A DNA stretch of 64,000 nucleotides, from contig OZ374565.1 in the NCBI GenBank assembly GCA_977862235.1, positions 1,364,001 through 1,428,000 of the forward strand. Direction: 5' to 3'. This DNA comes from Dudresnaya verticillata (lineage: Eukaryota). Each line of letters begins with the position of its first letter. Position 1 is the first letter of the stretch. A model generated the notes under the pieces. The model saw only the letters and a program-made list of their open reading frames with translations, was not told the DNA's origin and made no database searches. A program made the translations under genes and the position numbers. Positions 1 through 64,000 of the stretch are shown here, piece after piece.

Positions 1-7
1 TAATCAA

Positions 8-607
8 GTGCTAGCCGTCGAGGGAGGCCACGGTGCCGCTACGGGAACGAGCACGGGGGTTACCTTTTCTACCCCGTACTCCTCGCCCCCGCAAAGCGTC
101 CACCCTACTCCGCCCAGGATGTCGCCCGCGCAAGGTTCCCCCTATGGTCGATCTCGCCCGGCGCCTGGCCCTCAACAGCAGCCGAGTCACCGTTACGGAA
201 ATAATTCCCACGATGGGCGAGGACAGCAGCAACCAGCACCTCCGCTACGGGATGAGTCGGATCCTCGGGTCCGACGCCTTTACGGAAGTGGCAACTGTCG
301 CATCTGCCTTTCGCCAGAGCACGTTGTTTGCCCATGGATACAGGACTCCGATCGGGTTAGGCTTATGGAAGAGCGCGAGCGCAACTTCCAGAAGCATTAC
401 CGTGTAGGCCGCAGGTTCGCAGTAGGCACCAGTTCGAATCCACAAGGGAATCGGGGCAAGCCGCATACGCCCCCTCCGCAACGGAATGCCCCGATACTAT
501 CGGTGGAGGACCATGACGGAGTGGAACTTGCAGAATTGCGCGAGCCCATGGAGGCGGATCCGACTGGTGCAACCTTGAATTCGGAAAACTCAAGGGGGGA
601 TGCGTAA
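8..607 (+). CDS. gag: Gag C-terminal part (Pro/Gln-rich, zinc-knuckle-like motif)
   Basis: CRICLSPEHVVCP resembles the Cx2Cx4Hx4C knuckles in the gags at 25949-27547 (CWFCREVGHIMYSCP) and 47130-47714 (CHQCYERGHIAPEC). It lies directly upstream of pol. Confidence 0.8.
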   Translation: MLAVEGGHGAATGTSTGVTFSTPYSSPPQSVHPTPPRMSPAQGSPYGRSRPAPGPQQQPSHRYGNNSHDGRGQQQPAPPLRDESDPRVRRLYGSGNCRICLSPEHVVCPWIQDSDRVRLMEERERNFQKHYRVGRRFAVGTSSNPQGNRGKPHTPPPQRNAPILSVEDHDGVELAELREPMEADPTGATLNSENSRGDA

Positions 608-640
608 GGGCGCCGCCATCCCCGCCTCACGGCGTTCCAC
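583..640 (+). promoter_or_regulatory. Putative -1 ribosomal frameshift signal (G GAA AAC plus downstream stem/pseudoknot)
   Basis: The pol frame is -1 relative to gag and open across the overlap. GGGGATG pairs with CATCCCC, and loop GGGCGCCG can pair with downstream CGGCGTTC using GU pairs. Confidence 0.6.
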
Positions 641-651
641 CTCTCGCGAGT

Positions 652-3600
652 GTGGACCCGCCAGGGGATCGGCGAAATACCGTTACGGAACTCCCATTGG
701 CTTATCAGACCAATGATACTATCTTCTTTATGCAACATCAAAATTACAAGATGCAAATTACCGTGGGACGGACAGATAGCGTGATGCTTCCTTTAATCTC
801 CGTCTTGGACTCTGGCGCTGGGCCCAATCTCATTAGTGCCAGGCGCCTTCCGCGCCAATGGCTCCCACTCATACGCCCAGCAGTCAGTCCGCCATTACGG
901 GATGCGTCTAATCGCGCTATACGCCCTCTTGGTCAGATCCAACTTTTCGTCCGTATCGGAGAGCTCCGTGCTCGCGTCCATTTTCTAGTGGTCGCGAACT
1001 TGGCGGCTCCCTGTATTTTGGGAACTACCTTCATCGACCGATACTTGAAGGCAATCCTCCCTCCGTTACGGAAAGTTGTTTTTCATCATTACCCACCGGT
1101 ATCCCTTGTTGGCCAAGCCAAAATTCCGGAGACGGGAACCACTGCAACCCTACAGCCCTCACCACTTTCTACCGCTACGGTTTCTCAGAAAACTCGTTTA
1201 GCCAAATCTACCCTTATTCCCCCTATGACTCAAACCACCGTAACGGTTAATACCCCCACGGGTGGGTTATGCTTTCTACAAAATCATCCTAAGCCGGCTT
1301 TTAAGCACCTTACGTTAATGGCTAATGGTATTATGGATGTTGTACCTAACAAACCGTTTCGGATCTGGGTCTCTAATTTTTCTAACAAGCCGGTACGGTT
1401 GCCCAAATCTACTGTCGTGGGCCTCGCTACTGCTGCCCCTTCTGCTATTTTTACCGTTGACGGTATACCTCCATTTAAGGAGGGGGGAGGAATTATTCAA
1501 TCATTTAATTCTAACCCTCCCTCCGAAAAGGCCAGCAGCATCTCCCCTCACGACAAGGAAGTAAGCAAACCCGTAACGGAAAATACAAATACTACCGACT
1601 GGAAGGATCAAGTCCAGATCGGCACAGAAGAAGCATCGCTCCGCAAACGGATTTTAACCCTACTCGAGGAATATAAGTCGATGTGGAGTGGCGATCTTGC
1701 CAACATTACAGCTGCCAAGCACCGCATCGAGTTAACTCCCGGAGCGAAGCCAGTATATCAAGCCCCATACCGTGCCGGACATAAGCAGCGAGATCTCGAA
1801 AAGACAGAGATCGATCGCATGCTTTCCGCTAAGGTAATTGAACCAGCCTCATCAGAGTGGGCCAGCCCCGTGGTTTTCGTTCCAAAAAAGGACGGCACCA
1901 TGCGGTTCTGTGTTGACTATAGAAGGCTCAATTCCGTAACGGTTAGGGACTCATATCCCTTGCCCAGGATGGATGAGTGCATAGATTCCCTTGGGGAAGC
2001 TACTGTATTTACCACCCTGGATTGCAATAGCGGATATTGGCAAGTCGAGATTCCGGAAGAGGAAAGGGACAAAACTACCTTCACTAGCCATTTTGGCTTA
2101 TACCGTTTTCGGAGAATGCCATTGGGATTGAAAAATGCACCGGCAACCTTCCAACGGGCAGTGGATATAATCCTGTCTACGGTTGAATGGCAATTTGCCC
2201 TCGTCTACCTAGACGATGCAATTGTCTACTCAAGAACCGTTACGGAACATTTCCACCACTTGAAGGAAGTCCTTACGCTTTTACGATCCGCTGGGGTAAC
2301 GTTGAAATTGTCAAAGCGTGACTTCTTCAACGCGTCTGTACAATACCTGGGGCATGTTATCCGTCCCGGAAAATTAGAAGTGGATAATCGGAATATCCAA
2401 TCCGTTAAGGTCGCGAAGCCGCCGACTAACCAAACGGAATTGCGATCCTTCTTGGGAATGTGCAACGTGTATCGTCGCTTTGTACCCAACTTCGCTCGGA
2501 TTTCAGCACCACTAAATAAGAAAACCGGCAAGGGCTCACCCTTTGAGTTTGGAATATTATCCGACACGGAATATGAAGCCTTCGAGGAACTGAAGAGACG
2601 CCTTATCTCTCCACCTATATTGGCTCTACCCCGTCACGGATATAAATATACGTTGGACACTGACGCATGTGACCACCAAGTCGGCTGTGTCCTTCTGCAG
2701 GAACAACCGAATGGCGATAACCTCCCTATTGGATATTGGAGCCGAAGCCTCACCGATGCGGAGAAAAATTATACGACAACCGAAAAGGAATGCTTAGCCG
2801 TGGTCTGGAGCATGTTAACACTCCGACCCTACCTTTACGGTGACAAGTTTATTCTCCGAACGGATCACGATGCCCTGCTGTGGATGCTGAACCTCGCAGA
2901 CTCATCTGGCCGCCTAGCCAGGTGGAGGCTTCGCCTATCGGAATTTGAATTTGAGGTGCAATACCGTCCTGGAATTAAGCATCAACTCGCCGATGGGATG
3001 TCGCGACTCCGAACGGATGGCGGTGACGATAGACCTTTGGATGAAGAGATACCCTGCTTTATCGCCGAAAATACCGTCGACGGATTATACGAGTATGGAG
3101 TCTATTTAACCGATTGGGCCACATCCCAAGAAACCGCTACGGAAAATAACGTAATATGCGCCGTGGATCCCGCCAGTGGGAGTGCATCCGCCTCCCCTGA
3201 CAAGCCCGACGCAATACCGTCACGGTTTACTGTAATCCAAGAATCCGACGTTAAGGATGAGACAATTACCAGGGAGGAGTTCCTTGAAGCGCAAGCCAGA
3301 GACCCTTCCTGCCGTCTCAAAGCCAATGCAGTAGGCTCCCCTGGATCCCAGTTTGACTATGACCGTAACGGATTCTTGGTACGCAAGTCCCAATTGGATG
3401 GTGCTCTGCAGAAGGTGGTGCCAAGCGAACTCCGTGGACGGGTAATGTATTTATCCCACTACACCCTGATGTCAGGTCACCCAGGCGGAATTAATATGTA
3501 TTATACACTCCGACAGGATTATTATTGGCCTCATATGGCCAACGATGTATTTGAATCCGTTCGGACATGTCGCTCCTGCGTGAAGACAAAGGGAACCCGC

Positions 3601-4908
3601 TTTCGGAATCAAAGGTTTATGAAACTTTTCCCCGCTAGCGGACCCTCGGAGTTTGTCGCTATCGACATTCTCGGGCCACTTCCGAAGACAAAACGGGGTT
3701 ATGTCTACGCCGATCGGTTCTCTAAGCTGACGCGCTATATCCTGTTACGGACAACAACAGCGGTTGTGGTGGCTAACGCCTTTCTGGACTTTTGGGTGTA
3801 CGCCTACGGCGCACCCCAATTTGTCCTAACCGATAACGGACCGCAGTTTACTGCTAAGTTCTTCGACGCGGTGTGTTCCTTACTCGGAGCCAGGCACCTG
3901 CTCACCGCTGCCTACCATCCGCAGACAAATGGGCAAGCTGAGCGATTTAATAAGACAATCGCCCAACGTTTGCGCCATTACGTCGAGGATCATGACTCCG
4001 ATTGGGATTTGTACCTGCAACCGTTGACATATGCGTACAACATGCAGGTACACCGTATCACGGAAACAACGCCATTTGATTTGGTGCTGACACGCCACCC
4101 ATCGGATATTGCTGTACGAGGGGCTCCTGTCGAGCATCAAGAAACCGTTACGGAAGGGCGTATGACCCCGGTGCTACAGAAGCGGAGCACCATGCGCCGT
4201 TTACGGTACGCGCTCCAGACAGCGCGCACGAAGCAGACAGTGGCTCAGCAAAAAGCCAAGGCACTGTTTGACCATAAGGTGCGCTTTAGGCCCATAATCC
4301 GAAGCGGAGATCAAGTCTATGTCGACCGGCCGCCTCATAACTTGCGGCCGGCCGAACGCCGTGCGCGGGACCGATTGGAAGGCAAACCGGACGATGTGGG
4401 CGAGGTGGCTCAGGAAATGAAGAAACTCCTTCCGAGAGCCACGGGGCCTTATGAAGTGGAATCCGCAACGGAACATGTCGTTACAATCCGCAAGGAAGGG
4501 GTATTGATCCCCGTAAGCATCGATCGCATCACGAAGGTTCCGATCGGAGTTGCGGTTCAGCCGGCACCCTTAACAGTGCCGCCTGTCACGCCATCAACCG
4601 TCTACGGAGAAGTAGTGCCACATCCGGAAGGTACTACAGTAGTACCTCCTTCTGAAGGTACTACTCCCTCCGCGACGGAACCACTGCAAGCCGATACGGA
4701 ATATGTGATCGACAAGATTGTCGGTCACCGCGACGAACCTACTTGGATGACGTACAAAGTCCGCTGGTATGGTTACCCTCCGGATCAGGATACCTACGAA
4801 CCCGCCGAGGAATTGCCGCAGAACTTCATCTACCGCTACTGGAAACAAAAACGAAACAGCTCCGCTAAGGGAAAGCCACTGCGACGCCCAGCCAAGGCAC
4901 GCCGCTAA
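652..4908 (+). CDS. pol: Pol polyprotein: aspartic protease, RT, RNase H, integrase, chromodomain
   Basis: VLDSGAGPNLI (protease); RFCVDYRRLN, MPLGLKNAP, YLDD (RT); LDTDAC...EKECLAV (RNase H); HPG..YYWP..CRSC, TDNGPQF, YHPQTNGQAERFN, GPY (integrase); YVIDKIVGHR..YKVRWYGY..DTYEP (chromodomain). About 4 aa appear missing before DRFSK relative to the other integrases here. Confidence 0.96.
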   Translation: MDPPGDRRNTVTELPLAYQTNDTIFFMQHQNYKMQITVGRTDSVMLPLISVLDSGAGPNLISARRLPRQWLPLIRPAVSPPLRDASNRAIRPLGQIQLFVRIGELRARVHFLVVANLAAPCILGTTFIDRYLKAILPPLRKVVFHHYPPVSLVGQAKIPETGTTATLQPSPLSTATVSQKTRLAKSTLIPPMTQTTVTVNTPTGGLCFLQNHPKPAFKHLTLMANGIMDVVPNKPFRIWVSNFSNKPVRLPKSTVVGLATAAPSAIFTVDGIPPFKEGGGIIQSFNSNPPSEKASSISPHDKEVSKPVTENTNTTDWKDQVQIGTEEASLRKRILTLLEEYKSMWSGDLANITAAKHRIELTPGAKPVYQAPYRAGHKQRDLEKTEIDRMLSAKVIEPASSEWASPVVFVPKKDGTMRFCVDYRRLNSVTVRDSYPLPRMDECIDSLGEATVFTTLDCNSGYWQVEIPEEERDKTTFTSHFGLYRFRRMPLGLKNAPATFQRAVDIILSTVEWQFALVYLDDAIVYSRTVTEHFHHLKEVLTLLRSAGVTLKLSKRDFFNASVQYLGHVIRPGKLEVDNRNIQSVKVAKPPTNQTELRSFLGMCNVYRRFVPNFARISAPLNKKTGKGSPFEFGILSDTEYEAFEELKRRLISPPILALPRHGYKYTLDTDACDHQVGCVLLQEQPNGDNLPIGYWSRSLTDAEKNYTTTEKECLAVVWSMLTLRPYLYGDKFILRTDHDALLWMLNLADSSGRLARWRLRLSEFEFEVQYRPGIKHQLADGMSRLRTDGGDDRPLDEEIPCFIAENTVDGLYEYGVYLTDWATSQETATENNVICAVDPASGSASASPDKPDAIPSRFTVIQESDVKDETITREEFLEAQARDPSCRLKANAVGSPGSQFDYDRNGFLVRKSQLDGALQKVVPSELRGRVMYLSHYTLMSGHPGGINMYYTLRQDYYWPHMANDVFESVRTCRSCVKTKGTRFRNQRFMKLFPASGPSEFVAIDILGPLPKTKRGYVYADRFSKLTRYILLRTTTAVVVANAFLDFWVYAYGAPQFVLTDNGPQFTAKFFDAVCSLLGARHLLTAAYHPQTNGQAERFNKTIAQRLRHYVEDHDSDWDLYLQPLTYAYNMQVHRITETTPFDLVLTRHPSDIAVRGAPVEHQETVTEGRMTPVLQKRSTMRRLRYALQTARTKQTVAQQKAKALFDHKVRFRPIIRSGDQVYVDRPPHNLRPAERRARDRLEGKPDDVGEVAQEMKKLLPRATGPYEVESATEHVVTIRKEGVLIPVSIDRITKVPIGVAVQPAPLTVPPVTPSTVYGEVVPHPEGTTVVPPSEGTTPSATEPLQADTEYVIDKIVGHRDEPTWMTYKVRWYGYPPDQDTYEPAEELPQNFIYRYWKQKRNSSAKGKPLRRPAKARR

Positions 4909-6178
4909 TCGTAACGGAAAACAAGCTACTGTCGCTTGCGGTAATCGCAACTCCCCGCGATGTGGCGACCCGGTTACGGGAACTGCTTCTTGTCGACGCC
5001 TGCTACCGTTACGGGATGTCGTTGCTGCTCAAACTGGGGCATACCGCTCCGTCACGGATTTTGCCAGCGTGGGTCGCGTACCCTGCTGATGACGCGACCC
5101 ATTTCCCGAAACTGTACTCTCGTTTTTCCACAATATCGCAGCCGGCGTACTTTGCCCAGGTTCCACCGCTTACGGGGCACTCTTCCGTCACGGAAATCGC
5201 TCTGAACACCCCGTCAGCCACCGTAACGGTGTTCGTCGTCGACCTTTCCGGGAGGGGCACGCCTTTTTCTTGCGATGGGCGGCCGCCCCAGCACGTTTGG
5301 GCCAAGAACGGCCCCTTCCGCGACGGTACAGGAAAAATCCTCGGTCTCATTATTCTTCTCAGAGTCCCGGGGAATATATTAATATTGATGTTAATATTAA
5401 TATTTTCAATATATTATTATATATTAATATTATATTAACACCGTCGCGGGTTGGGTTCATCTCAAGAGGAAGAGGTTCGTGGTGTGTCTCATAAGGGCAG
5501 GAGTGAAGGTATTCGCAAGTAACCGCTACGGATTCCTGAAACACGCCGCCTGCGACGGTTTGTGGCGTATCTAGCCCCCAACTTCTCGCCACCCGAGTCG
5601 GAACAACTTCCGTCAGGAGGTAGCGGGTGTGAAGTACCGTCATCCGATCGGAGTACGAATTGTGCATTGCGGATATGGGAGCGTAATCGACTGCGCGTTC
5701 GAGCAGACCGTTGGGGAAACTTATTCCGCTACGGTGAGATCAACACTCTCCAAGAGTGTTTGCTCCTTTATGTGTGGTAGGACCCCCATGTCGGATTTTT
5801 GCAAATACGGCTATCTGTGAGGTGTCTGGATTGCACTCCCGTTACGGTGAAAGAGGGGTAAGATCTGGCGTCTGCTCCGCTGACACACTGGAGGAACCCG
5901 TTGCGGATGTTTTATGAGGCCGAAGACTGGCGACCAGCCTGGGCAAGTAATCCTTGCGGATGGCGCGCGACACTCGCGTCAAGCGCGATTTGGTTATTAT
6001 CCGTGACGGAAGTCCTGGTCTTGGAGGTGCGTGGGGTTTCCCCACGCATCGAAGCAAACCTTGGCGGCAGTAGAGCAGTTGACGAAGGACCTGGAAAAGC
6101 TGCTCTAATCCGTTGACCGTGCATCGGACCCAAGTCGCAACTCCATCAAGGTGGGCGCACGAGGACGTGGCGCCATTT

Positions 6179-6191
6179 AAGGAGGGGGGTC
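6179..6191 (+). other. Polypurine tract of element A
   Basis: AAGGAGGGGGGTC directly before TGTGGTG, the same pattern as the PPT at 56360-56371. Confidence 0.75.
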
Positions 6192-6847
6192 TGTGGTGAA
6201 GTGAAATTCGGCATCCGAAACGGTGGAAATGCATATAGTGTGGCCTGAACCATTGTGGGATTTGTGCACGTGTATCCGTGTCGGCTTTGGGTGCATTGTT
6301 GTGTGATGGCGTACATTGTTGTGCAGCAGTGGAGCGCACCAACCGCAGCGGAGTATTTGTAGTGTTTATTCTTTATTCTTAGTGAGTATCTGTACAGTAT
6401 GTAGAGTAGTGTGCCAGCCAATGAGAATGCTGTGCATGTCCGTGTCGGAGATTGGGACCAGCAGGGCCGATTCCACCATGGGTCCAGACCACTAGGGTCT
6501 GGCCCCCACGGACCGGACCGCTCGGTGCCACCCTGACTTGTATATCAGGGCGGCACCGCAGCGGCTCCTAAGGTAAACGGGTAAGCAACCTTAGCCCAAT
6601 CCTTTACAGTTTTCCCCGCGCCGAGCCCGTTGCGGTCTACCACCACCACCGTTACGGAGTCCGTCCCGGCACTTGTACCACCCCCTTGTCTGTTGCTTCC
6701 CAATATACGTCTCGGTTAGCCGCTCGCTGTTCTCCCGCCTCGGTGCGAACTGCTCTACCACCCCGTGGAGGTAGTGTTGCTCTCGTCCGTTAAGGAAAGT
6801 CAGGCCAGCTGTCCGTCTCGGAGTTCGTGGGTTTTCACTACACCACA
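6192..6847 (+). repeat. 3' LTR of element A (~656 bp)
   Basis: Begins TGTGGTG and ends CACCACA (7-bp inverted termini). The element-specific CCG-N3-CGG words stop at ~6821. The partner LTR is outside the window. Confidence 0.7.
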
Positions 6848-6852
6848 ACCCC

Positions 6853-7010
6853 AAAAAAAGGAAGAGAAAAAGAAAAAGGAAACAGACCTATAAAAACACA
6901 TACACACGTGCAAAAAACAGTAACAAAAAGGGGCTAAGAAAAAGATGTAAAGAAAAGGGGAATTACAAGAAAAACAGAAAAAGAAAAAGGAATCCAGTAG
7001 CAAATTAAAA
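6853..7010. repeat. A-rich low-complexity tract
   Basis: Runs such as AAAAAAAGGAAGAGAAAAAGAAAAAGG. Confidence 0.75.
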
Positions 7011-7353
7011 TAGGATACCATGGTTACTTTGGCAGCTGTAAGGGGGACACTAAACGCTTACATTCCCAGCACCCCGTTACAACAGGATATCAAGACAGTG
7101 TGGCCACAGGCAGCAATATCTGTACACGTATTAGCGGACCCTCAGGCACCCGATGCGAGTATAATCGCGATTACACGGCCGAGCCGTACCGCCGTCAGAA
7201 GTACTATCAAGGGCAAATTTTGTTACATTTCTACTGTCTCTAGGAGCGAACGGTCCTGTTGACCATCGCTTGTAGAGGTGTCAAATCACGCCCCAACTGG
7301 GCCTAACAATCAGTGCTGTAACACAGTACGTACTGCACAACTGCATTGTCACT

Positions 7354-7419
7354 GTAAGAAAAAGGGACAATTGATAATTTAAATTATCAGCAAGTCTAAC
7401 CTTTCGTAATTTCCTGCAG
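7354..7419 (+). other. Candidate short spliceosomal intron (66 nt) preceding an Arg/Ser-rich open frame
   Basis: GTAAGA donor, CTAAC branch-like site and TTTCCTGCAG acceptor, AT-rich relative to the flanks. The downstream frame reads ARLKRAANDPEVIRERLRRERE. Confidence 0.4.
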
Positions 7420-9312
7420 TGGCACGTCTCAAGCGCGCCGCCAACGATCCGGAGGTCATTCGCGAGCGCTTACGGCGCGAACGGGAGGCCCGCCGCCGCC
7501 GCCGCTCGGGCGAAGCGTCCACTGCGGCCGCCTCCGATTCATCAAGCGAATCCGCCGCCGCGCACCCCCTCATCGAATCAGAAGCGAAAGGGTCAGATAT
7601 TTCTGACAGTCCAGCAGTGTGTCCCTCTCGCCGATTTCGCCGCCCCGCCCAAGCCGCCACCTGCCACGCTCTCAACCCCCATTGGGCCACTTCGCCGCTG
7701 ACAGTATTAGGCGCACCGCCTAATTGTAGTATCTCTAGAGCACCACCGCGTACGGCAGCCAAACGAGACCCCAAGAAGACGACAAAGACCTGTTGGATTT
7801 CACCAAAAACTGGCCAGAACGTAGAACGGACCTGCGCGTCGGTAGCAAGCGTGGTAGAGCGGGAGCGCGCAGACGAAGTCGTGGCCAGAATCTGTGATGA
7901 GGACAGAAAATGGCCAAGTCGGGGGTTCAGTTGCTAACTTTACTCCCAACCTCTGGCGGGACGGCTTCGTACCTTTTTTCGGCTAAACCGTAGCATGTGG
8001 CCAGCTAGGTAGTCTCAAAATCGGCCATCTGAGCTAATCTAGAGCTATTCTACAGTTAGTGGCCGAGGTTACTCCGGTCGGCCATAATATCTACTTGTGT
8101 TCCGGCGTCGGGCCAATGTAAGGCCCTTGCGAGACTAAACCAAGTACTTGTGCGTTAACGGTTGGCTCTGCGAGTTAGATTTTCCCTTGATTTTTCCACT
8201 GTCTTCCCTTTGATTCACCGTGCGGCCAAATCCAATTCCAATTTGTGTCTGGCCGCAAAATCGGACCATGCGTGTACAGCGGGCCACGTGGTGCGCTTCG
8301 GTGTCGTAGGTGGCCACGTGTGATCCACGTGTACAATCGGTGGCCACGTTTCATACTTGCGCGCGCTCACCGCCGTCCGCGCGGCGACGTCACGACTTCA
8401 TTGGCCAAGTGTCCTCGTTTGGTTGGGCCGATCGTACAGTTGGCCCGTCGAGTTGCTTCCTTTCGGTGGCCCCCTTGCCGTTGCACCACAGAGCCCCCTT
8501 CGCAAACGCGGACTCCTGGCCGCGAGGGTTTCATCTGGCCATATCTATGGCCAGATGAAACCCGCGTTATCCACGCCGCTACCCCTCTCCCTGCACCCGG
8601 CCACGGACGGCCGAGGGTAACGCCGTTGGCAGTTGGCTTTCGCGGTTTGACCGGTCGGGCGTCCCTTGCGCCCTTTGACTTGGCGACTTCGGCCTAGCCG
8701 GTGAACAACCGGCACTGCCGTGGGGAGTGGGGCAACATGCCCCGTGTGTCAATGGTTCGTCAACGACGTTGCGCTCCGCGGAGTGCCCTTGGTCGTCGTT
8801 GACGCGGTTGGTTGGTTGATCCGGAAGCTCCGGTTGTCCCTCGACGATGTCGGCTTGTGTTCCGTCTACGACGTCCTGTTGCTCGGCTTGTACTGTATCA
8901 GCCGAGTCAACATAGGAGCGGTAGGTGCGGAGGGCCGATCCCTCGGGGACTGAGGTGCGGACGACGACGGGGTTGTGGCGCGTCGGCGGGGGAGGTAACT
9001 CTCCTCCGTTGAGCGACGCGTGGGAGCCTGCGTGGCCGTGGCCCGGGGGTAGCGTCGGGAACGCCGACGCTATCTGGGGCTCACGAGGCGCCCAGACCTC
9101 GTTCTCATCCGCTGTAGCGACCGTTCTGACGCGGGTACACTCCCAGGCGTCGGAGACGGTCTTCTTGAACTTGGGCCTCGCGACGGCGGCGGTAGTGAGG
9201 CCATGATATAATCGTAGAGTTGCTTGAACGTCGTGGACGATTAGCGACAAACGTCTGAAGACGGAGGGTCGGACGTCGCACGACGGAGTAACTCGTTGAA
9301 ACGTAGCACAAT

Positions 9313-9330
9313 TTCTAGGTCGGGAGACCA
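9313..9330 (-). promoter_or_regulatory. Primer-binding site, complementary to a tRNA-Tyr-type 3' end
   Basis: Minus strand TGGTCTCCCGACCTAGAA, 2 nt from the LTR. Confidence 0.85.
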
Positions 9331-9332
9331 GA

Positions 9333-10241
9333 TGTGGTGCAAACGTCTGAGACGATAGACCGCCGAGCAGTTCGGGGCTCGGTGGGTAGCTGCGCCCTCG
9401 GCGATGGGTGGTCCCGCCGTGGGCGACTTGTTGGTAGAGCAAAGGAACACGCCTTGGGCGGACTGTAAACGCCCGAGGCGGAAAGTGTGAAGGAAGGGAA
9501 AAGGAAACAGAAAGGGAACACGTCAAGGACGATGGTAGACGTGGAAGCACGGGAGGTAGACGCTTAGCCGTAGCCAGCGGTAGGGTACGCGCGTGCGGAA
9601 CGGGGAAGTCTGGACCAAGGCCGGCTTGCCCGGGCGTTTACTGTTACGTCTGGGACGGCTTACCTAAGTATAGTACGGCGATGCGGCGGCGGCGGTGCGT
9701 ATGCGTAGCGCGGGAACTCGGGACACGTGTCGTCCCGAGGTGCGCCTGACAGATCACCCATCGCATGCAGCCGCGCGCTTGACAGATTGCTGTACAACCC
9801 CCTGTGTGGGTGCTTACACGCACACGTGGACGCGTGTGCCTTACAGCCGTGCGCGCGCGCATACTGTAGAGCGTGCGCCTTGGATCTAATCCGATACTTG
9901 TCCGATCCCGATCCTATCCGGATCTGGCCAGCAATGCGAATACCCGCAGCCTTACAGGCGCAGATATTACAGCTTAGGCGATCCGGATAGCCAATCTGGA
10001 TACCGGATCCGGATCCCATCTGGATCCGTATTACAGTGTCCCGGGGCGCCACGTCGGCCCATCACCGTACAGTGCCCGCGTGGCGCGCGGCGCGCAGTGT
10101 GCGCGCGCGCCCCAGTGAGCCGTCGATGACGTGTTCGCGCGCCAACGGCGGTGGTGAGCGCCGGTGGCGGTTTCTCCGTCGGTCGACGTATTTGGTCTGC
10201 CCGCTTTCAGCGAAAAAGGGCTCACCTCCCCTTGCACCACA
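9333..10241 (-). repeat. LTR (909 bp)
   Basis: TGTGGTGCAA...TTGCACCACA, perfect 10-bp inverted termini, adjacent to the PBS. Confidence 0.88.
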
Positions 10242-11241
10242 CTTATGGCCGTTAATTGTTGTCAAGGTATTTGGTTAGTAGTTGACCAGCTTGTCTCGTT
10301 ATCTTGTGGTGGCCAATGAGTTGTTGTTAGTCTTGTGATTTCTCGTGTCTTCTGTTTGTGTTATCAAGGTTGGTGGCCGAGTTAGTGCTTCTAAGGTTGG
10401 ACAGCCCCCTTGTCTTTGGGGGTTAATTAGTCTGTCCGGCCAGTCTTGAGTTCAAAATGCACTGGTTGCCTTCAAAAATGGTGTGTAATATCGTGGCCAG
10501 TTACTAGTGAAATGGGGCCGTATGGCGTTTGTTAGTTCAGGTCAGTAAGTCTTGTTTCTGGCCAATACTCTTGAGCATAACTGGAAAAGGGGAAAGGGGG
10601 GTTAGTGGATAAGCAGGAGCGCAAAAATGGCCGGTGTGAGTGGTGAAGTGGCCTTGGCGTGGGGCTACCTTCTTCAAGGCGCCGCCGGAGGAGTAACGGC
10701 CAGCTTTTGTCTGCAACGTTGGTAATATGCTGGTCAGTTACAGTGATCCTCACCACACCGCGAAGAGATGTTCGGCCGGTGTTTGCCTTTGTCTCACTAC
10801 TTCAAGCACCTCATCTGGGCATGTCTTCTTCTCTGGCCAATTTCCTTCTTGTTGTCAAATATGGGCTATCGTCGTCACCCCTGTCTCCTCACTCTGCACA
10901 AGCCCCCTCTTGGGAGCACTACGCGTAGGAATTAGAGTTACCTGGAGGAGGCAGCAAAAGATGAGACAGTTTCTACCGTCCGTTTACACCTACTGAATTT
11001 CGGCGTACACCGGGAGATTTGCTGGCCGCAATTTTCTCACCCACTGATGGGCCAGCTTATATTGTCCTGGGTTAACCCTAAACACCGCCGTCGTGTTTTT
11101 GGTGAAGAGGTTCCAGCCCGGGTATTTGTCTCCCAGCATCCCCTTCCTTCGTCCACGACCACCCCGCGTCTCTACCTTCACAAGTTTTTGGCAGACTCTG
11201 ACTCCTCTCGCTTGACTTTCCTGGCCATGTCGAGGTTGACC

Positions 11242-11793
11242 TTACGAACTGTTTTGGCCTGGCGTAGCTCGGCACTTCATGCGCGCGAAGAAGCGGGATA
11301 CCAATGTGGCCGGCAGAAGAGCCTCGGGCTCCCAAGTTCGGCCATTATACCCATACCATTTGACCTGAAACCACCGCTGGAGAGTAGAATCCTCACGCAT
11401 ATCCGTGAGTTTGTCAATGACATATTCCTCTGCCATCGCAGCGACTCCTTCTGGAAGGGTCCCCAAAGCGGCGCTGGCCATCATCTCCGTAGCCATCGGT
11501 TGCCCTTGTGGCTTCGGGGCGGCTACTACTCGGTCCGAACTAACACGCTCCAGTTGGCCAGCCCTGTCGATGAAGAACGTACGGCGATCATTACTAATAA
11601 TCTTGTATGGCCCTTGGGCATGATGCTCTAGTTTCTTTGGTTGCTTCTCTGGGTTCTCTAGAAAGACAAAAACCCCAGCGGCCAGCATCTTATTCCCCAT
11701 CCTGACCGAGCGGTCAAAGGTCTTCTTGTAGCGCGCCTGTGTGCGATTTAAACTGGCCGAAGCTTTATCTACGGCCTCTGATAATCGGCGCAA
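11242..11793 (-). pseudogene. pol: Integrase C-terminus with GPY motif and chromodomain (element B)
   Basis: QGPYKII; EYVIDKLTDM...FQVKWYGYNGRTWEPEALLP. Separated from the core by a stop and a frameshift. Confidence 0.88.
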
Positions 11794-11921
11794 AACGCCT
11801 CTTTCACCCTCCTAGTTGGTTTTGGCCGGTTTAACGTAGCTTCAAGTGAAAATGGACTCGGGGGCCGACTGAGAACCAAGTCAAACGGCGTGGTTCCAGT
11901 GGAGCGATGTATATGGAAATT

Positions 11922-12755
11922 CTATGCATACGTCAATGCCTCGGCGTACTCATCCCAGTCATTTTGATGTTCATTCACGTAGCTCCTTAGCATCGCGGCC
12001 AATGTTCGATTGTATCTTTCCACCTGGCCACTCGTTTGCGGATTATATGTCGTTGTGAAGATGTTGGCCACCTGTAATTGTCGGCAGACTGCCTGGAAGA
12101 ACTTGGCCGCAATCTGTCCACGGTTATCGGTAAGAACTGTCTTTGGCGCGCCGTACTTGAAAATCCAGTGAACGTAGAATGCCTTGGCCATACCATAGGC
12201 GGTTATCCTCTTCAAAGGCACCACCTGAGTCAGCTTCGAGAAGCGGCATGTGATGACTAGGATGTGTTCGAACCCTTTCTTTGTCCTTGGGAGCGGCCCA
12301 AGAAGATCCATGGCCACACTCTCCAACGGTTGACTGGCCGGAAAGAGCTGTAACTTCGACGTATGTTGGAGACGACGAATCCGGTTTTTAGCGCAGTGGC
12401 CACAGTTTCGAACCGTCGCTAGGCAATCAGCGACCATGTGCGGCCAATAGTATGTCCGTCGAAGAGTCTGATACATTCGATTCTGGCCAGGGTGACCTGC
12501 AAGAACGGTATGATGACACAACCGAAGGATGCGGCCATGTAACGAGGCTGGAAGCACCATTTGTTTCCGGTCATCTGTCGGACATCGTCTGCAGAGGACC
12601 CCATCGACCCCTTCGAAGAAGAGGGGTTTCTTGGGTCGTCCCAGGCCAGCTCTCGTGGCGATATTTATCTCACAGAAGTCATCGCTTTTCTGGTCTTCTA
12701 TTATTTCGCTCTGCGTCACTGGTGTTGGGAGAGTCTCTGCTGTCTTCCCTTCCAT
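11922..12755 (-). pseudogene. pol: Gypsy integrase zinc finger and catalytic core (element B)
   Basis: HHTVLAGHPG..YYWP..CGHC, AMDLLGPLP, LTDN, YNPQTSGQVERYN. Premature stop; upstream pol is absent. Confidence 0.92.
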
Positions 12756-13070
12756 TTATGCACGACTGCAGGCTTCCGCCCGGCTATCTTGTCGGCCGTA
12801 TTATTCCTGTCGGCCATATTAACTACTCGATTTCTCCTGTCTCGCGTGGCCGTGAGGATACGGGGAAATGGCAAATTCAAAAGCCGCCAGGAGCGTAATC
12901 GTATTACGTCGCTCGTCAAGAATAGAACCGTCGACGTCTTTTTGTTTCTAACATTACCGACGATGAAAGGTACGGCCATAAGCACACATAGTCAAGACCG
13001 GCGTGCGTCTCCAAGTACTACTCCTTGCTACGCAATCAGATTGATTGGTCGACTTCATCCTTGGTCGATA

Positions 13071-13603
13071 TTAAACAGCCTTACACGACGAAGCTTTCTT
13101 ATACATGACGCGCACGTCATGCTCCACACGGGCCATCCTTACCTCCTTTACCTCCACAGTCCCTTCTGCGTTAGTTTTGGCAAAATCCCACGTCAAGAGA
13201 AGGCGGCACATTCGCTCCAGCTCCCGTACTGGCTCGCTTGCCTGGCGAATCGCCTCGACCAAGACGGCATCGATTTCATGAGCTTCGGATCCGGAGAAAG
13301 CATCCCCCGATACGTAATCAAGCTTCTTCATACCCCACGGTATACCACTGTGAGCATGTTCTGGTCATGATCGTATTGACCCATAACGACCTCAAACGCT
13401 CGAGCACGGTTCTGTTCCATGAACCTTTCTTCATCCTTCACCTCCAACGATCGCATTATGCGTTCCGAAAATTGCAAAGAGTCGCCGTTAAGGCGGCGCT
13501 GTTCCTCTGCCAATCGAAGCCTCAATTCACAGCGCATGAGGTCATGAAATGCGCAGAAACCTGACTGTATGTCGTGCGGCAACACCGGGAGGTCAATGAG
13601 CAT
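13071..13603 (-). pseudogene. Unknown cargo ORF(s), probably one frameshifted gene
   Basis: Two abutting ORFs (13328-13603, 13071-13331) with protein-like charged/helical composition; no recognised motif. Confidence 0.3.
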
Positions 13604-15086
13604 GTCGATAGTAATAGCAATGACTACACTTTGGCAAGAAATCCTCTTCTCTGTGTGTACAGCCGTATTTCTGTTCCTCAGTACCGTCGAGGAGGTCTGT
13701 GAAATGTGAAATGAAACGATTGCGCGCTTTTAATCGGAAAGTAGCACTTGTAGCTAATGGTTTTTGCTGTGTATGAGGCTTAGGCATTCTCTGTATACAA
13801 ATACGGTTATATCTTCGATTTGACACGTTCAAATTCCGGTAATCAGAACGACCGTACTGTACCGAAGTACTTATACCGGCAGCAGCATGAAGACCCTGCA
13901 AACATGCAGCCTCAACTTGCTGGATAGTTCACATACACCGCCCAGATATTAGGTGGAACTGCCGATCAGACTCTCTGAACCTCCGCAAAATAGGGCTGTA
14001 TTGCTAGAACGAGTACATGTTGATCTGTGAAGAATTCTGGAACGTATTTACAAGGATCACTTGCACACTCTGGTACAGGCTCTATTATGGTCTCACGTAT
14101 GGTATTAATCATTTCCCTGACCTTGATATTACTTCTATCATTGGGCACCACGCATACTTACGTTTGTCGTGGCATCCGATGGTAGATTGTGATCATCGGT
14201 TTGTTTCGGTGCTGCAGGGGTTTTATGATGACCATATCTGCAGGGTGGAGGTGCAGGTTTCAGAAAATGTCAATGTTAAACGATTCTGCTAGGGTGGACA
14301 GTAATCTTTTGCCAATTCGAAAACCCGAAGGTATTCCTATCGTTTGTTGGTACAATAGGAATGACTGTACGTTTGCGAATCGTCCACATCACCCCCAGTC
14401 CAAGGGAGTCTGCCTACGTAGGCACACGTGCTTCCAGTTTCGCCTCCACGTTGTGGAACTATTTCGGATGCCCAATTCTTACCCGCCTTGAGCATCGTTT
14501 AGATGCCCTAGTAGGGCAGCTGTGAATCGGAATCACTGTACGGTTGGACGGTTAGAACTGAAATTCCAAATATTTTCTGAGAAAGTACGAACTTAGGGTG
14601 AACACTCCTACCGCACAATACGTCGATATGTTTACCAACGACCAATAAAACCCTGCAGTGATTTGTAGCTTCATGTAATCTCACGGAATGGATCAGGGCG
14701 CCACCAATGGTCCAGGGCTCTAACTATTTTTCCGGCAACGTTAAAACCTTACGTGAGGCTGTTAGTCATGCGGACAGACTTCGTTTCCAGGTTAAAGCTG
14801 GAAACCGGCATGATATATCCTGTCTTTCAATGCCGTGACCACTGACCTGTCTACGGATATATTGTTGTAACCCCGAAGTGTTCTTCGTGGAAACCGCAAC
14901 GCTTATCCCGTGCTCATCAGCTTAACACAACCAGTTGGAAACACCTACGGCAACCAGTTGGAAAGACGTACGGCGACCGTTTGTTCAAAAGTGCTGAATT
15001 ATACTTTTGGCTGGATCGGCAAGAAACGTTCTGGAAAGGGTGCTGTTACACAGTCTAAAGCGGACCAAAATTGCTCTTCTGCAAGT

Positions 15087-17950
15087 ATGGGGAGGGAATT
15101 GTTCTCTGACGTGATGGAGGGTTCCGTGAATATGAGAATTGACCCCACGGCGTGCTTCCCGCTAACGGCAACAAGACTCGTGGTGCGCTCCGGAGTGGAA
15201 CGCCTCAATGCTCACATTCATCTACACTCATCAGAGAAGAAAGGCGGTGAAGGGACCATTGGGTACGTTGCCGGGTCTGACTCTCGGATTGTCATCGAAA
15301 TGACAGGGTCCCTGTGGGGGTCTCGTCGTTGCGTATTTCAAGAATGTGAAAGGGGAAGGGAAGGGGTACACGGAGGAGGAGGCTTTGGAGAAGGCAAAAA
15401 ATCGCTCCAAATGGTACGGCATTGTTGACGGCTTGCATAGACATTGCGTTATTTTGGAGTTAATGGAGCAGTTCCCAACAGTCTGGCAGTCTTTCGCATG
15501 GCCAGTAACGATTTTGAAGGGTGGGCACAACGTCCATGAGCTCCGGGCAGCTGGCACGACATCAGAATTAGAAACACGACCAGGGATACTTTATCGAGAC
15601 TACATTCTTTGCCCTGGTCCGCGGTCTGCGGGAGGAGGCGGAGAGGTTACAGGCCAAGACTGGGAAACAACCAAATGCCCCAAAAATTGTGGAGGCGTAT
15701 GACGGTTCGAAGTTATATCGGAACAACACCGTTAAGCAAACTGCTCAGACTGTTTTGCGGCTGGATACGAGCGCAATTCACGCAATTGGATAAATTCAAA
15801 AAGAGGAGAGAGAGACCGGATCTAGCTGCAAAGATGACAGGAGACAAGGAAGGGACAACAATCGACAAGGACGGAGCAATGAGAACGGTTGAATGCCGAT
15901 TCTACAGAACGTTCATCTACATTTCATCACTGAAGTCTGCAATCGCCTTCATGAATGGGAAAAACTGCAGGATGGCGTAGAAATACAGATTTCAACTTTG
16001 TACCGACTACGCGAAGTACATCGACTTCAGAGTTTCCGGTCAGTCACCAGATTTCAGACTCTGGAACAATTTGAAAGGGCAAAAGCAGCAATGGGGGAAG
16101 CACGGAAATTCGAACGCCTTATCGAGAGCCAGAGTTGGCCTGAAGGTATGAGTGTCATTCTCCAGAACCTCCTTCACTCCACGAAGCTGGACCACGAGGT
16201 GCGTGCAAACTTCAGAAAGGACCACGATGTACTCAAGCCCTTGATAGCCGCTTATCGAAGGGAATTTCCGCAACAAGCTCCACTTAAGGAAAAGAAATTC
16301 AAACACCAGTTCCAAGCAGAAACTGATTCTGGGAAAGATACATCTCCAGACATAGGAGAAAGTGAGAAGCCAATAGTTTCAGTTTCTGAGATTGATAAGA
16401 CGAGTTCTGAAGTTGATGGAAAACCTCAAGAGGGGAAAGAGAAAGACTCGAAGGGGGACCTTCGTGGCCAAAAGCAGTCGGAAGTCGTCAAGGAGACTGT
16501 AACTGACTCGCAGAGGCAGAGTACGCAATCGGTCCTGGATCCTACAGACGACAACGACACAGGCGCATTAGCTGATAACAATGACATCACTAACGAGTGT
16601 ATTGGACCAGGTAGTCGTTCTGTTTCTTCAACACGCAAGTCGGAGAGACTGGATACCGGTTCTGATGTGGAGGAGAAGGACCCGCTTTCCAAATGCAGAA
16701 TACGAACATATCAGATGAAGTGGGAGGAATATGACCAATCAATCAGGAATGAATGCAGTCCTCTAGTTGACCTCGTGCTTGCTGACCCTCCGTATGGTAC
16801 CCCGAAGGGAATGTTAAATGCTGGAACTGCATACGCAAACCATTTCAGTGAAGAAGACATCATGCGCCTTTGCGAGTTTTGTGGACGTGTTGCGAAGGAG
16901 GGTGGTTGGGTGTTTCTGTTCTGCAGCTTCTTGAAATTCCCGCTGTTTCAAAAGGAACTTACCGACAACAATTTCGATATTGCGCAGTACCCTTTCTTGC
17001 TCTGCAAAGACACAACTACTGTCCAGATACGTCGCAAGAAGGGACTGCAGAATAGGGCTGAGGCAGCAGCCTTCGGAAGACGCAAGGGTATATCCAAGAA
17101 CTCTTTCTCTCCAGACCTGTCCAGCCCATACCATTTCGTCTCGTGTCAGGAGCGACGAAGGTTTGCTGTGATGACCTCTGTTCCCGTACACAGAGATAAG
17201 CTCATGAAGCCAGGGACTAGCAGGGCACCAGTTCGGAAGGGGGAGAAAAAGCCTGATGCACTTACTGAGATCATCACAACCTTCTGCCCTGAAGGCGGCT
17301 CGGTCCTAAACTCTCATGCGGGGAAAATGACTACAGGCATTGCCTGCGTTCGGACAGACAGATAGTGTTACCTCGTCGAAAGAAACCCGGAAACATACAG
17401 ACTGGCTCGTGCACGCCTGCATCGCATGGCAGAGGAGAAGCAGAACGGGTCGTCTCAAGATGCAGGGGTCCAAGCACGGAAGCGTTCGGCAAAACAGATA
17501 GACAAACAGCCGCACACGAAGATAGTACGCGCTGATCAGTCTGAAAGGGAATCACAGACTCTAGTGATGTCCTCAGGCAAGCAACAGGCTGGGAAACGTA
17601 CAGGAAAACCTAGGGAGAAACCGCTGTCATGCGATCAACCGCAACTCAAAGGTGGTGACGCCGTTTGGCTGCTGTGTGGTACAGATAAGGTTGGGAAGGC
17701 AGTACTGCAACCGGGTAACGATGCCCACGGACTGAAGACAGAAATACACCAGCACGGGTTGCGGCAGCGCGACAAGGAGGGAGAGCATCTCGTGGCTGTA
17801 ATTTCCTTGAAAGTTTGCGATGAGTTCGCGGAGAGGCCGTATATGTACACTTTTAAGGGTCCGGAGGAACTGCCAGCCCTGCTGCGAGACTTAAACGCAT
17901 TCTTCGCATGGGATCTTACCATGATGGAGGTTTGTGATAGAGAGCCATGA
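15087..17950 (+). pseudogene. ParB/Srx-like domain + beta-class N6-adenine/N4-cytosine DNA methyltransferase + C-terminal transposon-associated domain (disrupted)
   Basis: WYGIVDGLHR (ParB-like); LVDLVLADPPYG (motif IV); EKKPDALTEIITTFCPEGGSVLNSHAGKMTTGIAC..*CYLVERNPETYRLARARL (motif X/I region after motif IV, i.e. beta order). Frameshifts near 15330, 15560 and 15900, and an in-frame TAG at 17363 that reads through into ORF 17426-17950. Confidence 0.8.
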
Positions 17951-18046
17951 AAGTCTCCTCCATCTATTTTTGGGCAGTACCGGATGTACATTCTGCCAGT
18001 CGAGGGCGGCGGACGGTCCACGGCACATTTCCAGCTGGAATGAATT

Positions 18047-18370
18047 ATGGCATCCATGCACGCTCGTCGCAACCAAGGCAGCGGAAGTTCCGATGTCGAC
18101 CCTGCTCGCCTACTGTCCGACGTGCTTGCTCTACGAGGCGAGGTGGAAGGATTAAGGACGGCAGTGGAAGGAGCTCGACAACAAATGAGGGCTGTGGTTG
18201 CCGCTGTTATGGACCGATTGTCCAGAGTAGTGATAAACGCCGTTCATATTGCCCGAAGTACTAGAAGAAGGCTGCGGTCAATCGAAAGGGCGTTGGGGAT
18301 ACAACGCAACCAAGAAGATGAGCCCGACCTGGACTTTGACATTGAGAATCCGTTTCAAGCTTCCATGTGA
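18047..18370 (+). CDS. Small coiled-coil protein (107 aa), transposon cargo
   Basis: ATG start; heptad pattern LLSDVLALRGEVEGLRTAVE; acidic tail DIENPF. Similar to 18395-18673 and 40641-40910. Confidence 0.55.
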   Translation: MASMHARRNQGSGSSDVDPARLLSDVLALRGEVEGLRTAVEGARQQMRAVVAAVMDRLSRVVINAVHIARSTRRRLRSIERALGIQRNQEDEPDLDFDIENPFQASM

Positions 18371-18394
18371 CTTTTCAGACTTGGTACAAAAACA

Positions 18395-18673
18395 ATGCCG
18401 CTACCTGTCAATCCAACAATGGCCGATGTGCAGCGAGAGTTGGCACTTCTACGTGCTGAAATCTACCATCTTCGTAACACTGTGCGGGAGCTAGAAACCG
18501 AAGTGCAAAGGGCATTTGATTTCGTTAGACACCTTGTGCATGACTTCGGGAGAAGGACGTTGAGAGCACTTCGCAACGTCAGGATCCGGATTCAAGAACT
18601 GCATAGTTCCGTTCGTGTCGTCAGAGGACATCAAGATCGCAATGTAGAAGACCCTTCTTCCGATTCCATCTAG
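18395..18673 (+). CDS. Small coiled-coil protein (92 aa), transposon cargo
   Basis: AAAACAATG start context; VQRELALLRAEIYHLRNTVRELE; tail VEDPSSDSI. Confidence 0.55.
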   Translation: MPLPVNPTMADVQRELALLRAEIYHLRNTVRELETEVQRAFDFVRHLVHDFGRRTLRALRNVRIRIQELHSSVRVVRGHQDRNVEDPSSDSI

Positions 18674-19135
18674 AACTGAGTAGACTGCCATCGGGCTGTA
18701 GTAAACATGAGAAAGGTCCTAGCACTTACCATCAAGGTTTGTCACTGCAGGAAGCCTGGAGACCAGCAGAGCATTGCATTTCACACATTTGTAATGGGAC
18801 AGGCCATTGAGAACTCTTCGTCTTTGCTCTCTTCCGTGAATAACTCGCCCCGATAGTCCTTCGCTTCGCTGCTCACGTTTCGCGCATGCCCTCCATTCCG
18901 TATTTCCCCAGTCTGCAGGTTCTCCGTCAAGTGCACCGAAAAGACGTACAGTCCCGTTGCAGCCTTGATAAGCATATCACCGCGATATCTCGCGCTTGAA
19001 CGTGACAGAAACACGGCTCTGATTCTGTTCTGCCGGCAGACTCGGAAGTGCTTCCTGGCGGTCGATGATGTTCAGTGTGTTCAACGTGCCGGGAAAGTCT
19101 GGGAAGAAACGCACCCCCTGCGCATTCGCACGCGG

Positions 19136-19326
19136 GCCGCACCGGTTACAAACCGCTGCACCGCAGCCCCGCGTGCACTGCTTGCACAGCGCGCACACTC
19201 ACACCTTCACGCACTAGCACCCCCAGTGCATACGCACGCACGCCGCACCGCTTACAAACCGCTGCACCGCAGCCCCGCGTGCAATGCTTGCACAGCGCGC
19301 ACACTCACACACTCACGCACTCGCAC
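19136..19326. repeat. Direct repeat, two ~85-bp copies at 106-bp period
   Basis: GCCGCACCG(G/C)TTACAAACCGCTGCACCGCAGCCCCGCGTGCA... at 19136 and 19242. Confidence 0.9.
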
Positions 19327-19903
19327 ACAACTTGGTCGCCAAGCTCTCGACCCTCACACCGCCCATATTAAAATCCGACGCCGCCGCTCCCGAACCTAGA
19401 CCACAACACACTTCCCCTCCTGCTGCTCGTCTTCCTGGCTGCTCCGTTACAGGTTTGCGCCGTCGCGCTTCCAGGTTCACTGCTTGCCGCGCGCAATTCT
19501 GAAACCCACCCCGTCTTCGCAACGTCGCCATCCAATTGGCGACGTCGCCATGCAGGTGATATCATCTGCAACGAGCGCTAAACCGAGCGCTCGGCGTGCG
19601 CACGACTCCGGATGCGCAGAGCGGAAGCAGTGGGGACCGGGCGGGGGCGTCGGCTCGAGGTGCCAGTCGTGTGTTGCCCTTGTCAAGGGCGATGGTGTTG
19701 TGTGGTGTGTGTTTTCTTGAATGGCAGTGCGTTTTCAGTGAACGCACTACGAGACACCGTGCTGGCCTTTGAGTCCATTGCAGTGCGGTGAACGAAGAAC
19801 GCTGATGATGTCGAGCTCGGAGCGGTGCGGCTGGGCGTCTCGGGAAAAGTAGCAAACACAGGAGGACCAAAGTGAAAAGCTAGAAACGAATATGAATATC
19901 AGC

Positions 19904-20150
19904 CAATAGCTATTGGAGCCGGAGAAATTAAATATATATTTTCTTAGCTTTTTGATTTCCTCCTCCGCGGGAGCTATATAGCTCCCGTGTTTCTGGAAAT
20001 AGAAATACCTAAGAAGATAGATAATTACACTCGCGGCATTCCGTTAGCTACATAGCTCCCATAGTCGCCGAAATGGGAAACCTAAGAAAATAGGTTCTCC
20101 AATCTGTCGGCGACAGGGTGCTATAAAAAATCCATATGCGCCGATAGCAC
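19904..20150. repeat. Subterminal palindrome cluster
   Basis: CCAATAGCTATTGG; CGGGAGCTATATAGCTCCCG (20-bp perfect palindrome, 19968-19987); CTGTCGGCGACAG; GGTGCTAT...ATAGCACC. Confidence 0.8.
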
Positions 20151-20479
20151 CGGCGGAAGTCTCACTGAATTAGCTATCCGGCTGCTGGTCACCCGTCTGC
20201 CGCGGAGCATGTCTCCACGCACCGCAGCCTCACCGCATGCACCCTCCTCGTGGTCACCGCCCTCTCCCACCATCAGGTGGTACCACCTCCTCTCTTTTCA
20301 AACCTCTTCCTATACGGAGAGGAGGGGAACTGCTGTGGAAGAATCATGTCGGAGAGAGACTTTGCGCTCTCGCCTCTGGTCCCCGGGAGCTTGCTGTCGT
20401 CGTGTGCCAGTATGGAGAGGCCGGAGCTCAAGAGCCCAGCACTTTTTCGCGATGTAATGTGCCCGTTCTGCTTGGGTTC

Positions 20480-21253
20480 TGTAGTATTGACGTCGGGTCG
20501 ATCCGATGTCTGATACTTGCTGGTCCAAAGCCGCCACACAGACCCGTCGATGGGTAGCTGTCGGGGTTGGTAGAGCGGTGTCGGCCGCGTGCGCCCCGCA
20601 GGTGCGGATCGACGGCGTCGATGCCGGAGCGCGCACGGGGCGTACCGTACGCGGGTAGGCAGCGGCCGGATCCCAGCTTCCCTGTCGAAGGGCGGCACGA
20701 AGCCGACGGAAAGGAAAAGGAAAGGGGAAAGCCTAGCGAGGCAAGGGGAAAAAGGGAAACCGCCCGCTGGCGTAAGGCAAAGGAATCGAACCCGAAAAGG
20801 CTGGGGGCAAGCTTCAGCGTGAGCTGTTGCTTGCCCGGTTTACTGAGCCGTCGATGGCCGACGGTCTTAAATACCCTACACTATGTACATTACGACTACT
20901 TCTACAGTAGGTGCGCCCCACAACACCAACGCGGGAGGTGTGCGAGCGCGCGCCCATAGACGTGTCGACACGTCCGGGTAACGGTTACCCGTGGGAGCAC
21001 GCGGGGCGTAACGGGCAGCGGCTCTCTCAACGGCTCGATGCCGGAGAGCGTCACAGGGGCGCGCCGTGTGCAGCACGGCGCGCGGCCGCTGCCGGCAGCA
21101 ATGCGGTCGACCGCTAATAATTCAACGAAAAAACTAAGGGCACGCTGCCCAACCACGACTCGCCAGCGGGCGTCATCGTGTGCACCATTACAGTGCGGCG
21201 CTGGCAGCATACCTTACAGCCGCTGCTGATAGTGTGCTGACAGCTATACTACA
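20480..21253 (-). repeat. 3' LTR of element C
   Basis: TGTAGTAT...ATACTACA. About 12 differences from 28435-29208 by eye. The PPT (minus-strand GAGGGAAGGCCG) is at 21254-21265. Confidence 0.96.
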
Positions 21254-21479
21254 CGGCCTTCCCTCAAGCGTGAGCGCCCCGCTCACGGCCGTTGAGGTTT
21301 CCCGGGGCCACGATGGCAACCCCGAGTGGCCGTTGACAGTGATTGGCACGCGCGCCCGTCGACGGTGTATGCGCGTGCCCGCCCGTCTGCGCCGCTGCGC
21401 ATATAAGGATCACTGCGGAGTCGGCGCTGGGGAGGTTGCGGGCATCGCTCTCCACGACCCCCCTTCGCCCACACGCTTC

Positions 21480-24400
21480 AGCACACCAGTGACCGCTGCC
21501 ATGTGTGTGTATTGTGCTACGCCTTCTCCGCCCCCCTTCGCTCGACGCGAGTGCCCACGTCTGCAGTGCCGTGGTCAAGGACCTTATCCACCACGAACCG
21601 CGGGCCGTCGACGGCTTTGGACGCGAGTTCCTCAGTGGTGGGTAAGTATGCGCTGCGCTGCGCAGTATCCTCCCGCAGCGGCGGGGGACAGTAGACGGCG
21701 CGGTCCGCTGCGATGCGTTCGACCAAGCCGCCTCTGTCGATAAACAGCGTGCGCTTGTCGTTAAGCAGCACGCGGTAGGGCCCTATCGCTGGGCTCTGGA
21801 GCTTCTTGGGTTTCTTAACCCCTCGCTCGCGTCGATGAAGACGTAGTCTCCCGCTCGAATGCGGGAGTTGACTTTTCACGCTTGTCGAAGTCTTTCTTGT
21901 AACGCCGCTGCGTTTTATCGAGAGCGCTCGATTCGCTTGCGAAGGCGGCGTCGAGCCGCTTGAGGAAGTCCGCGCGCACGTCCTCACTAGGTTTCGGTCT
22001 GGCCGCTGCCTTATGAAACTTAGTGAACTCCGGCGGCGGCCGGGACAGCACGAGGCTGAAGGGTGTCGTCCGCGTCGTGCGATGGACATGGCAGTTGTAG
22101 GAATACGTCAACGCCGCTGCGTATCGATCCCAGTCGTCCTGGTGATCGTTGATGTAATTCCTCAACGTGGCCATGACGGTCCGGTTGTAGCGCTCAACCT
22201 GACCGTTCGCCTGCGGGTGGTAAGCGAACGTGAACACGTTGTTCAGTCCGAGGTAGCGGCACACTGCCTGAAAGAACTTAGAGGTGAATTGCTTCCCGTT
22301 GTCGGACAACAGAGACCTCGGTGGTCCATAGTGGAAGATCCAAGTCTCACAGAACTCCACTGCGACGTGGTACGCTGTGATGGTGCGCAGTGGCACTACT
22401 TGAGTCAGCTTCGTGAATCGATCCGTCATGAAGAGCAGGAATCGCTTTCCTGACTTCGTCTTGGGCAGCGGCCCTAGGATATCGATTGCGAGCGACTCGA
22501 GCGGCCTCGTGGCCGGGAACAACTTCAACCGATGAAGGGACCTCCGCAAGCGTATGCGGTTCCGGGCACAGTGCCGACAGTTCCGAACTGTCATGGCTAT
22601 GTCCGCTGACATGTGCGGCCAGTAGTAGCTCTCGCGGAGCGTGTAGAACATCCTGTTCTGGCCAGGGTGGCCAGCCAGGAGGGAGTGGTGCGCGAGCGTG
22701 AGAAGCCGCGGCTGTAGCGCTTCGGGCACCACTATTTGCTCCAACGAGGAGATGACGGGGTGACGCCGGCACAAGAGCCCGTCCTAGTCCTCGAAGAAGT
22801 GGCTATCCCGTCGACGGGACTGCCGTGCCAACACTGTTTGGCAAAAATAATCGCGCCGCTGCGCATCCACCAATTCCTCGACGGTTATTGGTGAAGGGAG
22901 CTTCACCGGTTCGACCCGGGTGAGGTCCGTCGGCTCTTGTCTGGCGTCGATGCGGCCAAGGTCGAAGAGGTCGACGTCGTCGCAGTCGTCCCAGGCTTCG
23001 TCGTCGGCAAGCCCCGGTGGCTCGTCGCTGTCCGAGGGCTCCTTGGCTTCGCTGCCAGTGCTGCCCACTGCAGCCGGTCGATCCGGCGCCTTCCGCGTCG
23101 ACGCGTTGGCTTGGGAACGGTCAGCAAGACCGACAGTGCCTTGGGTTCGGTACTCGAGGCACCCTCCTTCTGGCGGTCGACCGCCGGGGGGTTATAGGTA
23201 GGGACGTCGTCGTCAACCTCCTCTTACTGCCGTCCAGGCCTCACCAGGCGGGACAGCGCGTCCGGCACCTGGTGTACCCTACCCGGGCGGTACTCGATCT
23301 GGAAGTCGAATTCCGCGAGTCGTAACCGCCATCGGGTGAGGCGACCGGACGAATCGGTCAAAGACATGAGCCAGCGCAAGGCGTCATGGTCGGTTCGTAC
23401 CGTGAACCGGGTCCCTTCGATGTAGGGACGCAGGGTTGTGATCGACCACACCACTGCAAAGCACTCGCGCTCCGTGGCTGAGTAGTTTCACTCCGCTGAG
23501 CTTAGTGAGTAAGACCAGTACCCAACGGGGTGTAACTGGCCGTCCTCTTGCTCCTGGATCAGGGCGCATCCGAGCTGGTACGCCGATGCGTCCGTGTCGA
23601 GGACGTACTGCTTGCCCTCGCGAGGGGGCTGTAGGATAGGAGGCGATAAGAGTGTCGCTCGCAGTGTCTCGAATGCCTCCAGCGCCGCTGCGCTTGGATT
23701 ATCGAAATCCACATCCGCATCCTTGCGGGTCATATCCGTCAGCGGACGAGCGATCTTCGCGAAGTTCCTGACGAAGCGGCGGTAAACGTTACACGCCCCG
23801 AGGAACGAACTCACCTTCGTTAGGGAGGTCGGGAACTGCGCATGGCGGAACGCGTCGATGCTTGTCTTCGCCATGCGTAGTTTCCCCGGCTCGATCACGT
23901 GACCGAGGTAGTCCACGCGGGACTGGAAGAAGTGGCACTTCTTCAGCTTCAGGGACACGCCGCCCTTGCGAAGCAGAGTCAGCACGCGGTCTAGGTGACC
24001 GACGTGCTCCGCGATCGACCGCGAGAATATGATCACATCATCGAGATAGATCAAACAACACTGCCATCTAACTCCGCTGAGTATGATGTCCAGTAAACGC
24101 TGGAAAGTCGCAGGGGCGTTCTTCAGTCCGAAGGGCATCCGCAGGTAGCGGAACGTCCCTAGGAACGTCGTGAACGTGGTATTATCCCTGTCAGCCGCTG
24201 CGACAGGGATTTGCCAGTACCCTGCGTTACAATCCAGCGTGGAGAAAATGGCAGCGTCGCCAAGACTGTCGATACAGTCATCCATGCGTGGGAGTGGGTA
24301 TGCATCGCTCAGGGTTTTGGTGTTAAGACGTCGATAGTCCACACAAAACCTGACCGTCCCATCCTTCTTGGGCGCCAGAACGACTGGCGATGCCCACTCC

Positions 24401-25950
24401 GACGTGGCGGGTTCGATTACCCCTGCACGCAGCATGGTCTCGACCTCGTTCTGTACGAGCTTCCGCATAGCGGGGCCCTGTCGATAGGGCATTGAGCGAA
24501 TCATCCGCGTGCCGGGTTCCACGTCGATGTGGTGTTGCGTAGCGGCAGTCGTGCCTAGCCTCCCGTCCCACGTGGACTGATGCTTCCGAAGCATGGCGAG
24601 GACTTCTTCGCGGGTGACCTTGTCTTCGATAGACGAAAGGTCCACCTGCGACTCCCAGTCCTCGGCGGACTCTCTTTTCTCCGCCGCTGCGATTACTGCC
24701 CCTTGGAGCTTTGTGGGCTCGGGGCCCCTTGCCATCGACGGCGTGACTGGGGGGTCGTTGCTCCCCTTACCCCTGGGCCGCTGCCATTTATGGGGAAGGG
24801 TGGTGATATTCATCACCCTCCCGAACTCTTTCGCGACGTCGCGGTCCGGGGTTATTAGGGCGACTGGGTTGCGGACCGCATAGCCAACCACGGTACCCTT
24901 CGGTAGGGTCCGGGATTTGTCCGTCCAGTTGCCGAAGATAACCCCGAAGGGTCGCCCCGACTCGATGTCGTGCATGCCGTTGGTCAGTCTCACGCCGTGG
25001 CGGAACTGCAACGAGGGTTTGGGCTCCGTGTGGATTAACCCACTAGCCCCCGACGTCACCGAGACGAGCCTCTGCGAGTAGGCTGGGACAAATACCTGCC
25101 TAGCGAGGCGTATGGTGTGGGTATCGTGATCCCAGTCGATGAGCTCCCGCTGGTGCTTCTTCGACAAACCCTTCGATGGGTTCTTCGGCTGCGTTGCTGG
25201 ACCGGTTCCCTCGCTAGGGTTCCTGCGGCTGAGGATGGGCACCGAGCCTCCTTTCCTCAGCGTCAGCCTTCTCGACTCGACGTCGATTCCGCGCACGTGT
25301 GCGTTGATAAACTGCGTGCCTATCAGCACGTCGACCGCGAGCGTGTCGGCGACGATGAAAGGCACGCGGAACGTCATGTTCCCCAACCTCATCGAGAGGT
25401 GGACGACGCCGGACAGCCTCAGCGGAGTCTTGTCGGCGCCTGCCAGGCGTGGCCCGGAGTCGATCTCTGACGCGTTTTCCTCCCAGCCTGCGGGCAGGGC
25501 ACCTCGAGCGATGAGGTTGTACCTGGAGCCGGTGTCCACCGCGATGGTTTGGGTATCATAACCCGCGGGTCCGCACCGAGGAACCCGGACACTCGGTAAA
25601 TCTCGGAGGACAGGAGGCACACGTACCCATCGGGGGTAGTGGCCGGCTCTGCGTCGATGCATGGATTCCCGGTACCCTCGCGTCGAGCGTCGGGTACCGC
25701 CTGTCCCGCCGTTGGGGAACTGTGACCTTTTCGCCTGGCCTGCCGCTTGCGTCGACGCCGCGACGGCCAGGGTGGTTTGGTACGCGTCGCCCACGACGTC
25801 CCGTCGACCGGGACGTCGTTCGTGTCCTTCGAAGCGCCGCTGCGCTCGACGTGGGGGCTCGCTGCCCCCAACGCCGTCGAATGTGAAAGGGAAGGTGGGT
25901 CTGGTGTTGGAAAAGACGGTGCGCGCGACCGCACGAGCGGCGCCGCCTTT
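21480..25950 (-). pseudogene. pol: pol (PR-RT-RH-IN-degenerate chromodomain) with stops and frameshifts
   Basis: AVDTGSRYNLI, YLDD, LDTDAS, HPG..YYWP..CRHC, SDNGKQF, GPYRV, FVVDKVLDH. Split across ORFs 25419-25934, 23488-26070, 23224-23454, 21815-22774 and 21517-22089. Confidence 0.93.
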
Positions 25951-28367
25951 ATTCTTTTTCCGGATCGACCCGGTCAGAATTATCCTCGGAATCCGAACTT
26001 TCGTGCTCGATTCCGATTGGGTGTTTCGTAACCCCTGAGGCGCCTCGCGTCGATCGCGGAGGCGAGTCAAAAAGGAGAGGGGAATCGCTTCCCTGCCCGC
26101 TGGCTGTCTCTCCCTTGTGCCGCGCGTCGAGCGCTTGCGGAAGCCACTCGTCGGCGGTGAGGCCTGTGTGCTCCTGCACCGTCATAACTGCTCGAAGCAG
26201 TTCCCGGCGCGGGTCAGCCCTCGGAGGCGTCGATGCCTGAGGTTGACGGCCAGCGGGCTCGTCAAAGCCGACCCGCTTATCGCGCAGCAGGAACCGCGGT
26301 GCGTCTAATTGGCGGTACTCGCGGCGTGGGTCTCGACGATCCCCGCGGTACCCCTGCGGCTCTCCGCGGTACCTTGGTGCGCCCATGCGCTGCGGGGGAC
26401 CTCTCGCGTCGAAGCGTCGGTCCCCACCCCGCGGCGTGTCGTAGCGCCGTGCGGGGTTCCTTTTCCTTGCGCCCGCTGGCGCGCGCTCGTCGATGAGCTG
26501 TTGGAGCATATTGCGCGAATGCGGCTGCGTTTCCATTCGATGGTTGCAGTTCGCATAAGCGCAGTACGTCTGCTGTTCCGTCGAGAGGTACGGGCATGAA
26601 TACATGATGTGCCCGACCTCACGGCAGAACCAGCAGATGTACCATCCCTGTCGATCAGGGATGACTGCGCGTTCCATCGCCTCCTGCGTTGGAGTAAGCG
26701 GTGGTATGCGCTTGGGTAGGACCGCGTCGATGCGTCCTGTAATGTCGAGGGTCGCGACGGCCTCGGCCGATCCGGCTGTCGATAGCGCGGGCGCGACCAT
26801 CACGGGTTCGAACCCGTCGGCGTCAGGGTCCATCAGTATTGTGCTGTCGATAGCAACGTCCCCGCTGGGATAGCTTGGTGGGCCCTCGATGAGCAGTGTA
26901 CGGCCGCTTGCCGAGCTGCCACCTGATCTGCCGCACCCCGAGGTGTTCGTAGGCTGCGCTGCCTTTGCCGAACGGGCGCGGTAGGTTGTGCCCTCGCTAT
27001 GGGCAATCCGACGAACGGTACTAAAATTGGTCTGTTCGACCATAGGCAGCTGCGTGACCTTCTCCGCCACTGCGGGTCTTGTCGTGGGCAGCAGGCCCCG
27101 AAGGAACTGATGCGTCAAGTTCTCATCGGAGTAAACGCCGGCGCAGGCGTCCGCATACCCTTCGAGGCGAGTACCAAACTCAAGCTCGGACTCGGCGTCC
27201 CTCTGCTTGGCGGTGGTCAGCCGTTCATGGGCGTCTGCGATGATGTCGTCCGTGACGAACCTCTCGACGAGGGTATTGAACACCGAGGCCCAGCAGGGGG
27301 GGTGCCGCGCTGCGTTGTGCGCACCCCAGAGAACAGGTGACTCGAGTACACCTGCGACGCGGTTCCATCGAGGAACCAGGACACCACACGCGCCGCTGCG
27401 CCCTCGGATAGTCCAACGCCATTGAATGCTTGGCGTAGCTGTCGAAGCACACCAAGCAGGCGAATCGGCTCCTTGCCGTCGAACCTGTCGAGCCGCGGCA
27501 TCAGGGCCTTCATGCGGCTGACAATCTTCGCAGTGTTGCCGCTGCACACCTGCTGTTGATTGTCCCGCTGATCTAAGTCATCGAGACGGTACGAGCGGTA
27601 GTCGATCGCCTTAGCGAACTCTGGCACCAACGTGGTTAAAGGCTCGATGCCTGCCATGAGTGGGCCCCAATGCCAATAGGCAGAGACGGGGCCCTCGTGC
27701 TGTTGGGGGGTCGGTCCCCCCTTTGTGTTTTGCCCGTCGAGGGCTTGTTGGAGCAACCTGGGGTCGACCCCGTAGAACTCATTGGGCTCCCCACTCGGAT
27801 GGTGCGACCCCGCCGCACTCCTCGGTGGAGATGGCGGTGGTGAAGGAAAGCGATGCCGAGCTCGTCGCTCGGCAAGTATGGCAGCGGCCAATTCTTGAAC
27901 TCCACCCGCTGGTTACTGCGGTCGCGGAGGAGAGCGCTGCGCTGACGACGGGCCCGCTGGCGTTGCCGCGTCGGAGCGCGCTCTATCAACTCAACGCGGC
28001 GGCGTAGCTCATCGAGGAGCCCCTGTGAACGGGTTATTCCGTCCTCGATGGACGCCAATGGACCGCGTCGAAGCGTGTCCAGGTCTTGCTGGCCGTCGGC
28101 CTTCGCCGAAGCTATCGAAGCTGTAAGGTGGTCGTACACCTCGGCTAGCGAGTCCATGGTCTCCTCATACAGCAGCTGGAGGTCGGCCACCGAGACCAGA
28201 CTCCCGGAGAGGGCCTTTTGCAGCGCGGCCCTCCGCTCGAGCCTCACATCGTGTAGAGGAGTACCTGAGACGCCGATGGTACTCAGTATTGAGGTGCGTC
28301 GCGTCGCGTCCTCAACTTTTCCGGCAGCGGCCGATGCGGCAGCGGCCGGGTCAGGAGGACTCGACAT
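25949..28367 (-). pseudogene. gag: gag, frameshifted
   Basis: ATG at 28367 just after the PBS; coiled-coil N-terminus; IDYRSYRL, FDGKEPI, AKQRDAESELEFGTRL; knuckle CWFCREVGHIMYSCP. Confidence 0.85.
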
Positions 28368-28415
28368 CCTTTACTTCGATCGCGTCGATGCGAGAAGTAC
28401 TTGGGTCTCGACGAC

Positions 28416-28433
28416 TTCTAGGTCGGGAGACCA
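28416..28433 (-). promoter_or_regulatory. Primer-binding site (tRNA-Tyr type)
   Basis: TGGTCTCCCGACCTAGAA, 1 nt from the 5' LTR. Confidence 0.9.
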
Positions 28434-28434
28434 G

Positions 28435-29208
28435 TGTTGTATAGATGTCGGGTAGATCCGACGTCTGATACTTGCTGGTCCGAAGCCGCCACACAGACCC
28501 GTCGATGGGTAGCTGTTGGGGTTGGTAGAGCGGTGTCGGCCGCGTGCGCCCCGCAGGTGCGGATCGACGGCGTCGATGCCGGAGCGCGCACGGGGCGTAC
28601 CGTACGCGGGTAGGCAGCGGCCGGATCCCAGCGTCCCTGTCGAAGGGCGGCACGAAGCCGACGGAAAGGAAAAGGAAAGGGGAAAGCCTAGCGAGGCAAG
28701 GGGAAAAAGGGAAACCGCCCGCTGGCGTAAGGCAAAGGGATCGAACCCGAAAAGGCTGGGGGCAAGCTTCAGCGTGAGCTGTTGCTTGCCCGGTTTACTG
28801 AGCCGTCGATGGCCGACGGTCTTAAATACCCTACACTATGTACATTACGACTACTTCTACAGTAGGTGCGCCCCACAACACCAACGCGGGAGGTGTGCGA
28901 GCGCGCGCCCATAGACGTGTCGACACGTCCGGGTAACGGTTACCCGTGGGAGCACGCGGGGCGTAACGGGCAGCGGCCCTCTCAACGGCTCGATGCCGGA
29001 GAGCGTCACAGGGGCGCGCCGTCTGCGGCACGGCGCGCGGCCGCTGCCGGCAGCAATGCGGTCGACCGCTAATAATTCAACGAAAAAACTAAGGGCACGC
29101 TGCCCAACCACGACTCGCCAGCGGGCGTCATCGTGTGCACCATTACAGTGCGGCGCTGGCAGCATACCTTACAGCCGCTGCTGATAGTGTGCTGACAGCT
29201 ATACTACA
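28435..29208 (-). repeat. 5' LTR of element C
   Basis: TGTTGTAT...ATACTACA, direct repeat of 20480-21253. Confidence 0.96.
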
Positions 29209-29907
29209 GGTTCGATGCAGCAGGTCTTGGCGTGCGAACACTTTTCTGTTGACCTGCCAGCAGTCATCGCCTTTCCCTAGAAGCTAAAGAGTACACGGCA
29301 AGGGCCTGAACAACAGCTCAGGGCGATGGGGTATATTGGCCTTGCCATTCGAGCACGTCCAGTGGTCCTCTCACTGGCCGACAAAACAATGGGACGCCGG
29401 TCTCTGAGACACCCGATTTCCAACGGCACTGACGGACGGGTGGAGCGGGCTCAAAAAAAGTGTAGGGCAGTTCCTCTCGGGGCGCCTGCGAACTGAACGG
29501 CGCAGCAGATTGCCGGATTGTATCATACCTCCTGCGCAGGCTCAAGCAGCCTAAACACAATGTTTGATCACTCGGCAACGCCCGGGAGCTCTGAGCACCG
29601 AGGACGCGAAGGACTGCAGCGAAGGACCGCAGCGGCCGATAAGCTGTCCCGATGAGTGATGTCCAGCCATAATATCATGCTGCTTGCCAGCGAAACCGCA
29701 ACTTTCCCGCGACACAACAAGTTGCAACCCAGGACCGAGGGGGCGGAAGATACCCTCTCCCAAAACTAATGTAGACATGTTCGCGTCGTGTGAGGGTAGC
29801 CGTCCTGTGCACTTCCCTGGTAGGATATTGGAGCCGAAGTACTTCCCGTAGCCAAACGCTTTGGGAGAGCCCATTCTGAAGAGCAGTATTGAGTCCTGCT
29901 GCGGAGC

Positions 29908-30640
29908 TTGAAACTGCTAATACCGCGGAGAAGGCGTTTGAGAGATGCGAAGACGAACGGTCCGGCATCTGGGCCGCCACCATTGCCGTTTCCTGGGAAT
30001 GTGATCCAACTGCGAAGGGCGTACTATAAGACCCTTTATGACTATATCGACAAGTCAGCCAGTGTATTCTGGGTTTTGTCGACTCCGTTTGTGGTCGTGA
30101 ACTACGAAGAGGGCTTGCGCCGCGTTTTAGGGGGTGCAGGTGGGTTGTACACAAAGCCTAAGAACTTTGGCTATCGCTCCAAAGCGGTCAAAGGTGAGGT
30201 ACAAGCAGAGCGGGATAATGTTGCAAAGGAGTCAATCGAGTACCTCAACGATGGATATACGTCCCGCGTGGCGCTTGATAACATGGTCAAGGACTCTTTG
30301 GAAACGATTAAGGATTCCATGCAGCGGCTAATGAATCAGCTTAAGGAGGCTTCGCGCGAGGCAGCTGAGGCGAAGCCGCCGAGCGAGGATGCGGTGTCGT
30401 ACGTCCGCAAGGCGATCGTAGGTCTAAACCTGGACGTGTTGTTTGGTCTGCGGAAGGGCAACGAAAACGTGGAGGACGTGGACCGGATCAGCGACATGAT
30501 TGGGTTTGATGGGACGGAGTTCGCCGCGGTGCATGGTTAACCCGCTGAAGGTGTTGGTGGATCTGCCGAGCAACATTCGGTTTTCCGGGACGTGGGCGGG
30601 CTGATCCGGCTGGGACGACGACTGTGCAGGCAGAAGGGCA
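29908..30640 (+). pseudogene. Cytochrome P450 N-terminal fragment
   Basis: GPPPLPFPGN proline hinge followed by VFWVLSTPFVVVNYEEGLRRVL, typical of P450 N-termini. Frameshift near 30530. No I-helix or heme FxxGxRxCxG motif found downstream. Confidence 0.6.
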
Positions 30641-31109
30641 CGATTGTTTGTGCTTACGTCGTGCTGGTGGATGGAGGTGGTTTCGGAAGGGGCATCGCGT
30701 TGCAGGGATGTGATGTCGTTCTGAATGGACTGGTCGACCGCGGCTGGCTGTCATACGCGTCTAGCGGCCACAAGGTGCACGGCTTGCTTGCAAGTAGCGA
30801 GACGTAGCACCGTTCATTACCAGAGCGAATTGTGGTTTCCGAAGTCGCGGGTGATACAATACAAGGAGGCATTTGTATGACCCTCCGGTGCGTGTGAGAT
30901 GGGACGTGAACTGTGGCTCAAGTACGATGACGTAGAAGTGCGTTTGGTGCCTTCAGATCTGTCCTCGAGGGCAAAGAAGATATGCTGGTACACGCAATCC
31001 TATTGCATGTCCGACAGACTCAGTGCTGGACACTGCCACGCACTATAATGCCGTAGGTCCTTTTTTCGCTGCGAAGAGCAGTGATGTGTTTTTATACAGC
31101 TCCTGGAAC

Positions 31110-31172
31110 ACTCTAAGAGTGCAGAAGACTTCTGCTGCACCAGGAAATCAACTTTGAGTTGATTTCCTGGTG
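31110..31172. repeat. Three adjacent inverted repeats
   Basis: ACTCT-A-AGAGT; GCAGAAG-A-CTTCTGC; CACCAGGAAATCAAC-TTTGA-GTTGATTTCCTGGTG (15-bp perfect stem). Confidence 0.8.
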
Positions 31173-32579
31173 ATTAAGTTAATCGACTTGTACGAACCCC
31201 TCAAGACTATGCCTGCTATACGCGATATGGTCCTTGGAATGGTTTGTTCAGCCGTCGGGCCTTTATCTGAAAACATTTTTGTATGGGTGCAGGCGTTTGT
31301 GGCGAGCTGCTTATGTGCGTGTTGTCGACGTCTCTTTCAAACGGTAACGACCAGAGGAGGCTTCGAACGGGATCGGAAACATCCCTCGGGATCCTACGTA
31401 TAATGACGTCTAGCTCTCTTATCGGCACTCGCGTCGATGGTCTGGATGTAACCCTGACGAAATGTGGGTTCCCAGAGCAATTCATCCTCATGCAGCTAGA
31501 CACAGGGCAGATTTCTCTTGCTTCCAAACTGCTCTTGGACGCTGTAAGCCCCACCCATCGCAATACTGTGGAATAAATGGAACGGTCATTTTCGTATACA
31601 CCACTGCTAGGACTTTCGTCCCCGTCGACAAGATACATGTCCGGAGGCAATCGTGTTGCAGATCTGAGACAGGTAGCGGTCTCAGCACTGTATTGCAGTG
31701 AAAGTCAGAGTCGACTCCCGACGGCAGCAACTCGATCAAGCTGCTGCCGTCAGGATTGATGTTGTCTACTCTGTGGAGCACTCCGTTGGGGTCTTAGAAA
31801 AGCTACCGTCTGACTTTGTCTACTCTGCTGTAGTTGGCATGCTCGCTGTATTAGGAGGCGCTGTCTTTAATGCTCAACAGCCACCAGAGCAATGTGCTCA
31901 AGATCAAACTCTGAGTCAATGTTGACCTAACAACCGCAATGTACCGCAAACGCGAGCCCCTTCAACGTCTTCCCATTGCAGATAAAACATGTTCGGTCAT
32001 GTCCGTGCCTGCTTCGACTGCAAGCCTTAGTTCATCCTCATGTCTGCAGACAAAAGAACAGCACCGGGCCCGATATCACAAAGCATCTGAACTATCACGC
32101 GGACACGCTCACAATTCATGTAGCCCGCCCCATCTCCTGCGAACATTGGTGCCGGATTCTGCGCCTGCGGACTAGCAAAAGCCATGGCGGGAGCGCGGTT
32201 CTCAAATCCCGTGAGAACCTCCATGCCGCCAGTTATGGAGGTATTGGGTAGAGCGATCCCTTCACTTGGGTGCACCCGCGGGTGTCGTGGCGTGATCGCA
32301 CCCAAAGTGTGCATGGTACGATGTGGCAGGTCGGACTCGTTAATCACAACCCGTGTGGTTGATACAAAGCCGAAATTGCATGCTGTATCAGTGCAGAAGA
32401 GAGACCAGTGGCTCTGTTTTGCTCACTTCTTTGGCATGCTGCAGGTATTAAGTTTGTTTATAACACGAATGTGATTGTACAAGCAATCCGGTTTACCCAG
32501 CAAAGATGCTGCCCCATGAGGCAGCTGCCTCGTGAAGCCAGCGTGCACGCTCTGTTCCGTGGCATTACATACATATACT

Positions 32580-35500
32580 CTAACCCTTTCCCAATTCTCG
32601 CCCAGAATCTTGACCCCATTTTTCCACCAGCGACACAACTTTGTTTCCGCTTCGCCTCCCTCTCACCCCATTGCTTCCCATGCCATTTGCTTCTGGTTCC
32701 CCCGCCTCTACGGGAGTACTAATTTCTGGATGGTCTCCTCTCTTGTGCATCTCTAGGGCTTCCCTGATCTTTCGCTGCACCGTGACGGGTATTCCAGAGT
32801 TGGTTAAACGCGCGAACTCCACTAAAACCGACTTCCCCGGGACCGTATCGCTCCACGGTTTGAAATGTCCATTTGCATCGGTTATTATCGCCTTCCGATA
32901 ACGCCCGGTAAAAGTATTCTCTCGAGTACTCCTTCTCTCGTACCACTCTACTTGCAAATTGGTAACCTTGCCCCCCCGTCTGTCTCCCAATTCATCACCT
33001 GCCCAAGCCAGAACGGGCATCCTTCGGTACCGTCGGCGCCTAATACGGCTACAAAGCTGTTATTTATATAAGTGAGGTCCTGTTCCACTACATTCTCAGC
33101 GTCTGGCCCGGATTCCGAGGGTGCGCTAGGGCCCCTCCCATCCGGTTTGTAAGCCCCTCCCAACTCAAACACATCTGCCAATGCCCAGTGGAATGGGTCT
33201 TCACAGTCCTCGTAAACTCTATCAAGAAGTGCCAAAAGCTTCTGTAGCTTACTGTGATTGTTGATTTTGGTCTCCGCGGATCGTATACGTTTGGTTACTT
33301 CATGCTCATCTGGTGGAGCTCGACAGGGAGTCGGTGGAGTCCGGTGCAGGTTGGGGGAAGTAATAAGAATCCCCCTGGTCATCTCGCGTATGTAACGGTT
33401 TCCAAGAGTCTTTGCAGCCCCTCTTCACTTCGCAGAGAGTCTTGAACGTACCGGCGTCTGTGTCCTTAGCTCCATCCGCACTGAACCTAAAGTACCGGTA
33501 TTCTGAAATGGGCTCGGTACCCCCGGGGCATCTGGTCTGTTTGCACAACCCGGAGAAATTTATAAGGTGCAGCATCTCCGTGACACGTGGTTGAGGAGTA
33601 TATGATTGCCGTAGTTCGTGCATGAGGTCGTCCATGATAATGGCGTCTCGAACGTGAAATCTCTTCGAAGTGCAGCTGAAAACTTGGTCAATATAGGCAT
33701 GCGTGTGACCGATGGGGAGAAACAACGCATGCACTTCCGGAAATACAGCCATAGCAACGAGATACTCCAAGTAGCCGAACATAAACCTGTTATTATTCTC
33801 CCTAGTACAGTTGTCGACCTGGAGGAACAAAGTACCCTTCAGTGGCATCCTGTCTCTGCGTGCCATCAATATGCGATGAAAAGCTTCGATGACATGGTTT
33901 CCGCCTGTTTCGAAGTCGGCAGTCATCGTGAAAAGGTTTAGATGTGGGACTTGGCCATGCTCTGAAACGCCGATTACTTTGGCCTTCATTCCGTGTCCGC
34001 GTGTGTCCTTCACCTTGATGTAGAGGTGTGGCCGTCCAAATGCGGACTGGTCAGCACCGTCGATGATGAGTGAGCAGTAGTTCTTCGGATACATCGAAGC
34101 CATGTCACACTTCTTGCGATATTCTGTTCGCTCCTGCATGACCATTCTCACGTGCCTTGCCCGCCGTTCGCGAAGCGCTTCGGTTCCCACTAGATCTGTT
34201 GCCGCTTTTGCGAGAAGATATTTGATCTCCTCGCACTCGGAGCATTTTACAAACCGGTGAGCTCGCCTGACCTTAATCTGCGGACAGCTACGGAGCCAGG
34301 TACTATAAACGTAGCTCTGTGATGGTGTTGCTCTGTTAGGGTACAGAGTGCGGTGCTCAGTAACAAACGTGTTATAGATTGCGAGCTTCTCATAGAAGGG
34401 GAGGTGGATTTCAGCCTTGTCTGGTTGCGAATCACCAGACACTTCTGCGAGGCGCTCCAAGAACGACGTTATCACCTCCATCTGTTCCGTAGAAGTACCA
34501 CCAACTATCAGCCCCCTCCCTTTCCTTTCGCGGCTCTTGTTCGTTCCTTTCACTGCCGACTGCAGGTCTCTAGAGAAACCGAAAGCCTTGTCCAGAAATG
34601 AGTAACAAACCGGCCGGCCGCGGAAGACGTACATGTTGGAGTTGGGTTCCGGTAGTCCCATGAGGTATCGCTTCCTTTCCGCGCGATTCTTGTCCATCAT
34701 CTTGCGCGACTCAGCCCTGATGTAGACTGAATCGATGGTTCCGAAGCATGTTTTCGTTTGGCGGCAGAAAATGTTTGAGATATCCTGCATCTCCATCACC
34801 TCCACTACCTTTCTCCTCTTCGCAGCCATCAAATGCCCCGATGGTGTTCCTTTCGGACGAGCATCATGTCTATAACTTCTCTTCCGGCTCATCCTAGCAC
34901 TAGCCTGGCCGCCTCCACGCCCTTCTAGTGCCATCTCCTCCCCTTCGGAGGGGTACCATTCCGGCGTGTCGGAATCAGCATCCTCCGCATCGTCTGCAGT
35001 CCCGACGTCACGATGCTCTTCTTCAGAAGCGTGATCACGACCTCCCGCACATCCTTCTGCTGTAGTGTCGACGGCAGAATTGTCTTCTCGTACGCCGTTC
35101 CCGGATTCTCCTTTCTCCCGTTCAGCCTCGGGTGGTTTTGGAGCCGCGTCATTACTTCCCAGTTTCGATAACAAAGCTTCTGTGTTTTCTTTGCCCTCTA
35201 ATTGGTACGGTCGCGGGCACATACAGGCGGGACGCTCCGGGGTATAAACCAACGCGGTCTGCGCAACTGCAGAAGCAGGGGGTGTAGAAGGCTCACCTGC
35301 TATTGCAGCCAGGGGTGTAGACGGAACACGTGGTGTTGCTGGCGATGTAGTAGTGCGGTCATTAACTTCTCGGTGTGGCTGATCACTGGGATCAGACTGA
35401 CCGGTACGGGTGATTGTTTTCGTCACTGTCCGCTTACGAGCAAGTCCCCGACCCCTCTACGGCCTGACCGCCTAGTTGACGTCCTGGCACGAACAGTGTG

Positions 35501-36103
35501 CCTCCCACGCCGTTTCTCCATTGCTATCCGAGGGCAAGCTTCCCCGGTCGCCACGACGGCTTCTCCAGCACCGCCTGTAGGTTGCGGCTTCACAATGGGG
35601 ACTTGCTCCCTGTCCCATACATGAATATCCACATTTGGACCAGCTAGATTGGTGGGGGGAGACTCTATACCGGGATACTTATACGTGTACCTCTTGTCCC
35701 CATGTCCATTCCGAATACGGACATTACAGATGACTATCCATGTATCCTTCTTCCGCTACACGTCTCTTAACCACGTTCCATGCATCTTAACTTTGAATGC
35801 ACCTCTACTGTCTGCCTCTTCCGGAGACGCCGGAGTCATTGGATCCGCCGTACCCACCTCCTCTCCGTCCAGCAACAGCTCTACCTTCTTCGACGCTGAC
35901 ATGCTTTGCGTGCCAGGGCTGGTCACTGCGGGCGCGCTTCCGCCCTCCTGTTTGCGAATGGGTTCTTCCGCGGCCGATTCCGTCGTCGCCTTACCGATAG
36001 TCTTGGCCGGGGAATCTTTCCCTCCCGTCACGGAGAGGGCATGTCGGTCGGCAGTGACCGGGCTTTGACGCAAACCAGTGCGACGTTCTCTTGTGCGAGG
36101 CAT
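32580..36103 (-). pseudogene. Sola-like DDD/E transposase (DUF7869-type motif set), disrupted
   Basis: KCSEC..H; LIIDGADQ; LFLQVDNCTRENNNRF; FLPIGHTHAYIDQVFS; C-terminal FVAV..PFWLGQV..LQVEWY SH3/BAH-like motif. Stop at 35756 and frameshifts near 35425, 33380 and 32970. The family assignment is from motif recall, not an HMM search. Confidence 0.8.
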
Positions 36104-37209
36104 TTTGTACCACGATAGAAGTAAGGGCCTCGTCTCGCTCGGATCAGTGCCGTCAATAGCGCTGTTGAGTACGCGTCGCACGATCGTGAGAAAAGAAAGG
36201 GTGGAAGGTCAAAAGCGGCCTTTGGAGGCGGTCAGCGCAGCGCGGTGGAACAAGAATATCGGGAAGAGAACGCAGTGGCCGCCGGAGTGGTGCCGTTGCT
36301 GAAACCTCGCCAGATAACCTCATATGGTGTTCTGTGTGCATATGCGAAACGGAATTACCAGTGAGTGAGCAACGGTCTACCTATCGGTAGTCGTCCGACC
36401 CACTCGAAGGAGGCGTTTCTTCGTACCCTAATTACAATATCGCCTGGTCCCCCGGCATGCTTTCGGAACATGTGTGGGCTGCAGGCAGTCCGTCACCGAT
36501 TTGTGGCAAGTATTCTGCTTGTGAAGTGGAATCAGAACGACTTGTGAGATTATGCGCTGTCCATGTGAACCGTGCATGGTTCACGACGATTGGGACCTTG
36601 TACTAGTATTACCGGTGTATTATAATACATAGCTATAGCGAAAGCATCATCTGAGAGCCGGGTTCCGTCCACCGCCTCCCACACGCGTCGTACCCCAACT
36701 GCCCCGCTGTGCGCCTGAAAGAACGCCCTGGCCTCACGCGTCCGCCGAGCAAACCCCACCTCCCCGCGCACCCGCTGTCAGCGCCGCGCGAGCCCTGCTC
36801 CGTCCCGCGCTAGCCTGTCTGACCACTACACCGCAGCCTGACCGCTTAAGATGTCAGTTTTGGCTTTTGTAAGATAGCTCTCGCAACTGTCCACTGCAAC
36901 TATGCACGCGTATTCGCGCAAGCACTCATGCCATGAGCTGCCGCTCTGCACGCCGAGGCATGAGCGTGGTTGTTAGTGTCGTCCATATCGCCGAACGTTT
37001 TGATTCACGCACCTGTCCTTGTTGTTGGTACCGAGAGCGAGCTCGCAGACCGGGCAGAGGGACACTAGCACCTTTCTGCAAAGAATCAACGAGTTGTGGA
37101 AGCGTGTGATGGGAGTACAGACTGCGGATATGGCCTAGCAGCTGCATGTGGCAAGGTAGTAGAGTAAAGCTCGTTGCGTCCATAGCATAGGAGTGCGCCT
37201 AAAGCCAAG

Positions 37210-37278
37210 GCACGTTTTGTCCATTGCGACGGGTAGCATGCACGTTTTCTCCATTGCGCCGGGTAGCATGCACGTTTT
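37210..37278. repeat. 30-bp tandem repeat (2.3 copies)
   Basis: GCACGTTTT(G/C)TCCATTGCG(A/C)CGGGTAGCAT. Confidence 0.9.
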
Positions 37279-40200
37279 TGGCTGCGTTGACTCTATTCCT
37301 GGACCAGGCTTGCGTGGGATCAGGAAGTAGCGTATACCTTTGTGAGAGGTATATGAGAAAGCAGAAGCGGGCAGGAAGCCTAACGTGTTGGAGACCTCCT
37401 TAGTGCTTAATGCACCTGACACCGAATGATATCTTCATATTGCCGTTTGGCAAGACGTGGAGGGTTGGGTCACAGCCGAGGCAGGTAGCCGCTTTGTAAT
37501 TGTAAATCAGACGCTCAGTCCATGATTCCGGAAAGGTCGTCCGCACGCCTCTATTCCGTCCTACTTCGTACTAATAAACAAGATCTTGTCCCGTTTGCGC
37601 CACCAAAACCTCCTTAGCCCAACCCGTAGTGCGGTAGCTCGTAGGCCCCAGCTGCCGGTTGAGTAACAGTATACTATCACCAAAACAACCGAAGCAACAC
37701 CAACCACGATCTTTGTGCCCATATTCGACTCAACAACATTCGCAGAACAGACCGGAACAATCGTGCACAATCCGCCGCAATACCTGCTTTCCACACTATC
37801 TCGTCACGAAGCATGTAGTTCTCGAGCGGGACAAACTAGCTGAAACAAACGTGATGCCGCCATTTAACAATGCTTTCTTTGTATTGTGGTGGAAAAGAGA
37901 GCAGTTTTAAAAGTTCTTAAGAAACCTCCAACTCGATTCACCCTGATATTTGCTTTCTGAAAGTTGTGATCGTTCCATCTAGGGAGAGCAGGGAATGCTA
38001 TAAAGATTACACACCGTGTGGAACTGAAGAGAACCGGACATTGCCAGAGTGGGCAGTAGGAAACTGAACGACACTTGTACCGACTCAAGTCCTGAACGGA
38101 CCTGAAGATGTCTCTTACTGTAGAATATACATTGACCTGTGTGTATGCTACCCAATGGCTCTAACTTGCGTTCAGACCACGCGATGCCAGCAGATCCAAA
38201 CAAGCAACAGCTGTACGGTAGCAACTCCACGCAAGTTCTATTGTTCAGCGCAAGGCACGTTTCCACTACGGAGCCCCCTTTCTTAAACGCCCTAAACAAA
38301 GATAAGGCACCGAACCTCATGAGCGTCACGTCGTGAGGGGTGCAATTCGTCGTCACAACTCACTCCGTGATTTCAATGCATTGGAACGTTATAAGTTGGG
38401 TCTCAGTCCTATTTGTGTTGAATAATCCTTAAGGATTGCAAATTTGCAATGGAACAACACCTGTGCACGTGCAAAGTGTTCAGGTGCCTGAAACACAAAG
38501 TTGCAGAGCACGGAGTGCCGTACTCGCACCCGCAGTCGATTGGCAAGAAGGAGCCTGTTCATCCGAAATTGAGAGCGAGACCGCGAACAGATTGTCGCGC
38601 AGGGCATGGTGTTTGCTGGCATGCACTTTCGTAATGGACGCTGGCCAAGCATTGCGCTCAACGGAAGCAATGCAAGAAACTTGGGGGATAAAGGACGACG
38701 TGAACGGCTTTGATTTGTCTGTATAGAAATGCTACGAAGGCGCATTGATCCTGGGTACACAGAGTGCGCATTTATTACCACCGTCTTGAAACCAGTGCAA
38801 AAACCGGTTCATCCGGAACAAAAGGAGAATTAATTGAATAGCTCAGAGGTTTATCTTCGATTGGATGTTGTACAAGACGGTTACAGGTGCGGGCTCGATG
38901 AAGAGGACAAAGCCAGCTGGTTCAATTGTAGGCCAAGGTTTCGAGGCTCATATCTAGTTGGATCAAGGTACGTGATGGGAACTTGGCGATTTGCTCACTC
39001 TAGCATCTAGAGATGGGTGAACCGACGTAATTAGAATTGCTGGCTGATATTTTCGAAATCTTTTCTCATCGCGGACCCAGATGTGGCGCCCCAGAAAGCC
39101 TCAGAAGATGGTGTGACGTTTCTAGGCATTCAATGAGAAGTCGATTTCAAGAACACATGTCGCGGTATCGTGGAGGATGTGGCGCTTCCCAAATCGCATC
39201 GCGTTTTACATGACTAGCACAGACTCGACCTTTCCTTCACTGTCTCATGACTGCTAGTTGTGAAAAAATGCTCATAAGATTGGTGTGCCAAGCACTGCGC
39301 CAACAGTCGTGAAGATTCGTTGCAATAACGCTCTATTTTCCCTGAAGATGCTTCCTTGCGCCATGAGCATAAAGCCGCGCCAGCCCATGTGTTGTAACCG
39401 AATTTCATCCTTGTTCCCGATTGAGAACACTTTCATCAATTACTGTATTACCCCAAGCTGTTATTTGATACTGCTACAGAAACATCGAAGACGTCGCACT
39501 GTGATGCACATCCCATTATGACTCAATCCACCTTAATCCTCGTCTTCGCACCCTGCGGCTGGTGGGGAACATCTGCAGAAACTATATCATTGCAAATGCT
39601 GCAGTGTAGCAGCTGCACCGACTCTGGAAAGCCATTATTTGTCCGCCGTATTATGATAGTAAACGTTTGCCATACATATGAAAACCGTTTGCAACAGATG
39701 CAATGCTGAACTGCTGCGAAATAAATGCTGCGTACAGCACTCAGATCTCGCCTAATGATCCTCAATGAACCTCATGTCCCCTTTGAACCCGTTGGGGGGT
39801 TCTTGAGGAATGAAGTGTTCTGCCCTTCGCACTGTGCCTAAACCTCCTCAGAAATGAATTTCTAGGTTCTAGATACAGATTCTAGACGCTAAGGGGTTGC
39901 CTGATTTTGCATGGTATTGCATCGGTACCCCATTCTTCTTGAAAACAAATGAATCTCTCACAAAGCTTCTGATTCTCCGAAACGTTAGCCCAAAGCTCTA
40001 TAAATAATGTCCTTCTTCGTAGAGCCACGACAGCAAGATGTACTATAGTTGAAGATGAAGAACGTGCTAGCTACAGCTCAGGTTTGGACAGTACTAGAAG
40101 TATGTTGCACCATTCGATTTGAAGGGATGTAAAGAGACATGTGCCTTCGATACGAAAGCGAGCTACAAGTCAGATTCACAGTACCACGACGAGAAGCGAT

Positions 40201-40640
40201 ACTTTTCCGAGGGTCGGGCCGTTGGCGAAGTGGTGATAATCAGGGAAGCCGTGGCTCCTGAATACCTCAAAGATTATATATCTGACAACGTACTTTTATT
40301 TCAGAAGGAAGTGGACAACTAGGCAGTGATGATTATTAGATTCTGTTCCAAGTATCGTCTCTTCTACTGTGGAATTATGTGAGTTTTCTTTCCCTGGCAT
40401 ATTGTTGAAGCGGTAAAACATCGAAGGGCCTTAAAAAACCCTGGCTCAACACCATAAGCCAGCCGTCTACACCCACCTTAAAGGTTTGTTTCATCTGCCT
40501 TCCTATACTTGCGATGATAGAAAAGGCAACGGTTTCAGCGCTGTCAATAACATGAATTGACTTTTTCAGTCACTTAATAAGCGAAATGCATCTATATAAA
40601 GGGAGCTGACTGGGACTGGGGTCTCTCATGCAGAGACAAA

Positions 40641-40910
40641 ATGCTACCTACAGACCCAGCCCCGCTGGCGCTAGTTGAAGAGGTCCGCGCCCTGCGCGCT
40701 GAGCTGGACGAGGATCGCGCGCCGACTGCGGAGGAGCTGGACACAACTGTCTGGCTCCGGGTCCAGATGATGGGGTGGGCTCGCGATATGATTGCGAGGG
40801 CTGGCCTGGTTGGAGAGGGGGTGATGCGAGGGGCTGTAGCGGTGATGGCTCTTTTAGGGTGGGAAGTGCCGGAGGAGTGGACGGTGGAGGACCCCGGTTC
40901 AGATGTGTAA
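40641..40910 (+). CDS. Small coiled-coil/helical protein (89 aa) with upstream TATA box
   Basis: TATATAAA at ~40593 and AAAATG start; LVEEVRALRAELDE; tail VEDPGSDV like 18395-18673. Confidence 0.55.
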   Translation: MLPTDPAPLALVEEVRALRAELDEDRAPTAEELDTTVWLRVQMMGWARDMIARAGLVGEGVMRGAVAVMALLGWEVPEEWTVEDPGSDV

Positions 40911-41031
40911 GTAGTAAGAACAGTAAAGGGGTTAGTTGAGAATCGGGATCCACGGTGTGCACGAGGGTGGGCAGCCGCGACAGCAGATTTTTCCCAAGGA
41001 GTTATGCGTCGTGGGGCGGGGCGGGGGAGCG

Positions 41032-41157
41032 GGCGACGAGGCAGTCTGTATGCGGTCGCGTGCACATTTGTGCACAGACGTGCAAAGCACAGTGCACCCG
41101 TTGCAGCAGAAAGCCGAAAAACTGGCGACGAGGTAGTCTGTATGCGGCCCCGAGCAC
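41032..41157. repeat. Direct repeat (~34 bp x2) in a GC-rich, probably subterminal region
   Basis: GGCGACGAGG(C/T)AGTCTGTATGCGG at ~41032 and ~41124. Confidence 0.75.
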
Positions 41158-41423
41158 GCGCGGCGCGGGCCAGATGGGCGATGCGGCGCGCATGCAGCGC
41201 GCGCGGCCAGGGGCATGCCGCGGGCCGGTAATTTCCAATTTGGCCCAGTGCGGACCGCGGAGTGGGCCGCGCGGGCCAAATCGACGCAAGGAAATTGAAA
41301 TTCAGAATACCTGGAAATATTCTGGGTAAAATCACGCAAACCACCATAACTTGAGATGGAATGGTCCGTTAGCCAATCGGATTTCACCACCGTACTCAGG
41401 GGTCGCTCCCCTTTCCAACGATA

Positions 41424-43799
41424 CTAGAAAATAGCTATTCGACTCCAGTCTGTTTTGAAAACCATATTCTGAAATCGCTCAAATGCGTGTTTCAGGTCGA
41501 TGACCTCGTTCGGGCGCAACGGCGGATTCGCGACGGGCCCTTGCCCTGGCATCATGGTCACGCGATGGACCTCGCGCACGATGCGACGACCGCGTCCGCG
41601 CCGAGCCCCGACTCCCCGCGTCGAAACTTCACCACCCGCCTCGCTAGGCCCAGCAACTCCATCGCCTGACGGCGCGTCACCCTCCTGGACACCCATGTAC
41701 TCTTCCTCAAGCTCCTCCTTGAGCAGCAGATTCGTTTTCACAATGGCCTCTTGCGGCTCAGCCGCCGCCGGAGGAGCCTCGACGGCGCTAGTAGGAAGGG
41801 TCACCTCGAGCTGCAAAGCATGGCCCGCGGGCGCTTCTGGCACGGGTAAGTCGACCATCACCTCCATGGGTGAAGCCGGCGGAGCGCTCTCCTCAGGGGC
41901 CCCTAATGCCAGCTGAGAAGCTGCATTGGCTGGACCAGTGGTCGGTGGACCCGAAGTAGCGACGGAGGAGCTCTCGCGAGGAACCTCCGACGTATCGGCA
42001 AGCGTGCCGACACGCGGATCCGCACCCTGCCCACCACCACTTGGTGCCTCGGGAGCACCCGTATTCGTAAGCGAGCTATCGCGACGGTCTTGATGACCCA
42101 GACCCAAACGGGAACGGCGCGGAAGTCGCGGGTCTCTCGAGACGGAAGCGGAATCTGAGGCGCTTGGCGCGCTCGCCGCTGCTGAAGGACCCACCACAGC
42201 AGAACCCGCACTCGGCGCGCTCGCCGCTGCCGAAGATATCGGCGCCACGACACCCGACGGAGCTTCTTGAGCTTGCTCCGATTCCCCGACAACCTGCTGC
42301 CCGAAAGGCGGAAGCGCAGCCAAGGATTCCTTTAAGGACTCGATGGGCCCCGGTGAGCTCACCCAGTGCGACTCGTAGTCGCAAAGGACGTCTTCGACCC
42401 AATCCGCGAGACTGTAGAGAGTCAGATGGGTAACCTCCCAATGGACAGTCAAGCGGATGGCGAGACCTAGACGGTTGAACAAGTACCGAATCGCGGCATC
42501 AGCCCTTGCGATGTTTCGTACTCTGGGCGCGTATGGACCCTGGGGCTGACCCGACACAGTAGTGTCCATCGGCGGCACGTCAGCCGGAGTCGCGGGAGCC
42601 TCGCCGGAAGCACTCTGCTGGTCTTTGGTGTATCTGGTCATGCGCTCACCGCTGTCCACGAGAAGCGTCTCACCATCTTGAGGCTGCGGCTGCAACAAGT
42701 ACTCGGGTAGGAGAGAGTGCCACTGCACCGGCTCAAAGTCGACACAATCGCCTCGGTCGTACACCGGTGTCACGAACCCTCTGTTATCCGGAAGGTAGCG
42801 GTTGCGCTTGCTAACGCGGCTCCACCGAATACGTTCGACAAACACGAGGAGCGCCTCCAAGTCCGTAGCATGGACAGCTGTCGCGGTGAGTAAGCCAATA
42901 CCGAGACCTCGGATCTCGGCGCGCAGACGTGCGTTGATGTAATACGAGTACCCCCGACGGGCTTCATACATGAAGGTCTGCGGCACCATCACCACCCATT
43001 CGTCACAGAAGATCATCCACAAGAGGCCATGATGATAGCTCTCATGCATCATATCAAGGCCTCTATACGCCACAACTGGGGGTGTGCCAACCGGCATGGA
43101 GTATGACACCTCATATTCACGATGATCCGTGGGAATCGGGACGTACTTCCCAGTGTAGAACTCGGGCTTGATGGCCACCGCTTCTTGACAGTGCCCCGGC
43201 ACGAAGCAACCGATCCGATGACGATGGCATCGCTCGACGCGAAGGAGTTCGCGAGACATCGCTGTCTGCGGGTTATCCAACGCATACTTAAAGTTGGACG
43301 TCTCGTCCCACCGCGTAACGCGCGCCATCGTGAAAGGATAGTTATCCGGACCGGGACGGATGAGCGGCCTTTCAAAAGCGACCAGCTCCAGGCTGTAGCC
43401 TCCCTTCCCGTGAAACGAGACAAACCCCGGCAAGAACTCCATGAAGGCTTGAGAGTGGTGCTCCACGTAGCGTTGCTCGAAAAAGAAGCGGGCCATAGCG
43501 ACATCCCAATCGTGGTTGTTCGGAAGCGACGGTAGCGCGATATTGGTTCCTCGCAGAATTCCAATCCGCTCACGCATGAGAAACTCCCACGAGCGGGCTT
43601 GTGCACGGTGACGGCCATAACGGCGAATGTCCTCGCGAAACGCACCGGCGGTGGCCCGAATATGTGTAAGGTCGGTCCGCACCAGCCAGTCGCGGCTCTT
43701 CGTGATGGACAAAGGCACGCCTGCCGCATCAACACCAAACCCGAGCACGGCCGAGCTCGAGCCCGCCTGCCCATACGGGAGGTTGGGAGTCGTCGCCAT
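41424..43799 (-). CDS. Uncharacterised 791-aa protein, homolog of the antisense accessory ORF of element D
   Basis: Intact ATG-to-stop ORF. A ~370-aa aromatic-rich globular domain aligns block-wise with 54800-55981 and is followed by an Ala/Pro/Ser-rich tail. Confidence 0.8.
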   Translation of the reverse strand: MATTPNLPYGQAGSSSAVLGFGVDAAGVPLSITKSRDWLVRTDLTHIRATAGAFREDIRRYGRHRAQARSWEFLMRERIGILRGTNIALPSLPNNHDWDVAMARFFFEQRYVEHHSQAFMEFLPGFVSFHGKGGYSLELVAFERPLIRPGPDNYPFTMARVTRWDETSNFKYALDNPQTAMSRELLRVERCHRHRIGCFVPGHCQEAVAIKPEFYTGKYVPIPTDHREYEVSYSMPVGTPPVVAYRGLDMMHESYHHGLLWMIFCDEWVVMVPQTFMYEARRGYSYYINARLRAEIRGLGIGLLTATAVHATDLEALLVFVERIRWSRVSKRNRYLPDNRGFVTPVYDRGDCVDFEPVQWHSLLPEYLLQPQPQDGETLLVDSGERMTRYTKDQQSASGEAPATPADVPPMDTTVSGQPQGPYAPRVRNIARADAAIRYLFNRLGLAIRLTVHWEVTHLTLYSLADWVEDVLCDYESHWVSSPGPIESLKESLAALPPFGQQVVGESEQAQEAPSGVVAPISSAAASAPSAGSAVVGPSAAASAPSASDSASVSRDPRLPRRSRLGLGHQDRRDSSLTNTGAPEAPSGGGQGADPRVGTLADTSEVPRESSSVATSGPPTTGPANAASQLALGAPEESAPPASPMEVMVDLPVPEAPAGHALQLEVTLPTSAVEAPPAAAEPQEAIVKTNLLLKEELEEEYMGVQEGDAPSGDGVAGPSEAGGEVSTRGVGARRGRGRRIVREVHRVTMMPGQGPVANPPLRPNEVIDLKHAFERFQNMVFKTDWSRIAIF

Positions 43800-44163
43800 G
43801 CGGGCCGAAGGAGCTGTGAAGCGGAGCGCCGCGCGGATGAATACCTTCTTCCTGGGGTCTTCTGCCTGAAACTTCTTCCTGAGTCTTCTCCCTCAAGCTT
43901 GAAACTTGAAGGTCTTCTTCCTGAGGTCTTGTACCTGAATAGTTGAGCGCAACGCCTTGCAAGAAGAAAGCACTAACCCGTGCTGACCGCGTCACGAGTG
44001 AAGCGACGCGCTGCAGAGCGAAGAGCGAGAGACTGTCGAAAGTTGTGTAGCAACACGGGGCTCACCCGATATCGACGCAGTCGCGAGGGATCCTCCCGTC
44101 GTGGTCTGGTGAACGTGCCGTTGCCGTTGATGCCGAAGGAGAGCGTGCGCGCTGGGGGACAGT

Positions 44164-44998
44164 TGTGGCGCACGGGGGACCGAGCTTTTATTTCCTCGCC
44201 ATGGGCGTCAAGGGCTTCGTCGACCGACGGACGGTCACCTGGAACGGGTCATTCTCCATTGGCGCGAACACGCCATCGACGATTGGCCTACGGACGCGCG
44301 GGTGCCACCACCCCGCACCGCGCAGGCCGATACACTGTACGGTACAATGCTGTAGAGCGGATCTGGATGACACATCGGGATCAACGAAGTGTAAGCGGGT
44401 TGACTGGCAATTTGGCCCGGATCCCGATCGAATCCGGATCCCACATCCGGATCGGACATCGGGATCCGCTGTAAGGGCAACGCGCCTGTAATACGGTGCC
44501 GATCGCGACCCGAATCCAGATCGCCTACAGTGCCATACAGGCGCGCCTTGGTCAGACGCATGCGCGGACGTACAGTGGCTGCATTGTCCCGGGACCTGTC
44601 AGACGCACCTCCATACGACACGTGTCCCGGGTTCCCGCGCACTACGTCATGCAGCCGCCGTGCCGCGGCCCCATACCATTATTTAGGTACCTCGTCTAGG
44701 ACGTAGCGGTAAAGCCCCGGCAAGCCGGTTTCGAGTCTAGACTTCCCTTCCGCGACGACGCGCACCCTACCGCTTCCCGGAAGCATAAACGTCTACCTCT
44801 GCGTGCTTTCACGTTCGTAACTGCTGCTAACGTGTTTTCCTTTGGGTTTCTTTGTCCCTTTTCTTTTCCGCCTCGGGCGTTTACAGTCCGCCCTAGGCGT
44901 GTTCAACCTGCTCTACCAAGTTCGCCATCAGCGGCTACCCACCGTGCCCCCGAACGGCCCGGAGGTGTTCTCCGTCAGTAGACGACGTTTGCACGGCA
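44164..44998 (+). repeat. 5' LTR of element D
   Basis: TGTGGCG...CACGGCA; roughly 30 differences from the 3' LTR by eye. Confidence 0.95.
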
Positions 44999-45000
44999 AC

Positions 45001-45018
45001 TGGTCTCCCGGCCTAGAA
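45001..45018 (+). promoter_or_regulatory. Primer-binding site (tRNA-Tyr type)
   Basis: TGGTCTCCCGGCCTAGAA, one transition relative to the other three PBS copies. Confidence 0.88.
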
Positions 45019-45039
45019 GCTGCTACGTTGCTACGAACG

Positions 45040-47714
45040 TTAACGTCTGTGAGACGATCGCTCAACCGTCACCCTGATGTTCTGCCCATCATTCACGACG
45101 TTTGCCTACTTCTTCGAAACCATTATGGGCCCATCGCGACCGCCGTTATCGCGTGGATCCTCCCGATGCCCGTATTCGACGCCTGGAACCATGCCGCCGT
45201 CGGGACCGGCCCAACCCATGACGACACGATCTGGTCCTCACGTCAGTCCGGAGATCGCCTCAGCCTTTACGGCACCGCCGGACCATGGCGTGTCACACGC
45301 TCCGCTAAACAGGGTAGAACCTACTCCCCCGCCGAATCCAATCGTCGTTCGTACTTCAGTCCCGGAAGGATCCGCCCTCTGTACCTACCACACGTACATT
45401 GACTCCGCCGACACCGTCCAGGCGGAGAACCAACGCGTCGTAGACGGAACACAAGCCGGCCTTGCCGAGGAACAACAACAACCAACCCCGGCTGCACAGC
45501 CGCAACAACAACAACCGACCGGAACCGTCGAGGACGATGGCAGCCGTTTAGCGCCTTTGGACGTCATCGACGATTCCCCACCCGCGAGGGACTGTTGTCC
45601 CACGCCCCACGGCAGTACCGAATGTTCTCCGGCAGAGCCGTCTGGTCAACGTGGCAACGCAGAGTCGTCACCGGTGCCGCAAAGCCTGGCGAGACAAATT
45701 CCAACACGACCTTCGCCCGCAGCGTCTCCTGTGTCCGCTCGCGTGGGTAATCTTACGATTCCCGCGACCGCATCCGAGAAGTTTGCGTCATCTAGGACGA
45801 TGCGTTGTTAGCATCGTCCTAGATGACGCAAACTAAACGTTGTTAGCGCAATTCGCGGAGATGCTCGATAACAGTGGCGGGGGAATCTGCAGCCGTCTAC
45901 AGACGTTAGAGGAGGGTCGAGACGGAGCCCTACAGGGGTTGCGAACCGACCTCGACCGGTTGATGACGAACCCGGGTACCAACGCCAAACAACCCGCCAC
46001 AGTAACGATCAACTGGCAGTCCGAACTGAGTTCGCGGGAACGTTTCAATCGGCTGGCGACTCGTTTAGAACGATTGGAAACCGCCAAGTTGAGTCAAGGA
46101 CAACCACCCTCGTCTGAGGACGAAAGCGACGACGAAGAACGTCGCCGCCATAAAAGTCGCAAGTATCGCGACCAACGAAAGAAACGCCACGGTCGAAAGA
46201 AGAAACGTCGGCGACGTCACGGGGATTCCTCATATTCCTCCGACTCGTCGAGTGAGGGAGAATCGTCGGGTACTTCAACGGATGACGAAGAGTACCCGAC
46301 CCACGGCGGGGCTGTAAGGCCAAGCGGCAAACGGTTCAAGGGGTTGAAGGAACTATGTCCCTCCAACCCCCTGTTCGCTCAACGCTTGTCGTATCGTACT
46401 TACCGTCTAGCAGATTTCGGGCAAAACGTTCCGGACGCGAAACAGGGAAGATCAAGGACCACATCAAACGTCTGGCGTTGACGATGAAGGATACCGCCTT
46501 CACGGGCGACGACCCGGTCCTGGTCCTTGAGTTCCTTACGCGTTTCGGGGATGAGGCCGATACGCTAGAAATGAGCGAAGCCCAAGCGTTCATAGCGTTG
46601 CCATACTTCTTACGAAGTACGGCGTCAACACAGTTCCGATCCGTCAAGTCGACGTCAACACGCCATCGAGGCGGAGTCTCTTCGTACCCGGAGGCGATGC
46701 AATACCTCCTCCGTACGTACGCAACGCCTTCGGCGATTCGATCCGCCGTACTGGCGTTACGTTCGACGATGCAGAAACGGGTCGAAGATGAAACTGCCTA
46801 CGGCATGCTACTCGCTGGAGATTGCATCCGTTGCGGAAACGTATACCCGACTGGGAGAAGATGACCCTATTTATCGATGGACTCGACCGTCGATACGATC
46901 GCTGGTCGCCCGTTTTCGCGAAGAAACGCCAAGGAAAGAGCTGTCGTTCGAACGATTAGTACACTTCGCATAAGAGGAGGGCGACGCGCACCGCACACGA
47001 AACGTTCGGGCCGGACAGACTTCGGGTCGGCAGGGTATACTGGTACCCGCACAAGCCACTCGCAACGTACGACCCGCTGTCGCGCTCAACCGCCAACTGC
47101 CGAAGCGTCCGAAGCCGGCGGCGCGCGCTATGCTGGCGGAGTCGTCCGTCGAATTCCGAGACATTAGCCACCACGGCGACGATGTCCAAACTCACGCCGA
47201 TGGCGATTTGTACCTGGCCGACGAAAAACTTTCGACACCAACGTCGGCACTGCCGACGGACAGTTACGTCGAAGACGAAGGGCAAATGGATCCCGCTCTC
47301 GCCTTCGGGCGTCCGAACGTACCCGCGCCCCGCGTACCCTATTCGGAATATGCTCCGCACGTCCACCGGGCAAGGCCCGGGTGGCAGGATCGAGGTCCAC
47401 CTCGTCAAGACGTACGAGGACAACTCATTTGCCATCAGTGCTACGAACGGGGCCACATCGCGCCGGAATGCTTCTTACGAATGAGCGACTTCATGAAGGT
47501 CGTCGCCAACTACGAGGGCCTAACGGAGGTCGAGAGGAACGGAGTACTCGCTGATGCGTATAACCGTTGTAAGGAACAAGCCACGAAGGAAGCGGTCCGC
47601 TGCGCCGCGCGCTCATCATCGCCAAGGGCGGGGTTGGCACCGCGCCTAGCCGAACGCCATCCGACGATGCTAAACCGCTACATAGCGCAAACACCGCCGG
47701 AGGCGAAAAACTAG
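45040..47714 (+). pseudogene. gag: gag (with conserved N-terminal extension), frameshifted
   Basis: LSYRTYRL, FTGDDPVLVLEFL, MQKRVEDETAYG, CHQCYERGHIAPEC; ends G AAA AAC TAG. The start is approximate. Confidence 0.8.
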
Positions 47715-50700
47715 TCCGAGCACCGACTCCTGACACTGGGGTGTCATATCCAAACGATAGGCTTCCGCCTCGGGTGGTGACACGGAAGGAGGGCCCGAAG
47801 CCACTTAAAGAAGACGCCGAAGGGCGAATAGAACCGTCACAGACGTCATTGAAGCGCCCATGGCGTAGGTACCAGCCCCCAAAAGGGCGGGGACAGTTGT
47901 TCGTAATGGCCAAGAGAAATTATAAGGTGTACGCCGACTTGGGCGCCACCACCAACACCTTGGCCCGTAAAGGTACTGTCCTCGACACCGGGGCTTGTCC
48001 CAACTTCATCCGCATTAACGAGATCCCGCGAGAAGCGCGTGCGCAAATTGTCGCCAAACGTCTGCCCGTCATTTCCGACGCCAACAACAAGGCAATACAG
48101 ACGCGCGGAACCATCCATTTGGTCGTACGTCTTGGACAACGGGTCGTTAAATTGGAATTAATCGTTTGTAAACGGCTCGCTGTGCCGGTCATACTCGGTT
48201 GCGACTTTTGCGACCGCTTTTTCGAAGCAATATATCCGCGAAGATGCGAGGTCAAATTGGACGACGGGACTCGAGTCCCGATCACGCGTCCTCCGCTTCG
48301 CCGACCGACGTCGTACCCGCCGTTGCCACCGGAGCAAGAGTGCGGACAGGCCGGAGGAAGGACTTCACCCAAGATTCGTTCAACCCAACGTACAATCATC
48401 CCGCCTCAGAAGCAGAAGTGGGTCCCGGTAGCCACGGAACGTTCCGGAGTAATCACGATTCAGCCGTTCGGAACGATGTACGACCGGCAAGGCATGCTCG
48501 ATACAAACGGTATCGCCCAATTGGAGCCGCTCAAAGTGTTCCGCATCCTAGTCGCCAACGTTTCGCCTCGGGCGCAAGCGCTCGCAAAAGGGCAGGTCGT
48601 TGCTGTGGCGTTACCCCATCCAACAGCAGTGTTCCCCAGTCACATAATTCTGGCCGATGTATTGGGTATCGCCGAAGACCAATCACAGGGTGAGGAAGCC
48701 AAGCAAGACTTTCGTTTCAAAACGAACGATTGCGTCGCGGCGAAGCCGGATACTTTCGCTAAGTCTATCGAAGCGACGCTCGCCAAGCCTCCGTCAGTGC
48801 ACGACTTGAACTTGGTTATCTGTCCGCAGAGCATCACGGCCGGTTGAAGGAGATGCTGCGCCGCTACTCGTCGATGTGGGACGGTTCCCTAGGAGAAATA
48901 GCGACCACGGAGCACTATATCGACCTGCTCCCCGGCTCTCACCCGATCTACTTACCACCATATCGCGCTGGTCCGAAGCAACGGCAGCTTGCTCAAGCGG
49001 AGATCGATCGCATGCTACGTCAAGGGGTTATCGAACCCGCAAAAATCGCCGTGGGCGTCTCCAGTCGTCTTCGCCCCAAAGAAGGACGGCACTCTCCGCT
49101 TTTGCGTAGATTATCGTCGACTGAACGCAGTAACCGTACGGGATACGTATCCGTTACCACGTATTGACGAATGCATCGACAGTCTAGGGGATGCCAACGT
49201 CTTCACACCCTAGACTGTAATAGCGGATACTGGCAAGTGCCAATTGCTCCGCGGGATCGCGACAAGACGGCCTTCGCGTGCCACACCGGTCTCTTCCGCT
49301 ATCAGCGTATGCCTTTCGGGTTGACCAACGCCCCGGCCACGTTTCAACGGACTCTCGACATATTACTCGCCGGGTATAAGTGGCGTTCGTGCCTCGTCTA
49401 CTTGGACGACATTACTATATTTTCCAAGGACGTTGACACGCACTTCCGTCATGTCGACGAGATTCTTTCAACTCTCCACCGAGCAGGGATCACTTTGAAG
49501 CTGGCCAAGTGTGACTTCTTCACCCCGACTGTCAATTACCTGGGACATGTGATACGTCCAGGACGATTAGAAGTCGACCGAACGGTTACCGCCGCATTAC
49601 GCGAAGCCAAGCACCCGCGGGACCAGAAGGAGCTACGTAGCTTCCTCGGGTTGTGTAACGTCTATAGAAGATTTGTGTCGCGTTACGCGCATGTCGCTGC
49701 GCCCCTCAATAAGTTGCTCCGAAAGGAGCAGGAGTTCACACTACCGTCCTTTGACGAAGGGCAAGCGGCCGCGTTCGACACTCTCGTCGAGGCCGTAACC
49801 AGTCCGCCGGTATTGGCGCTACCACAGCCAGGCTTGCAATACTCCGTCGATTGTGACGCCAGAGACTATCAAGTCGGATGCGCTCTCTTCTAGACGCAAC
49901 CCAATGGGGAGCGGAAGCCACTCGGTTTCTGGTCGCGTTCACTTACCGCTCCAGAGCGTAATTATTCTGTCTCCGAGAAGGAGTGTCTGGCAGTAGTGTG
50001 GTCCGTTACAACATTGCGTCCGTATCTCCAGATGGAGTCGTTCACCGTACATACGGATCACTCGTCGCTGAGGTGGTTGATGGAAATCAGTGACCCCTCG
50101 GGACGTTTGATGAGATGGCGACTGCGCCTCTCGGATTTCGACTTTGTCGTTAAGTACAAGAAGGGGCACTTGAATACCCAGGCTGATGCCCTTTCGCGTC
50201 TACAGACGAATGGCGAGACGGTTGAACCGATCGACGACGATGTTCCGTGCTACTGTGGGGGACACGTCGAGGACGAGCATCAGACGTCAACCGACGGTGC
50301 GACCTGCGCCGAAGGCGAAGTCGACTTCGTAGAAAGGGAGTTCGAAGAGTTCGACCGGCTGCTCCTCGCCAACGCGCCTTCACCGGAGGAGGTGCTCCTA
50401 CGTCAGGTAACGCAAGAAGAACTAATCCATGCCCAGGCCAACGACGAGTACTGCACTGGAATTCGGAAGCGTCTCTATGACGGAGAGTCGATACCGTTCG
50501 CGATGGACGAGCAAGGGCGACTCATAAGGACCGTGGAGGCCCGGCCACAGGTCGTTGTGCCATTCTCGTTACGCGCACGCTTCCTGCACCTCAGACATTA
50601 CGCTAAGCTAGCGGCACACCCCGGAGGGAGGAAGCTGTACCAGACGCTCCGACGTGAATTCTATTGGCCGTCCATGACGGTAGATTGTTTTACAACTGTT

Positions 50701-52413
50701 CGCAACTGCGTTACCTGCGCGAAGAACCGCGTCCTGCTACGAAAGAACGTGAACGAGATGACGCTGTTCCTGGCTACCGAGCCGCTTGAGTTCGTTTGTA
50801 TCGATATACTCGGAGAACTCATACGTACGAAACGAGGGAACAGGTTCCTACTTGTAATCGTCGACCGCTTTTCGAAGCTGGTCAGGACAGTACCCTTGCG
50901 AACAGTTACGGCTCTGGAAATCGCAAAAGCGTTCTTCCGACATTGGCTTTTCGTGTATGGTCCGCCGAAGCGCCTACTATCAGATAATGGGCCGCAGTTT
51001 GTCGCCAAACTATTCCAGAACGTCTGCCGTCTACTGGGTGTCGAGAATCTTTTCACCACGACGTATCACCCCCAGTGCAATGGACAGATGGAACGGTTTA
51101 ACCGGACGATACTCGCATCATTGCGTCACTACGTGGCAGACCATCCTAGAGACTGGGATATGTTCACGGATGCTTTGAATTTTGGTTTCCACACGCAGAT
51201 CCACTCGTCCACACAGTTATCGCCGTTCGAGCTGGTACTCTCTCGACCACCACTCCCGTTGTCGCTCCAAGCGGAGCTGTCGCTGGAAAGCATCCCGACC
51301 GGTGGTCAATACTACGCGAAGTGGAGAGCATGGCTGACCGCATTGATGAGCACCGCGACGGCGACGTTGGCTCAAACGCAAGCTCGCTATAAGCGGAACT
51401 TCGATACCCGACTGCGGAAATGCGCCGAGAAGATTGTCGCTGGTGACTTCGTATTTGTACGCAAGGAGTACTTCGCCAGAGGCGGTTAGAGGGATCAAGC
51501 AGAACGCAAGCACAAGCTAGCACCAGTGGCGGACGGACCCTACAGAGTAATCAGCGTCGAAGACGGTACGATTGCGGTCGACAAGGGACATAACGAACGC
51601 GAACGCTTGTCGAGGGACTGCGTGGTTTGGGCGCCAACCCCTCCGGGTCATGTCCAGATTAGCACCCCAACAGCCGCGGACGTCCTGCCCGATGGGGCGC
51701 CACCGAGTCAAGGAGTCGTCAACGACGGGACGAACGTCGCTACCGCGTCACCCCCGAGCGGGGGTGATCAACAGATGCGTGGCGACCATTCAACACAGGC
51801 GTCCATTCGTGGCTTAGCCGAGTTGGCTCCGTTCGAAGCTAGGCCCGGTAGTGAGTCATCGCGTTCCGTTTCAGACGACGACCAACCACAGGGGGTCCAC
51901 GCCCGACTCGGCGTCGCTAGACATACTCCGGCCACGCCGCCGGCTGGCCCGACTAAGAGCGCCACCGACGTAACCAAGGCTACGCTAAGGAGCGAATGTC
52001 AAACTCCGACTATGTCGGCGGCGAAAACGCCAGAAGCAAGCGCATCTCCCCCCGAAGGCGTACGTTCGGCTATACGAGACGCTACCCGCCCATGGTGATC
52101 ATCGCGCCGAGTACGCTTCGCCGGACCGTTGGACGCCCACGGCGCAGGACCAAAGCAGCCGAAGGACCCGCCCAAGGCGAAACGCAAGCAACCAGTCACT
52201 GGCAGCGAGGGAGAGTACGTAATCGATCGGATCGAGAAGCACGCGTTCGCAGATGACGAAGAGATCCTCTACTTCGTGAAATGGTTCGGATACGCTGCCG
52301 CAGCGAACACGTGGGAACCGGTGTCGAACCTACCCCGTTCGCATATCGTGCGGTACCACCGCCAAAAGCGAACGGACCCTCCACCGAATATCGACGACGC
52401 TCGTTTAGGGTAA
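47715..52413 (+). pseudogene. pol: pol (PR-RT-RH-IN-chromodomain) with frameshifts and stops
   Basis: VLDTGACPNFI, RFCVDYRRLN, YLDD, VDCDA, HPGG..FYWP..CVTC, SDNGPQF, GPYRV; chromodomain EYVIDRIEKH..YFVKWFGY..NTWEPVSNL. Confidence 0.94.
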
Positions 52414-53707
52414 GACGCCCCAACCGATCACGAAAGGACTTGCGTCCTAGAACGCCAAGGGCGGAAGCACGCCCAGAGCGGATCCTCATACGTACGCCCT
52501 ACAACGGGACAGTCAGTCAAGACGGCCCGAATCGCTGGCGCCACATAACCTCCAGGCGCTGGCCCCGGGTGACAGCGCACGCGGAAGGGGGGAATTACGA
52601 AAACAACACGAAAAGCAAAAATAATATTAATAATTACTCGCCGTAGGCGTCTCGCAAACCGCCAAGTGTCGTTACGAACGGACGGAGGGAAGTCCCCCTA
52701 CCACTATTTGCGAGGACGGGACGTTGGCCCCCTCGAACGAATAACCGCGTGACTCATGTCGCCCGCCACCGTCGACGTCCCCGCGACCTCGCGCCGCCGT
52801 CCGCAAGGGCACACTACTAAGGTACAGAGAGGGGAGAAGGAAACGGAACTGCTACGCTAAGGGGAACGACGCGAGACCGCGAGGCCGGATGGGGCGGGGA
52901 CGTCGCAGACGGGAATAACAACTTACGTGCACGACGCGTCGAGTGGCAAACGACCCCCCTCACTGGGAGTGGCCCTCCCGCGCCGAGAGTGTAGCGGCCA
53001 CACCATAATAACGTCGAAGACGAGTACTTGAGTTCAAGCGTCAAAGACGAACCAACTCTGGGGATCGGCTCCGCTGGCAATACGCGGAGCGCGACCAACG
53101 GGGACGAAGGAGCTATAGTTGCTGCCCGAAGCGTCAAGGACGAGTCAGGGCAATCCTGTAATGACGTCGGACGACGCCAGCTACGCAATATACACTGGCG
53201 TGGGGCGGCAGAGTCGCTGCAGCGCCGACGGCGGTCACTCCCCATGAACGTCAATGACGACGCACACGGAAGCGATTACGCCGGAGTAAGGTGGCGGGAG
53301 TAAGATGGCGCGCGACGCATTCATTTGCGGTCGCCTGCACCGACAATCACGCCAAGAGCGGTTTACGACAATAATGCACGCGGGTCCCATGGCTACCAAT
53401 GAAGCGGCTACGGAGAACTACCACGCAAGATTACGGCAAGGCCGACACGAAGCCCCTTCCCGCTCGCCAAGACGTTAGGGACGACTAAGACGCACACGCC
53501 ACGCGGGTGCCATTTGGCGTTACGTCTCGGACGATCAAGCAGGCCCCCGACCGCAAAAACAAGTTCCGGCGGGGGGAGCGCAGCCACAGTGGGTCAGTAA
53601 GGCAAACAAGGAAGTAACGGAGATGTCTAATACGCACATGCCTTAGACGACATCGCCCCTACTACCTCGCTAACTTTAGGGCTACGATAACGTGGCCATA
53701 TCCGTCT

Positions 53708-55981
53708 CTAGACGCCGGTCTTTCCCCCGCCCGAGCCGCTTCGCACGGAAGACTCGGACTCAGCCACTCTCGCGACCGCCAAGCGAGTCGTCAAAGACGA
53801 GAGGTTAGGGGACACCCTCCGTCGCCTTCGGCGTACTAGGGGCCTCCGCATCCTCGCCCTCGGCGGACTCACGAAGTGCCGCCTCGTAGCCATCATCATC
53901 CGTCGGAGACGAAGGAGCGGGACCAAGTGAAGCGGCGGCGGGCCGCGAGGCATCACCGGGCACAGCAACCACTTGGGTCACAAGATCTTCCGGCGCCTTC
54001 TGCGAAACATCAGACTCTTTAGTCGCCTCGGGCGTGGGGACAACCGTCGTCCGCCAGCTTCGGCGACCGCGAAGTCTTTTCCGCCACCGGCGTCGAGCGC
54101 AATGCAATCGCCTTAGGCGTTAACAGGGCATCTTTTCCCTTCGCCTCAGGCGTCTTCGGAATGTTAACCGCCTTCGGCGCAGGTTGGGAAGTGATCGCCT
54201 TAGGCGCTCCGGGGACTTCCGCCGTCGATGACGTTGGGACAACTTTGCTCGCCACAGGCGCTTCGCCACTGGAAGGCATCGTCGTAGACGAAGTCCCCAC
54301 AGCGCTCCCGCCACTAGGCCCCGTAACCGGCAGAGCCATTGACCCCCGCACAGGGGTTGCCGTCGAGGTTGGAACCGTCGCCAAGACGCGAGCCCACCAA
54401 TCCGAGGGCGAGCCGCTCGCTTCGCTAGGCTCGACGCCTGCGGCCCGCAGGAGCGAAAGGACCACATCACGCTGCGCGGAGTTCGAAGTCGGCACAGCCG
54501 AAGATACTGCAACACCGTCCTGGACGCTTGGAACCGATGGCGACGCCACTGCCACGACCGCTGGTGTCTGCACCCGGGAAGCCATGACAGCGTCACCATC
54601 ATCGTCAGCGACGGCTGCGTTCCCATCGTTGGGAGCAACCGCCACTGGCGTATGAGACGGCCCAGCCGCAGTTGCCACATCCGACGCCAGAGGCGATTCT
54701 ACAGCAGAAGCTGATGGCTCAACCGCCATAGGCGTCGCGAAGCCGGCCCAGACGTGTGCACCCCGGCGCTGGTAGCGTGAAAGGCGTCCTCCTCGGCTGT
54801 CAACATGGCCAAGTCAGGAGGGAAATCTCCGACAAAGTCGCACGATGGCAGTAGCCCACGAGGGTGGCCCGTTCAGTCACAAACCGGTCAGTACGTCGAT
54901 GACGTTCAGCACTGCTTTCCGTCGTTCGACGTTTGGTCCAAGGATTGTACCAGGCCCAGTCGCCACAGGCGTGGTAGTTGCGGCATATCGCGAAACGCGG
55001 ACGACGCGCCTTCCGGCGGCTGTTTTCCAGAGGGACGACCACGGGGTTATCCCAGTCGATCTCGCTCGCCACTTGGCGTAAGTACCAGAACTCGCGGAGG
55101 TTCCGCTGACCGTCGAGCGTCTCGGTAAGGTCCAAATCGTTGAAAAATGCTACGATACGCGGTGGGAGGTAGTACATCCGAAAGGTATCGTACACCTCCC
55201 ACAACCACGCATAAGCGATGTTGGCCACCCACTCCGTCTGAAAGACGATCCACCACCGCGAATACGCGTTCACTACGAGCTCCGAGCCCACGTAAGTGAC
55301 GCACGGGGGTAACGCGGCAGCGAAGCTCTCGCACACTTCCATCTCACGCCACTGTGGCGGTAACTTGACGAAACATTTCGACACTTTTGTACGCTCTAAG
55401 AGGTCAATCTGTGTATCCTGATACGGCACTAGCACGCCCTTGCGGCACCGGGACTCGCACTCCCAGCGAATGCACCTCTCCCAGTAGAATATGCCTGCTC
55501 GGTGGGAATACCGAAACTCCGCTCGCAAGCGCACACCCATCACCAACACATCGTCTCTGAAGCGAGCGTCCAACGACGGATTGATGTGCGTCAACGGCAG
55601 TTCTGCCAGACGATAACCATAACCGGCCTCGCCGTGTGTTCGGAAAAACGCCGCATCCAACCCCAGCGACAACGGGACCAAGTCGGTCCCCGGGAAGCGG
55701 CCATATACGTCGATGACGAAGCGGGCGTACGCGTCTGCCCGCGACTGGCCCGGGTGCGTATGCAACCACTCTTTCGGGACCGCGCAACGCGTCCGCCACT
55801 CCGTCGAATAGACGACAGCCAAGGGGCGTTCCCCCGGCAACATATCGCCAATGGCGTAATGCGCAATCTGCGCTTCGTTTCCCAACGCGGCCGGGTCAAA
55901 CCACGGCGCCCTCGCAAAGAGGCGCGCGTGGTCACGCGGACTCTTTCCGACAAAGTCGTGCAGTGACGGGTATACCGGCAT
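53708..55981 (-). pseudogene. Antisense accessory gene of element D (393-aa globular ORF plus frameshifted Ala/Pro/Ser tail)
   Basis: ORFs 54800-55981 and 54019-54729 lie between pol and the PPT, inside the LTR pair. Homologous to 41424-43799. Confidence 0.75.
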
Positions 55982-56371
55982 CGATGAAGGGGGCGCAATC
56001 TGCGCCCCATCGTACTATGGCATAACGTCAACGACGGAAACTTACGAATACGTCACTGACGATCGGGAATTCGCCGTCCCACCGAACAACGTCGTCGACT
56101 AGGAGATACCGCACGCGCCTTGGACGAGGATCGCCGAACATCAACGACGAAGGCAAACGGCCGCTTGGCAACACTGTCACACACGCCTCGTGCGGAGAAT
56201 TGACGTCGGTCGCTAACACGCTGAAAGCGGAACGACCGCTTCGGGCGAGGATGACTGCTCGCACACACGGCAACGCCGAGCAAAAGCACACGCCACAAGC
56301 GGAGTCGCAGCTGATGGAGGTTGCGCGGTACGACTCAGTCGATGGATGTGTTCGCGTCTAAGCGGGGGTCG

Positions 56372-57205
56372 TGTGGCGCACGGGGGACCGAGCTTTTGTT
56401 TCCTCGCCATGGGCGTCAAGGGCTTCGTCGACCGACGGACGTTCACCTGGAACAGCTCTTTCGCCATTGGCGCGAACAAGTCATCGACGATTGGCCTACG
56501 GACGTGCGGGTGCCACAAACCCGCACCGCGCAGGCCGATACACTGTACGGCACAACGCTGTAGAGCGGATCTGGATGACACATCGGGATCAACGAAGTGT
56601 AAGCGGGTTGACTGGCAATTTGGCCCGGATCCCGATCGAATCCGGATCCCACATCCGGATCGGACATCGGGATCCGCTGTAAGGGCAACGCGCCTGTAAT
56701 ACGGTGCCGATCGCGACCCGAATCCAGATCGCCTACAGTGCCGTACAGGCGCGCCTCGGTCAGACGCATGCGTCGACGTACAGTGGCTGCATTGTCCCGG
56801 GACCTGTCAGACGCACCTCCATACGACACGTGTCCCGGGTTCCCGCGCACTACATTATGCAGCCGCCGCGCCGCGGCCCCATGCCATTATTTAGGTACCT
56901 CGTCTAGGACGTAGCGGTAAAGCCCCGGCAAGCCGGTTTGAGTCTAGACTTCCCTTCCGCGACGGCGCGGACCCTGCCGCTTCCCGGAAGCATAAACGTC
57001 TACCTCTGCGTGCTTCCACGTTCGTAACTGTTGCTAACGTGTTTTCCTTTGGGTTTCTTTGTCCCTTTTCTTTTCCGCCTCGGGCGTTTACAGTCCGCCC
57101 TAGGCGTGTTTAACCTGCTCTACCAAGTTCGCCATCAGCGGCTACCCACCGGGCCCCCGAACGGCCCGGAGGTGTTCTCCGTCAGTAGACGACGTTTTCA
57201 CGACA
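56372..57205 (+). repeat. 3' LTR of element D
   Basis: TGTGGCG...CACGACA, preceded by PPT AAGCGGGGGTCG (56360-56371). Confidence 0.95.
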
Positions 57206-57860
57206 ACAGCGGCTGAGTGGCGAAGGAGGAGGAAGAAGGAAGCCGACGGGCGCAGCGCAGTTGGGCGTGTTGAAGGCGGGGAGCTGATGCGGGCTTGTGG
57301 TATAACGAAGTCCACGGAGACGTGGGGAAGTCTCGAACTGTAAGGAATGGCCTCGGAGCCTAACGAATGGCCTTGTAGCCTAACGGAGAAACGAAAAGGG
57401 GTGGTAGCGTGGTAGAGCGGAGCGACCAACACGAAGGACCACGGTGTCAACGTATTCGTGTGCGGAAGGGAGAACTCGAGCGATCGATCACCGGGGATGA
57501 CTCCGTGTGCGCGGGGCTATCGAAAGCGAGGCTCGACCGTATCCGCGGTCACGAAGACGAAGACACCGAACTCGAAGAAAGAAGCGTTTACCGAAGACTC
57601 CGAGGTCCGGGCGCTAGTCGCTTACCGGAAACCCTCGGAGGTTGTGCCAGACGACTGGCTAGGTAGTACTACGTGAGCACGAATGCGCGTCAACTCGGGA
57701 GACGGTTCGTACTCGAATGATTCGTAACGGCCTCGGTGCCAGCGAACGGTCGCCTCACGTATGGTGGCGGTTGCGAAGTGCGCCAGCGATGCATACGGAG
57801 GGGCGCGTATCTCGTGGGCCCCGGTGCCGTTACGCACGGGAAACAACGGGAAAGTCACGA

Positions 57861-58062
57861 AGGTGTCAGCGATTTCGTATCGGGTGCGCACTGTAATGCG
57901 AATGCCATCGTGGCGCGCGCGATCACGAAGTCGGCTCGGGATTCGTCCGGAGGTGTCAGCGATTTCGTATCACGTGCGTGCTGTAATGCGTATGCCGTCG
58001 TGGCGCGCGCACCGTATGCATCGCTGTAATACGTTTGCCATCGTGGCGTGCGCAATCACGGA
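57861..58062. repeat. ~90-bp tandem repeat (2 copies plus a partial third)
   Basis: AGGTGTCAGCGATTTCGTATC...CTGTAATGCG.ATGCC.TCGTGGCGCGCGC at 57861 and 57951; partial copy at ~58024. Confidence 0.85.
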
Positions 58063-58857
58063 GTTATTTCGATATTCGTATTTCTCGGTTATTTTCGCGT
58101 AGGCCACGGAGTCGTTTCACGGATAGCGTATATACCATAGGGCTGTCGACGCCGAGACGCGAGAAGGCGTAATCGGGTCGCAACCCTCTGCTTGTATAGC
58201 CGCGCAGCGGCGCCAAAATTGGCTCATGTAAACTCGTGAGCCGCAACGCTCGCGAGCCGTCGACGCCCGAGACGTCGCGACGGGCACGCCTGAACACTGA
58301 GGGGCTGGCCCGCGATGCCACGCATGTAACCAGGGCCCACACGGCCGCTGGCCCGACTTGATCCCCGACAGGGCGTGATACACAGACAGCCGTTGGGAGC
58401 TCAACCACTAACCTAGCAGATTTAATATTCGGAAACCGCCAGTCATAGCCTCGCCGGCTGCTTCGATCTTCAGAAGGGGGCTATGAGGCAGTATGGAAGC
58501 AGTCAGCGGGACGGCTTACAGGAGCGTAATTCTTTTCGCGGGACAGACTGTCCCTTAATCAGGACAGCTGTCCTTTCCTCGCTGTACACGTCGGTGGCGC
58601 GTGGAATACACGTGTGTATATGTGGCCTTACAGCTGTACACGTGGCCTACAGGTGGCATTGTAATGACGCCAGTTGGACAAGTCGTATTGGCTGATTTAT
58701 GACGCGCCGCTGCGCTCCTACTCACGAACGAGGATCGCCTCTGCGCTCAGGGTATCGACAATGCAGCCGAGACGCTGGCCTGGACACCGGTGCATTCGCC
58801 CCCAAGTCCCCTATCTGGAACGCATTCCCACTTTTACTTTGTACTGGCTGTACGAAC

Positions 58858-59362
58858 TGTAAGGAAGTGCCTTTTAGGTCTCTTGTGAACTCAAAGAGTG
58901 CACTCAATGAGAAAGCCACAGAGCGGGTACCTGGTAGCGGTGGTAGAGCGGGAGGAACCCAGAGGGTAGACGAGGGCACGTAACCGGATTGGAAGCACGA
59001 TACTGAAGGTAGTTCACTGGGCGGGCGGTTGACCGGGCACGGGTGACAAGTGTGCTGCGGTGCCGATAGCTTGGAGACGTAGTTGGGGCCGGAAGGTGCT
59101 TACCTTTACTGTGCAGTAGTTGCCACAATGGTGCACCTTATATGGAAAAAGGCTACCGTCTGGTCCCCTGACACCGCTTCTGAGGACTGTGTACAAGGCC
59201 CGCCTACACTACTAATAAATAATCATAAAATAACACTGGATGTGTCCCGAAATGGACCACTTGTCAGTTACCTGGAGGGTCACTTCAAATCTCGATCTCA
59301 GGCGCTATTCATCATCCTGGAATAGTTCCACGCCGCTTCTGCAAGCCTTTCACTGTATTACA
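58858..59362 (-). repeat. 3' LTR of element E
   Basis: TGTAAGG...TATTACA; no difference from 63363-63867 spotted. Confidence 0.96.
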
Positions 59363-62300
59363 GAACCCCCGTCCAAGTTTGCGACACGTCCTCGTGTCGC
59401 CCCGGCGTGGGACGTAGAGAAATGTCACCGAATGGTTTGCAGCAGCTCTGTGACAAGATCTGAGTTTCACCAATTAGAACGTGCCAAGTCATTTGGAAAC
59501 ACCCAATGAGCGTTTGACAATTGGCACGCATATTTGTGCTCCCACGGCCAATCGCAGAACCTGTGTGATGCCACGTGTACGTCACCGAAATGGTACTCCT
59601 CAACCCGGTGCCATGAAGAAACGCCTCCATCTGGTCAAGTCCTGTGCGGTCTTTTGCCCCCACCAGCCCAGAACTGCTCTCGTTATCGAAAATACCCTTC
59701 GTGGTTTCCAAAATGGTTTACCCTTTCGGCGGGAGGACGAGGCTACGCGCTGGACTGCGACGAGAACCAGGAAGGTTACCAATGTGGGTTAACGTCCAAC
59801 GAAGACCGCACACCGCCCGGGGCTCACGCGTTTGCGAGACTTTGCGTTTCGGCGAAGGTTTCCGTCGTGCCCACCACCGTGGTTTCAGCCCCAATGGGAA
59901 CCTCCGGAGCTTGGGAAGTCTCTCAGGTGTATCCCAAGCTCAGAGAGGTGGACCTCAGGGGTTTTCGCTTACGCGTTCGCGAACCTTGGAGGTTCCCCAG
60001 CGTACGCGTCCTGAACGGTCCAGCGCCTTGCCGAATACCATTTTGGTGACCCAACGTCACCGTCCAAGCGGAGGCTTACCATACTGAAAACCATCGTGGT
60101 TAACGGGAAACGTCTTCCAGAACGGTAATGACTTCAATAGTTACCATAAGCGGTTATCGAGACCCGTCCAATGTGGGGCCCCAAATCTCACTTGAGGACA
60201 GTAACCATTTGGTCCATGGACAACCGTCTCGGTTAGCGAAGTCCTTTGGCCACGATGGTAGCGCACATGCGTACGTGAATACGTCACAGTACCACCTAGG
60301 GAAGATTTTCGGGTTACGACGAATACGAGAGCGTGGAGAAGCGTAACCTTCGCAGTTATCATCAGCAAAAACCATTTAGGTTTATGACTTCGCGATTCCT
60401 TCCCACATACAGGGACGACTCTGAAAGGATACCGACATAGGTTTGCCGCAATGGGGTAACTCAATCGCGTACACCCAGAAGCAGTTCCCAATTGAGAATG
60501 GGTCTCCAGAGCGGTACACATGAGTCCATCAAGGTAAACCACGTGCGTTTTCTTCCCAAAGGGGTTATCTCCAGAAGAAACCAGAACGGCGGCCACTGAA
60601 AGAGCATCACTCCTTCCCAACCGAATTCGGTGATTCCTGAAGAGGCATTCCAAAAAGGTGACTCCTGCAGTCAACTGTCCTCGTGAACGCCGTATGGAAC
60701 CCGTTAAGCAAGGTGTTCCCAATGGAGGACTGCCACAGACGGGACCGGGGTCCGGACCAAACGGTCCATCGCAAAGGTTGTCGATACCAATTCGGTAACT
60801 ACCTTCGAGCAGTGGCACCTGGGTTCAACACCACCAGTAAGGTACCCATATGGGTTCAGCCCTTGAAAACCTAGGTTAAGAGCTCTTAGGGGTGAGAGAA
60901 ATATCAGGAACCGTTTCGGTAAATGTGAAATCACTCAGCATACACACCTTATTCAGTTACCCATGATGAAACTTCTTCGACGAACCCAAAGCGGCTAATA
61001 AATACCAATCTTGGTCCCCAATATCATCATATCCAAACTTCCATCGTTGGCAACCTATTCTTGAGGTAACTTGATCAGCTTTTCTTTTCAGATTCCAGTT
61101 TCCATTTCAGCAATCATCTATCCACTTGAACGGCTCTTCTCCTTCAGCAATCTTATAACTGACAACAGAATCCATAAAGGTGCTACTCGAGCATACTTCA
61201 ATAGTGACCATTGTCTACTTCGTTTGATAGCCCGGATAGCGATCCATAAACGCAGTGTCTGTCTGGTGTAACCTCAACGGTACGGTACGGAACAAGAACG
61301 CCACGAAAGTTACACCCCCTGTGGATCCTGGTTATGGCGACTATATAAGCCGTGACCAGTATCCAAAACTTCGTAAGTAGAAGCCAAAGTGGGTACTTGC
61401 CGGAACAGCATGAAAAGGCTCCGGAAATATGCCTCTTACGAAATAACTTGAACGGAAACCCTTGACAGGTACGTCACTTCCTTGTCAGTTTCCATCCAGG
61501 TATATACAAAACATCCATCTGAGAATTAACTCAACGAGTACAAGGGGACTTATACCAATTGTGGCTCAATCCCAATCGGTTCTCTTTGCGCGGTAGATGG
61601 CATGGGCGTGCGGCTTTACACCCCTTTACGTACTCCATCGTGTTTCCTTTCAGGTAACCAGGTTTGTACAAATAGTCGGATCTCGAATCACGCAACTCAG
61701 GGGAGTAAGTGCGAAGATTGAAGACTTCGTAATATGGACGTAGCATAGAACCTTCTCGGTGGATCCAGTTCTGGTAACGATGGGTCACGTCCAAACGCTC
61801 TGCTGCGTTACTCCCATCAATAATGGCGACCTTTAAGGTAGGCCACTCCTGGTAGGTCCCAACAAAAGTTGAGGCCCAACCAATTACCGGTTCCCAATGG
61901 CCTGAATGGAGGCGTCCTAAACATTCCCAAGGGAACCAAGGACAGTGGACGAAAAACTCTTCTAAGAAAACTCCTGGTTAACAATCTCGATTAGTATCAA
62001 CACACGGGGAGATCGAAAAGACCTGTTGGTTGCTTATCGGAGAAATTCCTCATGGGTAATTGCGACACTGAAAACACAGTTGGAATCAATATTTCCCAAT
62101 GTGATAGCTTTTCATAACGCAACCCCTAGGGTGAGCACGTCGTTGAGGAGTCCATCCCTCTTCGACTTCTCATTTGATACCAACAGACGGTTATCGCCAT
62201 TGTTGGTAGATCTGGTCGAACTGAAAGTCCCATCTTCTCAAGAACCTTGGACCACGGTCACAAGGAAACTCCAAACGAGTATCTATCTTCTATCTCCTAC

Positions 62301-63342
62301 TAGGTGTCCTTCTCCTCTACCACATGGTTATCTTGGACAGTTTCTTCAAAACCTCTTTTCCAATATCCTTACTCTTCTACTCCTTGAGTAACTTGGATAG
62401 TTCCGACATTTCTCTCTCTAGTGCCCTTCTTCTCCAACCAAAAACGTTTCTTGGGCTTAATTAATCATTCGAGTTCCTACTGAACAGGATCACTTCTCGA
62501 GTTTCCATTCTTTCGGAACCATAAATGGTTGACCGCATGGGCCACTGTGTCACTAGCTCTTACTACCTTCGGAGCTTCCGCAACACTCCTCCACTAATCC
62601 CGTGATACCCGCAAGTATCTTGCGCAACGCGCACATTTATCACCATCGGGGGGGTTGGTCGAACGATGCCAGGAGGGTCTGCATCGTCCGCCTGAATGTT
62701 TGTCTTTGGTTACCAATACAAGTGTGACTTTGAAAGGTTGTCCCCTCTGGGTTCAGACTCGGCTTAGGATCTTCACCTGTCGGGGTAGGAAGTTCTCGTC
62801 TAGCATACCAAACTTTCGGATCATTTGACCTCTTTGGAAACCTCCCTTGAGTCCAGCCCTTTAGGTTATACCTTTCGGTAACACGATAATGCCCCTTCTC
62901 TCTCATTCAATGACGAAAGAACTCCTCAAACCTTCCTAGAGATAGTTTCATGTCGGGAGATACCAGGTGATCAAACTGGAGAACCTCTTTAGGTGAAACA
63001 GACTTATTCAAACGAAGGGAATCATTGAGGGGTCTTACTTTCTGTTCTTCTCTCTTGTACCGAAAAGGGTTACCATTCTGGGTTAAGGACAAAACAGCAA
63101 CTCCAAGAGGTGAACCGGACTTGGACACACCAGCTCGTGAAAATTCCTTTGAGATGACTCCACGGACAGGAAGACCAGAACAGGTATTTCCAATTGGGTA
63201 CTCCAACAATGAGTCAACATGGAGCCAAGTAAAGGAACCAAAGACAGGTTGATTTATACGATGCCCGTCAGGTGACAATAGTCTGGCAGGGTTCATAAGC
63301 TCACTAACCATGAAGGTAACTGAATAAGATGTCCTCCAGCAC

Positions 63343-63360
63343 TTCTAGGTCGGGAGACCA
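63343..63360 (-). promoter_or_regulatory. Primer-binding site (tRNA-Tyr type)
   Basis: TGGTCTCCCGACCTAGAA, identical to 9313-9330 and 28416-28433. Confidence 0.9.
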
Positions 63361-63362
63361 GA

Positions 63363-63867
63363 TGTAAGGAAGTGCCTTTTAGGTCTCTTGTGAACTCAAA
63401 GAGTGCACTCAATGAGAAAGCCACAGAGCGGGTACCTGGTAGCGGTGGTAGAGCGGGAGGAACCCAGAGGGTAGACGAGGGCACGTAACCGGATTGGAAG
63501 CACGATACTGAAGGTAGTTCACTGGGCGGGCGGTTGACCGGGCACGGGTGACAAGTGTGCTGCGGTGCCGATAGCTTGGAGACGTAGTTGGGGCCGGAAG
63601 GTGCTTACCTTTACTGTGCAGTAGTTGCCACAATGGTGCACCTTATATGGAAAAAGGCTACCGTCTGGTCCCCTGACACCGCTTCTGAGGACTGTGTACA
63701 AGGCCCGCCTACACTACTAATAAATAATCATAAAATAACACTGGATGTGTCCCGAAATGGACCACTTGTCAGTTACCTGGAGGGTCACTTCAAATCTCGA
63801 TCTCAGGCGCTATTCATCATCCTGGAATAGTTCCACGCCGCTTCTGCAAGCCTTTCACTGTATTACA
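63363..63867 (-). repeat. 5' LTR of element E
   Basis: Direct repeat of 58858-59362. Confidence 0.96.
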
Positions 63868-64000
63868 GGAACCTACGTAACTATAAACAGAGACTAACTT
63901 AGACCCCTTTCGGGCTGATAGAAATTTCGGCTGTCAAGCCCTACTTATGGGCGCCGGAATAGCCGGCGCCCTCAGAATAAACACTCAGGGGAGTTGTTCG

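Follow-up and report, generated by a model that had tools for sequence, protein, structure and literature searches.

Family-specific dyad and hairpin motifs dispersed through Gypsy retrotransposons of the red alga Dudresnaya verticillata: a possible DNA code of self-recognition

Each of five LTR retrotransposons in a 64-kb stretch of Dudresnaya verticillata DNA (contig OZ374565.1, positions 1,364,001 to 1,428,000; called the window for simplicity) carries its own dispersed dyad motif, its barcode, in LTRs, gag, pol and non-coding DNA. The motifs are family-specific; where their arms can pair, hairpins occur in both orientations, and the arms co-vary as complements up to a limit of 4 bp, are better conserved than the loops, and recur around other loops in related elements. 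Our preferred reading, which we put forward as tentative, is that the dyad signal of each Gypsy family, which in C and D takes the form of a perfect 4-bp hairpin, is under selection and is read on DNA by a candidate element-encoded particle protein for self-recognition.

Features of the window are listed in Table 1. Elements A, C and D show the PR-RT-RNaseH-IN order, TG..CA LTRs, PBS, PPT and TSD of Ty3/Gypsy elements; in E, neither pol nor codon periodicity was detected. One PBS is common to C, D, the D-like fragment and E, and their barcodes differ. Rfam gave no match, and TRF reported 12 short rows of tandem repeats in the window, none of them a barcode array, which rules out tandem amplification as the origin of the sites.

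Table 1. Elements and other features of the 64-kb window (positions within the window; strand "." where not assigned).
Feature	Position	Strand	Details
Element A, chromodomain Gypsy	1-6845	+	5' end beyond window; pol ORF 517-4908; 3' LTR 6191-6845; barcode CCG-(Y)N(R)-CGG, 49 sites (LTR 15.3/kb, pol 5.2/kb)
Element B, left part	6846-8559	-	18 YGGCCR sites; assigned to B by position and common YGGCCR only, not by homology
D-like 5' fragment (LTR, PBS, leader) inside B	8560-10241	-	67% identity to D; LTR 9333-10241; PBS 9321-9330; 18 CG-X-C[NNN]G-X'-CG sites
Element B, right part (integrase region), truncated Gypsy	10242-13000	-	YGGCCR, 34 sites
N6/N4-MTase-like ORF	15893-17365		outside all elements
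Element C, complete Gypsy	20480-29208	-	no accessory ORF; LTRs 20480-21253 and 28435-29208 (12 substitutions/774); TSD GGTTC; 4-bp hairpins with loops AGCG (n=32) and RYCGA (n=30), both orientations
Host element into which D inserted, left part	40580-44163	.	G-closed AGCG-loop hairpins
Second accessory ORF, in left part of D's host element	41424-43892	-	~25% identity to D's
Element D, chromodomain Gypsy	44164-57205	+	LTRs 44164-44998 and 56372-57205 (30 substitutions); TSD ACAGT/ACAGC; barcode CG-X-C[NNN]G-X'-CG, 80 sites
Antisense accessory gene of D, between pol and 3' LTR	54019-56014	-	conserved domain 54800-56014
D's host element, right part	57206-58857	.	inferred from D's TSD; 3 AGC-loop hairpins
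Element E, non-coding LTR element	58858-63867	-	LTRs 58858-59362 and 63363-63867, identical over 505 bp; barcode ACC-N5-GGW, 39 sites

Motif counts per element were compared with the mean of 100 dinucleotide shuffles. The original prediction had assigned CCG-N3-CGG to A, YGGCCR to B, TCGA to C and ACC-N5-GGT to E, and this was borne out for A (49 versus 3.2), for B (34 versus 2.8 in the right part, 18 versus 2.6 in the left part) and for E (21 versus 1.5); a fifth motif absent from that list, CGYC-N3-GRCG in D, was counted 67 times versus 3.9. A gapped-palindrome scan (half-sites of 2-4 nt, gaps of 0-11, about 4000 tests) yielded -log10P values of 15-35 for the five elements and of at most 4.3 for three other regions. 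Where a reading frame exists, synonymous codons were shuffled as well, and enrichment survived with 22 CCG-N3-CGG in A pol versus 2.6 (maximum 8 in 300 shuffles) and 11 YGGCCR in the B integrase versus 4.2 (maximum 9). TCGA in C exceeded the dinucleotide shuffles (122 versus 45.0); under synonymous-codon shuffling TCGA alone was enriched in gag (20 versus 12.3, maximum 18), borderline in the integrase (10 versus 6.0, maximum 11) and not enriched in the PR-RT-RH frame (26 versus 21.4, maximum 30). The C hairpin gave 6 versus 0.31, 8 versus 0.23 and 13 versus 0.95 in the same three frames, and 61 of 113 TCGA in C lie in stems of at least 3 bp (in one of four registers), compared with 8/85 in D and 5/43 and 1/30 in the gaps. 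TCGA as a stand-alone word is thereby largely rejected: the tetranucleotide is in excess as predicted, but mostly as the loop of a hairpin. The words were also said to occur in LTRs, non-coding DNA and homologous pol; the part concerning pol is limited to A-D, E lacking both pol and codon periodicity.

The barcodes follow element families rather than position. The D-like fragment, 35 kb away from D, has the D motif at 18 sites versus one in B, and YGGCCR drops to background within this fragment lying inside B; the barcodes are absent from non-LTR regions of 7.5 kb and 11.3 kb and from neighbouring families. A regional bias is thus excluded, as had been argued from the change of word between adjacent elements, and the shuffles, the palindrome scan and the family tracking together show that the motifs are not due to chance, to the region or to base composition or codon usage. 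Site spacing was random in seven of eight sets, with only B being even (CV 0.67, P=0.006 uncorrected).

Free arm positions were complementary in 75/87 cases in D (27.5 expected), in 35/38 in C (16.1 expected; 33/38 in a second C set) and in 32/45 in E (15.4 expected), which suggests base pairing in these three elements. Complementarity was likewise observed in the D-like fragment (18/20) and in loci L086 (49/66), L087 (52/75) and L083 (43/67); against permuted marginals, P was 0.0002 for each of D, the D-like fragment, both C sets and these three loci, the loops having been selected after viewing the data and many loci being near-duplicates. B showed no pairing (27/52 versus 29.5 expected), and the inner and outer pairs of A were at expectation (21/49 versus 21.6; 17/49 versus 17.7), A showing little pairing overall, so that one hairpin-reading mechanism fails to cover all five elements. 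A dimeric protein that binds a simple word in duplex DNA, as originally envisaged, therefore suits B and largely A, but not C, D and E, whose arms co-vary as complements. Stem-loops with a shared loop were found in C, in D's host element and in L083, L086, L087, L059 and L069, but not in B. Over eight loop sets, 138/186 stems extended from 3 to 4 bp and 39/138 from 4 to 5 bp (chance about 0.26), and D's next outer pair was complementary in merely 5/62 cases versus 17.5 expected; perfect stems of variable sequence ending at 4 bp are found in C, D and unrelated loci. The predicted folding energy as single-stranded DNA at 37 °C has a median of -3.4 to -4.4 kcal/mol in C and D. A 4-bp cruciform is not expected to extrude unaided from duplex DNA.

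Sense and antisense hairpins are nearly equally frequent (80 and 66, P=0.28; about 2 antisense expected by chance), which bears on the possibility that they are dispersed RNA packaging signals, i.e. stem-loops of the genomic RNA bound by Gag. In ssRNA viruses such as MS2, many stem-loops with a common recognition motif are spread across coding sequence, as outlined in the part of PMC6281560 drawn on here, and fixed loops on free stems fit this pattern. The spread of sites along the entire transcript, the stability predicted for the sites as RNA (median -4.4 to -5.6 kcal/mol in D and C) and the retention of a sense-biased motif in non-coding E, where the flank ACC-N5-GGA occurs 15 times versus 2 for its reverse complement, are all compatible with such a role. 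Viral packaging signals, however, act on the packaged strand, whereas the barcodes occur about equally in both orientations and the sense strand shows no preference for G-U-type over A-C pairs; a lone G-T bias (8 versus 0, AGCG loops of C), seen in 1 of 15 loop sets, goes with the strand on which the loop is read, whatever the orientation. Antisense sites exclude packaging as the sole role in C, L086 and L087, and in general we regard this explanation as improbable.

Among relatives, hairpin excess was found in 39/71 in-clade pol ORFs versus 9/55 outgroup ORFs; 32/71 in-clade ORFs are below z=3 and several in-clade groups have no excess. A fixed-word scan of 80 metagenome loci returned weak signals, the hairpin signal being visible only with stems left free, and viral contigs contained one distant pol and no accessory relative. 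At least 12 different loops or words occur, several of them in one window or one contig set, and on a quick tree the barcodes match RT clades. A host factor that binds hairpins or palindromes in transcription, repair or protection, with families drifting among several host specificities, would account for the AGCG loop common to C and the unrelated host element around D, and for the finding that no element gene tracks the barcodes; the number of loops and words, their adherence to RT clades and the lack of sites in non-LTR regions argue against it, and we give this possibility as little weight as RNA packaging.

Arms stay conserved as loops drift. Between D and the 67%-identical D-like fragment, 8 of 10 aligned D sites are kept, six with an altered loop and one with a compensatory pair change, and in a 12-locus clade the arms of triloop hairpins diverged by 0.086 versus 0.12-0.14 in controls (pairs not independent). 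Single changes complete hairpins above control (1324 versus about 1000), but clustered substitutions do not, neither as triples in hairpin-rich clades (28 versus 23-31 of 283) nor over 239 pairs (106 versus 103-124 of 1265), and template switching is rejected as the main source on this ground. Protein columns at the sites are less conserved (0.51-0.52 versus 0.61-0.65). A Pol carries the peptide trace of its motif 10 times versus 1.6, and rare residues at sites are not significantly in excess (P=0.67, 0.10 and 0.37); an amino-acid cost is rejected, since no such excess is seen after allowing for column conservation. These data also speak to a functionless ratchet of mutation or repair, in which fold-back copying by RT, or repair directed by modification on the model of HIP1, would write symmetric arms around trigger sequences. 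Templated copying would yield strict Watson-Crick arms of free sequence in both orientations, and the less conserved columns without excess of rare residues agree with it, but the single rather than clustered changes, the slow divergence of arms relative to loops and controls, the abrupt stop at 4 bp, unlike a copying tract, and the failure to find a methyltransferase inside any of the elements make it rather unlikely. The HIP1 and alternate HIP palindromes of cyanobacteria are lineage-specific, over-represented in coding DNA and swapped between lineages; as described in the portion of PMC4390886 used here, they are genome-wide fixed words with a cognate methyltransferase, whereas each barcode is restricted to one element family and its stems are free in sequence and co-vary. 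The earlier proposal of family-specific cis sites is supported in that the sites are family-specific, dispersed and conserved; its dimeric reader would apply as stated above.

The antisense accessory gene of D belongs to a large, highly diverse and unnamed family (1396 representatives at E<=0.001) in which conserved Arg are abundant. Its structure was modelled with pLDDT 89.4 and pTM 0.88 (pLDDT 42 in an earlier 4-sequence model), and the model found no match in PDB Foldseek, BFVD or VIA wide (best Z 2.4, rmsd 6.0, 139 aligned), nor the protein among PDB sequences or in the Atlas; it may possibly represent a new fold, failure to match being no proof. Retand (Tat) elements of plants carry an antisense TRP28 ORF between pol and the 3' LTR, without an assigned function in the available part of PMC11963269. 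D's ORF lies in the same place, but neither it nor 12 other family members matched Pfam, TRP28 included, and the tandem arrays are missing here.

This gene is the candidate in a VANC-like explanation, namely that an element-encoded regulator, acting in trans where its gene is missing, reads chromosomal sites and lifts silencing or drives transcription. VANDAL transposons of Arabidopsis have dense, short family-specific motifs that differ between related families, and in these DNA transposons the VANC21 motif YAGTATTAY is non-palindromic, mainly non-coding, points one way throughout its arrays and has been multiplied by tandem repetition (PMC5735166, in the part consulted). The barcodes share the high density and family specificity and differ in belonging to LTR retrotransposons, in being dyads or hairpins in both orientations and inside pol, and in the lack of tandem arrays. 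Both orientations are compatible with duplex DNA, B and A resemble classical dimer sites, sites are denser outside pol (A in Table 1), and the diverse, conserved-Arg-rich accessory family is placed like Retand's predicted DNA-binding antisense ORF (PMC11963269, same part). On the other hand, complementary arms of free sequence are poorly readable in B-form DNA, none of A, B, C and E has a detected accessory ORF, and in the 28 in-clade loci that continue for 2.5 kb or more beyond pol, hairpin excess was present in 8/14 with this ORF and 6/14 without it (Fisher P=0.71; loci not independent), so that the gene is rejected as a universal cause of the barcodes. We therefore consider this explanation unlikely, albeit the most serious of the alternatives. 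The strongest loop signal is that of C, a complete element with no accessory ORF, so the reader would have to be one of the core proteins or be supplied in trans.

For the self-recognition reading, the sites would fold into hairpins, as the predicted energies suggest, and be read on DNA, i.e. on minus-strand cDNA, on the plus strand once displaced or on a hairpin extruded by a protein, and not on sense RNA alone. The candidate reader is the element's Gag nucleocapsid or integrase, whose specificity would shift between families while sites are regained via point mutation. Selection likely maintains the signal, and the benefit may be a cis-preference in reverse transcription or integration, own copies being recognised among many co-resident relatives; non-coding E would use the reader of a helper element.

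To our knowledge, the means by which an LTR retrotransposon gives preference to its own copies, in a cell with hundreds of related families that use the same tRNA primer and similar enzymes, are an open question. In the literature surveyed, mainly freely accessible main texts, no description of such barcodes in LTR elements was found. Somewhat more speculatively, red-algal Gypsy elements may possess a self/non-self code of DNA mini-hairpins, each family having dozens of 4-bp stem-loops with a loop or stem type peculiar to it, on both strands and across the whole element genome including pol, with a candidate element-encoded reader of possibly new fold that would recognise shape plus a few bases and whose specificity would evolve as families split. 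If true, recognition would rest on structure and be able to evolve, a system for which no precedent has been described in LTR elements. The large accessory family, well folded in prediction and without a match, is of separate interest, and a protein family able to read DNA hairpins of 11-13 nt and to evolve in specificity would have value as a tool. The barcodes provide a countable family-specific signal, with which cis-preference, the choice of helpers by non-autonomous elements and the divergence of families become testable using matched protein-site pairs.

The original prediction gave four LTR retrotransposons of the window a palindromic word each (CCG-N3-CGG in element A, YGGCCR in B, TCGA in C and ACC-N5-GGT in E). 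All four motifs far exceeded dinucleotide shuffles, and a fifth was found by the same measure in element D (CG-X-C[NNN]G-X'-CG). An unbiased palindrome scan yielded -log10P values of 15-35 in the five elements and of at most 4.3 in the other three regions. The cross-table of motifs and elements was almost diagonal: CCG-N3-CGG occurred 49 times in A and 0 times in B, YGGCCR 52 times in B, CG-X-C-N3 80 times in D and 18 times in the D-like fragment (derived from a relative of D), and hairpins with the loops AGCG and RYCGA 32 and 30 times in C, while D has 0 and 3 of these. Exceptions to the diagonal were ACC-N5-GGW, which together with its reverse complement numbered 39 in E but also 35 in A, where it overlaps the element's own motif, and YGGCCR, with 29 copies in C (18.6 expected). 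Enrichment of the A and B motifs was kept under synonymous shuffles; TCGA in C exceeded dinucleotide shuffles, but synonymous shuffles abolished most of its signal in the RT frame. These family-specific barcodes are real, statistically overwhelming and replicated in independent elements, but differ in kind from their first description as words, being a dyad and hairpin code that extends over whole retrotransposons.

Features of the window, which consists of nested Gypsy elements
Feature	Position	Strand	Description
Element A	1-6845	+	intact PR-RT-RH-IN-chromodomain frame
Element B		-	integrase region remains; broken up by D-like 5' fragment
D-like 5' fragment	8560-10241		inside B
Palindrome	8523-8566		44 bp, near-perfect, two TGGCCA copies; junction of D-like fragment and left part of B
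Methyltransferase-like gene	15893-17950	+	N6/N4 DNA methyltransferase-like, DPPY motif; in-frame stop at 17365
Element C	20480-29208	-	complete; LTR pair and target-site duplication; gag and pol only
P450-like fragment	29893-30540	+	weak cytochrome P450 similarity (E=0.003)
DUF7869 ORF	33306-35456	-	E=2e-38; surrounding region without barcode
Second accessory ORF	41424-43892	-	in element hosting D
Element D	44164-57205	+	complete; LTR pair and target-site duplication; inserted within another element
Accessory ORF of D	54019-56014	-	between pol and 3' LTR
Element E	58858-63867	-	LTRs identical; without coding signal

Element E, 5 kb long, contained neither an ORF nor codon periodicity and resembled none of the fetched loci; given its identical LTRs, it is a recently mobile non-autonomous element. 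The primer-binding core TGGTCTCCCG is common to four different elements (positions 9321, 28424, 45001 and 63351). The methyltransferase-like gene sits in a barcode-free stretch between LTR elements; its PF01555 match (E=1e-4) is below cutoff, and the one relative found has a clear match. The DUF7869 ORF is probably part of a DNA transposon and the P450-like fragment probably a decayed piece of a host gene.

The arms of the D motif may have any base at their third position, yet the two bases there complement each other at 75 of 87 sites, where 27.5 would be expected, and all four combinations occur. Scoring loops with the stems left free revealed the hairpins of C: 39 of 137 AGCG/CGCT words were bordered by a perfect stem of at least 3 bp (background about 2%), TCGA proved to be the core of a second hairpin loop, and hairpin counts in the PR-RT-RH, integrase and gag frames were 13, 8 and 6 against 0.95, 0.23 and 0.31 in codon shuffles. 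Stems stop at four pairs, extension from 3 to 4 bp being seen in 138/186 cases and from 4 to 5 bp in 39/138, close to the 0.26 expected by chance. In E, one position co-varies (32/45 vs 15.4 expected) and the flank favors the sense strand, A pairs through its fixed arms only, and B carries a plain word with independent half-sites; the barcodes thus span the range from word to hairpin. Loops were oriented 80 times in sense and 66 times in antisense, where about 2 antisense would be expected by chance, and G-T was not preferred over A-C on the sense strand. Both observations point to DNA as the molecule concerned, which makes RNA packaging alone a highly improbable explanation.

Among 159 loci fetched as relatives, pol ORFs of sufficient length were tested for an excess of 4-bp hairpins over codon shuffles (z>=3). 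It was present in 39 of 71 ORFs with at least 50% identity to the RT-RNaseH of A, a set to which near-duplicate contigs and three ORFs of the window contribute, and in 9 of 55 with less than 47% identity; the pol of A itself, the identity reference, reached only z = 2.2. Other families use other loops: TGAA in L087 (23/97), AGCAA in L083 (13/45), CAAG in L059 (21/108), AAGTG in L069 (11/30) and GCGAA in L091 (8/19). A quick RT tree with 113 rows, in which the branch of D is long, groups hairpin excess and loop types by clade, and some clades lack any excess. One GC-rich clade (L001, L012, L033, L058 and relatives), in which many members have an accessory ORF, shows no hairpin excess and instead a weak common CC-N4-GG word. 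Contigs in bacterial genome bins (L082-L092, L090, L143) are eukaryotic Gypsy elements of the clade studied here, indicating that the bins contain contaminating host DNA.

At 67% identity between D and the D-like fragment, arms are still perfect at 8 of 10 D sites; six of the eight have altered loops and one has a compensatory pair change. Within one clade of 12 loci, arms diverged by 0.086, compared to 0.12-0.14 in mirror, complement and long-spacer controls. Ten further pairs showed a weaker effect, arms lying mostly under overall divergence and the complement control sometimes equally low, and the pair L069/L072 showed no slowing. Clustered substitutions did not preferentially complete hairpins, and the window contained no tandem arrays of barcode sites. 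Stepwise gain with purifying selection fits these sequence comparisons better than a mutational ratchet that copies sites, which is improbable, although the loci are not independent. In protein alignments, barcode sites coincide with columns of lower conservation, where rare residues are not significantly over-represented, and the Pol of A carries a peptide trace of its motif 10 times vs 1.6.

Relatives of the antisense accessory ORF of D occupy the equivalent place in many loci. The family has 42 ORF matches in the window and fetched loci (including L028, L029, L059, L065, L082 and L086) and 1396 representatives. In Gracilariopsis chorda, members carry the annotation "hypothetical protein" (1 named cluster among 20 looked up), which makes a red alga the likely host of the window's elements. 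The predicted model is confident and mostly helical, and no match to its fold was found in the PDB, BFVD or VIA wide collections. This protein would be the obvious candidate for a VANC-like reader acting on chromatin, but none of A, B, C and E has a detected copy of the ORF, and its presence does not go along with hairpin excess (8/14 loci with it, 6/14 without), leaving such a reader rather unlikely. VANC motifs (PMC5735166) and dispersed packaging signals of ssRNA viruses (PMC6281560) work similarly, but the barcodes fail a defining test of each; HIP1 (PMC4390886) is genome-wide, and the barcodes are not. A literature search, mostly of listings, found no description of such retrotransposon barcodes.

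The constant geometry of 11-13 nt, in which the arms vary in sequence but pair, would be best accounted for by the footprint of a protein on a folded strand. Reading by a host factor is as improbable as RNA packaging alone. As to the function we infer, the barcodes are likely cis signals that are specific to each family, kept by selection and read by a protein that the element encodes. We tentatively favor a particle protein, which may read the element's own cDNA for self-recognition, since the barcodes track RT clades and give their strongest signal in C, an element with gag and pol only.

What the first reader, a model, noticed from the sequence alone, without database searches (positions are those of the whole stretch)
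36..6821. About 45 copies of CCG-N3-CGG in element A, including within open pol
Seen: by-eye count of ~45 (e.g. CCGTTACGG near 190, 680, 1063, 2237, 4145, 5006, 5839, 6649; CCGTAACGG near 1238, 1571, 1934, 3363, 5221; CCGCTACGG near 36, 242, 1172, 3134, 5523, 5725) versus ~2 expected from base composition. There are also many N2/N4 spacing variants. They stop at the inferred LTR end (6847) and are rare in the homologous pol genes of elements C and D. Inference: a spaced palindrome with fixed geometry suggests binding by a protein dimer.
Basis: seen in the sequence. Interest (0 to 1): 0.8.

Follow-up and report, generated by a model that had tools for sequence, protein, structure and literature searches.

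The report
Family-specific palindrome tags throughout retrotransposons
A jumping gene, probably from a red alga, has one short palindromic word written about every 100 bases along its length, even inside its main protein gene, and neighbouring jumping-gene families each carry a different word; these are likely tiny hairpin tags by which each family recognises its own genome, a role not yet tested.

Summary
Confirmed and extended. Element A, a chromodomain Ty3/gypsy LTR retrotransposon whose closest named relative is from Chondrus crispus, holds 49 CCG-N3-CGG (about 4 expected; consensus WCCGYNRCGGW). Pol holds 23, against 2.6 in synonymous-codon shuffles, in all three frames, and the word has left an imprint on the Pol protein. 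N2 and N4 variants fill gaps between N3 sites, giving even spacing near 97 bp. The sites stop at the LTR end.

Neighbouring families carry their own words. In C, D, E and relative L082 these are about 4-bp stem-loops with covarying pairs, which independent half-sites of a DNA-binding dimer would not give. Best reading (0.45): family-specific mini-hairpin tags read on single-stranded element RNA or cDNA, probably by Gag, like dispersed viral packaging signals. An undescribed antisense accessory protein family occurs in many relatives but was not detected in A. My ten literature searches listed no description; unchecked AI notes of this scan report similar tags in other retrotransposons.

The parts
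36..6821 (.). 49 copies of CCG-N3-CGG (33 of them CCGYNRCGG; 23 WCCGYNRCGGW), plus 8 N2 and 14 N4 variants; 71 sites in all, mean gap 97 bp, longest gap 315 bp
2..607 (+). 3' part of gag (5' part and 5' LTR lie outside the window), with a C-X2-C-X4-H-X2-C zinc-knuckle-like motif at 296-331; 4 N3 sites in 1-516
   Evidence: the knuckle is read directly from the translation, no Pfam hit
517..4908 (+). pol open frame, 1463 aa: protease-like region (LDSGAG, read by eye), RT, RNase H, integrase, chromodomain; 23 N3, 5 N2 and 12 N4 sites
1471..1487 (+). internal 17-nt exact copy of the 3' polypurine tract, between protease and RT (candidate central PPT)
   Evidence: the encoded KEGGG is also in P0002 at this place
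4869..5438 (+). 189-codon open frame overlapping the end of pol; no homolog found, coding status unresolved
4909..6191 (+). 3' internal region with 12 N3 sites and an AT-only stretch at 5408-5438; no detectable member of the antisense accessory family
6173..6191 (+). 3' polypurine tract
6192..6847 (+). 3' LTR, 656 bp, 10 N3 sites (highest density); no site in the next 1.5 kb
20480..29208 (-). element C (comparison): 27 C[AGCG]G and 11 C[CGCT]G stem-loops with variable complementary 4-bp stems, plus ATCGAC-loop hairpins
44164..57207 (+). element D (comparison): CG-x-C-N3-G-x'-CG with covarying x (31/28/11/5 paired forms; mixed forms 3 and 0)
54803..56014 (-). antisense accessory ORF of D; undescribed family, second member at 41427-43892 (-)
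58858..63873 (-). element E (no pol hit): ACC-N5-GGT 19 vs 2.7 and ACT-N5-AGT 9 vs 1.0; mixed forms 0 and 1

Best explanation
Element A carries a palindromic word about every 100 bases from gag through pol to the LTR end, and this word is likely a family-specific mini-hairpin tag (CCG/CGG stem, 3-4-base loop) that an element protein, probably Gag, would bind on the single-stranded genome so that the family packages, pairs or copies its own RNA rather than that of other families. SHOWN: the excess, its limit to the element, its presence in all three reading frames, its imprint on Pol, the gap-filling by N2/N4 variants, and that C, D, E and related elements each have a different word, with covarying stems in C, D, E and L082.
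For: Selection for presence: 23 sites in pol vs 2.6. Pol has 17 places compatible with CCGYNRCGG vs 6.2 in shuffles, z 4.3, the highest of 116 homologous proteins. The 71 N2-N4 sites have gap CV 0.62 vs 0.87, P 0.0004. N2/N4 sites lie 115 bp from the nearest N3 site vs 71 expected, P 0.006, while N5-N12 controls do not (P 0.29). Hairpin nature in the clade: in C the three pairs outside C[AGCG]G are Watson-Crick in 24, 23 and 17 of 27 (expected 11, 9, 7), then chance. D has paired x/x' in 75 of 90. L082 CT-x-C-N4-G-x'-AG is paired in 22 of 26. Mixed forms in E are 0 and 1. Many relatives show 2-5-fold excess of 4-bp arms at spacers 3-7 and none at spacer 0. C's words are sense-biased (27:11, P 0.014; 25:5, P 0.0003), and wobble exceeds A-C mismatch on the loop-bearing strand 14:3, P 0.013, a post hoc pooling. 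In A, spacers 0 and 1 are absent (0 and 0 vs 3.3 and 4.0), all 8 N2 sites have an extra outer pair (5 expected), CCA-N3-TGG is a minor paired word (8 vs 2.4, P 0.007 uncorrected, mixed forms at chance), and pol folds more stably than shuffles (mean z -1.0 sense, -1.25 antisense, 29 windows). A, C and L082 have tags without a detectable accessory ORF, whereas Gag is general. Precedent: STNV has up to 30 dispersed, often marginally stable AXXA stem-loops (PMC5699041, passages).
Against: A itself shows no covariation outside the core: flank pairs 17 vs 17.7 expected, inner pairs 21 vs 21.7. Real flanks fold no better than swapped flanks. The 3-bp stem is marginal: mean hairpin probability 0.25 with RNA energies, above 0.5 in 13 of 49 sites. 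A's spacer preference is symmetric, with no significant strand bias (P 0.11-0.28). A has little general hairpin excess at spacers 4-8. G-U wobble variants of A's core are not enriched. Between copies of three hairpin-rich clades, changes in stems show no G-U preference (74:90 vs 555:569) and no excess of double compensatory changes (P 0.5). C also has 11 hairpins in the antisense sense, which packaging of sense RNA would not need. B's integrase region carries TGGCCA with unpaired flanks, not a hairpin. Even spacing was found in A only, not in D, E, B or L082, and was borderline in C (P 0.04-0.06). No binding, expression or copy-level data exist for A.
Confidence: 0.45

Rival explanations
1. 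The word is a double-stranded DNA dyad bound by a dimeric protein of the element lineage, supplied in trans if needed. The protein would coat the integrated element about every 100 bp and keep it from being silenced, as VANC does for VANDAL transposons.
For: A's consensus WCCGYNRCGGW is symmetric, with independent half-sites. Spacing is even at roughly nucleosome scale, and density is highest in the LTR. An antisense accessory ORF lies 3' of pol in 22 of 26 ingroup loci with at least 2.5 kb downstream and in 0 of 5 outgroup loci. The family has 915 clusters and a confident model, pLDDT 91. TGGCCA in B is a non-hairpin palindrome. VANC binds family-specific motifs whose density matters (PMC5735166, passages).
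Against: The accessory family is not detectable in A, C or E. Its presence does not predict palindrome strength (median 3.3 vs 2.9, P 0.18), and L013, L019 and L020 have the ORF without hairpin excess. Independent half-sites cannot give the covariation seen in C, D, E and L082. The core domain has near-zero net charge and no conserved Cys/His set. VANC motifs are non-palindromic, non-coding and arise by tandem repeats, whereas A has no motif-bearing tandem array.
Confidence: 0.27
2. The palindromes are a by-product of mutation: fold-back or template switching during reverse transcription perfects short inverted repeats, with family-specific sequence bias and no function.
For: Stems in relatives are Watson-Crick only and strand-symmetric in bulk counts. 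Mixed forms are missing. No GNRA or UUCG loop preference is seen.
Against: Stems stop at about 4 bp (C: chance at the fourth outer pair; D: fifth pair 5 vs 17 expected). A's flanks are not perfected. C's loop is fixed while its stems vary. Gap-filling and even spacing in A are not expected from mutation alone.
Confidence: 0.1
3. The sites are bound by a host transcription factor, and the element has accumulated them to be expressed.
For: Spaced CCG/CGG dyads resemble transcription-factor sites (recalled: the fungal Zn2Cys6 factor Leu3 binds CCG-N4-CGG). Sirevirus LTRs carry palindromic CGG-CCG repeated motifs proposed as regulatory (PMC2829016, passages).
Against: Every family in the window has a different word. 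Sites run through pol at the cost of amino-acid changes. Relatives' words are covarying stems.
Confidence: 0.06
4. A methyltransferase with biased repair creates and keeps the word, as proposed for HIP1 in cyanobacteria (recalled).
For: An N6/N4 methyltransferase-like ORF lies at 15893-17365. Most words contain CG.
Against: That ORF is 9 kb outside A and interrupted by a stop. The word is confined to A (0.47/kb elsewhere). Variable spacers and covarying stems do not fit one enzyme site.
Confidence: 0.04

Closest known systems
Multiple dispersed packaging signals of ssRNA viruses (STNV AXXA stem-loops, MS2; PMC5699041 and PMC6281560, passages read)
   Same: Many small, degenerate, often weakly stable stem-loops spread over coding and non-coding regions. 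C's fixed loop on variable stems is the same design.
   Different: Here the host element is an LTR retrotransposon. In A, D and E the family identity sits in the stem rather than the loop, both strands carry stems, and coat-protein binding is untested.
VANC anti-silencing proteins and their motifs in Arabidopsis VANDAL transposons (PMC5735166, passages; PMC13547354, passages)
   Same: A short motif highly enriched in one transposon family and different in sister families, and an accessory gene with a conserved domain plus low-complexity tails in many relatives.
   Different: VANC motifs are non-palindromic, mainly non-coding and amplified by tandem repeats in a DNA transposon. Here the words are dispersed palindromes or hairpins inside pol, A has no detected accessory gene, and the accessory family has no Pfam or fold match.
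Sirevirus repeated motifs (PMC2829016, passages)
   Same: Palindromic CG-rich spaced dyads, up to 32 copies per LTR retrotransposon, varying between families.
   Different: Those have CGG...CCG orientation, belong to Ty1/copia of land plants, and cluster in LTRs and near env. Here the orientation is CCG...CGG, in Ty3/gypsy, spread through pol.
Chromodomain-bearing Ty3/gypsy LTR retrotransposons
   Same: RT-RNase H-integrase-chromodomain order, PPT and TG...CA LTR.
   Different: The dispersed tags and the antisense accessory family were not found described in my searches.

Membership tests
Chromodomain Ty3/gypsy LTR retrotransposon | RT, RNase H, integrase in that order with a C-terminal chromodomain | tested here: met
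   Pfam RVT_1 455-615, RT_RNaseH 710-810, Integrase_H2C2 968-1025, rve 1049-1135, Chromo 1396-1443
Chromodomain Ty3/gypsy LTR retrotransposon | PPT followed by an LTR with TG...CA ends | tested here: met
   PPT 6173-6191, LTR 6192-6847; the 5' LTR lies outside the window
Dispersed packaging signals | many short stem-loops across coding and non-coding regions | tested here: inconclusive
   met for C, D and L082; for A the stem is 3 bp, mean pairing probability 0.25, flanks not covarying
Dispersed packaging signals | signal specific to the genomic (sense) strand | tested here: inconclusive
   C sense-biased, 27:11 and 25:5; A not significant, P 0.11-0.28
Dispersed packaging signals | bound by the cognate capsid or Gag protein and needed for packaging | not testable with these tools
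   no binding or assembly assay available
VANC/VANDAL anti-silencing system | family-specific motif enriched in its own element only | tested here: met
   7.2/kb in A, 0.47/kb in the rest of the window, at most 2.7/kb in 81 related loci
VANC/VANDAL anti-silencing system | motifs in non-coding tandem repeats | tested here: not met
   23 of 49 sites in pol; the tandem repeats found in A (4611-4664, 5373-5438) hold no site
VANC/VANDAL anti-silencing system | element encodes the accessory binding protein | tested here: inconclusive
   none detected in A's 3' region; A's 5' part is outside the window
VANC/VANDAL anti-silencing system | accessory protein has the VANC/MAIN fold | tested here: inconclusive
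   no Pfam hit above noise in 53 members; fold searches gave no clear match
VANC/VANDAL anti-silencing system | binding causes loss of silencing marks | not testable with these tools
   no epigenomic data
Sirevirus repeated motifs | Ty1/copia element with CGG-CCG palindromes clustered in LTRs | tested here: not met
   Ty3/gypsy order; CGG-Nn-CCG not enriched, 1-5 per spacer; sites dispersed

The most novel reading that the evidence does not exclude
A whole clade of red-algal Ty3/gypsy retrotransposons writes a family barcode into its genomes as dozens of 3-5-bp stem-loops whose stem or loop letters turn over from family to family. A rapidly diverging element protein, Gag or an antisense-encoded accessory domain with no known fold, reads the barcode to tell self from sibling families. 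Element A is the extreme case, in which the barcode is one evenly spaced word that has reshaped its own Pol protein.
Probability: 0.3. Interest if true: 0.85.

Novelty: new variant of a known kind. Interest (0 to 1): 0.7.

Why it matters
How LTR retrotransposon families sharing one genome pick out their own RNA or DNA is largely open; known signals are single elements near the 5' end (recalled). Here each neighbouring family has a countable, family-specific word, written even into conserved pol. That makes self-recognition directly testable by synonymous recoding and by cross-family binding assays, such as A's protein against C's or D's word. It would extend dispersed packaging signals, or VANC-like anti-silencing, to a new element class and lineage. 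It also exposes a 915-cluster accessory protein family with a confident model and no structural match.

Tried and rejected
No whole genome is held, so other copies of A could not be compared. No sequencing run was listed; that is no evidence on expression.

Rejected explanations for the count: codon or peptide repeat (three frames); tandem amplification; base composition; structured RNA family (no Rfam match in 1-8000 at E<=1; no tRNA).

Search for a reader in A. The 4869-5375 frame gave no Pfam hit, no Atlas hit and no homolog among longer proteins (weak evidence). The accessory-family HMM (175 rows) and hhalign found nothing in any of six frames; the best tblastn hit, E 1.5e-4 over 150 queries, was treated as noise.

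Accessory family. Foldseek PDB, BFVD and VIA searches gave no clear match (best Z 2.4, rmsd 6.2, 130 aligned), which does not prove a new fold. The Atlas gave no usable hit. The homodimer job gave no answer.

Strand and spacing tests. An apparent G-U preference in relatives' stems vanished after restricting to G:C pairs and one reference per clade. N3 sites alone are not evenly spaced (P 0.45), and the grouping with N2/N4 was chosen after seeing the data. Strand bias in A is not significant overall; CCG-N3-AGG 12 vs its reverse complement 4 gives P 0.08. A viral-contig pattern scan gave 120 loci, screened only for motif density; the densest were loci under 700 bp selected by the pattern itself, and they were not pursued.

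Literature. Searches listed no description of such tags or of the antisense ORF in red-algal elements. Subscription journals are mostly missing, and no supplements were read.
Full report
OBSERVATION. Window 1-6846 holds 49 exact CCG-N3-CGG, and the other 57 kb hold 27. Shuffles of the same 6.8 kb that keep 2-, 3-, 4- or 5-mers give means of 3.4, 4.2, 4.3 and 6.4, with a maximum of 16 in 300 each. The spacer histogram peaks at 3 (N0-N6: 0, 0, 8, 49, 14, 4, 1). The opposite and direct orientations are not enriched. The wider consensus is W-CCG-Y-N-R-CGG-W: 33 sites match CCGYNRCGG against 0.9 expected, and 23 match the 11-mer against 0.2. Counts by part are gag end 4, pol 23, 3' region 12, LTR 10, next 1.5 kb 0.

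THE ELEMENT. Pol is one frame of 1463 codons with RT, RNase H, integrase and chromodomain. A polypurine tract precedes an LTR at 6192-6847. The 5' end is outside the window and no genome is held. Among 120 listed homologs the closest named one is from Chondrus crispus (P0022, 60% identity). A groups with it and with P0002 at 97% SH-aLRT in a quick, unfinished-search tree of 87 RT-RNase H rows. A red-algal host is therefore inferred, not shown.

THE WORD IS SELECTED. Within pol, synonymous-codon shuffles give 2.6 sites (maximum 10 of 2000) against 23 seen, and 23 of 34 places where the protein allows the word use it. Sites fall in all three frames. The protein has moved towards the word: 17 places are compatible with the strict form against 6.2 after residue shuffling (z 4.3, the highest of 116 proteins tested; the others average -0.15, sd 1.1), giving repeats such as TVTE, TATV and SATE. 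N3 sites alone are randomly spaced (P 0.45). N2+N3+N4 together (71 sites, a grouping chosen post hoc) are evenly spaced: mean gap 97 bp, CV 0.62 against 0.87, P 0.0004, and within pol alone P 0.004. N2/N4 sites lie further from N3 sites than chance (115 against 71 bp, P 0.006), while N5-N12 controls do not. The 782-bp N3 gap in integrase contains six N2/N4 sites.

EACH FAMILY HAS ITS OWN WORD. An unbiased dyad scan found different words in the other elements of the window. D has CG-x-C-N3-G-x'-CG with x paired to x' in 75 of 90 cases: 31, 28, 11 and 5 against about 1 each, with mixed forms 3 and 0. E has ACC-N5-GGT 19 against 2.7 and ACT-N5-AGT 9 against 1.0, with mixed forms 0 and 1. C has CAGCGG 27 times on its sense strand and 11 times on the other. 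The three flanking pairs are Watson-Crick in 24, 23, 17 of 27 and in 11, 11, 8 of 11, then fall to chance, so this is a 4-bp stem with a fixed AGCG loop. ATCGAC behaves likewise. B's integrase region has TGGCCA (13 against 3.1) with unpaired flanks.

RELATED LOCI. I fetched 81 loci (the latter the best 80 of 603 in a partial scan) and 7. None reaches A's density of A's word; the highest of the 81 is 2.7/kb. Many show a general 2-5-fold excess of 4-bp inverted arms at spacers 3-7 and none at spacer 0, for example L027 at N4, 130 against 25. Others (L013, L019, L020, L047, L033, most outgroup loci) do not. L082 has CTC-N6-GAG 25 against 2.6, with CT-x-C-N4-G-x'-AG paired in 22 of 26. Between copies of three hairpin-rich clades, stem pairs change less often than isolated pairs (0.40-0.51 against 0.59-0.66 events per pair), but show neither G-U preference nor excess double changes.

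HAIRPIN OR DNA DYAD IN A. For a dyad: symmetric spacer and flank preferences without covariation, no strand bias in a flip test, no benefit from real flanks, a weak stem (pairing probability 0.25 RNA, 0.48 DNA), and little general hairpin excess. For a hairpin: spacers 0 and 1 absent and 3 and 4 favoured; N2 present only with an extra outer pair (8 of 8, 5 expected); a minor paired word, CCA-N3-TGG (8 against 2.4); pol windows more structured than shuffles, with a residual of -0.44 +/- 0.19 when sites are held fixed; and, above all, the clear stem-loops of C, D, E and L082. The evidence within A is individually weak. My preference rests on parsimony across the clade.

A CANDIDATE READER. D carries an antisense ORF 3' of pol (54803-56014), with a second member at 41427-43892. 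Homologs lie antisense 3' of pol in 22 of 26 ingroup loci with at least 2.5 kb of downstream DNA, and in 0 of 5 outgroup loci; 12 of the 81 loci with short pol matches were dropped first. This is one clade, not independent events. The family has 915 clusters at 50% identity, no Pfam hit above noise in 53 members, and a 265-residue mostly helical model at pLDDT 91. It is not detectable in A, C, E, L082 or L086, and its presence does not predict palindrome strength (P 0.18). It is therefore a lead, not A's reader.

COMPARISON. STNV carries up to 30 dispersed AXXA stem-loops, several of them unstable alone, bound collectively by coat protein (PMC5699041, passages; the idea is reviewed in PMC6281560, passages). 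VANC binds family-specific motifs in non-coding tandem repeats (PMC5735166, passages) and resembles MAIN (PMC13547354, passages). Sirevirus LTRs hold palindromic CGG-CCG motifs (PMC2829016, passages). A fails the non-coding tandem-repeat criterion of VANC and the location and class criteria of Sirevirus motifs; packaging-signal membership is untested. Ten searches listed no report of this in red-algal elements; other papers in those listings were seen as listings only. Unchecked AI notes of this scan describe evenly spaced palindromes in a Podospora element and dispersed mini-hairpins in algal copia elements. I did not test them, and they are not evidence.

VERDICT. The feature is real, strong and selected, and it is part of a clade-wide pattern of family-specific tags. 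Odds: hairpin tag read on single-stranded element nucleic acid 0.45, DNA dyad with an element-lineage dimer 0.27, mutational by-product 0.10, host factor 0.06, methyltransferase 0.04. New variant of a known kind; interest 0.7.

Noticed in passing
window 1471-1487 and 6173-6189: Exact 17-nt copy of the 3' polypurine tract inside pol, between protease and RT; the encoded KEGGG is also present in P0002. Candidate central PPT.
   Followed up: partly
window 54803-56014 (-), 54022-54813 (-), 41427-43892 (-); about 25 loci such as L002:7371-9716 (-): Undescribed antisense accessory protein family of this retrotransposon clade: 915 clusters, no Pfam hit, confident mostly helical model without a clear PDB match, low-complexity tails.
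   Followed up: yes
window 20480-29208 (-): Element C has 27 AGCG-loop and 11 CGCT-loop hairpins. The two loops are complementary, and TCGA loops are self-complementary, so loop-loop pairing is possible (untested).
   Followed up: partly
window 15893-17950 (+): N6/N4 DNA methyltransferase-like ORF (DPPY motif; Pfam N6_N4_Mtase E 1e-4; weak PDB methyltransferase hits) interrupted by one stop.
   Followed up: partly
window 58858-63873 (-): Element E has 99.8% identical LTRs and no pol hit, and its 20 nt next to the 5' LTR equal C's. Probably non-autonomous, yet it carries its own word, ACC/ACT-N5-GGT/AGT.
   Followed up: partly
window 8400-10200 (-): LTR and gag-start segment 68-75% similar to D's, sharing D's word (6 + 9 paired forms, 0 mixed); the adjoining integrase region instead carries TGGCCA.
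   Followed up: partly
window 5408-5438 and 52617-52636: AT-only stretches 3' of pol in both A and D; in D the stretch lies between pol and the end of the antisense ORF. Possible two-way termination signals.
   Followed up: no
window 33306-35456 (-): 716-codon ORF with DUF7869 (E 2e-38).
   Followed up: no
window 45780-45834 and 8523-8566: Long inverted repeats in gag of D (24-bp stem) and at the matching end of the D-like segment of B.
   Followed up: no
L082-L088: Contigs titled as a bacterial MAG carry these retrotransposons, so they are probably host-alga DNA binned in; L082-L084 have CTC-N6-GAG-type hairpin words.
   Followed up: partly
L071: Outgroup element with a one-strand word, GTTCCCG 11 vs 0.4 expected.
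   Followed up: no

Follow-up and report, generated by a model that had tools for sequence, protein, structure and literature searches.

An antisense accessory gene and family-specific inverted-repeat tags in a chromodomain Gypsy element of Dudresnaya verticillata

What antisense accessory genes do for long terminal repeat (LTR) retroelements has been a standing question ever since Grande and RIRE2 (PMC7264820). A 64,000-nucleotide stretch of contig OZ374565.1 from D. verticillata (positions 1,364,001 to 1,428,000, hereafter the window) contains an LTR element, D, with a long open reading frame (ORF) on the opposite strand between pol and the 3′ LTR, and it raises the question of whether this ORF is an inherited gene of the element and what its protein acts on. 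A sequence-only reading of the window had proposed an accessory factor under selection that might read motifs specific to individual element families.

Element D (44164-57205) is a chromodomain Ty3/Gypsy element, as first described. It has an LTR pair with 96.3% identity, a primer-binding site (PBS), a polypurine tract, a target-site duplication and the PR-RT-RH-INT order, with a C-terminal chromodomain (PF00385, E 2.5e-10) at the end of pol (Table 1). Its closest named pol relatives are red algal. The gag region was assigned from its position, and no gag Pfam match was found on its pieces. The pol stop codon lies at 52411-52413, so that 52414-56371, from the pol stop to the 3′ LTR, is exactly the extra internal DNA of approximately 4 kb that the sequence-only reading had reported. 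No long tandem array was found in this region.

Table 1. Coordinates of element D and of related features in the window
Feature	Position	Strand	Remarks
Relative of D, truncated within the internal region after 5′ LTR and PBS	8560..10239	-	18 D-type tags
Complete element C (comparison)	20480..29208	-	32 AGCG-loop and 20 ATCGAC-loop hairpins; no accessory homolog
Intact divergent homolog, 791 aa	41424..43799	-	Outside the LTRs of D
Left target-site duplication	44159..44163		4/5 bases match 57206-57210
Dispersed CG-X-C-NNN-G-X′-CG tags (80), X complementary to X′	44164..57205		Median spacing 84 bp
5′ LTR of D	44164..44998	+	TG...CA ends; 5 CGYC-NNN-GRCG matches inside
Primer-binding site of D	45001..45018	+	Common to three other window elements (1 degenerate base)
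Gag region of D	45837..47714	+	Several frames, decayed
Pol of D: PR, RT, RNase H, integrase, linker, chromodomain	47573..52413	+	Interrupted by stops and frame changes
Chromodomain ending pol	52216..52359	+	PF00385
Spacer from pol to accessory gene	52414..53800		AT-rich stretch around 52600-52640; 7.2 tag matches per kb (10 in all)
Probable distal piece of low-complexity tail	53808..54119	-	From composition only; profile E 1.6
Low-complexity tail of accessory gene	54019..54813	-	Different frame from domain
Conserved ~370-aa accessory-gene domain	54866..55981	-	ORF continues as far as a stop at 54800; fold predicted to be compact and largely helical
Polypurine tract of D	56360..56368	+
3′ LTR of D	56372..57205	+

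The antisense ORF of D occupies 54800-55981 on the minus strand and encodes 393 aa from an ATG at 55981, 390 bp from the 3′ LTR as had been noted. An ORF of 404 codons was reached in 3 of 500 simulated sequences, making length alone modest evidence, and it is homology rather than length that is decisive for the reality of the ORF. Long plus-strand ORFs over the accessory gene were dismissed as shadows, the family profile matching the minus frame only. The enrichment in Trp, Tyr and Arg claimed for a domain of ~390 aa stands (4.3, 5.1 and 11.1%, vs 1.7, 3.0 and 9.0% in the RNase H-integrase ORF of D), with the conserved domain itself being nearer 370 aa. A low-complexity tail is likewise present on the opposite strand but is not continuous with the domain: an accessory-family motif goes on in another frame near 54870 and the tail sits in a third frame. 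Because of these displacements, the accessory-gene copy in D is broken after the ~370-aa domain, as the pol of D is also broken. The tail matched a three-helix tail motif of the family weakly, ranking top of 1598 peptides yet with E 0.45. Since the maximum 19-residue hydropathy of the antisense protein is only 1.28, it has no predicted transmembrane helix, in agreement with the initial description; an env-like gene was rejected on this value and on the antisense orientation.

The accessory family is large, comprising 375 clusters at E ≤ 0.001 and 144 at 1e-10. The ORF of D retains 28 of the 31 strongly conserved family columns, which include five Arg, three Trp and four Tyr, and the plan of a domain followed by a low-complexity tail is the same among the 45 best homologs listed. 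Conserved charged residues that may belong to a binding surface or to an enzyme pocket are D109, E118, E174, E215 and D341, together with R114, R157, R178 and R268. The three-helix tail motif was found in 31 of 152 family proteins. Across the family, the domain shows no overall basic character, with a median net charge of 0 and a median pI of 7.1 (n = 58). Divergence of domain and tail within 90% clusters proceeded at similar rates in five of six pairs, a comparison that is uninformative. Word-based homolog searches returned only two proteins, then one. Of 54 homologs, 53 had no Pfam family, and neither did P0001, P0003, P0004 or P0022; among PDB sequences no match fell below E 0.29, PHROGs gave 0/8 matches and the ESM Atlas no usable match. 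The metagenome contigs, viral contigs and prokaryote genomes searched contained no relatives of the gene. Structure prediction, which had been suggested as a check, yielded a single, confident AlphaFold model of the domain (pLDDT 92.8, pTM 0.91). Foldseek gave no match to it at E ≤ 0.001, and a VIA comparison with solved structures reached a Z of 2.6 at best (rmsd 4.5, 138 aligned); for a predicted model, such a lack of structural matches does not prove a new fold. The model of the three-helix tail motif (pLDDT 86.8) had a best Z of 4.0 and matched SAP with Z 3.1 and rmsd 6.4 amid many unrelated helical matches.

Whether the gene belongs to the element or is a one-off insertion was addressed by its linkage in other copies. 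Five of the six members of homolog cluster P0022 lie on contigs of exactly equal size to those of five of the seven members of P0262, a cluster of integrase plus chromodomain proteins (the unrelated member P0006 was excluded from this count). There was no other match among 3608 pairs, and the chance is ~5e-5 per pair. Linkage was seen for one of the 12 homolog clusters looked up, against 10 integrase clusters listed in full or part. These equal contig sizes show indirectly that a sister family pairs the accessory gene with a chromodomain integrase. On a 4638-bp contig, accessory homolog and integrase are both C-terminal parts, as a convergent layout predicts, and the two genes of the sister family probably lie tail to tail. 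The accessory gene is full length in three of the six P0022 members. Identity between D and the sister family is 35% for the accessory gene and 53% for the integrase, indicating that the accessory gene evolves faster. Because the sister family pairs it with integrase, the accessory gene is inherited cargo; neither of the outcomes that would have refuted the sequence-only reading, absence from sister copies as a one-off insertion or neutral evolution, was what we found. Together with the size of the family and the columns conserved in D, this bears out the proposal of an inherited gene under selection, and we consider it very probable that the ORF is a broken copy of a conserved antisense accessory gene of chromodomain Gypsy elements, likely inherited along with the element in red algae.

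The ORF at 41424, originally cited as a divergent homolog indicating selection, is homologous to the ORF of D (25% identity over 178 aa, E 3e-10; E 2.8e-28 with a family profile built without it), but it is not a sister copy. It sits in DNA that D inserted into, outside the LTRs of D, and is a long-branch outlier in a quick tree of 60 rows; it is a distant paralog. Its DNA resembles element C unconvincingly (best tblastx E 0.005 over 43 aa).

An antisense gene between pol and the 3′ LTR is also found in the Retand/Tat elements maize Grande (gene23), rice RIRE2 and Silene Retand, where the region from pol to the 3′ LTR spans 3-6.5 kb and the antisense products are proposed DNA-binding regulators (PMC11963269, PMC7264820). 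D belongs to this positional class, its ORF being on the opposite strand inside the LTR pair, and the same holds indirectly for the sister family. Retand elements are, however, non-chromoviruses of flowering plants, whereas D is a chromodomain element with its relatives in red algae, and the Retand antisense domain TRP28 (PF04195) was not found by Pfam in the protein of D or in 53 of 54 homologs; membership of the Retand/TRP28 group was therefore rejected. Fungal antisense genes behind pol are described as six-cysteine, Zn2Cys6-like genes. They share the antisense position with the gene of D, but a cysteine cluster is not conserved in the family of D, which has one conserved Cys column, at 44%. 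An antisense gene behind pol in a non-plant Gypsy element, brtn of Botrytis Boty/BcGypsy1, is compared here as described in the available text of its reports (PMC7264820; 10.1101/2021.04.13.439636).

The proposed family-specific motifs proved real and stronger than claimed. In contiguous k-mer scans, CGCCA had appeared as a weak motif of D (81 vs 45.7); it was dropped when gapped scans showed a gapped tag. At CG-X-C-N3-G-Y-CG sites in D, X pairs with Y at 75 of 87 (permutation mean 27.7; 0/20,000), and all four Watson-Crick pairs are used at the free position (31, 28, 11 and 5); in the window outside D, only 6 of 32 sites are complementary. D contains 80 tags and the fragment of its relative at 8560-10239 contains 18, against 8 across the rest of the window. 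They are imposed on coding sequence, with 17 in gag-pol vs 2.1 under synonymous shuffles and 21 in the accessory gene vs 2.8 (0/1000 in both cases), and their highest density, 16 per kb, is in the tail region (53801-54865). The tags of D are compensating inverted repeats and likely mini-hairpins. No account of compensating mini inverted repeats differing family by family was found in the literature searched, mostly outside subscription journals.

Other elements of the window carry tags of their own. Element C, complete from LTR to LTR, has AGCG-loop hairpins at 32 of 153 sites, and this fixed loop on variable stems is common to C and the DNA of the 41424 homolog. In the latter, AGCG-loop hairpins occupy 11 of 78 sites, compared with 2 of 406 across regions other than C (p 6e-8), with 9 in 40550-44163, of which 7 are inside the ORF vs 0.28 expected; when loops were scanned without bias, 1 of 15 simulations equalled the AGCG signal of the region. 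The ATCGAC loop of C was found at 0/3 in the homolog's DNA. Element E and the visible part of element A, whose 5′ end is beyond the window, have tags and no accessory homolog. The caveat that A and C show motifs but no such ORF is thus confirmed, and for C partly softened because the DNA of the divergent homolog carries its AGCG-loop tag.

We put a probability of about 0.4 on the reading that the accessory protein binds its family's own dispersed inverted-repeat tags. Antisense transcription would start either in the LTR or in the 390 bp that separate the gene from the 3′ LTR. The ~370-aa domain would recognize the hairpin or inverted-repeat form, probably as DNA given that tags are found in either orientation, and a host or element partner may be recruited by the disordered tail and the small three-helix motif in it. 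By binding cognate tags, the protein could shield copies of its own family or switch them on, whether in cis or in trans; such an anti-silencing or activating role is suggested by analogy with VANC only. The pairing of protein with tag draws on just two cases, D and the 41424 homolog. The latter, a very divergent protein amid a different tag type, speaks for the reading; the tags of C, A and E, which have no homolog, the lack of basic character in the family domain and the minority of D tags predicted to pair in local folding speak against it. A broader version, in which red-algal Gypsy families have hairpin self-codes and a new-fold reader that serves related copies in trans, as a structure-based system of self-recognition and anti-silencing, is less likely than not; the codes may there be fixed stems with free loops or fixed loops with free stems, running through LTRs and coding sequence. 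Here a large, well-folding family with no named relative is combined with a precise candidate target, covarying tags that differ by family, so that the tags of one family can serve as specificity controls when binding to those of another is measured. Regardless of which protein reads them, the tags are of interest in themselves: such compensating mini inverted repeats, present by the dozen in each family and in both orientations, point to a mechanism by which competing retroelements tell self from other.

A serious possibility, if short of an even chance, is that the tags are RNA signals for packaging, dimerization or compaction, read by Gag or acting as kissing loops, and that the antisense protein works separately and may serve silencing suppression, nuclear entry or integration. 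The tags are more widespread than the gene, being present in C, A and E, a distribution that favors a reader common to all elements, for example Gag, and the fragment at 8560-10239 has the tag of D together with its LTR and 5′ region. Covariation in D needs a spacer of at least 3 (5/16 at spacer 2), as in a hairpin; in the loops of D, A outnumbers T by 92 to 46 on the sense strand (p 0.01), and the ATCGAC loop of C, which contains a palindrome, is strand-biased (16 vs 4). Dispersed packaging signals are described for RNA viruses: in ssRNA viruses and HBV, numerous small stem-loops that have a recognition feature in common are spread over the genome (PMC6281560). Those signals, however, are strand-specific RNA read by capsid protein, whereas AGCG, a fixed loop, is found in either orientation (26 vs 21 in C; 4 vs 5 near the homolog) and G-U-type pairs show no sense-strand excess (1 vs 3 at the free position, 6 vs 8 at the closing pair). 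Local folding predicted only 21-25 of 75 D tags as paired at p > 0.5, no better on sense than on antisense RNA.

It is improbable that a dimeric protein binds the tags as double-stranded DNA, or that they are sequence hot spots, with template switching during reverse transcription making the arms complementary, covariation being a mutational by-product and the hairpin not recognized. Such an origin would fit stems of just 4 bp and the finding that retroelement regions in general contain more short perfect stems than simulated sequence does (85 and 89 vs ~40 in C, at loops 4 and 5), an excess that is slight or absent in non-LTR regions. Templated copying should not end stems as sharply as observed, with the next outer pair complementary in 5 of 59, below chance, nor confine the signal to one stem sequence and one spacer per family. 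Least probable is that the gene does nothing for the LTR element and merely travels with it as a passenger, brought by a nested non-autonomous DNA transposon or captured as cargo common to red-algal transposons, like the Plavaka gene PAG1. No pol, PBS or LTR motif was found within the window left of the 41424 homolog, and, according to the available text of 10.1101/2025.02.11.637652, red-algal accessory genes move between transposon classes; among the Plavaka genes PAG1-3 described there, no domain is detectable in PAG1, and PAG3 has been proposed as a binder of inverted-repeat arrays of its own. The PAGs come from EnSpm/Mutator DNA transposons, D is an LTR element, and PAG1 was compared by description only. 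Set against a passenger are the tag of D at synonymous sites of the gene, the five sister-family contigs with gene and integrase, the gene being full length in three of six members, and the 4 kb of D, which no terminal repeats bound, so that a nested TIR element was rejected as its origin.

For the reading in which the accessory protein binds its own tags, VANC of the Arabidopsis VANDAL (Mutator-like) elements may offer a parallel in how it works. As outlined in the available text of PMC5735166, VANC is element-encoded and fast-evolving, with conserved and variable regions, and its cognate elements carry family-specific short motifs at high density. Membership of the VANC family, which the comparison in the sequence-only reading had brought into view, is not borne out: the protein family of D has no Pfam match to DUF1985 or DUF287, and the motif that VANC reads is linear, 8-9 bp long and placed in tandem repeats in the non-coding DNA of a DNA transposon, whereas D has covarying inverted repeats dispersed through coding and non-coding sequence. 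Like the elements of VANC, D has a family-specific short motif at high density (80 vs 8 in the rest of the window).

The sequence-only reading placed an antisense gene between pol and the 3′ LTR of element D, a chromodomain Gypsy element, and this accessory gene is borne out, its protein belonging to a family that numbers 375 clusters at E ≤ 0.001, of which 31 reach 1e-30, in a search of 1.84 billion representatives. Identity among the 150 matches listed was 25–45%, and 53 of 54 homologs tested had no Pfam match, the remaining one having a weak low-complexity match. The family appears to be new, and the literature covered, with most subscription papers and Repbase outside its scope, gave no account of it or of the tags described below in red-algal LTR elements. 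The layout is of an already known kind: Grande, RIRE2, Retand, PvRetro13, and the fungal Boty each have an antisense ORF of unknown function in the stretch from pol to the 3′ LTR (PMC7264820), those of the non-chromoviral Retand bearing TRP28 (PMC11963269).

Family members consist of a single ORF in which a ~370-aa domain is followed by a low-complexity tail. Both parts are present in D, but not in one ORF: similarity in the first frame stops near 54870, a family motif goes on in a second, and the tail is encoded in yet another, which leaves the gene broken. In a 99-row alignment (the query, clusters P0004 and P0005, and 96 of the 150 listed matches, short fragments excluded), 31 columns were at least 85% identical, including the start Met, and D retains 28. 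Arg and aromatic residues are among the conserved positions, the protein diverges faster than integrase, and it contains no cysteine cluster and, in agreement with the sequence-only reading, no transmembrane helix. Of 152 proteins, 31 share a three-helix motif in the tail; its top match among 1598 window peptides was D's tail, yet with an E of only 0.45. The pol of D, which matches protease, RT, RNase H, integrase, and chromodomain, is likewise interrupted by stops and frame changes, and the copy is therefore dead. Its LTRs mismatch at 30 of 837 aligned columns, and four of five target-site duplication bases agree. Where the 120 relatives listed for its RNase H-integrase ORF carry an organism name, it is Chondrus crispus, in one case Agarophyton chilense, and in one a bacterial MAG label, so that the host is likely a red alga. 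The D spacer holds a second antisense ORF with no Pfam match, and AT-rich patches soon after the pol stops of D and element A are possible candidate terminators.

Coordinates of features in the window
Feature	Position	Strand	Remark
Element A	1-6850		
A AT-rich patch	5373-5438		
D-related truncated fragment	8560-10239	-	
Integrase-chromodomain fragment	10240-12800		
Methylase-like ORF	15893-17950		stop-split
Tandem duplication	19111-19326		106 bp
Imperfect palindrome	19907-20092		~150-180 bp
Element C	20480-29208		
Cytochrome P450 fragment	29893-30540		E 0.0028
DUF7869 ORF	33306-35456	-	716 aa; E 1.8e-38
Small ORF	40641-40910	+	89 aa
Accessory-gene homolog	41424-43799	-	791 aa
Element D	44164-57205		LTR-bounded Gypsy element
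D PBS	starts 45001		
D AT-rich patch	~52600-52640		
D second antisense ORF	52817-53275	-	152 codons
D accessory-gene ORF	start 55981	-	390 bp from 3′ LTR
Probable further LTR	57341-58857	-	degenerate repeats 57858-58079
Element E	58858-63872		
9-mer GCTCTACCA	6752, 7852, 9432, 20568, 28523, 44910, 57117, 57410, 58941, 63446		

The structure prediction that had been called for gave a mainly helical AlphaFold2 model of the domain (pLDDT 92.8, pTM 0.91), with no Foldseek match in PDB or BFVD. Against 48,161 chains the best VIA Z was 2.6 (rmsd 4.5, 138 aligned), well under the 7–8 that VIA states as typical for unmatched models, and the model suggests an unsolved fold. The tail-motif model was equally like many small helical bundles.

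In one sister family, indirect evidence strongly indicates that the gene is inherited with a chromodomain-integrase element. Homolog cluster P0022 (six members) and integrase-chromodomain cluster P0262 (seven members) have five exact contig sizes in common (4638, 6678, 14953, 23241, and 27813), with no further match among 3608 pairs (41 × 88 lengths) and a chance per pair of ~5e-5, estimated from the near-miss rate. Both proteins are truncated at the N-terminus on the 4638-bp contig and retain the C-terminus, as expected from a tail-to-tail layout cut at the contig ends. The other 11 homolog clusters looked up had no partner among 10 integrase clusters among the members listed (including 15 of 80 and 15 of 20). 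The 33 members of P0004 are each on a separate contig, a spread typical of repeats.

The divergent homolog noted at 41424 is real: it is intact, gives E 2.8e-28 against a family profile built independently of it, and forms the longest branch of a quick 60-row tree. It lies outside D's LTRs, within DNA into which D inserted, and to its left pol, PBS, and LTR motif are all absent. A small ORF without Pfam match, downstream of a TATA-like box, is convergent with it.

Contiguous k-mers gave strong motifs in A, C, and the integrase-chromodomain fragment and a weak one in D, where a repeat search brought out a gapped palindrome. The window has 88 CGYC-NNN-GRCG sites versus 8.5 by chance, nearly all of them within D or its truncated relative. 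In D, X and Y of CG-X-C-N3-G-Y-CG are complementary at 75 of 87 sites, with all four pairs used (permutation mean 27.7; 0 of 20,000 reach 75), versus 6 of 32 elsewhere in the window. The closing pair covaries as well (82 of 116 versus 52), and the stem stops there, the next outer pair being complementary in 5 of 59; there is no covariation with a spacer of 2, and only weak covariation with one of 4 or 5. Arm-to-arm pairing is the simplest reading, because independent half-site reading by a dimer would not yield this pattern. Tag density runs from 2.6 per kb in constrained coding sequence to 16 per kb in the accessory-gene tail, and tags in coding sequence are far above synonymous shuffles. Such covarying, family-specific tags appear to be new.

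Element C has the converse design, with fixed loops and free stems: 32 of 153 AGCG loops have a stem of at least 4, and 20 of 35 ATCGAC loops one of at least 3, and at synonymous pol sites C tags number 14 versus 0.48 and 12 versus 0.46. The AGCG-loop tag is found at 0 of 161 sites in D and at 11 of 78 in the DNA that carries the 41424 homolog and in the flank beyond D, against a background of 2 of 406 for non-C regions (p 6e-8, the loop having been chosen from the same data). Element A, with an intact 1463-aa pol frame, carries CCG-NNN-CGG (49 versus 4.1 expected), its spacer often TAA or TTA. Element E, with zero substitutions between its LTRs and no long ORF, is young and probably non-autonomous; its tag, AC-X-N5-X′-GT, covaries at 32 of 45 sites. 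The integrase-chromodomain fragment is enriched in GGCCA (47 versus 18.6), with no hairpin signature in scans. The region that E inserted into or beside, which has two AGCG-loop hairpins, is a probable LTR of another element.

We put at about 0.4 the probability that the accessory protein reads its cognate tags, by analogy with the element-encoded VANC proteins (PMC5735166). The protein would recognize its own family's tags, could act in trans, and would target their DNA form, since the fixed loop is used in both orientations and G-U pairs are not favored. VANC-like logic fits two very divergent family members each lying in DNA with a different tag, and a protein that evolves faster than integrase with Arg and aromatic conserved positions.

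Against this reader count the complete element C without an accessory gene, as the sequence-only reading had cautioned, and the tagged A and E without one (no homolog in A's 1.3-kb 3′ region). The domain is on average not basic, D loops are A-rich on the sense strand, and in-context folding is predicted for only ~1/3 of D tags. Reading of the tags by Gag or at the RNA level, with the accessory gene in a separate role, is an alternative almost as probable, to be set against the orientation and G-U evidence for DNA. That the covariation is of mutational origin seems unlikely beside its restriction to one stem sequence and one spacer in each family, and that the gene is passenger cargo is very improbable beside its probable linkage to integrase in the sister family.

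There are 10 copies of the 9-mer GCTCTACCA in the window versus a chance mean of 0.31. All eight delimited LTR copies contain it, ~80–100 bp short of their 3′ ends, and the other two occurrences fall in what are probably additional LTRs. It looks complementary to the tRNA D-arm and is possibly a second primer-binding box in U5. The DUF7869 ORF may encode a DNA transposase. An imperfect palindrome, a tandem duplication, and a cytochrome P450 fragment were also seen. The methylase-like ORF weakly matches N6/N4 DNA methylase (PF01555, E 1.3e-4), and its domain content resembles PAG2, one of the accessory genes described for red-algal Plavaka elements (10.1101/2025.02.11.637652).
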